NCBI GenBank assembly: GCA_001824215.1
Contig: MHWS01000003.1
Location: 1 to 41,561 of the forward strand
DNA: 41,561 nt
From: Candidatus Zambryskibacteria bacterium RIFCSPLOWO2_12_FULL_39_16
GTDB lineage: Bacteria > Patescibacteriota > Minisyncoccia > Phycocordibacterales > WO2-35-19
Reading direction: 5' to 3'
Shown: piece after piece, positions 1 to 41,561 of the stretch
Layout: the number at the start of each line of letters is the position of its first letter
How positions within the stretch are numbered: the stretch's first letter is position 1
Translations under genes and position numbers: made by a program
The notes under the pieces: generated by a model
The model's database searches: none
The model's input: the letters and a program-made list of their open reading frames with translations, nothing else
Told to the model about the DNA's origin: nothing

Positions 1-61
1 TAGAAAAAGTTTTTTGGGTTATAAATGATAGCAGAATTAGCGATGGTAGAGGAGGTGTATC

Positions 62-700
62 TTGCCCGAACAACGGTTGCCCAATCATGAGGATTTTTCA
101 GTTTTTGAAAAGGAATTGGCAAAGAGGGGATTTCGTCGAATTTCAAGCCCGGAATTCTCTTCCCAATTTTATAGATTGGGACTTAAAGCTCCTCGTCCCC
201 GTAAGGGTAGGGAGCTCGGGTATCTCTTTTACGCCAATGAGTACAGTGTTTTTGTCTGGACTACTTGGCTTCCAAAAGAAGAGGTGGCCAGAGCAAGCGA
301 CGCCGGCTGGGTCTTAATCGCCGAAAGAGATAATGTCTTGTACTTTTCACATCCCATACACAGAACTAAGAATTTTCTCCAAAACCTCCTGATGCAAGCT
401 CGTATCGCTTGCTGGAAGGTCAGGCATCGCCCGCTTTGCCCCGAGTGCAGCAATTTTATGAACATTGTCCAAGGCCGAGCTTTAAAGCAAAGGTTTTGGA
501 AATGCGACCGTAAAAAGTTGCATACAGGCGGTGTAGACAGGTTTAGAAGTTGGGATTACGGATTACCCGAAGATGTAATCAACTTTCTCAAGCCTATCCG
601 TAAGAGGAGAAGAAAGAGATACGCCACTCTTCGGACAACAGGTAGAGAACCTCATCAAGCAATGCTTAGTAGAAAAAGGTGGGGCAAAAGAAAACAGTAG
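62..700 (+). CDS. Hypothetical basic protein with a possible zinc ribbon (CPEC...WKC...H)
   Basis: 212 aa ORF with TTG start, GGAGGTG SD at 51-57, and a strong hairpin downstream. No family recognised. Confidence 0.7.
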   Translation: MPEQRLPNHEDFSVFEKELAKRGFRRISSPEFSSQFYRLGLKAPRPRKGRELGYLFYANEYSVFVWTTWLPKEEVARASDAGWVLIAERDNVLYFSHPIHRTKNFLQNLLMQARIACWKVRHRPLCPECSNFMNIVQGRALKQRFWKCDRKKLHTGGVDRFRSWDYGLPEDVINFLKPIRKRRRKRYATLRTTGREPHQAMLSRKRWGKRKQ

Positions 701-705
701 AAATC

Positions 706-741
706 AGGTCGTCTGTGAAGTTCGCAGACGACCTCTTGTTT
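706..741 (+). terminator. Intrinsic terminator
   Basis: AGGTCGTCTGTG / CGCAGACGACCT stem followed by CTTGTTT, just after the 62..700 ORF. Confidence 0.7.
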
Positions 742-768
742 GACAATAAACCCTTATTTCTAACGGGG

Positions 769-796
769 TTGACTTAAAAGCCTTATTTGGTAATAT
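769..796 (+). promoter_or_regulatory. Sigma70-type promoter for the rpsS block
   Basis: TTGACT (769-774), 16 nt spacer, TG-extended TAATAT (791-796). Confidence 0.55.
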
Positions 797-801
797 ATCG
801 T

Positions 802-820
802 AGTCCGCCTAAGGCGGATT
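802..820. repeat. Short palindrome of the TCCGCC..GGCGGA family
   Basis: AGTCCGCCT-A-AGGCGGATT. A related copy lies inside comF at 5153-5168. Confidence 0.55.
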
Positions 821-846
821 AAATTTGCCAGTGAAATAATATATTT

Positions 847-1194
847 ATGTCACGATCACTCAAAAAAGGCCCTTATGTTGACCCAAGGGTAATGAAAAAA
901 ATTGAAGGAAAAAAACCACAAGAAACTGGGGTTATTAAGACTTGGTCAAGAGCTTGTGTCATCGCTCCGGAGATGATTGGCTTCATTTTTGGCGTCCACA
1001 ACGGCCGAGATCATATTGAAGTTTTCGTTACCGAAGATATGGTTGGTCACAAATTGGGAGAGTTTTCACTTACTCGCAAATTTATAAAACACGGAGGCAA
1101 AATACAGAAAGAGCTTGAAGCTAAGAAAAAAGAAGATGAAATAATGGCAGCTAAGGGAGCTAAAGAGGCGACAACAGGGGCAGTCAAGAAATAA
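847..1194 (+). CDS. rpsS: 30S ribosomal protein S19
   Basis: [25 protein letters not shown] motifs, plus a charged C-terminal extension. Confidence 0.98.
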
Positions 1195-1204
1195 TTTTAG
1201 TATC

Positions 1205-1579
1205 ATGAATGAAATAACCGCACAACTAAATGATTACAGACAATCACCAAGAAAGGTAAGGGTGGTGGCTGACACTATAAAGGGTAAATCGGTTGTTGAC
1301 GCCAAAAATAGATTGGATTTTATAACCAAACGAGCCACCGGTCCTTTGAATAAACTTTTGAGTTCAGCCATTGCCAACGCCAAAAACTCCGGAGCAAATG
1401 TAGAAAATCTTTGGATTAAGTCCATCACTGTCAATGCAGGTCAAATATTGCACAGACGCAGACCTGTTTCCCGCGGGTCATCCCACCCTATCAACAAGCG
1501 CACTTCCCATATTAAAATAGTTTTGGTGGAGAAATTAAAAGAAGCAAAGAAGGAAAAAAGTAAAGATAAAAATAAATAA
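1205..1579 (+). CDS. rplV: 50S ribosomal protein L22
   Basis: RQSPRKVRVV, SAIANA, KRTSHI motifs and gene order. Confidence 0.97.
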   Translation: MNEITAQLNDYRQSPRKVRVVADTIKGKSVVDAKNRLDFITKRATGPLNKLLSSAIANAKNSGANVENLWIKSITVNAGQILHRRRPVSRGSSHPINKRTSHIKIVLVEKLKEAKKEKSKDKNK

Positions 1580-1583
1580 AATC

Positions 1584-2258
1584 ATGACCCATACCGTACA
1601 TCCATATGCACATAGGCTTGGTATCATCCGCGACTGGAAGTCGCGTTGGTTTAGCGTCAAACCCAAATACAAAGAAAATTTGAGAGGTGATGTTTTGATT
1701 ATGGAATATCTTAAAAAGCGCTTGAAAGGATGCTTCGTTAATTCCACCGAAATTGAAAGAAGCGCTAAAACTTTCAGGATTATCATTGAAACTTCTCGTC
1801 CTGGCTTTATTATAGGCCGAAGTGGTGAGGGGATGATCAAACTTCGAGGAGATATTATTGCTTTCATGAAGAAGCATGATTTGAGCACCAAGGAAGAATT
1901 AAAAATAGATGTAAAAGAAGTAAAATCACCGGAATCAAGCGCTATGATAGCTGCTCAAATGGTGGCCGAAGGACTTGAAAAGAGGATGCCTTTCAGAAGG
2001 GTGACGAAAACTATGGTTGAAAAAGCTTTTGCCAACCGTGATGTAAAAGGTGTCAAAATAACAATTTCCGGCATTATGGGAGGCTCCAATATGGCTAGGA
2101 TTGAGACCAAAAAAGTGGGCCGTATTCCGCTACAGACTTTGAGAGCCGATATTGATTACGCTTTTTATGAAGCTCTTTTGCCGCTTGGAAAAATCGGTAT
2201 AAAGGTCTGGATTTATAAAGGGGATATATTTAATAAAGATAAGAGTGTTAAGCCCTAA
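1584..2258 (+). CDS. rpsC: 30S ribosomal protein S3
   Basis: RLGIIRDWKSRWF, RPGFIIG, GRIPLQTLRADIDY, GIKVWI. Confidence 0.98.
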   Translation: MTHTVHPYAHRLGIIRDWKSRWFSVKPKYKENLRGDVLIMEYLKKRLKGCFVNSTEIERSAKTFRIIIETSRPGFIIGRSGEGMIKLRGDIIAFMKKHDLSTKEELKIDVKEVKSPESSAMIAAQMVAEGLEKRMPFRRVTKTMVEKAFANRDVKGVKITISGIMGGSNMARIETKKVGRIPLQTLRADIDYAFYEALLPLGKIGIKVWIYKGDIFNKDKSVKP

Positions 2259-2267
2259 TTTAATACC

Positions 2268-2687
2268 ATGCTATTTCCCAAAAAAGTTAAACATAGAAAG
2301 TGGCATACCATGCGCAAAAATCCAAACAAAGTTGGACCGGCTACTCGCGGCGTCAACGTCTCTTTTGGTTCATATGGTCTCAAAGCATTGACTCCTGGCA
2401 GGATCACTTCAAACCAGATTGAATCAGCCAGAAAAGCCATCATCCGCAACTTGGGTAAAACAGGCAGAGTTTGGATACGTATTTTCCCAGATATGCCTTT
2501 TACAAAGAAACCAGCCGAAGTAAAGATGGGTAAAGGCAAAGGAGATATCCAAGGCTACCATGTCAGGGTTTTGGCCGGACAGGTTTTGTTTGAAGCCGAT
2601 GGTGTGGCTCCGGTAGTGGCTATCGAATCTTTGCGTAAAGGTGGCACCAAAATGCCTGTAAAAACCAAAATTGTAACCAGACATTAG
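2268..2687 (+). CDS. rplP: 50S ribosomal protein L16
   Basis: MLFPKKVKHRK, QIESARKA, WIRIFPD, MGKGKG. Confidence 0.98.
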   Translation: MLFPKKVKHRKWHTMRKNPNKVGPATRGVNVSFGSYGLKALTPGRITSNQIESARKAIIRNLGKTGRVWIRIFPDMPFTKKPAEVKMGKGKGDIQGYHVRVLAGQVLFEADGVAPVVAIESLRKGGTKMPVKTKIVTRH

Positions 2688-2694
2688 TAAAAGC

Positions 2695-2723
2695 GTCGCA
2701 CTCCAAAGGACGTATCGTGCGAC
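2695..2723. repeat. Small Y-shaped palindromic element in the rplP-rpmC spacer
   Basis: GTCGCAC...GTGCGAC enclosing a TCC-AAA-GGA mini-hairpin. Confidence 0.5.
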
Positions 2724-2741
2724 ATAATTACGCTAAATTAA

Positions 2742-2924
2742 ATGAAAAAAGAATTATCAAAAAAGAGCCAAGTCGATTTGATGAGAGAGCTAGATGAAAA
2801 GCGTCTTTCTTTGCGAGATATCCGGTTTGGCACCGCCGGAAGTAAAAGTAAAAATGTCAAAGAACAAAAAACGATAAAGAAAGATATCGCCAGAATAAAG
2901 ACAGTATTAAGTATTAAGAAATAA
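2742..2924 (+). CDS. rpmC: 50S ribosomal protein L29
   Basis: IKKDIARIKTVL motif, size and gene order. Confidence 0.95.
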   Translation: MKKELSKKSQVDLMRELDEKRLSLRDIRFGTAGSKSKNVKEQKTIKKDIARIKTVLSIKK

Positions 2925-2929
2925 ATATT

Positions 2930-3193
2930 ATGAATAAGAAAAAAACAGAAAAGAATACGGTAAAAAAGATAAACAGCAAAATCCTTAGCGGTATTGTGGT
3001 ATCGGATAAGATGAAAGATACTTGCGTCGTTTCGATTACCAGATTTGTGAAGCATAAAAAATATAAGAAATATTATAAAGTAAGCAAGAAGTATAAAGCC
3101 CATAATGTCGGCAATACCAAAAAAATAGGGGATAAAGTATCGATAATTTCAAGCAGGCCGATTTCAAAAGATAAACATTTTATAGTTATATGA
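2930..3193 (+). CDS. rpsQ: 30S ribosomal protein S17
   Basis: GIVVSDKMKDT, KKYKAH, RPISKDK. Confidence 0.97.
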   Translation: MNKKKTEKNTVKKINSKILSGIVVSDKMKDTCVVSITRFVKHKKYKKYYKVSKKYKAHNVGNTKKIGDKVSIISSRPISKDKHFIVI

Positions 3194-3567
3194 TTCAACC
3201 AAGATCAATAGTAAAAGTAGCCGATAATTCAGGAGCCAAAATAGGCCGAGTCTTTAAGGTATTGGGCAGTTCCAAAAAAAGATACGCTAGAATCGGCGAA
3301 TTGGTTATTTTTTCCGTTCAGAAAGCTGAACCTCGCAAAGAAATTAAGAAAAAAGCGGTACTTTTGGGTTTGGTAGTCCGCCAAAAAGCACCGCTTAAAA
3401 GAAAGGATGGTTCCTATATCCGTTTTGATGAAAATGCGGTTATTGTGGTGGAGCAAAAAAAGGGTGAGATCTTGCCTAAAGCCGGCAGAATATTTGGTCC
3501 TATTCCAAGAGAAATCGCCGAAGCCGGACATCAGGCAATCGTTTCCTTGGCACCCGAAATAATATAA
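3190..3567 (+). CDS. rplN: 50S ribosomal protein L14
   Basis: MIQ, VADNSGA, RFDENA, RIFGPI, SLAPEI. Confidence 0.98.
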   Translation: MIQPRSIVKVADNSGAKIGRVFKVLGSSKKRYARIGELVIFSVQKAEPRKEIKKKAVLLGLVVRQKAPLKRKDGSYIRFDENAVIVVEQKKGEILPKAGRIFGPIPREIAEAGHQAIVSLAPEII

Positions 3568-3610
3568 CCTCACCCCCTCCCCCTCTCCTAGATACAGGAG
3601 AGGGGGAGGG
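3568..3610. repeat. CCTCACCCC-type REP-like palindrome
   Basis: CCTCAC leader plus perfect 15 bp stem CCCTCCCCCTCTCCT/AGGAGAGGGGGAGGG with a 6 nt loop. Sister copy inside uvrB. Confidence 0.85.
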
Positions 3611-3630
3611 AAAGAAAAACAAACAAAAAC

Positions 3631-3849
3631 ATGAAAATAAAAAAAGGAGACAAAGTAAAAATAATAACAGGCAAAGACAAGGGCAAAACCGGTGCTGTTA
3701 TAAAATCATTCCCAAAAGATTTTGCTGTATTGGTGGAGGGTATAAATAAAAAGAAAGTACATCAAAAACCAAGAAAAGGCGGAGAAAAAGGTAAAATAAT
3801 AGAACAAGCGGCACCGGTGCATGTCTCAAATGTCCAAAAAATAAAATAA
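3631..3849 (+). CDS. rplX: 50S ribosomal protein L24 (short form)
   Basis: KIKKGDKVKIITGKDKGK KOW motif, VEGIN, APVHVSNV. Ends at 72 aa. Confidence 0.97.
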   Translation: MKIKKGDKVKIITGKDKGKTGAVIKSFPKDFAVLVEGINKKKVHQKPRKGGEKGKIIEQAAPVHVSNVQKIK

Positions 3850-3850
3850 T

Positions 3851-4387
3851 ATGAAATTAATGAAAGAAAAAACAAAAGAAATCTTCAAAGAACTCAAAGG
3901 AAAATTGGGATTGAAAAATATTATGCAATCTCCGAAAATCGTTAAAGTAACAGTTTCTTCCGGTGTCGGCTCTTTTAACGATAAAAAGAAAATAGACGTT
4001 GTTATTGACAGACTAGCCAAGATTACCGGCCAAAAACCGGTTAAAAGAGGAGCTAAAAAATCAATCGCCACTTTTAAGTCAAGAGAAGGAGACACTGTAG
4101 GGGTGCAAGTAACCCTCCGAGGGGAGAAAATGTGGGGCTTTTTGGATAGGCTTTTTAATGTTGCTCTGCCTCGTACTAAAGACTTCAGGGGTATCCCGCC
4201 AAGCGCTATAGATGAAATGGGGAATTATACTCTTTCAATAAAAGAACACACTATATTTCCGGAAACCGCCGACGAAGACCTCAAAGATGTTTTTGGTTTT
4301 GCTGTCACCATTGTCACCAGCTTGAAAAACAAAGCTTCTACTTTTGAATTCTTCAAAGCTCTCAACCTTCCGTTCAAAAAGAGATAA
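3851..4387 (+). CDS. rplE: 50S ribosomal protein L5
   Basis: ITGQKP, AKKSIATFK, VTLRG, ALPRTKDFRG, IFPE. Confidence 0.98.
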   Translation: MKLMKEKTKEIFKELKGKLGLKNIMQSPKIVKVTVSSGVGSFNDKKKIDVVIDRLAKITGQKPVKRGAKKSIATFKSREGDTVGVQVTLRGEKMWGFLDRLFNVALPRTKDFRGIPPSAIDEMGNYTLSIKEHTIFPETADEDLKDVFGFAVTIVTSLKNKASTFEFFKALNLPFKKR

Positions 4388-4468
4388 GAGCTACACTATT
4401 GTTTCGATTACACTCTTTGCTTTTAAGTCTCTGTTGTGCTATAAAAAGTACGGAGGTTATGGTTATAT

Positions 4469-4846
4469 ATGAAAAATGCACATGTTTTTGTTGTTGAAGA
4501 TATGGCGCCTATACGAAGAGAAATTCGTGAACATCTTAAACTTTCAGGCCATAAACTTGTTTTGGAAGCCACTACTTTGGAGGAAACTTTCAATATTATC
4601 AAAAACGGTGAGCTGGGAAAAGAGGCTGTGAATATTGTTATTCTTGACGCCAATTTTCCCGAGAAAGCTGGCAAGGAAACTGAATATCTTGGACCAAGAG
4701 TTGCCACGGTACTCAAACACCGTTATCCAGATGTGAAAGTGATGGCTTTCACCGGTATGTCAAAAGAGTATGCTACATACGGTGATATCTACGTTGACAA
4801 AAGTTATGGGGTAGAACATCTCATTGAAGCCATAACATCTCTGTAA
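4469..4846 (+). CDS. Stand-alone response regulator receiver (REC) domain protein
   Basis: VVED, IVILD phospho-Asp, FTG and K of a CheY fold. GGAGGT SD at 4452-4457. Confidence 0.8.
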   Translation: MKNAHVFVVEDMAPIRREIREHLKLSGHKLVLEATTLEETFNIIKNGELGKEAVNIVILDANFPEKAGKETEYLGPRVATVLKHRYPDVKVMAFTGMSKEYATYGDIYVDKSYGVEHLIEAITSL

Positions 4847-4863
4847 ACAAATTGTTTCGTTTA

Positions 4864-4905
4864 GGAAATCGTTTCCGATTTTCTGGATGGAGCGATTTTC
4901 TTTTT
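4864..4905 (+). terminator. Terminator between the convergent REC gene and comF
   Basis: GGAAATCGTTTC / GGAGCGATTTTC stem with G-U pairs, followed by TTTTT. Confidence 0.55.
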
Positions 4906-5581
4906 AATGTGCGATGAAGAGGCCGATGACGCGCTTACAGCCGGCAGATAAGAGGGCTCGACGGGCTTCGGTGAAGGAGGCACCAGTCGTATAGACATCA
5001 TCTATTACTATGACTATACGACCCTGAGTTTGCCCTCGGGTGGCCTCCATTGAGTCTTTTACGTTTTCTGTCCTTTTTTCTCTACTCAAAGTCGTTTGTC
5101 TTTCGGTTTCTCTCACTTTTTTTAAAGTATTATAGGAAACTTCTATGCTCTCTCCGTCAGCCGGCGGACCCAATTTTATTATTTCTCTGCATAATTCTTC
5201 GCATTGGTTAAAACTCCTGTTTCTCAATTCTTTTTTGCTCATAGGCATTGGCACAAGAAGAGGTAAGGCACCGTGAAAAAGAGCGATTTCAGAAGAGATA
5301 TCCAATATTTCTTCATACAAATAAATGGCGATTCTCTTTCTTAAACTGGCATTATTTTTATATTTGATTGATTTGACCATGAGCCGGACGATTTTGTTTT
5401 GATAATCAAACAGGACAAAAATATCCTTCATATAGACGGGAGATTTTGGCAAAAGGTCTCGCATTGTACTTGCCGGAAAGTCCAAAAGCTTTTGGATTTT
5501 TATATCTTCCGGCACCAAAATGTCAGTAACGGCTTCTATAAGTTTTTTTGTCCAGTTTACAAATGACTTTATAATAAGCAT
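4904..5581 (-). CDS. comF: ComF family phosphoribosyltransferase-like competence protein
   Basis: IKYK, LVPMP, RSFNQ, VIDDVYTTGAS PRT motif. Divergent from pilM. Confidence 0.9.
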   Translation of the reverse strand: MLIIKSFVNWTKKLIEAVTDILVPEDIKIQKLLDFPASTMRDLLPKSPVYMKDIFVLFDYQNKIVRLMVKSIKYKNNASLRKRIAIYLYEEILDISSEIALFHGALPLLVPMPMSKKELRNRSFNQCEELCREIIKLGPPADGESIEVSYNTLKKVRETERQTTLSREKRTENVKDSMEATRGQTQGRIVIVIDDVYTTGASFTEARRALLSAGCKRVIGLFIAH

Positions 5582-5625
5582 TGTGATACAATTATGATTG
5601 AATTAAGTGAAATTTTACAATCGTT

Positions 5626-6732
5626 ATGAATTTTATTTCTGATATTTTTAAAAAGAAAACCACAAGTGCTTTGGGTATTGATATAGGCTCCTCCTCAATA
5701 AAGGTAGTACAACTTCAGAAAAAAGGGAACAAAGCGGTCTTGGAAACATATGGTGAACTTTCCCTTGGACCATATGGCGGAGTTTCTGTCGGCCAATCTA
5801 CCAATTTGACCACCGATAAAATAGCCCAAGCGGTGAATGACCTTCTTAACGAAAAAGAAGTCGCCATTACTACCAAAGTCTGCGGGCTAGCCATCCCTTT
5901 CAAGGCTAGTTTGCTCCTGACTATGGAAATGCCTGACATAGGACAAAAAGAACTAGCCTCTATGGTGCCGATAGAAGCTCGCAAATATATACCGGTACCG
6001 ATATCAGACGTCACCATTGATTGGTCAATTATACCAAAGTCGAAGGTTGAGGAAAGTGTTTCTCAAGAAGAAAATAAAGGTAAAATAAAAACCTTGGATA
6101 TTTTATTGGTGGCTATACACAACAATATTATCAATCAGTATAAGGAAATTGTTTCTAAAACCCAGCTTGATGCCAAATTTTTTGAAATAGAAATATTTAG
6201 TTCTATGAGAGCTATTCTTGAAGGTGTACAGTGGCCTGTTATGATTTTTGATATGGGCGCTTCAACTACCAAACTTTACACGGTAGACAGAGGTGTAATT
6301 GAACATTCACACACAATAAACAAAGGCTCTCAGGATATAACTTTAAATATTGCTAGGATCTTGAATATTCCGGTAGAAGAAGCGGAAGTTTTAAAAAGAT
6401 CTGTTGGTATGGGTAAAACTGCAGATGGTGTGGATCTTTCGGAAACTGTATCTGTTGTCGCCGATAGCATATTTACCGAGGCAAATAGATTTTTGTTTGA
6501 TTTCCAAAAGAAGAAAAATCAAAATATGAAATCGATATTTCTAACCGGTGGCGGTTCGGCTCTCCGAGGTTTTAGAGATTTGGCCGCTAAAAATTTTAAA
6601 GTAGAAGTGATTTCTGGGAATCCTTTTGAAAAAGTTGAGACTCCTGCATTTTTGGAAAATATACTTAAAGTGACTGGCCCTGAATTTACGGTTGCTGTAG
6701 GTGTCGCTCTGCGCTGTCTCCAGGAAATTTGA
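5626..6732 (+). CDS. pilM: Type IV pilus assembly protein PilM (actin-like)
   Basis: LGIDIGSSSIKVV, EARKYIP, DMGASTT, LTGGGS, VAVGVALR. Confidence 0.93.
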   Translation: MNFISDIFKKKTTSALGIDIGSSSIKVVQLQKKGNKAVLETYGELSLGPYGGVSVGQSTNLTTDKIAQAVNDLLNEKEVAITTKVCGLAIPFKASLLLTMEMPDIGQKELASMVPIEARKYIPVPISDVTIDWSIIPKSKVEESVSQEENKGKIKTLDILLVAIHNNIINQYKEIVSKTQLDAKFFEIEIFSSMRAILEGVQWPVMIFDMGASTTKLYTVDRGVIEHSHTINKGSQDITLNIARILNIPVEEAEVLKRSVGMGKTADGVDLSETVSVVADSIFTEANRFLFDFQKKKNQNMKSIFLTGGGSALRGFRDLAAKNFKVEVISGNPFEKVETPAFLENILKVTGPEFTVAVGVALRCLQEI

Positions 6733-6798
6733 TTGTTTAGTAATCAACAATATTTGTACACTTACATATATTTATAGAGTATAATTAGAGCGAGTATT

Positions 6799-7368
6799 AT
6801 GGCACCAAATTTTCAATCATCATTCATACCTAAAAATCCGACCACGGAAAGGGTTTTTCAAAAGAAAAAAACCGGTATGGTTGGTGTTTTGGTGGTTTCT
6901 TTATTCGTCATTTCAATTATTGCTTCTATAGGGTTATTTATATACAGTGGCATAGTAAAGAACGACATCCAAAGTCTAGGGTCTCAGATTATAGAAGCCG
7001 AAAAAAATGCAGACAAAGAATCAATAAATCAGATGTCCCAGTTTAGTAACAAATTGAGTGCAGTTAAAATCATAGTCAACAGGCACAGAGTAATATCAAA
7101 TTTTTTAAATGCTTTTGCTTCTTCGGTCGTCAACACAGTTCAATTTACCAGTTTTAATTATGGAAACCTGACAGGGAGTGAGCTCGCTGTCAATTTGAAA
7201 GGCAAGGCTACCGGCTATTCCAGCATTGCTTTACAAGAAGATGTATTTTCTCATAATAAAAATTTTAAATCGATGACATTTTCAAATTTAACTTTGGCTG
7301 AAGGAGGCATGGTTTCTTTTGATTTAGAGATTTTGGTAGACCCACAAATTGCTACTTATTCCCCATAA
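6799..7368 (+). CDS. PilN-like alignment protein
   Basis: N-terminal SFIPK then one TM helix, coiled coil and a ferredoxin-like C-terminus. Follows pilM. Confidence 0.7.
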   Translation: MAPNFQSSFIPKNPTTERVFQKKKTGMVGVLVVSLFVISIIASIGLFIYSGIVKNDIQSLGSQIIEAEKNADKESINQMSQFSNKLSAVKIIVNRHRVISNFLNAFASSVVNTVQFTSFNYGNLTGSELAVNLKGKATGYSSIALQEDVFSHNKNFKSMTFSNLTLAEGGMVSFDLEILVDPQIATYSP

Positions 7369-7378
7369 AATTAAAAAT

Positions 7379-7924
7379 ATGAGCAATACCTCGATAATCG
7401 CATACGCAGTCCTTACTCTCTCAATCGGGTATGCCTTTGTCTACCCTTCATTTGGGGATTTAAACAGTCTTCTAGATAAAAAACAAGAATATGCCAATGC
7501 TCTAAATACAATCAGCAATATTGAAGATAAAAAAAATGAACTGCTGACTGAGTTTAATAACATATCTGAGGCTAAAAAAACAGATATAAACATCGTCTTG
7601 CCCAGTTCTTTGGATTTTGTGAGATTGATTTCTCAAATTGATACAGTTGCTGCAAGCCATGGCATATCTATAGATAAAATTTCTTCAAAAAATGTTGATT
7701 CTCCCGTTGGAACTTCAATAGAGAATCCAGAACCCCAAAATCCTTACAATTCTTCAATTATTGGATTTTCTTTTGTTACCTCATATGATAATTTTAAAGC
7801 TTTTTTGAGTGATTTGGAAAAAAGTTTGCGAATTTTAGATGTCAAATCCACAAGGATAGAGACTCAAGATAAGAATGGACTGTATTTGTATGATGTTGAA
7901 TTTGAAACTTATTGGCTTAAATAA
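7379..7924 (+). CDS. PilO-like alignment protein
   Basis: TM helix, coiled coil, SYDNFKAFLSDLEKSLRILDV motif. ATG at 7379 preferred. Confidence 0.8.
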   Translation: MSNTSIIAYAVLTLSIGYAFVYPSFGDLNSLLDKKQEYANALNTISNIEDKKNELLTEFNNISEAKKTDINIVLPSSLDFVRLISQIDTVAASHGISIDKISSKNVDSPVGTSIENPEPQNPYNSSIIGFSFVTSYDNFKAFLSDLEKSLRILDVKSTRIETQDKNGLYLYDVEFETYWLK

Positions 7925-7926
7925 TT

Positions 7927-8223
7927 ATGAAAAATTCAAAAAATAAACGAACTGTTATTCTAGTCATAATTCTTTTGGGGCTCTTGATTATTGCTTATAA
8001 GGTTATCTTTATGCCCGGAACCTCTGTTGATGTAGTTGATACCATGGACACAACGGATATCTTAGCAAATAGCAGTACGGGAGATATTTTGAAAGAAATA
8101 GAAAGTATAAATTTTGATACAAGCATAATGGATGATCAAAGTTTCAAATCTCTTAAAAGTATTGAAACTCCTTTAATATCATTGCCGATTGGTAGAAACA
8201 ACCCATTTTCTAGTTCCAATTAA
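7927..8223 (+). CDS. Small membrane protein, PilP-like (GRNNPF motif)
   Basis: One TM helix and a C-terminal GRxNPF resembling the PilP RDPF motif. Follows pilO. Confidence 0.55.
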   Translation: MKNSKNKRTVILVIILLGLLIIAYKVIFMPGTSVDVVDTMDTTDILANSSTGDILKEIESINFDTSIMDDQSFKSLKSIETPLISLPIGRNNPFSSSN

Positions 8224-8234
8224 TATTTCAAATC

Positions 8235-9998
8235 ATGAGTATTTTAGATATTCTTGTAAAACAAGGCCTAATTGAGACTAAAGACCTTTCTTCTATAAAA
8301 GAAAAGACTCAATCTTCCGTACAAGAACTTGAGGACACTCTTTTGTCTTTAGGAATCAGTGAAGAAGATATTCTGAGAGCCAAATCTGAATATTACGCTG
8401 TACCTGTTAAAAAAATTGATGCCTCGTTGATAACAAGCAAAGTTCTTGATTATATTCCAGAAGAAGCTGCTGTTTATTACCAGTTTGTGCCAATAGGAGT
8501 AAACAACGGTGTTTTGGAAGTTGGAATAATTGACCCCGATAATATATCTGGTCGTGACGCTTTAAATTTCATATCATCAAAAATAAACTTGCCATTCAAA
8601 ACCTTTATCATCTCTAGAGGTGATTTTGATAAAATTATAAACTTGTACAAAGGCCTATCTGGTGAAGTGACCAAAGCGTTATCAGAACTTGAAACTGAAT
8701 TATTAACGGAATCTGAGGAAAAGGCCGGTAAAAACCAAAGTGGAGATAAGAAAGAGAAACTAACAGAAATTGAAGAAAATGATTTAGGTACATCCGAAAG
8801 CAAAAACACTAAGGTGATAGAGAATGCTCCTGTTACCAAAATCGTAGCCACCGTTTTAAGATATGCCATTGACGGTAGAGCTTCCGATATTCACATAGAG
8901 CCAACCGGATCAAATGTCAGAGTTAGGTTTCGTGTGGACGGCATCATGAATACAAGCATAGTTTTACCTTCCAGGGTAAGCAGCGCTATTGTGGCTAGGA
9001 TTAAAATTATGTCCAATATAAGGCTTGACGAAAAAAGAAAACCTCAAGATGGAAGATTTTCAGCAAAACTAAATGACAGAAAAATAGATTTCAGAGTATC
9101 TACCTTCCCAACTTTTTTTGGTGAAAAGGTGGTTATACGTATTTTAGATCAGGAAAAGGGGATAAAGCGATTGAGTGAACTTGGTTTGAGTAAACTCAAT
9201 CTGGAACAAATTATGAAAGTTATAGATAGGCCATATGGACTCATTCTCATATCCGGTCCGACCGGATCAGGTAAATCTACTACCTTATACGCAATGATGA
9301 ATGAAGTTGATAAAGACCATAAAAATGTCCTTTCTCTCGAAGACCCGATTGAATACAATATGGAAGGCATGAGTCAATCTCAAGTTGTGCCCGAAATTGG
9401 CTATACTTTTGCTTCCGGTCTTCGTACGACTCTCCGTCAAGACCCGGACATAATAATGGTGGGAGAGATTAGAGATAAAGAGACGGCCCAACTAGCCATT
9501 CAAGCGGCTCTTACCGGGCACTTGGTTTTTTCTACTATTCACACCAATAACGCCATAGGAGTGATCCCTAGGCTCATTGATATGGGTATAGATCCGTATC
9601 TCATAGCACCCACTCTAGTGTTGGCAATTGCTCAAAGACTGGCCAGGGCTCTTGCTCCCGGTGCCGGTAAGGCGGTACCAATAGATGCAAGCACAAAAAT
9701 GGTTATAGACAAGGAATTTGCAGATTTACCGGAAGTTTACAAAAAACAAATTACATTTGGGAAAGAAATTTACAAAATTTCTCCGGCTCCAAACTGTCCC
9801 AGCGGCATTCAGGGTAGAGTAGCTATCATGGAAGTTCTTGAAATGGACAAAGAAATGGAGCAGATTATCCTTAAAAACCCGACTGAACAGGAGATCTGGA
9901 AATATGCCAGATCTAAAGGTATGCTTACAATGAGGGATGACGCTCTTATAAAAGTTTTTAATAAGACTATTCCTTTTGAAGAATATAACACTTTTTGA
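8235..9998 (+). CDS. pilB: Type IV pilus extension ATPase PilB/GspE
   Basis: ASDIHIEP, PQDGRF, GPTGSGKST, LEDPIEY, LRQDPDIIMVGEIRD, TGHLVFSTIH. Confidence 0.95.
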   Translation: MSILDILVKQGLIETKDLSSIKEKTQSSVQELEDTLLSLGISEEDILRAKSEYYAVPVKKIDASLITSKVLDYIPEEAAVYYQFVPIGVNNGVLEVGIIDPDNISGRDALNFISSKINLPFKTFIISRGDFDKIINLYKGLSGEVTKALSELETELLTESEEKAGKNQSGDKKEKLTEIEENDLGTSESKNTKVIENAPVTKIVATVLRYAIDGRASDIHIEPTGSNVRVRFRVDGIMNTSIVLPSRVSSAIVARIKIMSNIRLDEKRKPQDGRFSAKLNDRKIDFRVSTFPTFFGEKVVIRILDQEKGIKRLSELGLSKLNLEQIMKVIDRPYGLILISGPTGSGKSTTLYAMMNEVDKDHKNVLSLEDPIEYNMEGMSQSQVVPEIGYTFASGLRTTLRQDPDIIMVGEIRDKETAQLAIQAALTGHLVFSTIHTNNAIGVIPRLIDMGIDPYLIAPTLVLAIAQRLARALAPGAGKAVPIDASTKMVIDKEFADLPEVYKKQITFGKEIYKISPAPNCPSGIQGRVAIMEVLEMDKEMEQIILKNPTEQEIWKYARSKGMLTMRDDALIKVFNKTIPFEEYNTF

Positions 9999-10045
9999 TA
10001 GCAGTGAGAGCTCTTTAAATGTATAATAGAGATAATAATAATATT

Positions 10046-10447
10046 ATGGCTATAGAAGAAAAAAAAGAATATAAAATAATGATAGTTGATGACGATGATT
10101 TTTTGGTTAATATGTATGCCACCAAATTTGGTCTTAGTGGTGTTTCGGTAGATGCCTGCAATTCTGGTAAAGCTTTATTAGAAAAATTGCATGCCGGGGC
10201 AAAACCAGACATTATACTTTTGGATATTGTAATGTCAGATATGAACGGTATAGAAACTCTAAAAAAGATACGTCAGGAAAAATTGGTAGAGGGAGTTCCG
10301 GTGATAATGCTTACAAACCAGAATGACCAAAAAGAAATAAATGAATCCAAAGAACTCGGAGTCTCCGTCTATATAGTCAAATCAGCGGCTACACCACTTG
10401 AAGTGGTGAACGAAGTTATGAGTATTATAAAAAAGTCGCAACCCTAA
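10046..10447 (+). CDS. Single-domain response regulator within the pilus operon
   Basis: IMIVDDD, PDIILLDIVM, PVIMLT, YIVK. Confidence 0.9.
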   Translation: MAIEEKKEYKIMIVDDDDFLVNMYATKFGLSGVSVDACNSGKALLEKLHAGAKPDIILLDIVMSDMNGIETLKKIRQEKLVEGVPVIMLTNQNDQKEINESKELGVSVYIVKSAATPLEVVNEVMSIIKKSQP

Positions 10448-10458
10448 TATTATTTCTT

Positions 10459-11508
10459 ATGGAGGATTTGAATAAACTTACAGAACTTGTGATCAAAGAG
10501 GGGGCTTCAGATTTGCATATTTCTGAAAATAGAAACCCATATATCAGAGTTGCTGGTCAGCTGGTACCTCTCTTAAAGTATCCAAAATTCACCAAGGCTT
10601 TAATGGAAGATATTGTAAAAGAAGTCCTTTCTGATTCGAAAAAGACTATATTTAAATCCACCCACAGCGCCGACTTCTCTTATACTCATGACGGAGAAAG
10701 ATTCAGGGCCCATGTTTATCTGGAGCAGCAGAAAATTTGTATGACGTTTCGTCATGTGCCCAAAAAGATACAGTCATTCCCCGAATTAAATCTCCCAAGT
10801 AGTCTGGAATATTTTGCAAAATTAAAGTCGGGGTTTTTCTTGGTAACCGGTCCAACCGGACATGGTAAATCGACTACTTTGGCCTCTATGATAGAAACTA
10901 TAAATAATGAGAGATTGGAAAATATAATTACTATAGAAGATCCGATAGAATATTTATTTACTGCCAATAAATCCGTTATTCACCAAAGAGAAATTGGCAT
11001 GGACACGCCTGATTTTGCGACTGCTTTGCGCAATTGTTTCAGGGCCGATGTAAACGTAATAATGGTTGGCGAGATGAGGGATGCAGATACTATATCTACT
11101 GCAGTTTCCGCAGCAGAAACTGGCCATTTGGTATTTTCTACTCTCCACACTAACAGCGCTGCCCAAACAGTTGATCGCATCATAGACTCATTTACGGCCA
11201 ATCAACAAATTCAAATTCGTATTCAGTTGGCCTCTTCTTTGTCTGGCATATTTTCTCAGCGGCTTATTCCTAGAATATCAGGTGGTCTTATCCCAGCCTA
11301 CGAACTTTTAATAAATAATACGGCCGTCTCTAATCTTATTCGTGACAAAAGAACTCATGAATTGGATATGGTGATTGAAACAAGTTCTCAAGAAGGCATG
11401 ATTGATTTCAACAAGTGTTTAGTAGAAAGAGTAAATAAGGGTGAAATCAGCATTGAAAACGCTTATCTCTACTCGAACAATCCGCGGTCTCTAGAAAAAA
11501 TGTTATAA
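10459..11508 (+). CDS. pilT: Type IV pilus retraction ATPase PilT
   Basis: ASDLH, GPTGHGKST, IEDPIE, HQREIG, AAETGHLVFSTLH, SNLIRD. Confidence 0.95.
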   Translation: MEDLNKLTELVIKEGASDLHISENRNPYIRVAGQLVPLLKYPKFTKALMEDIVKEVLSDSKKTIFKSTHSADFSYTHDGERFRAHVYLEQQKICMTFRHVPKKIQSFPELNLPSSLEYFAKLKSGFFLVTGPTGHGKSTTLASMIETINNERLENIITIEDPIEYLFTANKSVIHQREIGMDTPDFATALRNCFRADVNVIMVGEMRDADTISTAVSAAETGHLVFSTLHTNSAAQTVDRIIDSFTANQQIQIRIQLASSLSGIFSQRLIPRISGGLIPAYELLINNTAVSNLIRDKRTHELDMVIETSSQEGMIDFNKCLVERVNKGEISIENAYLYSNNPRSLEKML

Positions 11509-11512
11509 AAAT

Positions 11513-12724
11513 ATGCTTTTTTTATACAAAACAATTAATAAAAATGGGGAGAGGGAAGAGGGCAGTATAGAAGCTTTCAATATGGATATAGCCATAACTT
11601 CTCTGCAAGGGAAAGGTTTGGCTGTTTCTTCAATCAAACCAAAAGACGAATATGATGGAGATATATTAAAAAAAATTCCTTTTTTTAACAGAGTTACCAA
11701 CAAAGAAATTGTTGTTCTTTCAAGGCAGATGTCGACTCTTTTCGAGGCGAAAGTCTCTGCTTTGAAAGTTTTTCAACTTGTTGCTTCCGGAAACGATAAT
11801 CCGGCTCTAAGAAAGCATCTTCTTGGGGTAGTCGATGATTTGCAGGGTGGAGCTTCGATATCATCTGCTCTCTCCAAACATCCCGACGTGTTCTCTGATT
11901 TTTACGTTAATATGATAAAGTCCGGAGAAGAATCCGGCCATATAGACCAGACTTTTTTATATCTCGCCGACTACCTTGACCGTACTTATGCAGTTTCCTC
12001 AAAAGCAAAAAATGCCCTTATTTATCCGGCTTTTGTTATATTTACTTTTATATCCGTTATGATTTTGATGTTTACGGTCATTGTGCCAAAAATCGGCGCT
12101 ATTATAAAAGAGTCTGCTCAAGAAATACCTTTTTATACAAAAATCGTTTTTTGGGTGAGTGATTTATTTGTAAATAATTGGGCATTAATGCTTTTGGTGC
12201 TCGTAAGCTGCGTAACGTGTTTTGTTTGGTATGCAAGAACTAATGAGGGCAGAAGATGGATTTCAAATACAAGACTCTATATTCCTTATGTAGGCGACCT
12301 CTATCGTAAATTGTATCTCTCTCGTTTTTCCGACAATATGAGCACTATGATTCTCTCTGGTATTCCCATGCTCAAAGCGATTGAAGTGACTTCTTTTGTT
12401 ATAGATAATGAGATATATAAGGAAATTTTAAATGAGGCGGTAGCTAAAGTTAAAGCTGGTCAGCCGCTTTCGATGGCTCTTGCTGACAGAGAGGAAATAC
12501 CAAATATTTTAACTCAAATGGTAAAAGTGGGAGAAGAAAGCGGGGAACTCGGAAATATACTGAAAACCATGTCGAAATTTTATCAAAGAGAGGTTATAAA
12601 TGCGGTAGATACTTTAGTGGGTATGATTGAACCTATTATGATTGTGACCCTTGGCGTCGGTGTAGGTATCCTTCTAGCGTCAGTCCTTATGCCTATATAT
12701 AATATTGCAGGGTCTATATCATAA
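11513..12724 (+). CDS. pilC: Type IV pilus platform protein PilC/GspF
   Basis: Two GspF repeats: GEESG, ALIYP, EPIMIV, MPIY. Confidence 0.95.
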   Translation: MLFLYKTINKNGEREEGSIEAFNMDIAITSLQGKGLAVSSIKPKDEYDGDILKKIPFFNRVTNKEIVVLSRQMSTLFEAKVSALKVFQLVASGNDNPALRKHLLGVVDDLQGGASISSALSKHPDVFSDFYVNMIKSGEESGHIDQTFLYLADYLDRTYAVSSKAKNALIYPAFVIFTFISVMILMFTVIVPKIGAIIKESAQEIPFYTKIVFWVSDLFVNNWALMLLVLVSCVTCFVWYARTNEGRRWISNTRLYIPYVGDLYRKLYLSRFSDNMSTMILSGIPMLKAIEVTSFVIDNEIYKEILNEAVAKVKAGQPLSMALADREEIPNILTQMVKVGEESGELGNILKTMSKFYQREVINAVDTLVGMIEPIMIVTLGVGVGILLASVLMPIYNIAGSIS

Positions 12725-12764
12725 AATAATAATACTAATACCCAGCATGATTTTGCTAAATCAT

Positions 12765-13235
12765 ATGAAAAAATTTAAAAAATTAAAAAGGCGTGGGTTT
12801 ACACTCATTGAATTGCTCGTAGTTATTGCGATTATAGGGATTTTGTCCACTATAATTTTGAGTGCTCTATCAAATTCAAGGTCCAAAGCTTATGATGCAA
12901 AAGTAAAACAGCAGCTTAGCGGTTTTCGTACCGCGGCAGAAATATATTTTACTAATCAACTTCCAACTCGTTATACCGCTGTTCTGGGTACGCCTATTGC
13001 CAATTGTGTTAGTGGCCTGTTTGTTGATTTTAATACGGTCAACGGTTCTCCGGGGTCTTATATCCTTTCGGCCAATCTTCCGACCGGTACTACCGTAGAT
13101 TGTCGCGCCAATGATTCGGCTTATGCTGTCGAAGCTTCACTTTATACCTCTGGCAGTTATTGGTGTGTTGATTCAAAAGGAGCCTCAAGAGCTGAGGTTT
13201 CAGCTCTACCTGCTAACCAAACTTTTTGTAATTAA
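12765..13235 (+). CDS. Type IV pilin
   Basis: RG/FTLIELLVVIAIIGIL class III signal and C-terminal Cys pairs (WCVDS). Paralog of 13405..13815. ATG at 12765 preferred. Confidence 0.92.
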   Translation: MKKFKKLKRRGFTLIELLVVIAIIGILSTIILSALSNSRSKAYDAKVKQQLSGFRTAAEIYFTNQLPTRYTAVLGTPIANCVSGLFVDFNTVNGSPGSYILSANLPTGTTVDCRANDSAYAVEASLYTSGSYWCVDSKGASRAEVSALPANQTFCN

Positions 13236-13313
13236 AGTGGGCTTGTTCTGTAGTGAATTTTGTTCTGGTACAGGGTTATCCCCATATTTTTTACCAAAAA
13301 ATACAGCTTTGCT

Positions 13314-13382
13314 TATAATATATTAAAGCTTGAGGGACTTAAAATAAGGTCGATTACAATCAAGCTTCTCTCTCGAGAGAGA
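13314..13382 (+). promoter_or_regulatory. -10 box and structured 5' leader of the probable major pilin
   Basis: TATAAT at 13314-13319, then an AAGCTTGA/TCAAGCTT stem enclosing GACTT/AGGTC, then palindrome TCTCTCTCGAGAGAGA. Confidence 0.55.
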
Positions 13383-13404
13383 TTAGTTAATTTCATTTAA
13401 AAAT

Positions 13405-13815
13405 ATGTTTAAATCTAAAAAAGGTTTTACACTTATAGAACTTCTGGTCGTTATTGCTATTATTGGTATATTGTCTTCTGTAGTCTTAGCTTCCTTAAAC
13501 TCTGCCCGAGGCAAAGGCAATGATTCTAAGGTAAAAGCTCAATTAGCTGGTGCTCGGGCTGCGGCGGAAATATTCTATGATAATCAGTCGCCAAATAGCT
13601 ATACGGGCTTATGTTCCGGTCCTGAACCCATGGCTTCGTATGTGTTACAAACCAATTATCCTACTGGTGCTACCGTAGCATGTCTTTCTGATGCCGATAG
13701 TTATTCAATCACGGCTTTACTTCCTGGTGTTGGAGGCACTGCTAGATGGTGCGTTGACTCACTTGGAGTTTCTAAACAAGTTGCTGGCGCTGGGACCGCC
13801 AATGGTTGTCCGTAA
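13405..13815 (+). CDS. Type IV pilin, probable major pilin
   Basis: KG/FTLIELLVVIAIIGILSSVVLASL. Has its own promoter and terminator. Confidence 0.93.
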   Translation: MFKSKKGFTLIELLVVIAIIGILSSVVLASLNSARGKGNDSKVKAQLAGARAAAEIFYDNQSPNSYTGLCSGPEPMASYVLQTNYPTGATVACLSDADSYSITALLPGVGGTARWCVDSLGVSKQVAGAGTANGCP

Positions 13816-13839
13816 TTTTTCTGTAAGTTTTTCTTAGCA

Positions 13840-13871
13840 AAAAGTGTCCCGATGAATATCGAGACACTTTT
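13840..13871 (+). terminator. Terminator-like hairpin after the major pilin
   Basis: AAAAGTGTCCCGAT-GAAT-ATCGAGACACTTTT. Confidence 0.65.
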
Positions 13872-13889
13872 GTGTTATTATTTAAGTAA

Positions 13890-14726
13890 ATGGAATATAT
13901 TTTTGGAGCAATAATATTTTTATTTGGCGCGGCTCTGGGTAGTTTTGTTGCGGTGATAGCAAATAGGTTCAATACGGGGATGTCTTTTTTAAAAGGTCAC
14001 TCAATCTGTTTTTCTTGCAATACCGAACTTTCCAACAAAGATTTAATACCAATATTTTCCTTTCTTTTCCTCCGGGGCAAATGCCGTTATTGCCAATCAA
14101 AAATTCCAGTGGATACGCTTATTGTGGAAATCGCTATGGGGATATTATTGGTGATAGCTGCTCTAAAAACCGGAATTTTTGATAATTTTCAATTTCTAAT
14201 TTTCAATTTTCAATTAATTTCTAATTTTTTAATTTTAACTGCCATTTTCGCTGTTATCCTTCTGATTTCTACATATGATTTGAAACATTTCATCATACCT
14301 GACTCTTTTCTCTTTTCTTTTTTCATCTTGTCTTTTTTATATCTTTTGATGTTTGGTTCTCTCGGTTTTCAAACCCTAATCAGTCCAATTATTTTAACTT
14401 TGCCTTTTTTTCTAATTTTCCTGATTTCAAAAGGCACCTGGTTTGGGTTTGGTGATGTCAAATATATATTAGTTTTGGGGTTTTTCTTGGGGCTTAGCCA
14501 AGGTTTGTCAGCTGTAATTTTAGCTTTCTGGATAGGGGCGGTTTTTTCTATTATTGCTCTTTCCTTAAAAAGACTTACACCCCATATAAATTTGCCTCTA
14601 TTTAAAAATAATCTTACAATTAAGTCTGAAATTCCTTTTGGACCATTTCTTTCTCTTGGAATTATAATAAGTTTTTGCTTAAGTTTGGATCTGTTTCAAA
14701 TTCATGAAATTTTCAACACATTCTAA
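13890..14726 (+). CDS. pilD: Prepilin peptidase
   Basis: GSF, CFSC..DLIPIFSFLFLRGKCRYC, YD, GFGDVK, IPFGPFL. Confidence 0.95.
   Translation: MEYIFGAIIFLFGAALGSFVAVIANRFNTGMSFLKGHSICFSCNTELSNKDLIPIFSFLFLRGKCRYCQSKIPVDTLIVEIAMGILLVIAALKTGIFDNFQFLIFNFQLISNFLILTAIFAVILLISTYDLKHFIIPDSFLFSFFILSFLYLLMFGSLGFQTLISPIILTLPFFLIFLISKGTWFGFGDVKYILVLGFFLGLSQGLSAVILAFWIGAVFSIIALSLKRLTPHINLPLFKNNLTIKSEIPFGPFLSLGIIISFCLSLDLFQIHEIFNTF
14184..14236. repeat. 7-mer tandem repeat (AATTTTC/AATTTCT) in frame in pilD
   Basis: AATTTTC AATTTCT AATTTTC AATTTTC AATT AATTTCT AATTTTT, translated as NFQFLIFNFQLISNFLI. Confidence 0.75.
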
Positions 14727-15339
14727 AAATAAAGGTTTACCCAGCACCACTTTTGGCATTACAAAAAGTGGTGCTGGGTTTACCCTCATTGAGCTTATTG
14801 TTGTTATGGCTGTAGCTACGGCTGTAATGACTTCTGTCGTCATTCAGCAAAATGTATGGAACGACCGTCTAGCTGTAAACACCCAAGCCTATGAATTAGT
14901 TTTAATGATACGCCAAGCCCAGATTTATGCTTTAGGAGTGAGAGAAGATAAAGCTGGTACAGAAACTGATAAATTTAATATTGGTTATGGGGTTTATTTT
15001 GATACAGTCAATACGAGATATATATATTTTGCCGATAGAAACGGAAATCTAAGATATGATTCTGGAGAAGAAATAGGATCTCCCATAATATTTACCAGGG
15101 GTGTGACTATAAAAGACGTTTGTGGAAGTTCCATGTGTATTTACACAGGAGGCGGTTCTTTCCGACAAGCGAATATTTCTTTTTTTAGGCCGAATCCCGG
15201 AGCAATCATAAAACTTTTAAATAATGGAGGAGGAAATGCGACTAACCCGCCGGTTACTATCAGTTTGCAATCTGCTGGAGGCAAAGTTTATTCCGTAACA
15301 GTTCGGACCAACGGCCAGGTTTCTGTCATACAAATTTAA
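14704..15339 (+). CDS. Minor pilin (FimU/GspH-like)
   Basis: G/FTLIELIVVM, IRQAQ, YGVYF, C-terminal NGQV. Confidence 0.85.
   Translation: MKFSTHSKNKGLPSTTFGITKSGAGFTLIELIVVMAVATAVMTSVVIQQNVWNDRLAVNTQAYELVLMIRQAQIYALGVREDKAGTETDKFNIGYGVYFDTVNTRYIYFADRNGNLRYDSGEEIGSPIIFTRGVTIKDVCGSSMCIYTGGGSFRQANISFFRPNPGAIIKLLNNGGGNATNPPVTISLQSAGGKVYSVTVRTNGQVSVIQI
14734..14785. repeat. Palindromic insert in a pilin leader peptide
   Basis: Perfect 16 bp IR ACCCAGCACCACTTTT (14739-14754) / AAAAGTGGTGCTGGGT (14764-14779). GGTTTACCC direct repeat at both ends. Confidence 0.85.
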
Positions 15340-15884
15340 TGAAAAATAAATTTAAAAATCAGTCCGGGTTTACGCTTGTAGAAATGCTCATTGCCATATC
15401 TCTGTTTATTGCGGTGGTTACCATTTCTATTGGGGCGCTACTCAGTATTTTTGATGCCAACAGCAAAGCCCAAGCGACCAAAACCGTGGTTGATAACCTA
15501 AATCTTTCTATTGAAAATATGACTAGAATAGTGAGGTTTGGTAGCAATTATTACTGTGGTATTTCATCCAACGAAAATAGTGTAAGCAATTGTTCTGGTG
15601 GGGGGAATTCTTTCTCTGTTACATTTGATGGTAGTAGAATAATTTATAGATTGAGTGGCACTACAATCCAAAGGTCAGATAACGGTGGGTCTTATACTGA
15701 TATTACTTCACCAGAAACAGTAATTCAGTATTTAAGGTTTTATGTTTTCGGCAGTGATACTTCTGATAGTATTCAACCATACGTTATTGTCGTCATAAAA
15801 GGTTATGTAGGCAATAAACCTACAACCCAATCTATATTTTCCATAGAAACTTTAATGTCCCAAAGGAAGCTTGATTTTAATTAA
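15339..15884 (+). CDS. Minor pilin (PilW/GspJ-like)
   Basis: G/FTLVEMLIAISLF and operon position. Confidence 0.85.
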   Translation: MKNKFKNQSGFTLVEMLIAISLFIAVVTISIGALLSIFDANSKAQATKTVVDNLNLSIENMTRIVRFGSNYYCGISSNENSVSNCSGGGNSFSVTFDGSRIIYRLSGTTIQRSDNGGSYTDITSPETVIQYLRFYVFGSDTSDSIQPYVIVVIKGYVGNKPTTQSIFSIETLMSQRKLDFN

Positions 15885-15887
15885 GAT

Positions 15888-16484
15888 ATGATTAAAAAAT
15901 TGAAAATTGAAAATTGGAAATTAGAAATTCCCACGAAGCGGGCTGGGTTTACAGTACTAGAGTCTATTGTGGCGATTGCCATATTGTCTCTTTCCATATC
16001 CGGAGCTTTTTCTGCGGTCCAGCAAAGCCTTTCTGAATATATAATTACAAGAGATGAAACGAGGGCTTTTTATTTGGCTCAAGAAGCAATCGAAGTGATT
16101 AGGAATAAACGAGATAACAATCAGCTTAACAGGATAGCAAATCCTGCTTCTCCAAATACTTGGCTTTATGGGATAACCCAAAATGCTTCCGATCCTTGTT
16201 ATTTCGGTAGAGTGTGTCGAGTTGATGCAGTCTTTACTCCGCCCTCTTTAACCTACTGCAATTCTTCTTCTTGGGGTAATTGTAGTTACCTAAAGCAAAA
16301 TCAATCAACATTTATGTATGGTTATACCACAGGGAACACAACCACTTTCAAAAGAGAAGTACAGATAGAATCAATAACTGCCGATGAAATAGCTGTTATA
16401 GTGAGAATTTCTTGGAATAAAGGTCCTATTAGTAAAAATTTTATGATCAAAACATTTTTGTTTAACTGGGCAGGTACTTTATAA
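15888..16484 (+). CDS. Minor pilin (PilV/GspI-like)
   Basis: G/FTVLESIVAI, AFYLAQEAIEVIRNKRD. Confidence 0.85.
   Translation: MIKKLKIENWKLEIPTKRAGFTVLESIVAIAILSLSISGAFSAVQQSLSEYIITRDETRAFYLAQEAIEVIRNKRDNNQLNRIANPASPNTWLYGITQNASDPCYFGRVCRVDAVFTPPSLTYCNSSSWGNCSYLKQNQSTFMYGYTTGNTTTFKREVQIESITADEIAVIVRISWNKGPISKNFMIKTFLFNWAGTL
15895..15942. repeat. 7-mer tandem repeat (GAAAATT) plus CCCACGAAGCGGG mini-hairpin in a pilin leader
   Basis: AAAAATT GAAAATT GAAAATT GGAAATT AGAAATT, the reverse complement of the pilD repeat. Confidence 0.75.
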
Positions 16485-16486
16485 AC

Positions 16487-19067
<2,581 letters not shown>

Positions 19068-19101
19068 GTTTTGCTTCTTACTCAGAGATAAATTGGTCGT
19101 T

Positions 19102-19380
19102 TTACCTCTTTCTCATACTCCGTCTGGCTGACTTAATTTTTTCGCGTTCTACCAATATTCCCTGAAGTTTTTGAATAAATTCCTCCTCATTTAATCCACA
19201 GGCTTGAGTAATCTTCTTTGCTCTGGCAAGAGGAGGAAGACTAGTCCCACTTTCCCACCTTCCAACGATTGAAGGATCAACTCCCAAACGTTCAGCCATT
19301 TCTTCCTTACTTTTCTTCATACCCACTCTGGCATTTCTTAGGGAACGGCCGAAATCTTTTTCCATGTTTTCTAGGTTCAT
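19102..19380 (-). CDS. XRE/Cro family helix-turn-helix protein
   Basis: FGRSLRNAR..SKEEMAERLGVDPSIVGRWESGTSLP. AGGAG SD. Confidence 0.88.
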   Translation of the reverse strand: MNLENMEKDFGRSLRNARVGMKKSKEEMAERLGVDPSIVGRWESGTSLPPLARAKKITQACGLNEEEFIQKLQGILVEREKIKSARRSMRKR

Positions 19381-19465
19381 GATCTAATCTCCTTTTATTA
19401 TTAAATCATAAATAGTTGAATGATACAAACTGACGAATTTTAAGAAATGAGGTATTATTTAATAC

Positions 19466-19771
19466 ATGATTTCCAAAGAAGAGATTAAAAAACTGGCTGA
19501 TTTGGCCAGAATAGATATAGGAGAAATGGAACAAGAAAAACTCGCTTCAGAAATAGATGCAATTTTAGGATATGTGAAGTCCATCCAAGGACTTCATCCT
19601 GATAAAACATTTTCTTTAGAAAATGTTGAAGAAGGATTAGAAGTTGGAACTCCCCGAAATATAATGCGAGAAGATATCAATCCGACAGAGCCGGAAACTC
19701 ACAGCAAAGAATTAATCGCCGAATTTCCCAATAGTGAAAATAACTATTTGAAAGTTAAGAAAATTTTGTAA
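19466..19771 (+). CDS. gatC: Asp/Glu-tRNA amidotransferase subunit C
   Basis: ISKEEIKKLADLARI, NIMRED, YLKVKKIL. Directly upstream of gatA. Confidence 0.93.
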   Translation: MISKEEIKKLADLARIDIGEMEQEKLASEIDAILGYVKSIQGLHPDKTFSLENVEEGLEVGTPRNIMREDINPTEPETHSKELIAEFPNSENNYLKVKKIL

Positions 19772-21192
19772 TGGATATTTCAAACCTAACAATCAAAGAA
19801 ACTCGCCGGCTTCTTGATTCAAAAGAGTTAAGTACAAAAGAACTTGCAAAAAGTTGCCTTAAAAATATTGAGAATAAAAACAAAGAACTCAATATTTTTT
19901 TGGAAGTTTATGAAGATGTTATAAAACAAGCTATTCTTGCCCAAGAAATCATTGATAAGGGCGAGGCCAAATATTTGACTGGCATACCGTTAGCTATTAA
20001 AGATAATATTTTAATAAAAGGAAAAAAAGCCAGCGCCGCTTCAAAAATCCTTGAAAATTATAGGGCTACTTATACCGCTACTGCTGCTCAAAAATTGATT
20101 GACCAAAGTGCCATATTTATAGGTAGGACAAATATGGACGAATTTGCGATGGGTAGCTCGACCGAAAATTCTGCCTTTGGGGTAACCAAAAACCCTTATG
20201 ATATCTCTCGGGTGGCTGGTGGCTCTTCTGGCGGCTCAGCAGCTGCTGTGGCGGCAAATATGGCTCTAGGAGCCCTTGGTTCTGATACTGGTGGGTCAAT
20301 AAGGGAACCAGCAAGCTTTTGCGGGGTAGTGGGATTGAAACCTACCTATGGCAGCGTTTCCCGTTATGGTTTAATGGCCATGGGCTCGTCTTTAGATGTT
20401 ATAGGTCCGATTGCCAAAACGGTCTCTGATACCGAAATAATTTTTAATGCAATAAAAGGCAGAGATAAAATGGACAGTACAAGTAGAGAAGGAAAGAAGG
20501 AAAGGTTAAAAGAAGAAAAGATTAAGATAGGAGTGCCTTATCATATTTTAGACCAAGAGGGTATATCAAAAGAAGTCAGGAAAAATTTTGATGAATCAAT
20601 AGAAAAAATTAAAAATCTTGGCTTTGAGATTAAAGATATAAAACTTCCAAATATGGACAAATCTTTGGCTGTTTATTACATCATTATGCCAGCCGAAGTT
20701 TCTTCCAATATGGCGAGATATGATGGGATTAAATACGGCCTTTCTGTAAGCGACAGGGACTTATTAAGTGTTTATAAAAAAACAAGAGGAGAGGGATTTG
20801 GCAGGGAAGTCAGGAGAAGAATTATTTTAGGCACCTATGTTCTTTCCTCCGGCTATTACGATGCATATTATGGTAAAGCTATGATGGCTAGAAAAATAAT
20901 TAGCGATGAATTTAGGGTCGCCTTTGACGCGGTAGATGCCATACTCACCCCAACTACGCCTGCTCCAGCTTGGAAAATTGGAGAAAAAAGTAGCCCATTG
21001 GAAAATTATCTGGCTGACATTTTCACTGTGACTGCAAACATTGTAGGCGCGCCAGCCATATCTCTACCATCTGGATATGCTAAAATTGAGGATAGTCTGT
21101 CAGCTGGGCTTCCATTAGGTATACAATTAATGGCGTCGCATATGTCGGAAGATATTTTATTTGAAATAGGTAAAAAATTTCTCAACGAATAA
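19771..21192 (+). CDS. gatA: Asp/Glu-tRNA amidotransferase subunit A
   Basis: AIKDNI, NMDEFAMGSSTENS, GGSSGGSAAAV, GSDTGGSIR, EVRRRIILGTYVLSSGYYDAYY. Confidence 0.98.
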   Translation: MDISNLTIKETRRLLDSKELSTKELAKSCLKNIENKNKELNIFLEVYEDVIKQAILAQEIIDKGEAKYLTGIPLAIKDNILIKGKKASAASKILENYRATYTATAAQKLIDQSAIFIGRTNMDEFAMGSSTENSAFGVTKNPYDISRVAGGSSGGSAAAVAANMALGALGSDTGGSIREPASFCGVVGLKPTYGSVSRYGLMAMGSSLDVIGPIAKTVSDTEIIFNAIKGRDKMDSTSREGKKERLKEEKIKIGVPYHILDQEGISKEVRKNFDESIEKIKNLGFEIKDIKLPNMDKSLAVYYIIMPAEVSSNMARYDGIKYGLSVSDRDLLSVYKKTRGEGFGREVRRRIILGTYVLSSGYYDAYYGKAMMARKIISDEFRVAFDAVDAILTPTTPAPAWKIGEKSSPLENYLADIFTVTANIVGAPAISLPSGYAKIEDSLSAGLPLGIQLMASHMSEDILFEIGKKFLNE

Positions 21193-21875
21193 TGCCTCCT
21201 AAAGATAAAAAAGAAAAACCAAAAGAAAAGCCGTCGGGTTGGGATTTTGATCCGATAGAAGGGATAGTAATCTTACTTCTTTTTATAGCTATTGCTGGTT
21301 CTCTCTTAACGATACTGTTAAATTATTTTGCTTCCGGAGATATTTCTTTTTATGGCTATAAGCTTTCTAATATAGTAGATTTCTTCAGATCAAACTCCTT
21401 ACTTTTCAAAATTCTAGGTTATATTGTCTCCGGTGCGGCCGCTATTGGTACTTTTATATTTATTAAAAAAGGGGATAGTATTTGGCGAGAAGAAAAAGCA
21501 AAACTTTATCCAAAAAATATACCAATAGTTTCTTCAAGTATTGGGCAGGTAAAAAATCAAAAACTGGAAAAATGGGAAAAAATCATTAAACTTTCAGAGT
21601 CCGAAAGTTCTTCTGATTGGCGGCTCTCGATTATAGAAGCCGATGTTATGCTTGGCGAGCTTTTAGAAAAACTTGGGTTACCGGGGGAAACAATGGGAGA
21701 AAGACTAAAAGCAGTGGAAAAAAGTGATTTTACGACTATAGAATATGCATGGGAAGCTCACAAGTTCCGTAATGTGATAGCTCATGGAGGAAATGATTTT
21801 CTTATTAACCAACGCGAAATCCGCCGCATCATTTCTTTATATGAAGCGGTCTTTAAGGAATTCTTCCTTATTTAG
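21192..21875 (+). CDS. Membrane protein with a C-terminal HEPN/DUF4145-like domain
   Basis: Two hydrophobic helices, then IIEAD..GETMGERL..AWEAHKFRNVIAH (Rx4H). Confidence 0.65.
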   Translation: MPPKDKKEKPKEKPSGWDFDPIEGIVILLLFIAIAGSLLTILLNYFASGDISFYGYKLSNIVDFFRSNSLLFKILGYIVSGAAAIGTFIFIKKGDSIWREEKAKLYPKNIPIVSSSIGQVKNQKLEKWEKIIKLSESESSSDWRLSIIEADVMLGELLEKLGLPGETMGERLKAVEKSDFTTIEYAWEAHKFRNVIAHGGNDFLINQREIRRIISLYEAVFKEFFLI

Positions 21876-21907
21876 ATTTTCCCTTCTCTACGCTTAGTGA
21901 TTTCGTG

Positions 21908-21978
21908 TTGCGGGGTTTAGATTTGCACTAAAATTTCAAGGTTATGAGCCTCGCGAGTTACTATTACTCTACCCCGCA
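21908..21978 (-). tRNA. tRNA-Met(CAT), initiator-like
   Basis: TGCGGGG/CCCCGCA acceptor stem, GAGT/ACTC D stem (A11-U24), CGAGG-CTCATAA-CCTTG anticodon arm, TTTAG-TGCAAAT-CTAAA T arm. Confidence 0.9.
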
Positions 21979-22038
21979 ATAAGCTTACATTATATACTCT
22001 TTTGGTTTTTTGGCAATTTATGATAAAGTGTAGAAACC

Positions 22039-22112
22039 GTCGGCGTAGCTCAGTTAGTTAGAGCGTGGGACTCATAAGCCCAAGGTCAGAGGTGCAATTC
22101 CTCTCGCCGACA
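22039..22112 (+). tRNA. tRNA with CAT anticodon (elongator Met, possibly Ile2)
   Basis: GTCGGCG/CGCCGAC acceptor stem, GCTC/GAGC D stem, CTCATAA loop, AGAGG-TGCAATT-CCTCT T arm. Confidence 0.9.
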
Positions 22113-22165
22113 CCCTAAGGATTTAGTGGCATTTTTTGAAAAAATCTGCTAAATTTCTCTTGTTT

Positions 22166-22239
22166 GCGGTCGTAGCTCAACTGGTTAGAGCACTCCCCTG
22201 TCACGGGAGAGGTTGCCGGTTCAAGTCCGGTCGACCGCG
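22166..22239 (+). tRNA. tRNA-Asp(GTC)
   Basis: GCGGTCG/CGACCGC acceptor stem, CTCCC-CTGTCAC-GGGAG anticodon arm, GCCGG-TTCAAGT-CCGGT T arm, G73. Confidence 0.96.
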
Positions 22240-22240
22240 C

Positions 22241-22265
22241 AAAAAACTGCCGAAAGGCAGTTTTC
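22241..22265 (+). terminator. Terminator after tRNA-Asp
   Basis: AAAACTGCC-GAAA-GGCAGTTTT. Confidence 0.8.
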
Positions 22266-22379
22266 GCGTACGAAGAAATATTTGGGTGATATTCCGTCCA
22301 GACTTGAACCTTTGTGGTGTTTTTTGTTTTATGAGCGTATAATAAAGCCAGTTATTAACCTAATGTTTTGATAAATTTT

Positions 22380-22742
22380 ATGACAAATGAAAAGAAAATT
22401 GAATGGATTTTGAGAGTTGGTGTGGCCGGCGAGTTTTTAGGTCACGGTGTCTTTGCTATTTTAGGCAAAGCTGATTGGATAAAGTGGACTGAGCAATTGG
22501 CTGGATTTGATACAGCAACTGCCACAACATTTATGCTTGTCGTAGGATTAGTGGATGTTGCATTAGCAATTTTGGTATTAACTAAACCAATCAGACCTAT
22601 TTTACTTTGGATGGCTTTTTGGGGGTTTTGGACCGCTCTTGTCAGGCCTTTAGTAGGCTTACCTGTCTGGGATTTCGTTGAGAGATTTGCCAATTGGGCA
22701 GCTCCTTTGGCGCTTTATTATTTCTACAAATCTAAAAAATAA
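22380..22742 (+). CDS. Small multi-TM membrane protein (DoxX-like)
   Basis: WILRVGVAGEFLGHG, about 4 TM helices, VERFANWAAPLAL. Confidence 0.65.
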   Translation: MTNEKKIEWILRVGVAGEFLGHGVFAILGKADWIKWTEQLAGFDTATATTFMLVVGLVDVALAILVLTKPIRPILLWMAFWGFWTALVRPLVGLPVWDFVERFANWAAPLALYYFYKSKK

Positions 22743-22769
22743 AGATTTTAATCATCAATTCCAAAAAAT

Positions 22770-23261
22770 ATGTTTGAATCATTTAGATTTGGCAAAAAAG
22801 CACCTCTAAGTCTTGATCTGAATAAAGAGAGTCCTAAAAAAATAAATGGAGAAGAGATAGATGCTGAAATAATAAACAAGGCAGAAAAAGAACATTATGA
22901 AAAAGAAGCTTTAAAAACTGGTGAAGAATTTGATCGTATTGTATTTGATATGAAGGTTCAGAGAAGAGAGGCTAATGAAATTATTAATTTTGTAAATGAT
23001 TGTATTGCAAAAAATCCTGATAGAGTAAATAAGGCTATGCCTCTGGATTATTTTTTTGATTTTATAGATAATGATGAAAGCGATTTTAGCTCTGAGACCA
23101 TAGCTTTGGCAGGGTCTTGGGTTAATAAATATAATAAAGAGATAGATCCTGGAAAACCCCTGGAAGAGTTCTTAAATTTTGTTATAAAAAAAGCACAGGA
23201 AGCAAACTTTTTGTTAAACCCAAATCTTAAAGAAAAATTACAAAATACGGATAGAAGTTAA
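22770..23261 (+). CDS. Hypothetical acidic protein
   Basis: 163 aa ORF filling the gap. No motif recognised. Confidence 0.65.
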   Translation: MFESFRFGKKAPLSLDLNKESPKKINGEEIDAEIINKAEKEHYEKEALKTGEEFDRIVFDMKVQRREANEIINFVNDCIAKNPDRVNKAMPLDYFFDFIDNDESDFSSETIALAGSWVNKYNKEIDPGKPLEEFLNFVIKKAQEANFLLNPNLKEKLQNTDRS

Positions 23262-23299
23262 ACCTGTGAAAAATAAAGAACTTTATTAATAATATAAAC

Positions 23300-23388
23300 A
23301 TATGCGCATCATCTTATCGATTGTAAGCACTGTCTTACATCAGTTTGGTAAAGGTCTGTCCGAAAACAAACAATCTCCAACTGCCTAA
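23300..23388 (-). ncRNA. Candidate structured non-coding RNA
   Basis: Minus strand: TAGAAT -10, then a long UUCG-capped hairpin that relies on G-U pairs, then a TGTAAG/CTTACA hairpin. No known family recognised. Confidence 0.35.
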
Positions 23389-23463
23389 ACATAAATTCTA
23401 GCTTGAAAAATAAGGATTTTTTAGCTGGTTTATTTTTTAGTGGAATAGGAGTAAAGTTTTGAT

Positions 23464-23925
23464 ATGAAAGATTGTGTATTCTGTAAAATCGTAAAAGGGG
23501 AGATGCCAAGCCATAAAATATGGGAAGATGAAAAACATCTTGCTTTTCTCTCTATTTTTCCAAACACAGAGGGTGCAACAGTGGTAATTCCCAAAGCTCA
23601 TTATTCAAGCTATGCTTTTGATTTGCCTGATAAAGTGCTGAATGAATTGATGCTTGCGACTAAAAAAGTAGCAAAGCTTCTTGATTCCAAGCTGGATGAT
23701 GTCGGTAGGACAGCCATGGTCTTTGAAGGATTCGGAGTTGATCATGTTCATTCAAAACTTTTTCCGATGCACGGGACAGAAAACATAAAAGAATGGAAAC
23801 CGATTTTATCAAGTAAAGATACACACAAATATTTTGATAAATACGAAGGATATATTTCCTCCAATGACTACGAGAGAGCAGATGATGAAAAACTTTCCGC
23901 TCTAGCCAAGAAAATAAGAGAATAA
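23464..23925 (+). CDS. HIT family nucleotide hydrolase
   Basis: DCVFCKIVKGE, AFLSIFP, VVIPKAH, variant triad HVHSK. Confidence 0.9.
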   Translation: MKDCVFCKIVKGEMPSHKIWEDEKHLAFLSIFPNTEGATVVIPKAHYSSYAFDLPDKVLNELMLATKKVAKLLDSKLDDVGRTAMVFEGFGVDHVHSKLFPMHGTENIKEWKPILSSKDTHKYFDKYEGYISSNDYERADDEKLSALAKKIRE

Positions 23926-23934
23926 AATAAAGAT

Positions 23935-24051
23935 ATGAAAGCGATAAGGATTATACTTCTCATACTCATAATCATCGGAATTATTTTGCTTGTCACTCAA
24001 AAATTTTGGGTGGACCCTCTCGTCAATTTCATATTGGCCCACGGAGGCTGA
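23935..24051 (+). CDS. Small membrane protein, 38 aa (not in the ORF track)
   Basis: MKAIRIILLILIIIGIILLVTQKFWVDPLVNFILAHGG. Starts 9 nt after the HIT stop and fills the gap. Confidence 0.7.
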   Translation: MKAIRIILLILIIIGIILLVTQKFWVDPLVNFILAHGG

Positions 24052-24073
24052 TAAAAAATGGTAGAATGAACTC

Positions 24074-24493
24074 ATGATTTTAACAAACCACGCTATAACG
24101 GGAGCGGCTCTGGCCAGTTTAGTACCAAATGAACCGCTGATTGGTTTTTCTGTCGGTTTCCTTTCTCACTTTGTCTTGGATGCTATACCTCATTGGGATT
24201 ATAAGTTAGGAAGTAAAAAAGAAGATGGTAATAAGATGAATGATGATTTGGCTATAAACAGAAAATTTATAAAAGATATTTTAAAAATTGGCACTGATGG
24301 TATGACTGGCCTTTTGCTAGCGTACTTTTTATTTAGTTTTTATATGAAAGTTTCAGTTTTTGCTGTTTTGTGCGGAGCTATCGGAGCTATGACCCCGGAT
24401 GCGTTGCAGTTTGTTTATATGAAATGGAGGTATGAACCTCTCATTAGTCTCCAACGATTTCATATCTGGATTCATGCTGATGAAGTTAAATAA
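24074..24493 (+). CDS. Membrane-bound metal-dependent hydrolase-like protein
   Basis: TNHAITG, SHFVLDAIPH, PD and FH..IH motifs between TM segments. Confidence 0.7.
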   Translation: MILTNHAITGAALASLVPNEPLIGFSVGFLSHFVLDAIPHWDYKLGSKKEDGNKMNDDLAINRKFIKDILKIGTDGMTGLLLAYFLFSFYMKVSVFAVLCGAIGAMTPDALQFVYMKWRYEPLISLQRFHIWIHADEVK

Positions 24494-24530
24494 ATAGATT
24501 TTGAGGGATAGTGTGGTAGATTTAGCTATC

Positions 24531-26774
24531 ATGAAATTCAAGATTAAAAGCGGTTTTAAGCCGGCTGGCGACCAGCCGCAAGCAATAGAAAAGCTGGTGG
24601 AAGGCTTAAAAAAAGGTTTGCGTCACCAGACCCTTTTGGGTGTAACTGGCTCAGGTAAGACATTTACAGTAGCAAATGTTATAAATGAAATCCAAAAACC
24701 GACTCTTGTTATCGCTCACAACAAAACTCTGGCTGCTCAGTTGGCTCAGGAATACAGAGAGTTTTTTCCTGAGAACGCTGTGCATTATTTTGTTTCTTAC
24801 TACGACTATTATCAACCGGAAGCATATATGCCGATTTCTGACACTTATATAGAGAAAGAGGCAATGATAAACGAAGAAATAGATCGGTTACGCCATGCTT
24901 CTACCCAAGCCCTTCTGACACGTAAGGATGTTATTATTGTGGCCTCGGTTTCCTGTATTTATGGATTAGGTTCTCCGATAGAATATGAAAAAGTGAATCT
25001 GAAAATTGTAAAAGGAGATAAAATATCTCGGACAGAATTTGTTCGCAGCTTAATTGGTATACATTTTGAACGTACTACCGCAGACCTTTCTTCTGGCCAA
25101 TTTAGGGCGGTCGGCAACACAGTGGAAATAATGCCAGTGTCTGAAAAAGTAATTTACAGAATTGAAATCGATGACGGAATAATAAAAGATATTTTAAAAA
25201 TAGACGCTATTACACGGACCATTTTGGAAAAAATAGAAGCTTTTTTCCTTTTCCCGGCAAAACATTTCATATCCACCAAAGAACAAAATGAAAGAGCTTT
25301 TAAAACAATCAAAACCGAACTGGCGGAGCGCTTAAAACAGCTTGAAAAAGAAGGAAAGCTTTTGGAAGCAGAACGTCTGAAACGTCGCACCAGTTATGAC
25401 TTGGCTCTTATCCGAGAAATGGGCTATTGCAACGGCATTGAAAATTACTCACGCCATTTCTCCGGCAAAAAATCAGGTGAAGCTCCCGATACCTTACTTT
25501 CGTATTTTTCTTCACCGGAAATCAGGGAAAAATTTAGTCCGCTTCACCCTGTCCGCACCAGCGGACGGGACCCTCACGGATCTAAATTTTTCCCTGATTT
25601 CCTTACTATCATTGACGAATCTCACGTCACCGTGCCACAAATTGGTGCAATGTATTCGGGAGATGCATCACGCAAACAATCACTAGTTGATTATGGATTT
25701 CGTCTACCTTCAGCCAAAGATAACAGACCGTTAAAATTTAAGGAATTTGAAGAGAGGGTCGGGCAGGTGATTTATACAAGTGCCACACCGAGCAATTATG
25801 AAAAGGAGCACAGTGAGCAGATAGTGGAACAAGTGATACGACCGACGGGCTTAGTTGACCCGGAAGTTCTGGTGCGCTCAATTACAGAAAGAAAAACCTC
25901 ACCCCCAACCCCTCTCCTTGCAAAGGAGAGGGGAGAAAAAAATAGAATTCCTGAGAACTCGAAGAAACCTTCTCGAGAGCAACTTTCGGAGCGCGACTGG
26001 CACGAGAAGGAGGGGATTTTTCAGCAGAAAAATACCCCGTTTGCTCGAGAGAACGGTTTTTTGGGTTCTTATTCGGGACAAATCGCTGATTTTATTTCCG
26101 AAGCAGAAAAAAGTATAAAAAAAGGAGGCAGAGTTATTGCAACCACTCTTACCAAAAAAATGGCGGAGGATTTGAGCGAGTACTTGAAAGAAAAAGGGAT
26201 TAAAGCTGAGTATTTGCATAGCGGCATAAAAACAATTGAAAGGATTGAAATTTTGACTCGGCTAAGGAAAGGAGAATTCGATTGCATAGTCGGAGTAAAT
26301 CTCCTTCGGGAAGGTTTAGATTTACCGGAAGTGACACTTATAGGAATTTTGGATGCAGACAAAGAAGGCTTTTTGCGTTCGGATACCTCGCTTATCCAAA
26401 TCATCGGCCGAGCGGCCCGAAATGTGGACGGCAAAGTTATTTTGTATGCCGATGTTATGACAGGCTCAATGGAGAGAGCCATAGATGAGACAAATCGTCG
26501 CCGGGAAAAACAAATCATTTATAATAAAAAGCATAACATCACTCCTAAAACAATCATAAAGAAAATCCAGGATATCACCGACCAGTTGCAATCCAAACAC
26601 CAAAAAACAGTCAAGGAACTTTTAACTTTTGACATAAAGACCGAAAAAAATATCAAAGCTCTGATTAAATACAAAGAGAAGCAGCTGAATTCTGCAGCGA
26701 AAATATTGGATTTTGAAACAGCGGCTCTTTTGCGAGATGAGATAAAAGAATTGGAAAAAATAAGAAAAGAGTGA
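24531..26774 (+). CDS. uvrB: Excinuclease ABC subunit B, with in-frame structured inserts
   Basis: PAGDQP, GVTGSGKT, YYDYYQPEAY, DESH, NLLREGLDLPEV, IGRAARN, C-terminal UVR domain. Confidence 0.98.
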   Translation: MKFKIKSGFKPAGDQPQAIEKLVEGLKKGLRHQTLLGVTGSGKTFTVANVINEIQKPTLVIAHNKTLAAQLAQEYREFFPENAVHYFVSYYDYYQPEAYMPISDTYIEKEAMINEEIDRLRHASTQALLTRKDVIIVASVSCIYGLGSPIEYEKVNLKIVKGDKISRTEFVRSLIGIHFERTTADLSSGQFRAVGNTVEIMPVSEKVIYRIEIDDGIIKDILKIDAITRTILEKIEAFFLFPAKHFISTKEQNERAFKTIKTELAERLKQLEKEGKLLEAERLKRRTSYDLALIREMGYCNGIENYSRHFSGKKSGEAPDTLLSYFSSPEIREKFSPLHPVRTSGRDPHGSKFFPDFLTIIDESHVTVPQIGAMYSGDASRKQSLVDYGFRLPSAKDNRPLKFKEFEERVGQVIYTSATPSNYEKEHSEQIVEQVIRPTGLVDPEVLVRSITERKTSPPTPLLAKERGEKNRIPENSKKPSREQLSERDWHEKEGIFQQKNTPFARENGFLGSYSGQIADFISEAEKSIKKGGRVIATTLTKKMAEDLSEYLKEKGIKAEYLHSGIKTIERIEILTRLRKGEFDCIVGVNLLREGLDLPEVTLIGILDADKEGFLRSDTSLIQIIGRAARNVDGKVILYADVMTGSMERAIDETNRRREKQIIYNKKHNITPKTIIKKIQDITDQLQSKHQKTVKELLTFDIKTEKNIKALIKYKEKQLNSAAKILDFETAALLRDEIKELEKIRKE
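25517..25602. repeat. 86 bp hairpin element in frame in uvrB
   Basis: Perfect 21 bp IR GGAAATCAGGGAAAAATTTAG / CTAAATTTTTCCCTGATTTCC, with inner GTCCGC-ACCA-GCGGAC. Confidence 0.9.
25897..25933. repeat. CCTCACCCC-type palindrome in frame in uvrB
   Basis: CCTCACCCCCAA-CCCCTCTCCTT-GCA-AAGGAGAGGGG. Same family as 3568-3610. Confidence 0.88.
25949..26078. repeat. About 130 bp nested hairpin element (AGCA loop) in frame in uvrB
   Basis: Imperfect IR of about 30 bp (GAGAACTCGAAGAAACC.. / ..GGTTTTTTGGGTTCTT), with inner ATTTTTC-AGCA-GAAAAAT. Confidence 0.8.
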
Positions 26775-26840
26775 TATCATACTGAATGCAATGATTTATA
26801 TACACCCTATTGGGCAAACCTTGGGTGAATTTCTGTGTTT

Positions 26841-29462
26841 ATGATAAAAAAAGAAGAAAAAATAGTAGTCAAAGGGGCGAGGACTCACAATCTAAAGAAT
26901 ATTACGGTTGAGATGCCCCGAAACAAAATGATTGTTTTTACAGGACTTTCCGGCTCGGGCAAGTCTTCTTTGGCGTTTGACACTATTTTTGCCGAAGGCC
27001 AAAGGCGATATGTTGAGTCGCTTTCATCCTATGCTCGCCAGTTTCTCAGGCAAATGCAAAAGCCCGATGTTGATGAAATCACGGGGCTTTCGCCTGCTAT
27101 TTCTATAGACCAAAAATCCCGTTCCAACAACCCTCGCTCAACGGTTGCCACCATAACCGAAATTTATGACTACCTCCGCATTTTGTACGCTCGAGTGGGG
27201 CATCCCCACTGTCTGGTATGCGGCGACGAAATCAAAAAACTTTCAAACGAAGAAATAAAAAATTTTGTTTTGGAAAGGATTTCCAAAATAAAAATAAATA
27301 GTGGAAAAAATTCCCAAAAAATACCATTACCAATTTACGTGGAAATTTTTGCTCCGGTGGTGCGTGGCAGAAAAGGGGAGTATTACCAACTGCTTTACGA
27401 TTTGCTAGGCAAGGGGTATTCGCATGTACTGATAGACGGTAAAAAGAAAGCTTTGCGTGAACAAATCATATTGTCAAAAAATAAAAGACACAACATTGAT
27501 ATCTTGGTTGATAGCATCAGCATGCTTGATTTCAGTAATGATACCAAAAGCGCCGAAGAAAGATTGTCGGAAGATTTAGAAAAAGCTTTAGCTGAGTCGG
27601 ATGGTTTGGTAAAAATTATTTTTAATGATACCGCGAACCCGCCTTCGCGAAGCTTCGGCGAGGCAAGGGAATTTTTTATGTCCAGCAAACTATCTTGTCC
27701 CAAAGATGGATATTCATATCCGGAAGTGGAACCACGGCTTTTTTCTTTTAACTCGCCATATGGGGCTTGCCCGGAATGCAACGGTTTGGGTACTAGGCAT
27801 TTTTTTGGCGATGAAGTTTGTCCCGTGTGTTTAGGCAAGAGGCTGCGTCCAGAAGCTCTTCATGTATTTATTGGGAAAAAGAATATTGTTGAATTGACGG
27901 CGATGTCTATAAAAAACTCCTACGATTTTTTTGCTGAACTTAAGCTTACCGAAAGAGAAAAAAATATTTCAAAAGTGATAATGAAAGAAATAGAATCGAG
28001 GCTAGAGTTTATGATAGACGTAGGCATCGAATATTTGTCGCTTGACCGTAGGGCGCATACGCTCTCCGGTGGCGAGGCTCAGCGTATCCGCCTTGCAAGC
28101 CAGCTTGGCTCAGGACTGGTCGGTGCTTTGTATGTTTTGGATGAGCCGACCATTGGGCTTCATTCTCGCGACAATGACCGCTTGGTAAAAACACTTCTTT
28201 CCCTTAGAGATCTTGGCAATACTATAATTGTAGTGGAGCATGATGAAGATACTATTTTTTCGTCCGATTATATTGTTGATATCGGTCCTAGAGCTGGGAT
28301 TCATGGAGGTGAAGTGATAGTTTCCGGATATTTGGATGATTTACTGACGGCAAAGCAGAATAAATCCGGATCTGTAACCTTGGATTATCTGCGCGGAGAC
28401 AAAGTTGTTCCGATTCCGGAAAAAAGAAGGGAAAGTTCAAAAGGTGAACTTCAAATAAGCGGAGGCAAAATTTTTAATATCAAAAATATGAATGTAAGTA
28501 TTCCGCTTGGAAAATTTGTAGCGGTAACGGGTGTTTCCGGCTCAGGTAAATCTTCTTTTGTCTATGAAATTTTACATAAAAATCTGCAAGCCCGCTTTGA
28601 ACGCAAATACCGTTCGGCGCAAGTTTTTAACTGCACATCTTTTATTGGCACCGAATATCTGGGTCGCTCTATTTTAATAGACCAGTCTCCGATCGGTCGC
28701 ACTCCGCGGTCAAATCCAGCCACTTACACCGGAGCTTGGACATTTATACGTGATTTGTTTGCCGAGACTTCCGAGACGCGGGCTCGCGGCTGGAAAGCCA
28801 ACAGGTTTTCTTTCAATGTAAAAGGAGGTAGATGCGAGACTTGCAGTGGTAATGGCGAAATAGAAGTGGAAATGCATTTTTTACCTACGGTTTATGTGCC
28901 TTGCGATGTTTGTAGGGGCAAAAGATTTATGAAAGAAACTTTGGAAGTAAAATACAAGCATAAAAATATTTATGAAGTGCTGACTATGACGGTAGAGGAA
29001 TCTTTGAAATTTTTTGAAGACATACCCGCTATTTACGACAGGCTTAAATCTCTCGATGATGTTGGTTTGGGGTATCTTGAGCTTGGCCAGTCTGCCACTA
29101 CTCTTTCCGGCGGTGAAGCTCAAAGAGTAAAGATTTCCTCCGAGCTTTACAGACCTCATCTGCAAAAGACTATTTATCTTCTTGACGAGCCTACCATCGG
29201 CTTGCATTACGAGGACGTCAAAAAATTGATTGAGATTTTGCAAAAATTGGTAAATAAAGGCAACACGGTTGTAGTCATAGAGCACAATATGGATATTATA
29301 AAATCCTGCGATTATGTTTTGGATATTGGTCCCGAAGGAGGGGATGCCGGCGGAAATCTAATAGCAAAAGGAACGCCCGAAGAAATAGCCAATAATGAAA
29401 AAAGCTATACCGGAAAATATTTGAAAAAATCATTGAAGCAATACAGGGCACATACAAGATGA
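26841..29462 (+). CDS. uvrA: Excinuclease ABC subunit A
   Basis: [24 protein letters not shown], two LSGGEAQR signatures, DEPTIGLH, Zn fingers. Confidence 0.98.
27638..27667. repeat. CCTTCGC..GCTTCGG family element in frame in uvrA
   Basis: CCCGCC-TTC-GC-GAA-GC-TTC-GGCGAGGCAAG, translated as [10 protein letters not shown]. Confidence 0.7.
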
Positions 29463-30856
29463 AAAAAGAAGATATTAAGAAAGTAATATCAAAATTACCT
29501 GATACACCGGGGGTGTATAGATTCTTGCGTAAAAATAAGATTTTATATATAGGCAAAGCGACTTCGCTTAGAGATAGAGTCAGAAGTTATTTTAATGCTG
29601 GTATTGTAACTGTTCGTAGTCCTCTTATTTCCAAGATGCTTTCAAAATTTGACGATATTTCATTCCAGAAGACGGATTCGGTTTTGGAGGCTCTGGTTTT
29701 GGAAGCCAACTTAATCAAAAAATATCAGCCGACCGCCAATATAAAAGAAAAAGACAACCGCAGCTTTAATTATATCGTTATTACTAAAGAAGACTTTCCG
29801 AGAGTGCTTGTGATGAGAGAAAGGGAACTAGAGAAATTATTTGAGCTGTCTTCCCTCGAAAACCCTCGGAAGGAGCGACGGCGACGGACGGAGAAAATTT
29901 TTAGCAAAAAATTTTTGTGGTTTACGAGGGATGCGGTGAAAAATAATTTTGCTCAAGATGCCTCAAAGAATTTTTCAATTGCTCAAACATTCGGACCATT
30001 TCCAAACGGAAGCCAACTTAAAGAAGCAGTGAAAATTGTCCGTAAAATGTTCCCATTTAGAGATAAATGTTTGCCATTGCAAGGTAGGCCTTGTTTTAAC
30101 CGTCAAATCGGGCTTTGCCCGGGTGTTTGCACTGGTGAGATAGACAAAGAAGATTATGCCAAAATCATCAAAAATATAGTTTTATTTTTTGAAGGCAATA
30201 AGAAAAAACTGATAAAAAATTTGGAAAAACAGATGAAAGATTTTGCTAAAACTAGAGAATTTGAAAAAGCTCAAAAAATAAAAAAGACAATTTTTACTTT
30301 AAACCACATTCAAGATATTTCTTTACTAAAGATAGATCCGGTAGTAGATTTTGGCATCGCACTTCGTGCAGGGGCGAAGCCTAATGCCAAAATTCACTAC
30401 CGGATAGAAAGTTATGATATTGCTCATTTTTCCGGTACAAATGTGGCAGGAGTGATGATTGTAATTGAAAATGGAGAAGTTAAAAAATCTGATTACCGCA
30501 AATTTAAAATTAAAAATCACGGAATAAACGATACCAAAGCTCTTTCCGAAATTTTATCCCGTCGGCTGGCGCATTTAGAGTGGCCGAAACCAGACCTTAT
30601 CGTCGTTGACGGGGGAGCGGCTCAAAGACGGGTTATGGAAAAAGTTTTAAAAGAAAATGGAATCGATATTCCGACTGTCTCTGTTGTCAAAGATGTAAGG
30701 CATAGGCCAAAAGAAATTTTGGGTACCGCTTCGCTTAAGCTTCGCGGCACAAGCATGAATTATTCTGAACTTGAATCCTTGATACTCCTTGCCAACGCTG
30801 AGGCTCATAGATTTGCTATCGGTTTTCACAAACAACTTCGCAGAAAGTTGCCATAA
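29459..30856 (+). CDS. uvrC: Excinuclease ABC subunit C (no C-terminal HhH), with in-frame structured inserts
   Basis: LPDTPGVY..LYIGKATSLRDRVRSYF GIY-YIG domain, FGPF, IESYDIAH, PDLIVVDGG, EAHRFAI. Confidence 0.96.
   Translation: MKKEDIKKVISKLPDTPGVYRFLRKNKILYIGKATSLRDRVRSYFNAGIVTVRSPLISKMLSKFDDISFQKTDSVLEALVLEANLIKKYQPTANIKEKDNRSFNYIVITKEDFPRVLVMRERELEKLFELSSLENPRKERRRRTEKIFSKKFLWFTRDAVKNNFAQDASKNFSIAQTFGPFPNGSQLKEAVKIVRKMFPFRDKCLPLQGRPCFNRQIGLCPGVCTGEIDKEDYAKIIKNIVLFFEGNKKKLIKNLEKQMKDFAKTREFEKAQKIKKTIFTLNHIQDISLLKIDPVVDFGIALRAGAKPNAKIHYRIESYDIAHFSGTNVAGVMIVIENGEVKKSDYRKFKIKNHGINDTKALSEILSRRLAHLEWPKPDLIVVDGGAAQRRVMEKVLKENGIDIPTVSVVKDVRHRPKEILGTASLKLRGTSMNYSELESLILLANAEAHRFAIGFHKQLRRKLP
29831..29976. 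repeat. About 146 bp nested hairpin element (AGCA loop) in frame in uvrC
   Basis: Outer IR GAGAAATTATTTGAGCTGTCTT / AAGATGCCTCAAAGAATTTTTC, middle CCCTCGAAAACC / GGTTTACGAGGG, inner AAAATTTTT-AGCA-AAAAATTTT. Confidence 0.8.
30336..30405. repeat. 70 bp Y-shaped palindrome in frame in uvrC
   Basis: 22 bp IR (20/22) ATCCGGTAGTAGATTTTGGCAT / ATGCCAAAATTCACTACCGGAT enclosing GCAC-TTC-GTGC and GGC-GAA-GCC. Confidence 0.9.
30723..30750. repeat. CTTCGC..GCTTCG family element in frame in uvrC
   Basis: CCGC-TTC-GCTTAAGC-TTC-GCGG, translated as ASLKLRG. Confidence 0.7.
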
Positions 30857-30872
30857 ATGCTAAATTTTAAGT

Positions 30873-31775
30873 ATGAAGATTTTGAAAAATATCATAGCCG
30901 TTATCGTATTAGCTGGAGCAATCGGGTATTCCGGATATACTATTTATCAGAATTCTCTTGGTCCTTGCGATAAACCGTTTGAGTATAGTATCGGCAGATT
31001 TGACATCCAATTTGGTGTTTCCAGAGGAGATTTTACATCTTATATCACCGAATCCGGCTCGGTCTGGGAGAAGGTTTTAAACAGAAAAATTTTTATTTAC
31101 AATCCAGATGCCAGTTTCAAAATAAATTTGATATATGATCAAAGACAGCTCTCTACGATCCAAAAACAAAAAACCGAATTTGGCCTCTTGGCGGTAGAGG
31201 ATACTTTCAAAAAACTTGATGTTGATTTTAATTATTTTAAAAGCCAGTATGATCAGAAAATTTCTTTATACAATAAGGCCTTAGTTTTGTATCAAGACAG
31301 GAAATCTGCCTATGACGCGGAAGTGATTTTTTGGAACAATAAGGGTGGTGCACCAAAGGACAAATTCAACTCTTTGGAGGAGGAGAGACAGTATCTGAAT
31401 GCAGAAGTGCAAAGTTTGAATAGAGAAGCTTCTTCCATAAGCGCTATGGGGGATCAATTAAATTCTTTACTAAACGTGCGAAATACCAAAGCTGTTGAAT
31501 ATAATAAAATAGCTGCAGAATACAACAAAAAATTTAATGGTGGCCTTGAATTTGATCAGGCCGAATACACCGGTAAGGAAATAAATGTTTATCAATTTGG
31601 TAACAAAAGAGATTTGGTTCTGGCTCTGACTCATGAACTCGGTCACGCTCTCGATATGAATCATGTGGAAAATCCAAAATCAATAATGTACTACATCACC
31701 GGAATTAATGCAGAAACAGCTCTTACTCCATCAGCTGAAGATTTAGTAGAATTGAATAGGGTATGCAAAATGTGA
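30873..31775 (+). CDS. Matrixin/M10-like metzincin protease with a coiled-coil insert
   Basis: N-terminal TM helix, long coiled coil, HELGHALDMNH and SIMY Met-turn. Confidence 0.88.
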   Translation: MKILKNIIAVIVLAGAIGYSGYTIYQNSLGPCDKPFEYSIGRFDIQFGVSRGDFTSYITESGSVWEKVLNRKIFIYNPDASFKINLIYDQRQLSTIQKQKTEFGLLAVEDTFKKLDVDFNYFKSQYDQKISLYNKALVLYQDRKSAYDAEVIFWNNKGGAPKDKFNSLEEERQYLNAEVQSLNREASSISAMGDQLNSLLNVRNTKAVEYNKIAAEYNKKFNGGLEFDQAEYTGKEINVYQFGNKRDLVLALTHELGHALDMNHVENPKSIMYYITGINAETALTPSAEDLVELNRVCKM

Positions 31776-31792
31776 TAGTATTTTTGAAGTAA

Positions 31793-31864
31793 GCTGGGGT
31801 AGTTCAGTGGCAGAACGCCGTCTTGGTAAGACGGAGGTCGAGAGTCCGATTCTCTCTCCCAGCT
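31793..31864 (+). tRNA. tRNA-Thr(GGT)
   Basis: GCTGGGG/TCCCAGC acceptor stem, CCGTC-TTGGTAA-GACGG anticodon arm, GAGAG-TCCGATT-CTCTC T arm. Confidence 0.93.
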
Positions 31865-31959
31865 CAATTATATTTGGCATTTATTTGTTGGTTTATTAAA
31901 TATAACTGCGGACTATGTTATAAATTTACTTTAGTACGCAGATTGGTTATACTTAAAGC

Positions 31960-32415
31960 ATGTCTAACCCCAAAAAACCAAGAAAAAATTGCCCAGTTTG
32001 CGGAAAAGAACCTTACCGTTCCTACTATAAATATTGTAGTAACGCATGTCAGCAAAAATACCAATCCAGCATTTATGTAGAGAAATGGAAAAAAGACGAA
32101 TTGAGCGGTCTTCAATCTTCAGGTATTGTTACGACATACGTGAAGAGATATCTTCGTGAAAAATATGGAGACAAATGTTGTTTGTGCGGCTGGTCAAAGA
32201 TAAACACAAAATCGAGCGTTGTCCCACTAGTTGCCGACCATATAGATGGCAATTGGAGAAATAATAAAGAAAGTAATCTGCGTTTGATTTGTCCCAATTG
32301 CGATTCTCTCAACCCTACTTATTCTGGATTGAATAGGGGAAATGGTAGAGGGAATAGAGTTATAAGTAAGAGAGCGAAAGAGGGTCGTTTATTTGTTACA
32401 AAAAAGCCAAAGTAG
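31960..32415 (+). CDS. HNH endonuclease with an N-terminal Zn finger
   Basis: CPVC..YCSNAC, CCLC, ADHIDGNWRNNKESNLRLICPNC. Confidence 0.9.
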   Translation: MSNPKKPRKNCPVCGKEPYRSYYKYCSNACQQKYQSSIYVEKWKKDELSGLQSSGIVTTYVKRYLREKYGDKCCLCGWSKINTKSSVVPLVADHIDGNWRNNKESNLRLICPNCDSLNPTYSGLNRGNGRGNRVISKRAKEGRLFVTKKPK

Positions 32416-32479
32416 TTCAGTGGCAGAACACTGCTTTCGTAAAGCAGGAACGTGAGTCCGATTCTCACCTTTGGCTCCA
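32406..32479 (+). tRNA. tRNA-Thr(CGT) with encoded CCA
   Basis: GCCAAAG/CTTTGGC acceptor stem, CTGCT-TTCGTAA-AGCAG anticodon arm, GTGAG-TCCGATT-CTCAC T arm, TCCA end. Confidence 0.93.
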
Positions 32480-32485
32480 AAATTT

Positions 32486-33397
32486 ATGGACAAGCAAAAA
32501 ACAGAGCAAAAAATAAAGGAATTGGAAGAGGCGATGATAGAGCCTGATTTTTGGAATAATAAAGATAGAGCCCAGGCTACCATAAAAGAAATCCAAAAAT
32601 TAAAAGATAATTTAGAGGGGGTAGGGCAGTATGACAAAGGAGATGCCGTAATGACTATTTTTTCTGGCGCCGGAGGAGACGATGCCGAAGATTTTTCGGC
32701 CATGCTTTTGCGCATGTATTTTAAATATTTTGAAAAGAAAAAATGGAGCTATTCCGTTTTACATGAAAATAAAAACGACCACGGTGGATACAGGAACATA
32801 ACTGTAGAGATTACCAACCCAACCTTCGCCAAGGCTACGGCGGGTTTCGGTCCTTATGGGACCTTAAAAAATGAATCGGGAGTGCATCGATTGGTCAGGA
32901 TTTCTCCTTTTAATGCAAATCAAAAAAGACACACAAGTTTTTCAATGGTGGAAGTTATTCCTAAGTTTGAGAAACAAAATGAAAACGATATAGAGTTGAA
33001 AGATGATGATTTGAAAGTAGAACTTTCGCGCTCTTCTGGCCCTGGCGGACAAAATGTAAATAAAAGAGAGACAGCGGTTCGTATCGTCCATATTCCAACA
33101 AATCTTTCAGCTCAAGCAGATGGCGAAAGAAGCCAGGCCCAGAATAAAGAAAAAGCCTTGGCCATTTTGAAAGGCAAAATATACAAAGCTTTGGAAGAAA
33201 AAAGAATATCAAAAGAAAAGGGCATGTATATAAGCAAAACCACTGAAATTGAATGGGGTAACCAGATTCGCTCTTATGTCTTGCACCCGTATAAAATGGT
33301 CAAAGACCGCCGTACCGGGGTAGAAACCAGTAATGTGGAAGCTGTATTGGAACAAGGTGAATTAGATGAGTTTATAGAAGCGGAGAAAAGTTTGTAA
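32486..33397 (+). CDS. prfB: Peptide chain release factor 2, shortened domain I
   Basis: PDFW, ESGVHRLVRISPF (SPF), SSGPGGQNVNK (GGQ), WGNQIRSYVLHPY. Confidence 0.95.
   Translation: MDKQKTEQKIKELEEAMIEPDFWNNKDRAQATIKEIQKLKDNLEGVGQYDKGDAVMTIFSGAGGDDAEDFSAMLLRMYFKYFEKKKWSYSVLHENKNDHGGYRNITVEITNPTFAKATAGFGPYGTLKNESGVHRLVRISPFNANQKRHTSFSMVEVIPKFEKQNENDIELKDDDLKVELSRSSGPGGQNVNKRETAVRIVHIPTNLSAQADGERSQAQNKEKALAILKGKIYKALEEKRISKEKGMYISKTTEIEWGNQIRSYVLHPYKMVKDRRTGVETSNVEAVLEQGELDEFIEAEKSL
32816..32846. repeat. CCTTCGCC..GGCTACGG family element in frame in prfB
   Basis: AACCCAACC-TTC-GCC-AA-GGC-TAC-GGCGGGTT, translated as NPTFAKATAG. Confidence 0.7.
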
Positions 33398-33425
33398 AAA
33401 AAATTAATGAGGTTATAATGAGAAG

Positions 33426-34106
33426 GTGATAGTTTTTGATAATGTCTCAAAAAAATATAACGATAATTATGTCGCTTTGGATAAGGTTTCTTTTGTTGTG
33501 AATCCTAATGAATTTGTCTCTATTGTGGGGCCAAGTGGCGCTGGTAAAACCACTCTTTTGCGGATGCTTTTGGCTGAAGAGAAGCCAACTGAAGGTAAGG
33601 TGTTTTTGCACGATACTGATATAAATACTCTTTCTGGTGAAGATATAAATTTCGTTAGAAGGAAAATAGGAGCTGTTTTTCAGGATTTTAGGCTTCTGCC
33701 GCAGAAAAATGTCTATGAAAATATAGCCTTTGCCATGGAAGCTGCCGGCCGGCCGGACGAGGAGATAGAATCCGATGTGCCCCATGTCCTTGAATTGGTA
33801 GATTTGGCTTCAAAAATATGGAATTTTCCAAGCACACTTTCTGGCGGTGAAAAGCAAAGAGTGGCTATCGCTAGAGCGATCGTCAATCAACCTGATATAA
33901 TTATCGCAGATGAGCCGACTGGTAATCTTGACCCAATCAATACTTACGATATTGTCCAAATTTTAAAAAAAATAAATGATCTTGGAACAACCGTGATCCT
34001 TACCACTCACAATAAAGGGGTGATAGATTCAATAGGTAGACGGGTTATTACCATGCAGGAAGGCAAAGTGGTAAGAGATGATCCTGCGGGCAAGTATATT
34101 TTATAA
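33426..34106 (+). CDS. ftsE: Cell division ATP-binding protein FtsE
   Basis: GPSGAGKTT, RRKIGAVFQDFRLL, LSGGEKQRVAIARA, ADEPTGNLD. Upstream of ftsX. Confidence 0.95.
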   Translation: MIVFDNVSKKYNDNYVALDKVSFVVNPNEFVSIVGPSGAGKTTLLRMLLAEEKPTEGKVFLHDTDINTLSGEDINFVRRKIGAVFQDFRLLPQKNVYENIAFAMEAAGRPDEEIESDVPHVLELVDLASKIWNFPSTLSGGEKQRVAIARAIVNQPDIIIADEPTGNLDPINTYDIVQILKKINDLGTTVILTTHNKGVIDSIGRRVITMQEGKVVRDDPAGKYIL

Positions 34107-34108
34107 AA

Positions 34109-35047
34109 ATGGAGAAAATAGAATTTAAAACCAAATTTAAAAGAGTATTAAAAGCCGGCCTTTTTAATTTTTGGCGCAGCAGTTATATATCGCTCGCTTC
34201 AATATTGGTGATGGTGGTTACTCTTTCGGTCATTGGCTCAGTTGTTTTCGTCGGGGCGGTGCTCAATACCACTATGAACGAATTGCGCAATAAGATTGAT
34301 ATAAATGTTTATTTTGTAACTTCTGCCCCTGAAGCGGACATATTATCTTTGCAGAAAAAAATAGAAACTTTGCCGGAAGTTTCCAGTGTATCTTATGTAA
34401 GCAGAGACCAAGCACTCCAAAATTTTAGGTTTAAGCATGAGAACGATCAAATAACTATCCAAGCGCTTGATGAATTGTCCGATAACCCACTGGGTGCTGC
34501 CCTCAACATAAAAGCCAAGGAACCTTCTCAGTATGAAGGCATTGCTAATTTCTTAAATGAAGACAACATACTCTCAAGTGGTGGTCAAAAAATAATTGAC
34601 AAGATTAATTATTTTGAAAATCGCGCCGCTATAGACAAGCTTTCTCGCATTATAAACTCCACCGAAAATCTTGGATTTGCTCTTTCTTTAGCTTTGGTGA
34701 TTATTTCTATTATCATTACCTTCAATACCGTCCGTTTGACCATTTATATTTCCAAGGAAGAAATATCGGTGATGCAACTTGTCGGGGCCAGTAAAAATTA
34801 TGTCAGAGGACCTTTTGTGGTTACCGGAATTATTGTCGGACTTGTTGCGGGACTAATCACCATGATTATTTTCTTCCCGGTCTGTTACTGGCTCGGCAAT
34901 ACTACCCAAAATTTTTTCATAGGCTTCAATATTTTTGACTATTACATAAGTAATTTCTTTGAAATCATCTTCATTGTTATCGGCGCCGGTGTTGCCATAG
35001 GGGCGGTCTCTAGTTTTTTGGCTGTTCGCAAGTATTTGAAGTTATGA
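34109..35047 (+). CDS. ftsX: Cell division permease FtsX
   Basis: Four-TM layout, NPL, FNTVRLTI..EEISVMQLVGAS..VRGPF. Confidence 0.95.
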   Translation: MEKIEFKTKFKRVLKAGLFNFWRSSYISLASILVMVVTLSVIGSVVFVGAVLNTTMNELRNKIDINVYFVTSAPEADILSLQKKIETLPEVSSVSYVSRDQALQNFRFKHENDQITIQALDELSDNPLGAALNIKAKEPSQYEGIANFLNEDNILSSGGQKIIDKINYFENRAAIDKLSRIINSTENLGFALSLALVIISIIITFNTVRLTIYISKEEISVMQLVGASKNYVRGPFVVTGIIVGLVAGLITMIIFFPVCYWLGNTTQNFFIGFNIFDYYISNFFEIIFIVIGAGVAIGAVSSFLAVRKYLKL

Positions 35048-35057
35048 TATGTTAGGA

Positions 35058-35165
35058 ATGAATCCCGTTAAAGTTTTACATATATGTAAGGTGGTAATAG
35101 CGTTATTGTGCAGATAATCATATTATTTAGTTTAATTAATCAATCAAAAACTCTAACGGGATGAA
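35058..35165. mobile_element. MITE-like element with CCCGTTA/TAACGGG ends at the pyrG start codon
   Basis: IR ATCCCGTTAAAGTTTT (35062-35077) / AAAACTCTAACGGGAT (35147-35162), 15/16 match. ATGAA direct repeat at both ends. Confidence 0.7.
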
Positions 35166-36810
35166 GAAAAACCACAAATATATTTTTGTAGTAGGAGGTG
35201 TTATGTCGGGAGTCGGGAAAGGGATAGCTTCATCGTCAATCGGCAAAATTCTTCAAAGCAAAGGTTTCAAAGTCAACCCTATAAAGGTTGACCCTTATTT
35301 AAACGTAGATGCTGGCAATATGAATCCGATAGAGCACGGCGAAGTGTTTGTGCTGGATTCGGGGCTTGAGACTGATCAGGATATGGGCAACTATGAGCGT
35401 TTTTTGGAGATGAATCTCAATAGCGAGGATTATATGACCTCTGGCAGTGTTTATAAGCATGTTATAGAAAGAGAGCGCAATTTAGGCTATCGCGGCAAAT
35501 GTGTTGAAGCTATACCTCATATTACCGAAGAGATTTTAAGGCGCATAAAAAAAGCGGCTGATGAGCACCAGTCTGATATTTCTCTCATTGAGATAGGAGG
35601 GACGATAGGTGATTATCAAAATATTCTTTTTATTGAAGCGGCAAGAACTCTCAAAATAAAACATCCTCAGGATGTCATTTTTATTATGGTAAGTTACTTG
35701 CCTATACCGGGGTCGCTTGGTGAAATGAAAACACGCCCAACCCAGAACGCAGTTCGTCAACTCAACTCTTATGGTGTTCAACCCGATATAATCATCGCCA
35801 GAGGCGCTCAGTCTCTTGATTATAAACGCAAAGAAAAGATAGCCATGGCTTGCGCTATTGCTCCGGAGAATGTCATTTCGGCACCGGATATTGCAAGTAT
35901 TTATGATGTACCTATTAATTTTGAAAAAGATAAAATCAGCAGCATTATACTTAAAATTTTTCACCTTCGGTCAAAAACAAACGGCAATTCTCTGAAATAT
36001 TGGAAAGATTTCGTGCATGAAAGAGCTCAAGCTAAAAAAGAATTGCAAATCGCTGTGGTTGGAAAATATTTTGATACTGGTGATTTTGTCTTGTCCGACG
36101 CTTATGTTTCTGTCATTGAAGCTATTAAATTTTCATCTGCTTGGAAAGGGGCGCGAACTAATCTTACGTGGATAAATTCAAAAGAATATGAAACAGACCC
36201 TAAAAAAATTTCCGAATTAAAAGATTATGATGGCATTATTGTGCCAGGAGGATTTGGCGAGAGTGGGGTAGAAGGGGTAATCATGGCCGTAGAATACGCC
36301 AGAGTTAACAAAATACCTTACTTAGGTCTCTGCTACGGTATGCAGCTTGCGGTTATTGAATTTGCCAGAAATGTCATCGGTTGGAAAGATGCACACACAT
36401 CTGAAATAAATCCAAAATCATCCCATGTAGTCATAGATATCATGCCGGAGCAGAAAAAACTTTTGGAGGAGGGAAGATACGGAGCGACGATGCGACTTGG
36501 GGCATACCCTGCTATTTTGAAAAAGGGGACAATAGCTTACGGAGCATATGGTGAAAAAAATATTTCCGAAAGGCACAGGCATCGCTATGAAGTTAACCCT
36601 GAGTATATCGCTGACGTAGAAAATGCGGGGATGGTTTTCTCCGGCACTTCGCCCGACAGAAGGCTTATGGAAATCGCTGAACTTCCCAAAAACATTCACC
36701 CGTTTTTCCTTGGCACTCAATTTCATCCAGAATTTAAAGCTCGTCCTCTCCATCCGCACCCTCTTTTTACTGCCTTTATTGACGCTTGTTTGAAGAATAG
36801 ACAATCATAA
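35161..36810 (+). CDS. pyrG: CTP synthase
   Basis: GGVMSGVGKG, KVDPYLNVD, HGEVFV, PGGFG, GLCYGMQ, ERHRHRYE, QFHPEF. Confidence 0.98.
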   Translation: MKKNHKYIFVVGGVMSGVGKGIASSSIGKILQSKGFKVNPIKVDPYLNVDAGNMNPIEHGEVFVLDSGLETDQDMGNYERFLEMNLNSEDYMTSGSVYKHVIERERNLGYRGKCVEAIPHITEEILRRIKKAADEHQSDISLIEIGGTIGDYQNILFIEAARTLKIKHPQDVIFIMVSYLPIPGSLGEMKTRPTQNAVRQLNSYGVQPDIIIARGAQSLDYKRKEKIAMACAIAPENVISAPDIASIYDVPINFEKDKISSIILKIFHLRSKTNGNSLKYWKDFVHERAQAKKELQIAVVGKYFDTGDFVLSDAYVSVIEAIKFSSAWKGARTNLTWINSKEYETDPKKISELKDYDGIIVPGGFGESGVEGVIMAVEYARVNKIPYLGLCYGMQLAVIEFARNVIGWKDAHTSEINPKSSHVVIDIMPEQKKLLEEGRYGATMRLGAYPAILKKGTIAYGAYGEKNISERHRHRYEVNPEYIADVENAGMVFSGTSPDRRLMEIAELPKNIHPFFLGTQFHPEFKARPLHPHPLFTAFIDACLKNRQS

Positions 36811-36822
36811 ATAATTATTAAC

Positions 36823-37065
36823 TTATTTATTAAACAAATTTAATTTCCTCTTTCTTTTCCAACTTTTTATCTCAGATTCTCTCCCCCGAGCTTTTTTAAG
36901 TGTTTTGAAAGTTTCTTGGTATTTCAACACCACTGGTCTGCGTATCTTTGTATAATGAGCTCCTGATTTCGAAGTATTGTGTTGTTTCAATCTTTTTATC
37001 AGATTATTAGTGCAACCTATATAGAGAGACCTATCGGCACATTCTAAAATGTAAGTGATATACAT
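36823..37065 (-). CDS. Small GIY-YIG nuclease (UPF0213/YhbQ-like)
   Basis: YILECADRSLYIGCTNNLIKRLKQHN..GAHYTK.RRPV..RESEIK. Confidence 0.92.
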   Translation of the reverse strand: MYITYILECADRSLYIGCTNNLIKRLKQHNTSKSGAHYTKIRRPVVLKYQETFKTLKKARGRESEIKSWKRKRKLNLFNK

Positions 37066-37084
37066 AAAACTTTATTCTTCAGTA

Positions 37085-37115
37085 CCTACGCTCTGCTTCG
37101 GTCTGAGACGAAGTT
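37085..37115. repeat. CCTACGC..GCTTCGG family element upstream of the GIY-YIG gene
   Basis: CCTACGC-TCT-GCTTCGG followed by TCTGAGACGAAGT. Same layout as the uvrA and prfB inserts. Confidence 0.5.
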
Positions 37116-37131
37116 GGAACCTTATTAGTAA

Positions 37132-38715
37132 CTACTCTATCTTAAATTTAAACATCATCCCACTTTCGAGGTGTTCGGCAATATGACAATGCGCCATCCA
37201 TGTACCAGGATTTTCCATGTCTACCAGAATTTCAATAGTATCTCCTTTTTGAATAAGAGTCGTATCTTTCCAAACTAGATTATCATTTTTTACACCGTTT
37301 GTTGAAAGAACTAGAAATTTCTGACCGTGAATATGAAATGGGTGTTGCATCGGATGCATGGATTTTGGATCATTGTATATCTTTATCTTAACCTTATCAC
37401 CAACCTTAAACTCCCAATCAATATCGTCATTAGTTTTTTTAGTATCTTGGTCAATAATTTTCCATTTAATAACATTTGCCAGAGACATCGAATTCATCAT
37501 TGCCATGTTGTCTTCCCACTCAATCTTTTCATTGTCATTCCCGCCCATCATCATTCCACCATTACTCATCACTGCCCCATCGGGCATCATATGACTTCCC
37601 ATCATGCCCATATCCCCCATATCAACTGTAAAAACAAGACTCTTGTCTGCCTTTTTATCAAAATACTGACGAAGTAGTTCAATACTTGCAATGGTGTCAC
37701 TATTTGTTCGAAGCGTGAGAAATTGAGACCTGTACGAAGTTGCTACTTTTTCAGAAGATACATTTATTATTCCTATTGTGTATGTTTTCTCTGGAGTTTT
37801 ATGTTGGAGTGTATAAGTACCAGAAGTATCAAACAGAACTTCGATCACGGCACGCTCTGAAGGGCCAAGAAGTACACTGTCAACAAACGTCTCGTGTTCA
37901 TACTTTCCATTGTCGCCACCGACAAGCTTCATCTTTGCGCCAGGGATAGTGAGATTGAATACGCGAGTGTTCGCTGTATTAGTTATGTAAAAACGAGCTA
38001 CCTCACCTTGTTTAACAGTAAGGTTGTAGTTGTCTAACCCATTTACAAGCATCACATTCCCGAAACGACCCATCAGTGCATGGTCAGCAACAGAAACAAA
38101 CGGAGCGACTTTTCCATTTTCAATCAAAATATCATCAACCATAAGTGGCACCTCCTCATTCACTGGAGACCAATAGTTAGGATTATCCGAAGCCACTATG
38201 TAGTTACCGTAGAGACCCAATTCCTGTGCGTAGTCTTCTCTTACGTGGGGATGGTACCAATAGACACCTTCGTCTGGAAACTTTATTTTGTAGCTAAATG
38301 ATTGGCCGATACCTACCTCCCTTTGTGTCACATCCGGTACTCCGTCAAATCTGTTATCCAATCGAACTCCGTGTGAATGAATTGTGGTCGGTACATCAGT
38401 ATTATTAGTAAAATTAATGGTGACTTCTGATCCCTTGGAAACCTTAATGATAGGTCCTGGGATTGAACCGTTATAAGCAAGCATTTTTATTTCATTGCCC
38501 GCAATTACTTTTTTAACAATACTTGCCGTAAGATTGTACGTATCGCCATTTTTAAGTTCGACAATTTCCGGCTGTTTGGCGAGGAGGTAGTTTGAATTAT
38601 CCTGCACTTCAGGTTTTGGAGAAATCGTATTGTTGCTAAATATAAAATAGCCACCGATTAAAACAATGATGCCAATAATGGTGTAAATGATTTTTTGATT
38701 TTTCATATACTTCAT
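37132..38715 (-). CDS. Multicopper oxidase, membrane-anchored
   Basis: HSHG, WYHPH, HPFHIHG and HCHIAEHLESGM copper motifs, Met-rich loop, N-terminal TM helix. Confidence 0.95.
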   Translation of the reverse strand: MKYMKNQKIIYTIIGIIVLIGGYFIFSNNTISPKPEVQDNSNYLLAKQPEIVELKNGDTYNLTASIVKKVIAGNEIKMLAYNGSIPGPIIKVSKGSEVTINFTNNTDVPTTIHSHGVRLDNRFDGVPDVTQREVGIGQSFSYKIKFPDEGVYWYHPHVREDYAQELGLYGNYIVASDNPNYWSPVNEEVPLMVDDILIENGKVAPFVSVADHALMGRFGNVMLVNGLDNYNLTVKQGEVARFYITNTANTRVFNLTIPGAKMKLVGGDNGKYEHETFVDSVLLGPSERAVIEVLFDTSGTYTLQHKTPEKTYTIGIINVSSEKVATSYRSQFLTLRTNSDTIASIELLRQYFDKKADKSLVFTVDMGDMGMMGSHMMPDGAVMSNGGMMMGGNDNEKIEWEDNMAMMNSMSLANVIKWKIIDQDTKKTNDDIDWEFKVGDKVKIKIYNDPKSMHPMQHPFHIHGQKFLVLSTNGVKNDNLVWKDTTLIQKGDTIEILVDMENPGTWMAHCHIAEHLESGMMFKFKIE

Positions 38716-38726
38716 ATCTAACAGAT

Positions 38727-40292
38727 TTACGGGGTAACATTTATATCAAGCTCTAGTTTCAATACCGGATTAATTGCGGAATCGGTTTCTATATAGACAA
38801 TCTTTTTAGCGGGACCCGTTCCTTGGGGACCGTGTGCCGCTGGGTCTACTAATACATCAATGTTTATTTCTTTTCCTGGATTCACTACTTCATCTATTTG
38901 CGATGAAGGTCCTCCACGACCAGGCATACCAAATGGCCCCTTACGCGAGGTTTCGTTTATGAGCGTTGCTTCTGTGCACATACACGATGTATATATTTTG
39001 GTAATTTTAATTTGAGAGTCTCCGGAATTTTTTAATTTGAATGAATGTTCTACCTTTCCCTTAGCCATCGAAACTAAGCCAAAATCAAATGACTTTTCTT
39101 CTGACACAAGCTCGCTGTAGTTTCCAGAACCGATCCCACCCTCTCTATACCACAAACTTATTCCATTGGGCATCTTACCAACTTTTATTTTCACAGTTTC
39201 TTTTCCAAGAACAGTATCAATCACAGACACATCATCACTAAGTAGATTGGTCACATACACGAATTTTCCGTCTTTGGAAACAATCACTCCGTGTGGCGCT
39301 GACCCAGCAAGAACCGTTTGAGTTACTTTCATTTCTTGTAGATCAATTTTATAAACCAGGTTCCCGGTAGGTTGATCAAAATAATAGCCCTGGTCAGCAA
39401 CAAAAACAAAGCGAGAATCGGGCGTCGGATAAATCTGAACTGGGCCCTTCGCTTCTTTCGGCAAATCAACATAACTCAATTTTGCGGAAGCAATGTCGTA
39501 CACCGCCAAACTTTTTGTGTCATATACCGAGGCCAGAGCATACTTGCCATCCGGCGTCACCCCCGTCTGCACCGCTGCTCCCTTGAATTCAATATCTCTT
39601 AAAACAAAGCTTTCTATATCAAGAATTCCCAAACTTTTGCCTCCCAGCATTGCGATATAGGCGGTCTTGCCATCTGGGGAAATACGGAGCCCGTGAGGTC
39701 CATCGCCCTTTTTCGTAACGGTTTCTTCCTCCACTTCAAACGTAGTGGCATTTATCTTATAGATGACTCCTTTTTCCTGCGAAGCGACAATGGCATAGGA
39801 ACTATCCGGGGTAAGAGAAACATGCGAGAGATGAAGATTCTGTCCTATTTCAATTCTTTTTACAATCGCGTCTGAAAATGGGTCTATGACGATCACTTCA
39901 TCTTTACTTTTTCCCATATCCACTACTTCATCGCCATGACCTTCATCGGCTTGCGCTCTCGGTATGATCCGAAAAGACATTTCCATCTCTTCTTCTGCCG
40001 CGTTGGCGGTCACCCACACACTTTTATTATCTGGTGCAACTTGGACATTGTGGGCCATGTAGCCGACGGTCATACCATTTTTGTCTTCGGATAGATCAAT
40101 TCTTTTCAAGACCTGATTTGTCTTTGTGTCTATCACCGCTATTTCCCCAGTTCCTTCAACCGCCACATACGCTTTTTCCAGTACTCCAGAAACAATTCTA
40201 TTGCCGCCTTTGTCTCCAGTGCTCAAAACAATAATAACTCCGACGAGAGTGATAAAAAGAATTGAGGTAATAATGATTTTTTGATTTTTCAT
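38727..40292 (-). CDS. YVTN/YncE-type beta-propeller fused to a C-terminal Ig-like (DUF1573-like) domain
   Basis: Repeats such as PHGLRISPDGKTAY and PHGVIVSKDGKFVYVTN..SDDVSVID. C-terminal FDFG..F.LKNSG..TSCMCT. Confidence 0.8.
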   Translation of the reverse strand: MKNQKIIITSILFITLVGVIIVLSTGDKGGNRIVSGVLEKAYVAVEGTGEIAVIDTKTNQVLKRIDLSEDKNGMTVGYMAHNVQVAPDNKSVWVTANAAEEEMEMSFRIIPRAQADEGHGDEVVDMGKSKDEVIVIDPFSDAIVKRIEIGQNLHLSHVSLTPDSSYAIVASQEKGVIYKINATTFEVEEETVTKKGDGPHGLRISPDGKTAYIAMLGGKSLGILDIESFVLRDIEFKGAAVQTGVTPDGKYALASVYDTKSLAVYDIASAKLSYVDLPKEAKGPVQIYPTPDSRFVFVADQGYYFDQPTGNLVYKIDLQEMKVTQTVLAGSAPHGVIVSKDGKFVYVTNLLSDDVSVIDTVLGKETVKIKVGKMPNGISLWYREGGIGSGNYSELVSEEKSFDFGLVSMAKGKVEHSFKLKNSGDSQIKITKIYTSCMCTEATLINETSRKGPFGMPGRGGPSSQIDEVVNPGKEINIDVLVDPAAHGPQGTGPAKKIVYIETDSAINPVLKLELDINVTP

Positions 40293-40324
40293 ATTCGTGT
40301 CGTTATATAATTAATAAATGTTAC

Positions 40325-41560
40325 TCATATAGGAACCAGATCTTTCTCGACACGCTTGAGCAAGACTGCGTTCGTCGCCACAATTATCGAAGAGATACTC
40401 ATAAGAAGTGCCGCGAATTCTGGACGAAGCATGATACCAAAACTTGGATATAAGATTCCGCCAGCAATCGGTATGGCAAGGACATTATAAATTGAGGCCC
40501 AGAAAAGATTCTGCTTCATTTTGCGCACCGTTGCCTTACTGAGTGTAATGGCTCGAAGTATATCCAAAGGATCAGATTTCATAAGAACAACTTTTGCTGT
40601 TTCAATCGCTATATCCGTGCCTGCACCAATGGCAATACCGACATCAGATTGAGCGAGTGCCGGTGCATCGTTAACACCATCACCAACCATTGCCGTAAAT
40701 TTTCCTTCTTCTTGAAGTTTTTTGACGTAGCTCGCTTTGTCCGCAGGCATTACTTCTGCAAACACTCTTTCTATACCAATTTGACTCGCTACTTTCTCTG
40801 CGGTCATTTTATTGTCGCCGGTGATCATAGCAATCTCAATGCCTAAAGCCTTTAAACGATTGACTGCTTTTATGGCGTTAGGTTTTATTGGATCTTGCGC
40901 TCCGATAACAGCTTTGATGACTCCGTCAACAGCAAGAACCATTATCGTTTCTCCTTTTTCTAGAAACTCATTTATTTTTTTCTCCAATGTACCAAGAGTA
41001 ATGTTACTTTCTCTCATAAGCCTCACCGTGCCGATGAGTACAGGTTTCCCATTCACTACAGCTCTCACTCCCAAACCGGAAAGGTTTTCAAATTTATCAA
41101 CTGATTCTGGCAATGTAAGGCCGCGCACTTTAATCTCATCGAGCACAGCGCCTGCCAAAGGGTGGGATGATTTCGCTTCTGTCGCACCGACTAAGCGAAG
41201 TGCTTCATCTGCGTCGTATCCATCTGCCGTAGCTATATCGGTTACTTTTGGTTTTCCTTCGGTGAGTGTGCCTGTTTTGTCGAGTACAATGGCTTGAATT
41301 TTTGAGACTTGTTCGAGAGTCGGGGCGTCTTTTATAAGAATATTGTGTTTTGCTCCAAGTCCAGTACCGACAGCTACAGCCGTCGGAGTGGCAAGACCGA
41401 GCGCATCGGGGCAGGCAATGACAATCGTAGCGATCGCAAAGGAAAGTGCCAAGAGAAGCGGTGAGCCGACAATAAAATGCCAAATAATAAATACCAAAAG
41501 ACCTGATCCTACGGCCGCAATGACTAAGTACTTTGCAAACTTATCAGCAATTCTTTGTCC
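40325..41560 (-). CDS. P1B-type heavy metal (copper) ATPase, 5' end outside the window
   Basis: CPDALGLATP, DKTGTLT, SSHP, GDGVNDAPALA, YN and MxxSS motifs. The frame stays open to the window edge. Confidence 0.93.
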   Translation of the reverse strand, partial: GQRIADKFAKYLVIAAVGSGLLVFIIWHFIVGSPLLLALSFAIATIVIACPDALGLATPTAVAVGTGLGAKHNILIKDAPTLEQVSKIQAIVLDKTGTLTEGKPKVTDIATADGYDADEALRLVGATEAKSSHPLAGAVLDEIKVRGLTLPESVDKFENLSGLGVRAVVNGKPVLIGTVRLMRESNITLGTLEKKINEFLEKGETIMVLAVDGVIKAVIGAQDPIKPNAIKAVNRLKALGIEIAMITGDNKMTAEKVASQIGIERVFAEVMPADKASYVKKLQEEGKFTAMVGDGVNDAPALAQSDVGIAIGAGTDIAIETAKVVLMKSDPLDILRAITLSKATVRKMKQNLFWASIYNVLAIPIAGGILYPSFGIMLRPEFAALLMSISSIIVATNAVLLKRVEKDLVPI

Positions 41561-41561
41561 C

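Follow-up and report, generated by a model that had tools for sequence, protein, structure and literature searches.

Introduction

Rickettsia palindromic elements (RPEs), as described in PMC10969869 (citing Ogata et al. 2000), are small palindromic repeats that fall into several families, occur in a reduced genome and in many cases lie in frame in unrelated ORFs of housekeeping genes. RPE insertions are predicted there not to conflict with the fold of the protein, and the RPE mobiliser is given as unknown (PMC10969869). The layout of REPINs, according to PMC3116915, is an inverted doublet around a spacer.

The window considered here, a stretch of 41,561 nt, is contig C3 of a genome of Patescibacteria type from a groundwater bacterium (G000, hereafter the source genome; 539 kb, 38% GC). 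The usual picture of Patescibacteria is one of streamlined genomes that leave selfish DNA little room, and no report of such elements in this group was found in the literature. Hairpin elements of at least six families occur in the 0.54-Mb source genome, and they read as a variant of the RPE and REP kind, new in Patescibacteria.

Like RPEs, the elements of the window are multi-copy palindromic repeats placed in frame in unrelated ORFs, which is a working resemblance. RPEs are about 150 bp long, each with a conserved peptide, whereas the units here measure 30 to 125 nt. No conserved peptide is present in two of the families, FamF and FamG, because their copies are read in more than one frame or from either strand (FamG on opposite strands at one uvrB site). 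The hosts also differ, RPEs belonging to Rickettsia and the present elements to Patescibacteria. To our knowledge, the copy-specific arms and the capture of host codons reported below have not been described for RPEs.

FamA resembles REPs and REPINs in its GC-rich hairpin, its conserved 5' tag, its occurrence as singlets and inverted doublets, and the compensatory changes that preserve the hairpins; the source genome also carries a RAYT-like HUH Y1 gene. REPs and REPINs, however, are extragenic and present in hundreds of copies, whereas FamA has about 10 copies per genome and lies wholly inside ORFs at four of 11 loci (uvrB, RNase R, TruB and TrmD). The RAYT-like genes here also lack the cognate repeats that flank RAYT genes in REP/REPIN systems. 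The elements share with MITEs their short, non-autonomous and multi-copy nature, with family-conserved terminal inverted repeats in the long form of FamA only. Unlike those of MITEs, the repeats around the core of FamB, FamD and FamG are copy-specific, and the search turned up no parent insertion sequence whose ends match. Palindrome-associated derivatives of IS200/IS605 are short, non-autonomous and multi-copy as well. The GC clusters of yeast mitochondria are likewise mobile, GC-rich palindromes of an AT-rich genome, and certain copies lie in frame in a coding gene; being organellar and of unrelated sequence, they are likened to the present elements by description alone.

Element families and their hosts

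All-against-all BLAST of the 539-kb source genome gave repeat clusters of 24, 11, 9, 7, 4 and 4 members, with FamF counted apart. At least three designs were distinguished, namely FamA (REP/REPIN-like), FamB, FamD and FamG (a core with arms), and FamF (a 30-nt GC-rich unit). All window elements in uvrB (three), uvrC (three), uvrA (one) and prfB (one) are read through in frame (table 1), and five of these belong to families with further copies in the source genome or its relatives. Hosts beyond the window are RNase R, TrmD, TruB, Dus, MnmA, RseP, SMC, DnaE, RecJ and TopA.

Among 30 loci of the larger families, 10 were wholly intra-ORF where the coding fraction is 0.908 (p = 2e-14), which indicates selection against genic copies; the in-gene counts are based on an ORF map from a crude purpose-made caller. 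The frame was kept and stops were absent in all of about 10 window elements, and stop-free frames were only modestly more frequent in elements than in random windows. Continuity of frame and of stop-free sequence suggests that the inserts are translated.

The preliminary description had proposed that several families of small non-autonomous elements are tolerated in protein loops, and the orthologs, the copy numbers and the other gene hosts support this. The alignment of orthologs that it recommended delimited the inserts and revealed presence and absence, and genome-wide clustering showed that the motifs are multi-copy in the source genome. The four odd peptides it quoted are indeed encoded by hairpin-folding DNA, at 25902-25934 (uvrB), 27639-27668 (uvrA), 32819-32845 (prfB) and 30728-30748 (uvrC). 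Its three elements in uvrB were recovered in frame as FamD, FamA and FamG, and those in uvrA and prfB as one FamF unit each. Three features were likewise present in uvrC (FamE-like, palindrome and FamF), of which the palindrome is not a family member, no second copy being found in the source genome.

Table 1. Coordinates of hairpin elements and host genes in the window.
Feature	Position	Strand	Details
GC hairpin in spacer	802..820	.	single-copy; outside the families
FamC	2695..2749	+	leader-type, two hairpins; ends 1 nt before ATG
FamA short unit in spacer upstream of L5 gene	3565..3612	+	90% identity to 7 other copies in the source genome; Pfam for 3851-4387
PPAD insert in comF-like gene	5156..5167	-	12 nt, GC-rich, private; 0/15 orthologs
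FamC, second hairpin only	12746..12772	+	immediately 5' of pilin gene ATG; N_methyl motif
Unique palindrome in pilin leader peptide	14728..14790	.	27-nt arms; right arm encodes native G-FTLIE cleavage motif
uvrB	24501..26774	+	757 aa; Pfam UvrB, UvrB_inter, Helicase_C; host of three elements
FamD in uvrB	25517..25602	.	41-nt conserved core, perfect 21-nt inverted arms; read as SPEIREKFSPLHPVRTSGRDPHGSKFFP
FamA short unit in uvrB	25892..25942	+	tag AACCTCACCCC and hairpin CCCCTCTCC...GGAGAGGGG; read as PPTPLLAKERG; aligned with sister copies
FamG in uvrB	25953..26066	-	83-nt core at 25970-26052
Hairpin between uvrB and uvrA	26803..26827	.	single-copy; outside the families
uvrA	26835..29462	+	875 aa; Pfam UvrA_inter, ABC_tran; 21 orthologs aligned
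FamF unit in uvrA	~27634..27669	+	pattern match 27643-27657
uvrC	29459..30856	+	465 aa; Pfam GIY-YIG, UVR, UvrC_RNaseH_dom; 21 orthologs aligned
Diverged FamE-like insert in uvrC	29855..29968	+	residues 133-170; 21-nt hairpin matches FamE on contigs C14 and C19 exactly
Unique palindrome in uvrC	30336..30405	.	31-nt arms, 81% complementarity
FamF unit in uvrC	~30722..30754	+	read as ASLKLRG
prfB (RF2-type)	32471..33397	+	308 aa; Pfam PCRF, RF-1
FamF unit in prfB	~32814..32852	+	another frame; read as PTFAKATAG
Weak hairpin	37085..37115	.	single-copy; outside the families

Elements in uvrB

Residues 338-363 and 462-524 of the uvrB product were left unaligned with a solved UvrB (9gy7_E). The FamD insert was found in none of 20 UvrB orthologs, and its right arm overlaps native P-D-F codons. 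Three further copies of FamD in the source genome (contigs C1, C18 and C8) each have their own perfect 20-nt arms. The predicted folding energy of the hairpin at 25505-25615 was -55.0 kcal/mol. The second uvrB block was absent from nine of the 20 orthologs, reduced to 7 residues in one, and occupied by a different insert of 35-57 residues in 10.

At one uvrB site the orientation of FamG in the source genome is opposite to that of the copies in genomes G015, G009 and G018. The minus-strand identity of FamG was 91% over 85-91 nt, compared with 66.6-75.6% for the host uvrB gene. Between the source genome and G018, FamG was 91% identical but inverted, and uvrB outside the inserts was 66.6% identical (38.7% at third codon positions). 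Judged from these comparisons of sequence, the mobility of FamG is independent of the host gene.

FamB, FamD and FamG combine a conserved core with complementary arms that are specific to each copy and can enter host codons. Flanking inverted arms of all FamB (8/8) and FamD (4/4) copies scored 11-21, against a 99th percentile of 8 in the null set. For FamG, which was represented by 11 copies across five genomes, eight of the 11 scored at least 9. Its arms covary, with 20 of 37 consensus pairs altered on both sides and an invariant apical hairpin, and its outer arm extends into native YP codons.

Elements in uvrC, uvrA and prfB

Residues 133-170 of uvrC were occupied in at most 6-9 of 21 orthologs, and there by other families. 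At the uvrC palindrome, residues 297-306 occurred in 0-2 of 21. The right arm of the uvrC palindrome extends into native YRIESYD codons. Relatives of the uvrC FamF unit were found on contigs C2, C13, C15 and C18 of the source genome and at loci of related genomes. The FamF unit of uvrA sits within a variable linker that holds different inserts in other genomes, and the unit gives no net gain in length over most orthologs of the genus. At the prfB site an insert was present in 5-6 of 26 orthologs and missing from the others.

The FamF pattern had 11 matches in the source genome, whereas 20 Markov shuffles averaged 1.0. FamF is a DNA-level element and not a peptide motif, because it is read in all three frames and on both strands.

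Turnover was also seen outside the window. One TruB site held at least five different families, or none, among 11 orthologs of a single genus, and RNase R showed similar turnover. No pair of empty and filled sites was alignable at the nucleotide level among the orthologs, and for this reason neither a direct target-site duplication nor the exact ends of the elements were demonstrable.

FamA in genomes and phages

The FamA pattern had 13 exact matches in the source genome and none with the reversed control. Among 201 genomes sampled from the class it was found in three (13, 12 and 1 matches; control 0). It was also detected in at least 120 viral contigs with a GC content of 0.37 to 0.68, among them in-frame copies in the linker of a phage terminase and in a Mu-F-like protein. 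The copies are arranged as four doublets (121-129 nt, inverted orientation around a spacer) and six singlets. The long form has terminal inverted repeats of 11-12 nt (AACCTCACCCC paired with GGGGATGAGGTT) and subterminal hairpins. Neither a GTAG nor a CGTC tag was visible in the aligned FamA sequences.

Candidate mobiliser

The only transposase-like gene found in the source genome (94.6% complete) encodes a RAYT-like HUH enzyme; TnpB, DDE_Tnp_1, rve and IS110 were not found there. The protein (222 aa) matched Pfam Y1_Tnp with 37.4 bits (cut-off 23) and NCBIfam REP_Tyr_transpos with a score of 35.9, which is below the equivalog cut-off of 80. Its HUH motif and catalytic tyrosine are invariant across 28 homologs, and the best fold match of its predicted model (pLDDT 84) was 4er8, the REP-associated transposase TnpA-REP (E = 2.7e-4). 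The gene is present in all 16 genomes of the genus, with 1-10 matches each.

The genomic context provided no direct tie to the elements. No FamA tag or hairpin was found within 1.5 kb of RAYT-like genes at eight loci scanned, in seven of which the RAYT-like ORF was recognised. The gene of the source genome adjoins no element, and its neighbouring hairpins occur nowhere else in that genome. RAYT-like genes (E <= 1e-45) were present in 35 of the 201 genomes of the class, 32 of which had no FamA. FamA and a RAYT-like gene co-occurred in 2/2 cases (p = 0.028), a weak test in which kin are not independent. The source genome has one RAYT-like gene as against at least six element families. Of the small nucleases and Y1 transposases that had been suggested as partners, an HUH Y1 homolog is present, with a circumstantial link to the elements; this RAYT-like family is the likeliest candidate mobiliser.

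Origin of the elements

We favour, with a probability of about 0.65, the reading that several unrelated families of small non-autonomous mobile hairpins have spread in this lineage and its relatives and inserted into genes and spacers, a RAYT-like enzyme being the likeliest mobiliser. The elements would spread within the lineage, between it and its relatives and, for FamA, also phages, landing in spacers as well as genes. Persisting genic copies would be those that keep the frame, contain no stops and fall in loops or inter-domain linkers that are permissive, being probably translated there as extra peptide. After insertion the hairpins would stay self-complementary and could extend outward by inverted copying of the host flank, possibly through snap-back or template-switch synthesis or hairpin transfer. 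They would then decay, leaving hypervariable GC-rich linkers.

The strong covariation of the FamG and FamC stems (both stems in the latter), the perfect arms kept by intergenic copies, and the position of FamC, of whose 20 copies in the source genome 17 end 0-2 nt before an ATG, could also suit functional structured RNAs. FamB, FamD, FamG and FamC would then be cis-regulatory or small RNAs, and their genic copies would either be incidental or serve in regulation of the host mRNA, as sites of RNase III action or attenuation for instance. This is unlikely, since the elements occur in both orientations relative to host genes (opposite at one uvrB site), families replace each other at one loop, and copies are present or absent among close relatives. 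Watson-Crick-perfect arms (20-21 of 20-21 in FamD) look mechanistic and not RNA-like, the arms include host codons, and no Rfam family reached threshold for the elements. Replication template switching or fold-back repair could instead have made the palindromes locally, duplicating neighbouring sequence in inverted form with no transposition. The uvrC and pilin leader palindromes fit this exactly, one arm being native coding sequence and the other its inverted copy; these two are local inverted duplications of host sequence and not dispersed elements. In FamD and FamG, too, the outer arms reach native PDF and YP codons. As an account of the whole set, however, local origin is quite improbable, because it would leave unexplained the dispersed copies that are 85-94% identical with unrelated flanks, and the recurrence of the cores in other genera, in metagenomes and in phages.

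Conserved proteins are interrupted at sharply defined points, as would be expected of intron- or intein-like intervening sequences removed from RNA or protein, but the inserts, at 27-192 nt, fall below the size of inteins or self-splicing introns. Rfam gave no intron or ribozyme match (gathering-score matches were to tRNAs only, with sub-threshold miRNA-type hairpins at E <= 1), a conserved and stop-free frame would be needless if the inserts were removed, and the same elements also lie in spacers, so that very little speaks for removal. Misjoining of repeats into genes during assembly or binning of this metagenome-assembled genome is hardly credible. Many contigs of other runs do break at the FamA hairpin (about 25925), where depth was 320-446 compared with 13-17 nearby. 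Contigs from three independent metagenome assemblies (runs X6, X7 and X8, none flagged as the possible source), however, show 0 differences where they run through FamD, the FamF units of uvrA and prfB, and the three elements of uvrC; related inserts lie at the same sites in orthologs of other genomes, and the reading frames remain open.

If mobile hairpin families are the source, even a minimal genome can have its essential proteins remodelled by selfish DNA. Many elements of the source genome lie inside essential or near-essential genes, and relatives have filled the same loops with different elements, giving a source of rapid variation in protein loops. The occupied sites in UvrA, UvrB, UvrC, RF2, RNase R and TruB form a natural catalogue of places that tolerate insertion. 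Annotation and phylogenomics should take warning, because GC-rich junk peptides sit in marker genes. The system may also open a tractable route to the role of RAYT-like HUH enzymes in genomes without classical REPs.

The core with private arms and captured host codons may point to an undescribed mechanism of insertion or repair. We suggest, very tentatively, that FamB, FamD and FamG could represent mobile hairpins of a new kind, whose one arm is regenerated from the other at each move or repair, via snap-back synthesis or parvovirus-style hairpin transfer after an HUH nick. If true, this would explain why arms are perfect within a copy yet specific to each copy, why host codons appear in the arms (an inverted, not a direct, target duplication), how the core flips at a fixed site, and how surface loops of essential enzymes are repeatedly rewritten in these bacteria and, for FamA, in their phages.

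Spacer hairpins, comF, gatC and pilin leaders

Some placements in the preliminary description did not hold. Two elements had been reported in comF (4904-5581, minus strand), where only the four-residue PPAD insert was found; the most GC-rich stretch is a native phosphoribosyltransferase motif common to 15/15 orthologs. The supposed insertion in gatC comes down to a pair of local AT-rich hairpins within a hypervariable region, with no gain in length over 14 orthologs and no sister copy. Among the spacer hairpins listed as sister copies, the one at 3568 belongs to the FamA family of uvrB, and that at 2695 to FamC, a separate start-codon-proximal family. For those at 802, 26803 and 37085, neither short BLAST nor searches allowing up to 3-4 mismatches gave a sister copy in the source genome; considered as terminators, these three were not terminator-like by scan.

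Pilin leaders had likewise been listed as hosts. One leader does contain a palindrome, which is unique, while the FamC hairpin of the other pilin gene precedes the ATG and is not intra-ORF. At 25 aa, the leader with the palindrome is longer than those of two sister pilins (7 and 11 aa).

Gene content of the window

The window is contig C3 of a genome (G000) that comprises 539,271 bases in 26 contigs with a GC content of 36-42% per contig, and its completeness was estimated at 94.6%. The metagenome runs holding the window carry the labels groundwater or soil. Genes were assigned with Pfam, and the coordinates are collected in the table below. The ORF at 33426-34106 is ftsE and not comF. In prfB, the sole in-frame start is a TTG (32471) that is overlapped by a tRNA gene, and the PCRF match starts only at profile position 86. 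The uvrC product has 465 aa, and Pfam reported no helix-hairpin-helix domain in it.

Coordinates of genes and repeats (window positions unless a contig of G000 is named)
Feature	Position	Strand	Basis or remark
comF-like gene	4904-5581	minus	Pfam
uvrB	24501-26774		Pfam
uvrA	26835-29462		Pfam
uvrC	29459-30856		Pfam
prfB (RF2 type)	32471-33397		Pfam
ftsE	33426-34106		Pfam
ftsX, gatC, gatA, ligA, pyrG, type IV pilus cluster	in window		Pfam
tRNA gene	32406-32476		
FamC copy	2695-2749		sister copies
FamC copy	12746-12772		
Repeat	3565-3607		sister copies
FamD in uvrB	25517-25602		sister copies
FamA in uvrB	25892-25942		sister copies
FamG in uvrB	25953-26066		
FamE-like element in uvrC	29855-29968		sister copies for 29894-29914
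Palindrome in uvrC	30336-30405		
FamF in uvrC	~30722-30754		
Inverted repeat, 25 nt	14191-14215 / 15905-15929		
RAYT-like gene	C22:43559-44227	minus	Pfam Y1_Tnp
Locus with Xer-like recombinase gene	C5:40300-41342		

Copy number and families of the repeats

The elements are multi-copy, lie in frame inside real genes, and vary among relatives in their presence, family and orientation. The families follow three designs, represented by FamA, by FamB, FamD and FamG, and by FamF with similar units of ~30 nt. The multi-copy nature of the motifs, claimed in the preliminary description, was confirmed by an all-against-all BLAST of G000, which gave 71 clusters, the largest having 24, 11, 9, 7, 4 and 4 members. 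Short-word BLAST detected sister copies in G000 for five stretches of the window (marked in the table). Four peptides that had been quoted are encoded at the positions claimed, and the DNA below them is hairpin-forming.

A seventh family, FamF, has a consensus of approximately CCCCACTTCGCTAAAGCTTCGCGGGGCAAG (by eye from the listed rows); it is below the length reach of BLAST and was found by pattern. This pattern had 11 matches in G000, whereas 20 second-order Markov shuffles averaged 1.0. Three of the 11 are the uvrA, uvrC and prfB sites of the window, each read in a frame of its own (SFGEAR, SLKLRG and FAKATAG). Because several frames and strands are in use, a peptide-level motif was rejected. 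Elsewhere in G000 the same families occur inside RNase R, TrmD, TruB, Dus, MnmA, RseP, SMC, DnaE, RecJ and TopA. According to an ORF map produced with our own greedy ORF caller, FamF and similar units of ~30 nt lie within ORFs at 15 of 16 loci, which is the expectation from a coding density of 0.908, whereas the larger families are fully genic at only 10 of their 30 loci (p = 2e-14).

Comparison with orthologs

In-frame elements had been proposed for uvrB, uvrC, uvrA, prfB, comF and gatC. Both UvrB blocks showed presence or absence over 20 orthologs. Residues 338-363 (FamD) were missing in all 20, and two genomes carry a reversed FamA-like element at this point, immediately in front of the DESH motif. 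At the second block (residues ~462-524) nine orthologs had nothing, one had 7 residues, and ten had 35-57 residues of differing composition. Set against UvrB structures that have been solved, the two blocks are purely additional, placed at junctions of zero length in the reference. An AlphaFold model of UvrB (12 sequences; mean pLDDT 60.6, pTM 0.48) was poor and was not relied on; in it, the lowest-confidence coil (residues 453-513) overlaps the second block, and the first insert sits within a broader low-confidence stretch (289-377).

In UvrC, three stretches were private or nearly private to G000 among 21 orthologs. RF2 had an insert at the FamF site in 5-6 of 26 orthologs, the remainder reading straight through. 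In UvrA, compared with 21 orthologs, the FamF unit takes the place of a linker and does not lengthen it; the UvrA proteins of other genomes have inserts at the same linker site and at other sites. The elements claimed for comF were not supported by orthologs, which left only a private insert of 12 nt, and the comparison likewise gave no support to an insertion in gatC.

The insertion points in RNase R and TruB are hot spots. At the TruB site, 11 orthologs of one genus are either empty or occupied by FamA (long and short forms), by a FamB-like element or by one of two other palindromes.

Conservation, assembly and possible translation of the inserts

Conservation is higher in the elements than in the genes that host them. 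Over 85-91 nt, FamG in the window's uvrB shares 91% identity with the same-site copies of three relatives (G015, G009 and G018), which are on the opposite strand, while uvrB outside the inserts is 66.6-75.6% identical, and its third codon positions 38.7-48.7%.

An assembly artefact was rejected on the basis of independent contigs, as contigs from three runs not flagged as a possible source showed zero differences across 25403-25925, 27615-28766, 28739-32454 and 32752-33500. Contigs break at the FamA hairpin, where the depth is 20-30x that of the flanks, as expected of a community-wide repeat. No Rfam family matched any element, and a known ribozyme or intron was rejected by this search. About ten elements of the window all keep the frame and contain no stops, which would not be needed if they were removed, suggesting that the inserts are translated. 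Presumably, only insertions into loops or linkers survive.

Core and arms

FamB, FamD and FamG share a layout in which a conserved asymmetric core lies between inverted arms that are complementary within a copy and differ between copies. Arms were scored by local alignment, with a null distribution whose 99th percentile was 8 and maximum 14. All eight FamB copies scored 11-17, all four FamD copies 20-21, and eight of 11 FamG copies, in five genomes, scored at least 9. FamE had no private arms (scores 3-7). The consensus fold of FamG was derived from the window copy and 14 of 15 metagenome contigs (one was left out because its match is at the contig end; the 15 rows include 10 distinct ones). 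Changes on both sides occur at 20 of its 37 pairs, and the apical hairpin is invariant. Two FamD copies on different contigs of G000 (C1 and C18) have arms that are alike except for compensated changes, in unrelated flanks, indicating that arms can travel with the core.

Where a copy lies within a gene, native coding sequence makes up the outer part of one arm: the codons for P-D-F before DESH in FamD, and for Y-P of the YPGQI motif in the FamG copies of G015 and G018. Two palindromes that occur once each, in uvrC and in a pilin leader, simply repeat the adjoining native codons in inverted orientation. The native arm is always on the 3' side of the gene (FamD, FamG and the two palindromes; about six non-independent cases). 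Arms would be regenerated, or would grow outward, by snap-back or template-switch synthesis. An HUH enzyme, the RAYT-like protein described below, may be involved. In contigs of two metagenome runs (X6 and X8), position 30403 is joined to 30338 through seven different letters, which suggests that the community contains the uvrC palindrome in a variant or flipped form as well.

FamA in genomes and phages

FamA consists of a tag, AACCTCACCCC, followed by three variable bases and a hairpin, CCCCTCTCC-loop-GGAGAGGGG. It was found as six singlets of ~48 nt and four doublets of 121-129 nt, the latter being two inverted units around an AT-rich spacer. This doublet matches the REPIN layout outlined in PMC3116915. 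Among 201 genomes sampled across the class, three had exact matches to the FamA pattern (13, 12 and 1), and a reversed control had 0 everywhere. A congener of the genome with 12 matches had none.

At least one family, FamA, is common to bacteria and phages. At least 120 IMG/VR contigs contain its exact pattern, and 80 loci (GC 0.37-0.68) have 95 matches between them, 66 with the complete hairpin. A phage contig of 7283 nt (L312) has five copies. By position, those at 1894-1935 and 4395-4436 are in frame, within a Mu-F-like protein and the inter-domain linker of the large terminase, both host genes being confirmed by Pfam; the in-frame habit therefore reaches phages, which could carry FamA between hosts. 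A search of the GenBank phage collection, with the low-complexity filter on, gave no FamA match at E <= 0.01, and the exact FamG, FamD and FamF patterns had 0 matches in viral contigs.

Candidate mobiliser and known systems

G000 encodes a RAYT-like protein of 222 aa, which scored above the cut-off of Pfam Y1_Tnp. Its best NCBIfam match, REP-associated tyrosine transposase, was under the model cut-off. Across 28 homologs, H90-F-H92 and Y150 do not vary. In a fold search, its model (pLDDT 84.1) was closest to 4er8 (E = 2.7e-4), a REP-associated transposase bound to a REP hairpin, followed by IS200/IS605 transposases; a sequence-only search of the PDB gave nothing significant (E about 1). Every one of the 16 genus genomes has the family, with 1-10 matches per genome, as do 24 of 31 relatives. 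For genus genomes of 0.4-0.8 Mb this is a heavy load of RAYT-like HUH Y1 genes (~220-240 aa), which have no classical flanking REPs.

At E <= 1e-45 the family was present in 35 of 201 class genomes, including all three FamA-positive ones; the test of co-occurrence between FamA and the RAYT subtype is a weak one. Since 32 of the 35 have no FamA, and the 1.5 kb around the RAYT-like genes examined contain no FamA unit, the enzyme can be proposed as mobiliser of the elements by analogy only. A search for a REPtron-type arrangement found none, and the other transposase families searched for were not found in G000. The single tyrosine recombinase of G000 looks Xer-like, and its gene lies 77 nt upstream of a short FamA unit.

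Rickettsia palindromic elements are the most similar in working to those of G000, but the latter have no conserved peptide. FamA works like REP/REPIN, whereas the G000 elements are not extragenic and have no RAYT adjacency. With these defining features missing, they belong to neither group. In the literature covered, no report linked Patescibacteria or the candidate phyla radiation to palindromic in-frame elements or to REP, RAYT or MITE elements, and no paper contained two of the three FamA motifs.

Nucleotide excision repair in relatives

No uvrB was found in eight of 31 relatives, four of which are at least 90% complete, and no uvrC in 7-8 of 31. Eight genomes matched the UvrA query only weakly, with best E values between 5e-7 and 5e-9 that are comparable to those of generic ABC-ATPase matches, and about eight relatives appear to lack a true uvrA. 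The clade seems to be part-way through losing nucleotide excision repair, and the clustering of elements in uvrA, uvrB and uvrC may reflect relaxed constraint.

FamC leaders and a possible invertible segment

FamC is ~55 nt long with two covarying hairpins, and besides the two window copies there are 18 on other contigs of G000. In 17 of 20 copies it ends 0-2 nt before an ATG. The downstream genes are unrelated, and their N-termini resemble those of L29, DnaJ, adenylate kinase, ribosome recycling factor, RNase III, pilins and other proteins. The FamC copies show no visible Shine-Dalgarno sequence, and FamC is not among the families of Rfam. Its 14-nt core occurs about 20-24x in G000 versus 0-4x in five relatives, indicating expansion in the G000 lineage. 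FamC may serve as a portable cassette that supplies a leader or promoter.

The 25-nt inverted repeat listed in the table (96% complementary, with AATTGAAAATTG-type words) brackets 1.7 kb with two pilin-like genes, a segment that could be invertible.

Follow-up and report, generated by a model that had tools for sequence, protein, structure and literature searches.

The uvrB gene of Candidatus Zambryskibacteria bacterium RIFCSPLOWO2_12_FULL_39_16, an ultra-small groundwater bacterium, contains an in-frame GC-rich hairpin repeat inside a dispensable loop, and this hairpin is a composite in which the inner 66 nt come from a dispersed repeat and the outer 10 bp are specific to the site. The loop, a variable and lineage-specific one on the surface of UvrB, lies just ahead of helicase motif II; between its Glu and Pro codons there is an in-frame piece, 63-66 nt long, of a small palindromic repeat that is non-autonomous. 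On balance, the hairpin is probably an element akin to Rickettsia palindromic elements (RPEs) and MITEs whose stem was lengthened by intrastrand template switching, with the constrained arm serving as the template. The features discussed below are numbered according to the window, that is, the whole analysed stretch of 41,561 nt of contig MHWS01000003.1:

14739..14779, + strand: pilin-leader hairpin with 16-bp perfect arms and a 9-nt loop, inside a 42-nt in-frame segment that is extra relative to G007
24501..26774, + strand: uvrB reading frame, 757 aa as listed, with two in-frame inserts
24531, + strand: ATG, the likely start of uvrB (MKFKIK)
25509..25526, + strand: rewritten host loop codons SSPEIR at the place of the relatives' PHKENG, the final 10 nt being the left outer arm
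25517..25526, + strand: left outer arm GGAAATCAGG, exact reverse complement of the native PDF codons, private to the uvrB site
25527..25592, + strand: family-1 shared segment of 66 nt, inner arms GAAAAATTTAG / CTAAATTTTTC and GC-rich core
25548..25569, + strand: inner GC-rich 9-bp hairpin of the core, region CCCTGTCCGC ACCA GCGGACGGG, from folding
25593..25602, + strand: right outer arm CCTGATTTCC, native Pro-Asp-Phe(+C) codons immediately before LTIIDESH (helicase motif II)
25893..26063, + strand: second in-frame insert of uvrB, ~57 aa, holding a copy of another dispersed palindromic repeat (25895-25933)
30336..30405, + strand: uvrC hairpin, a singleton in the genome, with outer 8 bp ATCCGGTA / TACCGGAT on native codon positions (D-P-V, Y-R-I)

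The uvrB frame is uninterrupted and encloses both arms of the hairpin, located at 25517-25537 (GGAAATCAGGGAAAAATTTAG) and 25582-25602 (CTAAATTTTTCCCTGATTTCC), which are 21 nt each, 100% complementary and separated by a 44-nt GC-rich spacer, so that the perfect 21-bp inverted repeat reported in the initial annotation stands. The 110-nt stretch has a folding energy of -55 kcal/mol (z -11.8) as RNA and of -34.2 kcal/mol (z -11.7) as DNA, and in neither case was any of 200 shuffles as stable. Perfect inverted repeats with 15-130-nt loops are also abundant genome-wide, with 6 of at least 20 bp and 25 of at least 14 bp observed against 0.0 and 0.4, respectively, in five first-order shuffles.

The inner part of the hairpin belongs to a dispersed repeat, here family 1, for which nhmmer finds four close copies and one diverged copy in the 0.54-Mb genome (G000). 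Core matches are found at C1, C8 and C18 (E 1e-14 to 1e-15) and a diverged one at C13, and the uvrB copy is 92.4% identical to C1:19553-19618 over 66 nt. In full family-1 copies, which measure ~88 nt, inverted ends of 20-22 bp enclose a GC-rich core, and there is an inner 9-bp hairpin. The copies at C1, at C18 and on the metagenome contig L027, which sit at unrelated places, share terminal inverted repeats of 20-22 bp and also the outer arm AAAAACAAACT. The uvrB and C8 copies have only the inner 10-11 bp in common with the other copies and carry private 10-bp outer arms, the total uvrB stem of 21 bp nevertheless equalling the length in the full copies. The initial annotation had held that arms recurring identically at unrelated sites would be ordinary element ends; this proves to be so for the inner half of the uvrB arms but not for the outer half. 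A search for the core, with at most three mismatches, in 201 order-sampled genomes and 39 genomes of the family matched G000 only; it was not found in 239 relatives. A metagenome scan with the core returned six contigs, five of them from near-identical strains (the C8, C1 and C18 loci) and one a new copy on a foreign contig, with no uvrB allele among the six. No direct target-site duplication is seen at the flanks of the five family-1 copies, and the uvrB flanks are inverted, not direct. Rfam yields only tRNAs at gathering score in the whole window and only chance-level matches in 25400-26200.

The outer 10 bp can be traced to the host gene. In the gene frame the right arm translates as (S)KFFPDF, in agreement with the earlier reading of KFFPDF ahead of DESH, and within this peptide only PDF is native, the KFF codons being part of the repeat. 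All 19 relatives have DF at their uvrB loci and 14 of them have PDF, the nucleotides of the relatives at this place being CCN GAY TTY, and the distance from the PDF codons to LTIIDESH is exactly the native one across all 19. The single YFP-x-DF of solved UvrB structures is matched twice here, by the native LLSYF and by the right-arm FFPDF. Where relatives have a variable loop of 7 residues (PHKENGE), this gene has the left outer arm. The gap between LLSYF and PDF amounts to 7 codons in relatives and to 7 codons plus 63 nt here, and therefore the left arm substituted for sequence and added none. Positions 25517-25526 are the reverse complement of 25593-25602, and both are contiguous with the 11-bp element arms. 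The left arm had been described in the initial annotation as the reverse complement of native codons throughout; that description is valid for the private outer 10 nt, whereas the inner 11 bp are the inverted ends of the repeat, common with the C1 copy. In the AlphaFold model of UvrB, residues 347-364 have pLDDT values below 50, and the LTIID strand behind them is modelled.

If the full 21-bp arm had instead been brought in by an element variant and its match to PDF were coincidental, the arms would be ordinary terminal inverted repeats, as the inner 11 bp truly are and as the long inverted ends of such elements might suggest. Against this, the GGAAATCAGG/CCTGATTTCC arms occur in no other copy, neither elsewhere in the genome nor in the six metagenome matches, and the PDF at native distance in all 19 relatives would demand a precise deletion of the native PDF; the explanation is close to refuted and hardly credible. 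Two other matches to the arms were rejected as copies: the 18-nt match at C10:14624 is the N-terminus of AlaRS (EIRQKF), while that of 13 nt at C14:5334 is no better than chance.

Since the similarity to other family-1 copies ends exactly at 25527 and 25592 and the chance of ten complementary flanking bases is ~1e-6, templated synthesis, by fold-back or template switching, would be the simplest source of the left outer arm. The process favoured here corresponds to the Ripley/Lovett model of quasi-palindrome template-switch mutation, in which a stem is made or perfected in one event. The 11-bp inverted ends of the repeat would allow the nascent DNA strand to fold back, and the polymerase, copying beyond the old end of the stem, would write the reverse complement of the Pro-Asp-Phe codons over 10 nt of the tolerant loop. 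Selection would set which copying direction survived, because changes are barred on the PDF/DESH side and allowed on the loop side. The resulting insert would be expressed with the gene, through transcription and translation, and give the protein an additional loop of net 21 residues. The template-switch idea of the initial annotation is thus partly upheld, in that the outer 10 nt are an inverted host copy, but the whole 21-bp arm is not host-derived. Template switching is an established mechanism: it gives rise to reverse-complement repeats and fixes stems (PMC8794818), and in coding DNA it homogenises the arms of inverted repeats, so that several adjacent amino acids change (PMC8604942).

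Under such later template switching, the pre-event allele would have had the repeat with unpaired outer flanks, for example a left flank ...GAAAATGGGGAA. This flank is taken from genus-level sequences because the nearest relatives are only ~80% identical in protein; outside the 90% cluster the nearest UvrB is 78-79% identical in the region, and no conspecific or close empty or intermediate uvrB allele was found, every conspecific sequence being in the final state already. The last 12 nt of the rewritten loop are identical at 9 of 12 positions to GAA AAT GGG GAA of G003, an A/G-rich stretch. Upstream of the left arm a further 8 nt (TCTTCACC) depart from the conserved CCN CAY AA of relatives, a change that template switching leaves unexplained.

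Another process would build the stem during insertion itself. Here only the core and ~10-bp inner arms would be mobile, and integration, at the apex of a quasi-palindromic target or on single-stranded DNA, would involve fold-back priming that copies ~10 nt of the target in inverted form, perhaps with the single HUH/Y1 transposase-like protein as the enzyme; this is a rather unlikely alternative. The lengths of the arms bear on the question. Given that the uvrB stem equals that of the full copies, that C8 likewise has a private outer 10 bp and that the copy-specific arms of a second family all measure 12-15 bp, the uniform stem and private-arm lengths are easier to reconcile with an insertion-coupled mechanism, or with selection on the length of the stem, than with haphazard extension at a later time. 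The two of five family-1 copies with private outer arms, uvrB and C8, have them of equal length, 10 bp. In G003 and G007, whose uvrB alleles are empty, a quasi-palindrome already surrounds the insertion point, AAAGAAAATGG and CCAGATTTTTT being complementary at 8 of 11 positions. In mnmA, where native Lys-Ile codons lie in the left arm and their complement forms the right arm, the inverted copy of these codons falls within the 63 inserted nt. Different inserts are present at the same sites of uvrB and ksgA in sister species, and the polA copies at one site occupy different frames. A candidate enzyme is present too, in the form of the one Y1_Tnp protein encoded by the genome.

Several observations stand against building the stem during insertion. 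The outer arm of the C1, C18 and L027 copies travels with the element; the inverted copies in uvrB and uvrC replace native codons with zero added length; and the tuf-rpsJ spacer, which in G000 holds a family-2 copy with private arms of 15 bp, has no hairpin in G013 and G003. That intergenic copies had targeted pre-existing terminator hairpins was considered and rejected, the orthologous G013 and G003 spacers showing none with matching arms. Four transposase-related families were searched in G000 (94.6% complete); DDE_Tnp_1, rve and RVT_1 were not found, and the only transposase-like gene is of the HUH/Y1 type (RAYT-like). This one gene scores 38.8 bits for Pfam Y1_Tnp against a cut-off of 23 and encodes the HUH-like motifs NHFHLL and YIHKNP, but its protein reaches only 35.9 bits for NCBIfam REP_Tyr_transpos (RAYT), below the cut-off of 80, and there is no family-1 or family-2 match on its contig, C22. 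The only palindrome adjoining the gene is restricted to that single C22 locus. A specific form of the process, in which a single-stranded hairpin element is joined at one end and the other end primes fold-back synthesis along the target, possibly by the lone HUH/Y1 protein, would leave an inverted target-site duplication of ~10-15 bp and would account for the uniform length of the copy-specific arms; it is an unlikely origin of the outer stem, and if the stem were indeed built during insertion, this would amount to a new integration chemistry and an undescribed signature of transposition.

Template switching, the preferred explanation, can be set beside hairpins in other genes, since a conserved core, copy-specific paired outer arms and compensated block changes between orthologues recur within the genus in uvrC, mnmA, smc, polA and ksgA. 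In uvrC the right arm ends TAC CGG AT, that is, in the Y-R-I of the native F/Y-R-I-E, as the initial annotation had noted of the arm reaching the RI of RIE. Relatives have D-D-V ... F-R-I where D-P-V ... Y-R-I is found here, the essential Arg codon being unchanged and the linker codon rewritten as its complement; relatives also retain remnants GTGTCAAGG..CCTTGACAC with the interior lost. The GATAGA direct repeat at 30331 and 30403 was rejected as a target-site duplication because relatives have the native linker and R-I-E there. The smc copies of G000 and G013 differ at four clustered ones of the 13 arm positions (GACGG vs AGCAA), four compensated and none uncompensated. Orthologous mnmA copies have ATT/AAT in one genome swapped for AAT/ATT in G013 on both arms, and the element is ~94% identical between G000 and G013 with neighbouring codons unalignable. 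For polA, G013 and the C13 copy of G000 show two compensated differences and one uncompensated. In ksgA, cores and inner arms are almost the same in G002 as in G007, yet the 10-bp outer arms are unrelated, each still being paired, and three uncompensated changes occur in G011 and two in G001; any homogenisation of the arms is therefore episodic.

Paired changes of this kind could also be produced if the hairpin itself were functional and under selection (for mRNA stability, pausing, protein binding or mobility of the element), with point mutations and compensatory ones giving the pairing. The compensated differences between orthologues, the very stable fold and cores far more conserved than the flanking genes, as in mnmA, are in keeping with this. 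All ten outer pairs in uvrB are, however, Watson-Crick with no G-U; the smc and ksgA (G002) changes are contiguous blocks, which suggests single events; uncompensated mismatches are tolerated in several orthologues and the interior is lost in others, as in the uvrC remnants; the hairpin matches no Rfam family; and the benefit to the host of a -55 kcal/mol hairpin within a repair gene is hard to see. Such selection is an improbable source of the pairing.

The genic copies of the three families in G000, namely family 1 in uvrB, family 2 in RseP, SMC, RNase R, PolA (two) and MnmA, and family 3 in KsgA, are open and in the host frame in eight of eight cases, and Pfam domains span or flank the insert in seven of the eight, uvrB counted. 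The excision or ribosome bypass proposed in the initial annotation finds no support. A removable insert would be excised as a hairpin from DNA or RNA or skipped by the ribosome, leaving a mature UvrB that lacks it, and a strong hairpin bounded by sequence that repeats the native YFP-DF context might invite such a reading. It is nonetheless very improbable, as the net length is divisible by three in uvrB and in the seven other genic copies, a filter that would be needless if inserts were removed. The frame of the uvrB insert is open, with no stop codon and no take-off/landing pair found. The insert is carried by all six full-length near-identical UvrB proteins on record (cluster members). Contigs from three of four read runs bridge the insert without any difference, run X12 having none that bridges 25482-25591 among the contigs listed, and no assembly joint skipping the insert was seen in the four; the 20 listed read runs are all DNA or of type unknown. 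A 10-nt direct repeat close by, at 25492 and 25601, consists of native sequence; with a spacing of 109 nt it would not preserve the frame.

Among the closest known systems, RPEs are likewise short palindromic repeats in a reduced genome, with many in-frame copies in unrelated housekeeping genes translated as additional peptide segments at tolerant places (PMC10969869). The likeness is one of description; the host phylum is unrelated, the elements here measure 66-88 nt against ~150 bp for RPEs, and here the centre is conserved and the outer stem copy-specific and partly made of host codons. Quasi-palindrome template-switch mutations likewise lengthen or perfect a stem by a one-event reverse-complement copy of neighbouring sequence (PMC8794818, PMC8604942, PMC7202029). 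They also give clustered multi-nucleotide, multi-residue coding changes and apparent compensatory changes. In uvrB, in contrast, the priming inverted repeat came from a mobile repeat that landed in a gene, the template arm is an essential motif, and the event itself is deduced. REPINs are non-autonomous hairpin repeats of ~70-100 nt with compensatory changes along the hairpin (PMC3116915). The single-copy Y1 transposase-like gene of G000 is a further likeness to REP-RAYT systems. REPINs, though, are extragenic elements flanking their RAYT gene, with a variable spacer between two highly conserved ends. Here it is the centre that is conserved while the ends vary, eight copies are intragenic, the Y1 gene has no copy nearby and its protein falls short of the RAYT cut-off. 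Bacterial MITEs (Correia, ERIC, Nezha) are similarly small and multi-copy, have terminal inverted repeats and no coding gene, and include copies beside stop or start codons or in frame within genes. Family 1 differs from them in having no target-site duplication seen, no parent insertion sequence found and ends less conserved than the centre. Finally, the coding palindromes of Nematomorpha mitochondria are inverted repeats, long and perfect, that lie within protein-coding sequence and have both arms translated (PMC6649704), but they are organellar and are not dispersed repeats with a shared core. A literature search aimed at CPR taxa found no paper on such elements in these bacteria.

Should the preferred explanation hold, a selfish hairpin repeat and a replication error would jointly have rewritten several neighbouring codons near an essential motif in one step, with purifying selection picking the template arm, which suggests a route by which proteins of ultra-small (CPR) bacteria gain many lineage-specific loops. 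It would also follow that perfect 'compensatory' stems within genes need not mean functional RNA.

Some smaller observations concern the other hairpins. The right arm of the 16-bp pilin hairpin ends GGG T, the G and F of GFTLIE, which bears out the earlier remark that this arm reaches the GF codons. A 9-nt direct repeat there, GGTTTACCC (14734 and 14777), was withdrawn as a target-site duplication because its spacing of 43 nt does not make a clean duplication with the 42-nt insert relative to G007. A degenerate family-2 pattern matched two of its own copies and one in G018, and was too narrow to inform on the distribution of that family. In G013, one free-standing AAAAACAAA...TTTGTTTTT hairpin is present.

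The two arms of the uvrB inverted repeat are 100% complementary over 21 nt and lie 44 nt apart within a continuous reading frame, which bears out the initial annotation. Folding of 110 nt around the repeat gives one long hairpin both as RNA (-55 kcal/mol, z -11.8) and as DNA (-34.2 kcal/mol, z -11.7), with a stability matched by none of 200 shuffles; from the outside inwards it consists of the 21-bp stem, a bulge and four pairs, a C-rich internal loop and an inner 9-bp GC hairpin. The inverted repeat is non-random, since counts in the 539-kb genome (26 contigs, G+C about 39%, the window being its contig C3) lie far above first-order shuffles: six perfect inverted repeats of at least 20 bp with loops of 15-130 nt were observed versus 0.0 in five shuffles, and 25 of at least 14 bp versus 0.4. 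The excess in the related genome G013 is similar (19 versus 1.4) and that in G003 smaller (6 versus 0.6). By the source names attached to its UvrB relatives, the genome belongs with Patescibacteria/Paceibacteria-type bacteria.

Features of the uvrB locus and copies of its repeat (C1, C8, C13 and C18 are other contigs of the genome)
24501-26774: uvrB reading frame, enclosing the inverted repeat
25517-25537 and 25582-25602: arms of the uvrB inverted repeat
25548-25569: inner 9-bp GC hairpin
25893-26063: second in-frame uvrB insert, about 57 aa (repeat unit 25895-25933)
C1:19542-19629, C8:1373-1456 and C18:10183-10270: close copies, profile search
C13:29282-29370: diverged copy, profile search

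By profile search of the genome, the GC-rich centre of the hairpin is a dispersed repeat (family 1) with close copies at uvrB and on three further contigs. At up to three mismatches its core was absent elsewhere among 201 order-sampled and 39 family genomes (16 of the same genus), and a metagenome scan returned six contigs, five of which come from near-identical strains and represent the C8, C1 and C18 loci, the sixth being a previously unseen copy. In a core-anchored alignment, the C1, C18 and new-contig copies have 20-22-bp ends in common (AAAAACAAACTG..AAATTT), in which two or three positions differ in a paired manner. The similarity between the uvrB and C1 copies is limited to 25527-25592 (66 nt, 92.4% identity), with zero bases beyond, so the 21-bp arm is bipartite: its inner 11 bp are the element's own end and its outer 10 bp are private to the site; the C8 copy likewise has 10 inner bp common to the family and 10 private outer ones. 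The reading of the arms as ordinary terminal repeats recurring at unrelated sites consequently holds for the inner 11 bp and fails for the outer 10 bp, which are found at no other place.

The outer arms were compared with 19 uvrB loci of relatives, 16 of which encode LLSYF, a 7-residue loop (PHKENGE, PHKSDGS, PKDKDGN and similar) and (P)DFLT(I/V)IDESH, with DF present in all 19 and PDF in 14. The protein studied here reads LLSYF-SSPEIRE, then 21 residues, then PDFLTIIDESH. On the right, the outer arm CCTGATTTCC consists of the gene's native Pro-Asp-Phe codons (CCN GAY TTY in relatives); on the left, at the position of the relatives' loop codons, the outer arm GGAAATCAGG is an exact reverse complement of them. 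A dispersed palindromic repeat is placed in frame within a variable loop of UvrB, its stem running 10 bp into native essential codons with their exact complement on the other side. Seven codons precede the repeat, as in relatives, followed by 63 inserted nt, and the final four loop codons (GAA ATC AGG GAA) match those of G003 (GAA AAT GGG GAA) at 9 of 12 positions, which suggests that the inverted copy replaced loop sequence without adding length. The left arm had been described as the reverse complement of native codons, which is exact for the outer 10 nt and does not extend to the inner 11, the element's own end. The right-arm KFFPDF was taken for a conserved motif because the single YFP-x-DF of solved UvrB structures finds two matches here, the native LLSYF and the right-arm FFPDF; the host-derived part of KFFPDF is PDF only.

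The insert residues have no counterpart in solved UvrB structures. In an AlphaFold model of moderate quality (39 sequences, mean pLDDT 69.7), residues 347-364 and the second insert (464-523) fall below pLDDT 50 and the LTIID strand after the first insert is modelled, which fits a floppy loop. Across the genus, the loop is a recurrent landing or tolerance spot. At the site equivalent to 25509, the uvrB genes of G015 and G009 (loci L002/L003) contain another GC-rich palindromic insert of 20 aa, RKTPPQPLPLLRGGARGEVV, and G008 has a 9-aa variant in the same loop.

The proposal that the hairpin is excised or bypassed by ribosomes was not sustained. The host frame is kept and stop-free in all eight genic copies of three families in the genome, with only one to four of six frames open per element; in seven of the eight the insert lies within or beside Pfam domains (uvrB counted via relatives and solved structures), the eighth being interrupted by a contig end. 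Within the 90% cluster, all six full-length UvrB sequences retain the insert unchanged; in three out of four further runs, contigs cross the hairpin without difference, and no joint skipping it was found in contigs of the four. Such a filter on frame and openness would be expected from translation and pointless under excision or bypass.

Other hairpins and related features of the genome
30336-30405 of the window: uvrC hairpin, single copy
C10:18433-18504: mnmA insert, orthologous to G013 C5:68981-69052
C7:9456-9569 (loci L071-L079): ksgA insert site, just before (Y)xLVGNIPYY
C22:43559-44227 (locus L048:1294-1962), minus strand: Y1_Tnp (HUH/Y1, RAYT-like) protein, 222 aa

A parallel is provided by uvrC, where the protein reads K-DDV-SRLNLDTK-F-RIESYD in relatives and K-I-DPV-...-HY-RIESYD here. 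The outer 8 bp of the arms, ATCCGGTA/TACCGGAT, fall on native codon positions, in agreement with the earlier claim of an arm over the RI of RIE; the invariant Arg codon is unchanged, a linker codon GAT has become CCG, the complement of that Arg codon, and Phe is replaced by Tyr. In relatives the linker itself forms a small hairpin, GTGTCAAGG..CCTTGACAC, which in G007 shows a paired change; it is similar to the ends of a further repeat found in G012 ksgA and in a G013 gene. The pilin leader (14731-14790) is 14 aa longer than in G007 (SKNKG/FTLLE), the extra 42 nt being essentially one perfect 16-bp hairpin, and missing from the G009 pilin are the 12 left-arm nt complementary to the Ser-Gly-Ala-Gly codons. 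A direct repeat of 9 nt there was rejected as a clean target duplication, its spacing being 43 nt versus 42 extra nt.

We infer that templated DNA synthesis most likely wrote the complement of the host codons. Inverted ends of 11 bp, belonging to the repeat itself, would permit the nascent strand to fold back, self-templated extension would copy the adjoining host codons as their reverse complement, and the strand would then rejoin its template, as in the quasi-palindrome template-switch mechanism; selection would fix the surviving direction, with the loop overwritten and PDF/DESH intact or, in uvrC, the Arg codon intact. This stem-writing step is an already known mutation: according to PMC8794818, template switching can make perfect stems in one event and repair existing ones, and PMC8604942 describes it in yeast coding DNA as homogenising inverted-repeat arms and altering up to five neighbouring residues. 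However, the 8 nt that precede the left arm also diverge from the Pro-His-Lys codons conserved in relatives, the total uvrB stem length equals that of full copies, and private arms show a strikingly uniform length in families 1 and 2, all of which fit template switching poorly and keep alive the rival that integration itself makes the inverted copy, with fold-back priming at a quasi-palindromic target. Around the insertion point, the empty uvrB alleles of G003 and G007 are already complementary at 8 of 11 positions; against synthesis at integration, outer arms are common to three copies at unrelated sites, and the inverted copies in uvrB and uvrC bring no extra length. The initial observation is confirmed, and its interpretation is partly supported.

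A second palindromic repeat, family 2 (core ..AAGTCCTCGGGTCGC..CTCAACCAGAC..), has at least nine copies, located in the genes for RseP, SMC, RNase R, PolA (two contigs) and MnmA and in intergenic sequence, with perfect or almost perfect outer stems of 12-15 bp that differ in each copy. In mnmA, the left arm includes native Lys-Ile codons (GCT CCA AAA ATT in relatives) and the right arm their complement, the left/right arms being ATT/AAT here and AAT/ATT in G013. The 13-bp smc arms differ between the two genomes by four clustered changes (GACGG versus AGCAA), all four compensated, and the polA arms of G013 and contig C13 by two compensated and one uncompensated. Across the genus, one ksgA site has received hairpin inserts of at least four unrelated kinds, with perfect stems of up to 24 bp (G012) and no insert in G016 and G008; G002 and G007 share core and inner arms there, and their 10-bp outer arms are unrelated yet paired. 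Uncompensated ksgA arm changes number three in G011 and two in G001. The arms therefore alter in paired blocks, without continuous policing.

Between this genome and G013, identity of the mnmA insert is about 94% amid unalignable coding sequence, and within each species the same triplet flanks both sides of the stem (TCC/TCC versus TAC/TAC). Two diverged polA fragments (C20:16044-17551 and C13:1-1500) cover the same gene part, are about 70% identical in protein over the stretch compared around the insert, and each carry, in differing frames, a family-2 insert at one shared linker site; the duplication may reflect a paralogue or another strain within the bin. The RseP insert (C14:1123-1208) has a decayed-looking version of the same length in G003, and G013 retains an apparent left part only, which suggests that old inserts decay or shed their interior.

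Among four transposase and reverse-transcriptase families searched in the genome (94.6% complete), Y1_Tnp was the only one present (38.8 bits, cut-off 23). The protein has HUH-like and YIHKNP motifs and scores 35.9 bits against the NCBIfam REP-associated tyrosine transposase model, below the cut-off of 80. Searches of the genome's contigs placed no family-1 or family-2 copy on its contig C22, and as mover of the repeat it is only a lead. The 3' end of its gene overlaps the end of gatB, and a palindrome 55 nt upstream, TTAAACGCTCAGCGTTTAA, is restricted to this locus. Closest in behaviour are the Rickettsia palindromic elements, palindromic repeats that lie in frame within the housekeeping genes of a reduced genome (PMC10969869). 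REPINs, in contrast, lie outside genes and combine conserved ends with a variable spacer (PMC3116915), and classical MITEs differ in that the uvrB-type element has no target duplication and no parent element was found. Literature searches directed at CPR taxa listed no paper on such elements in Patescibacteria.

A further inverted-repeat family has conserved ends ttcATCCCGTTAGA...TCTAACGGGATtca and AT-rich centres of 37-69 nt.

Members of the ttcATCCCGTTAGA...TCTAACGGGATtca family
35062-35162 of the window
C14:7796-7896
C10:11069-11135
C10:20485-20565

The second uvrB insert, missing from many relatives, contains the palindrome AACCTCACCCCCAACCCCTCTCCT..AGGAGAGGGG, with copies at 3566-3610 of the window, C15:8786, C13:28995, C5:41295 and on C25; matches in relatives occur on both strands and also within other genes. 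Summed contig depth at this insert is 23-55 in three of four runs versus about 3-5 nearby.
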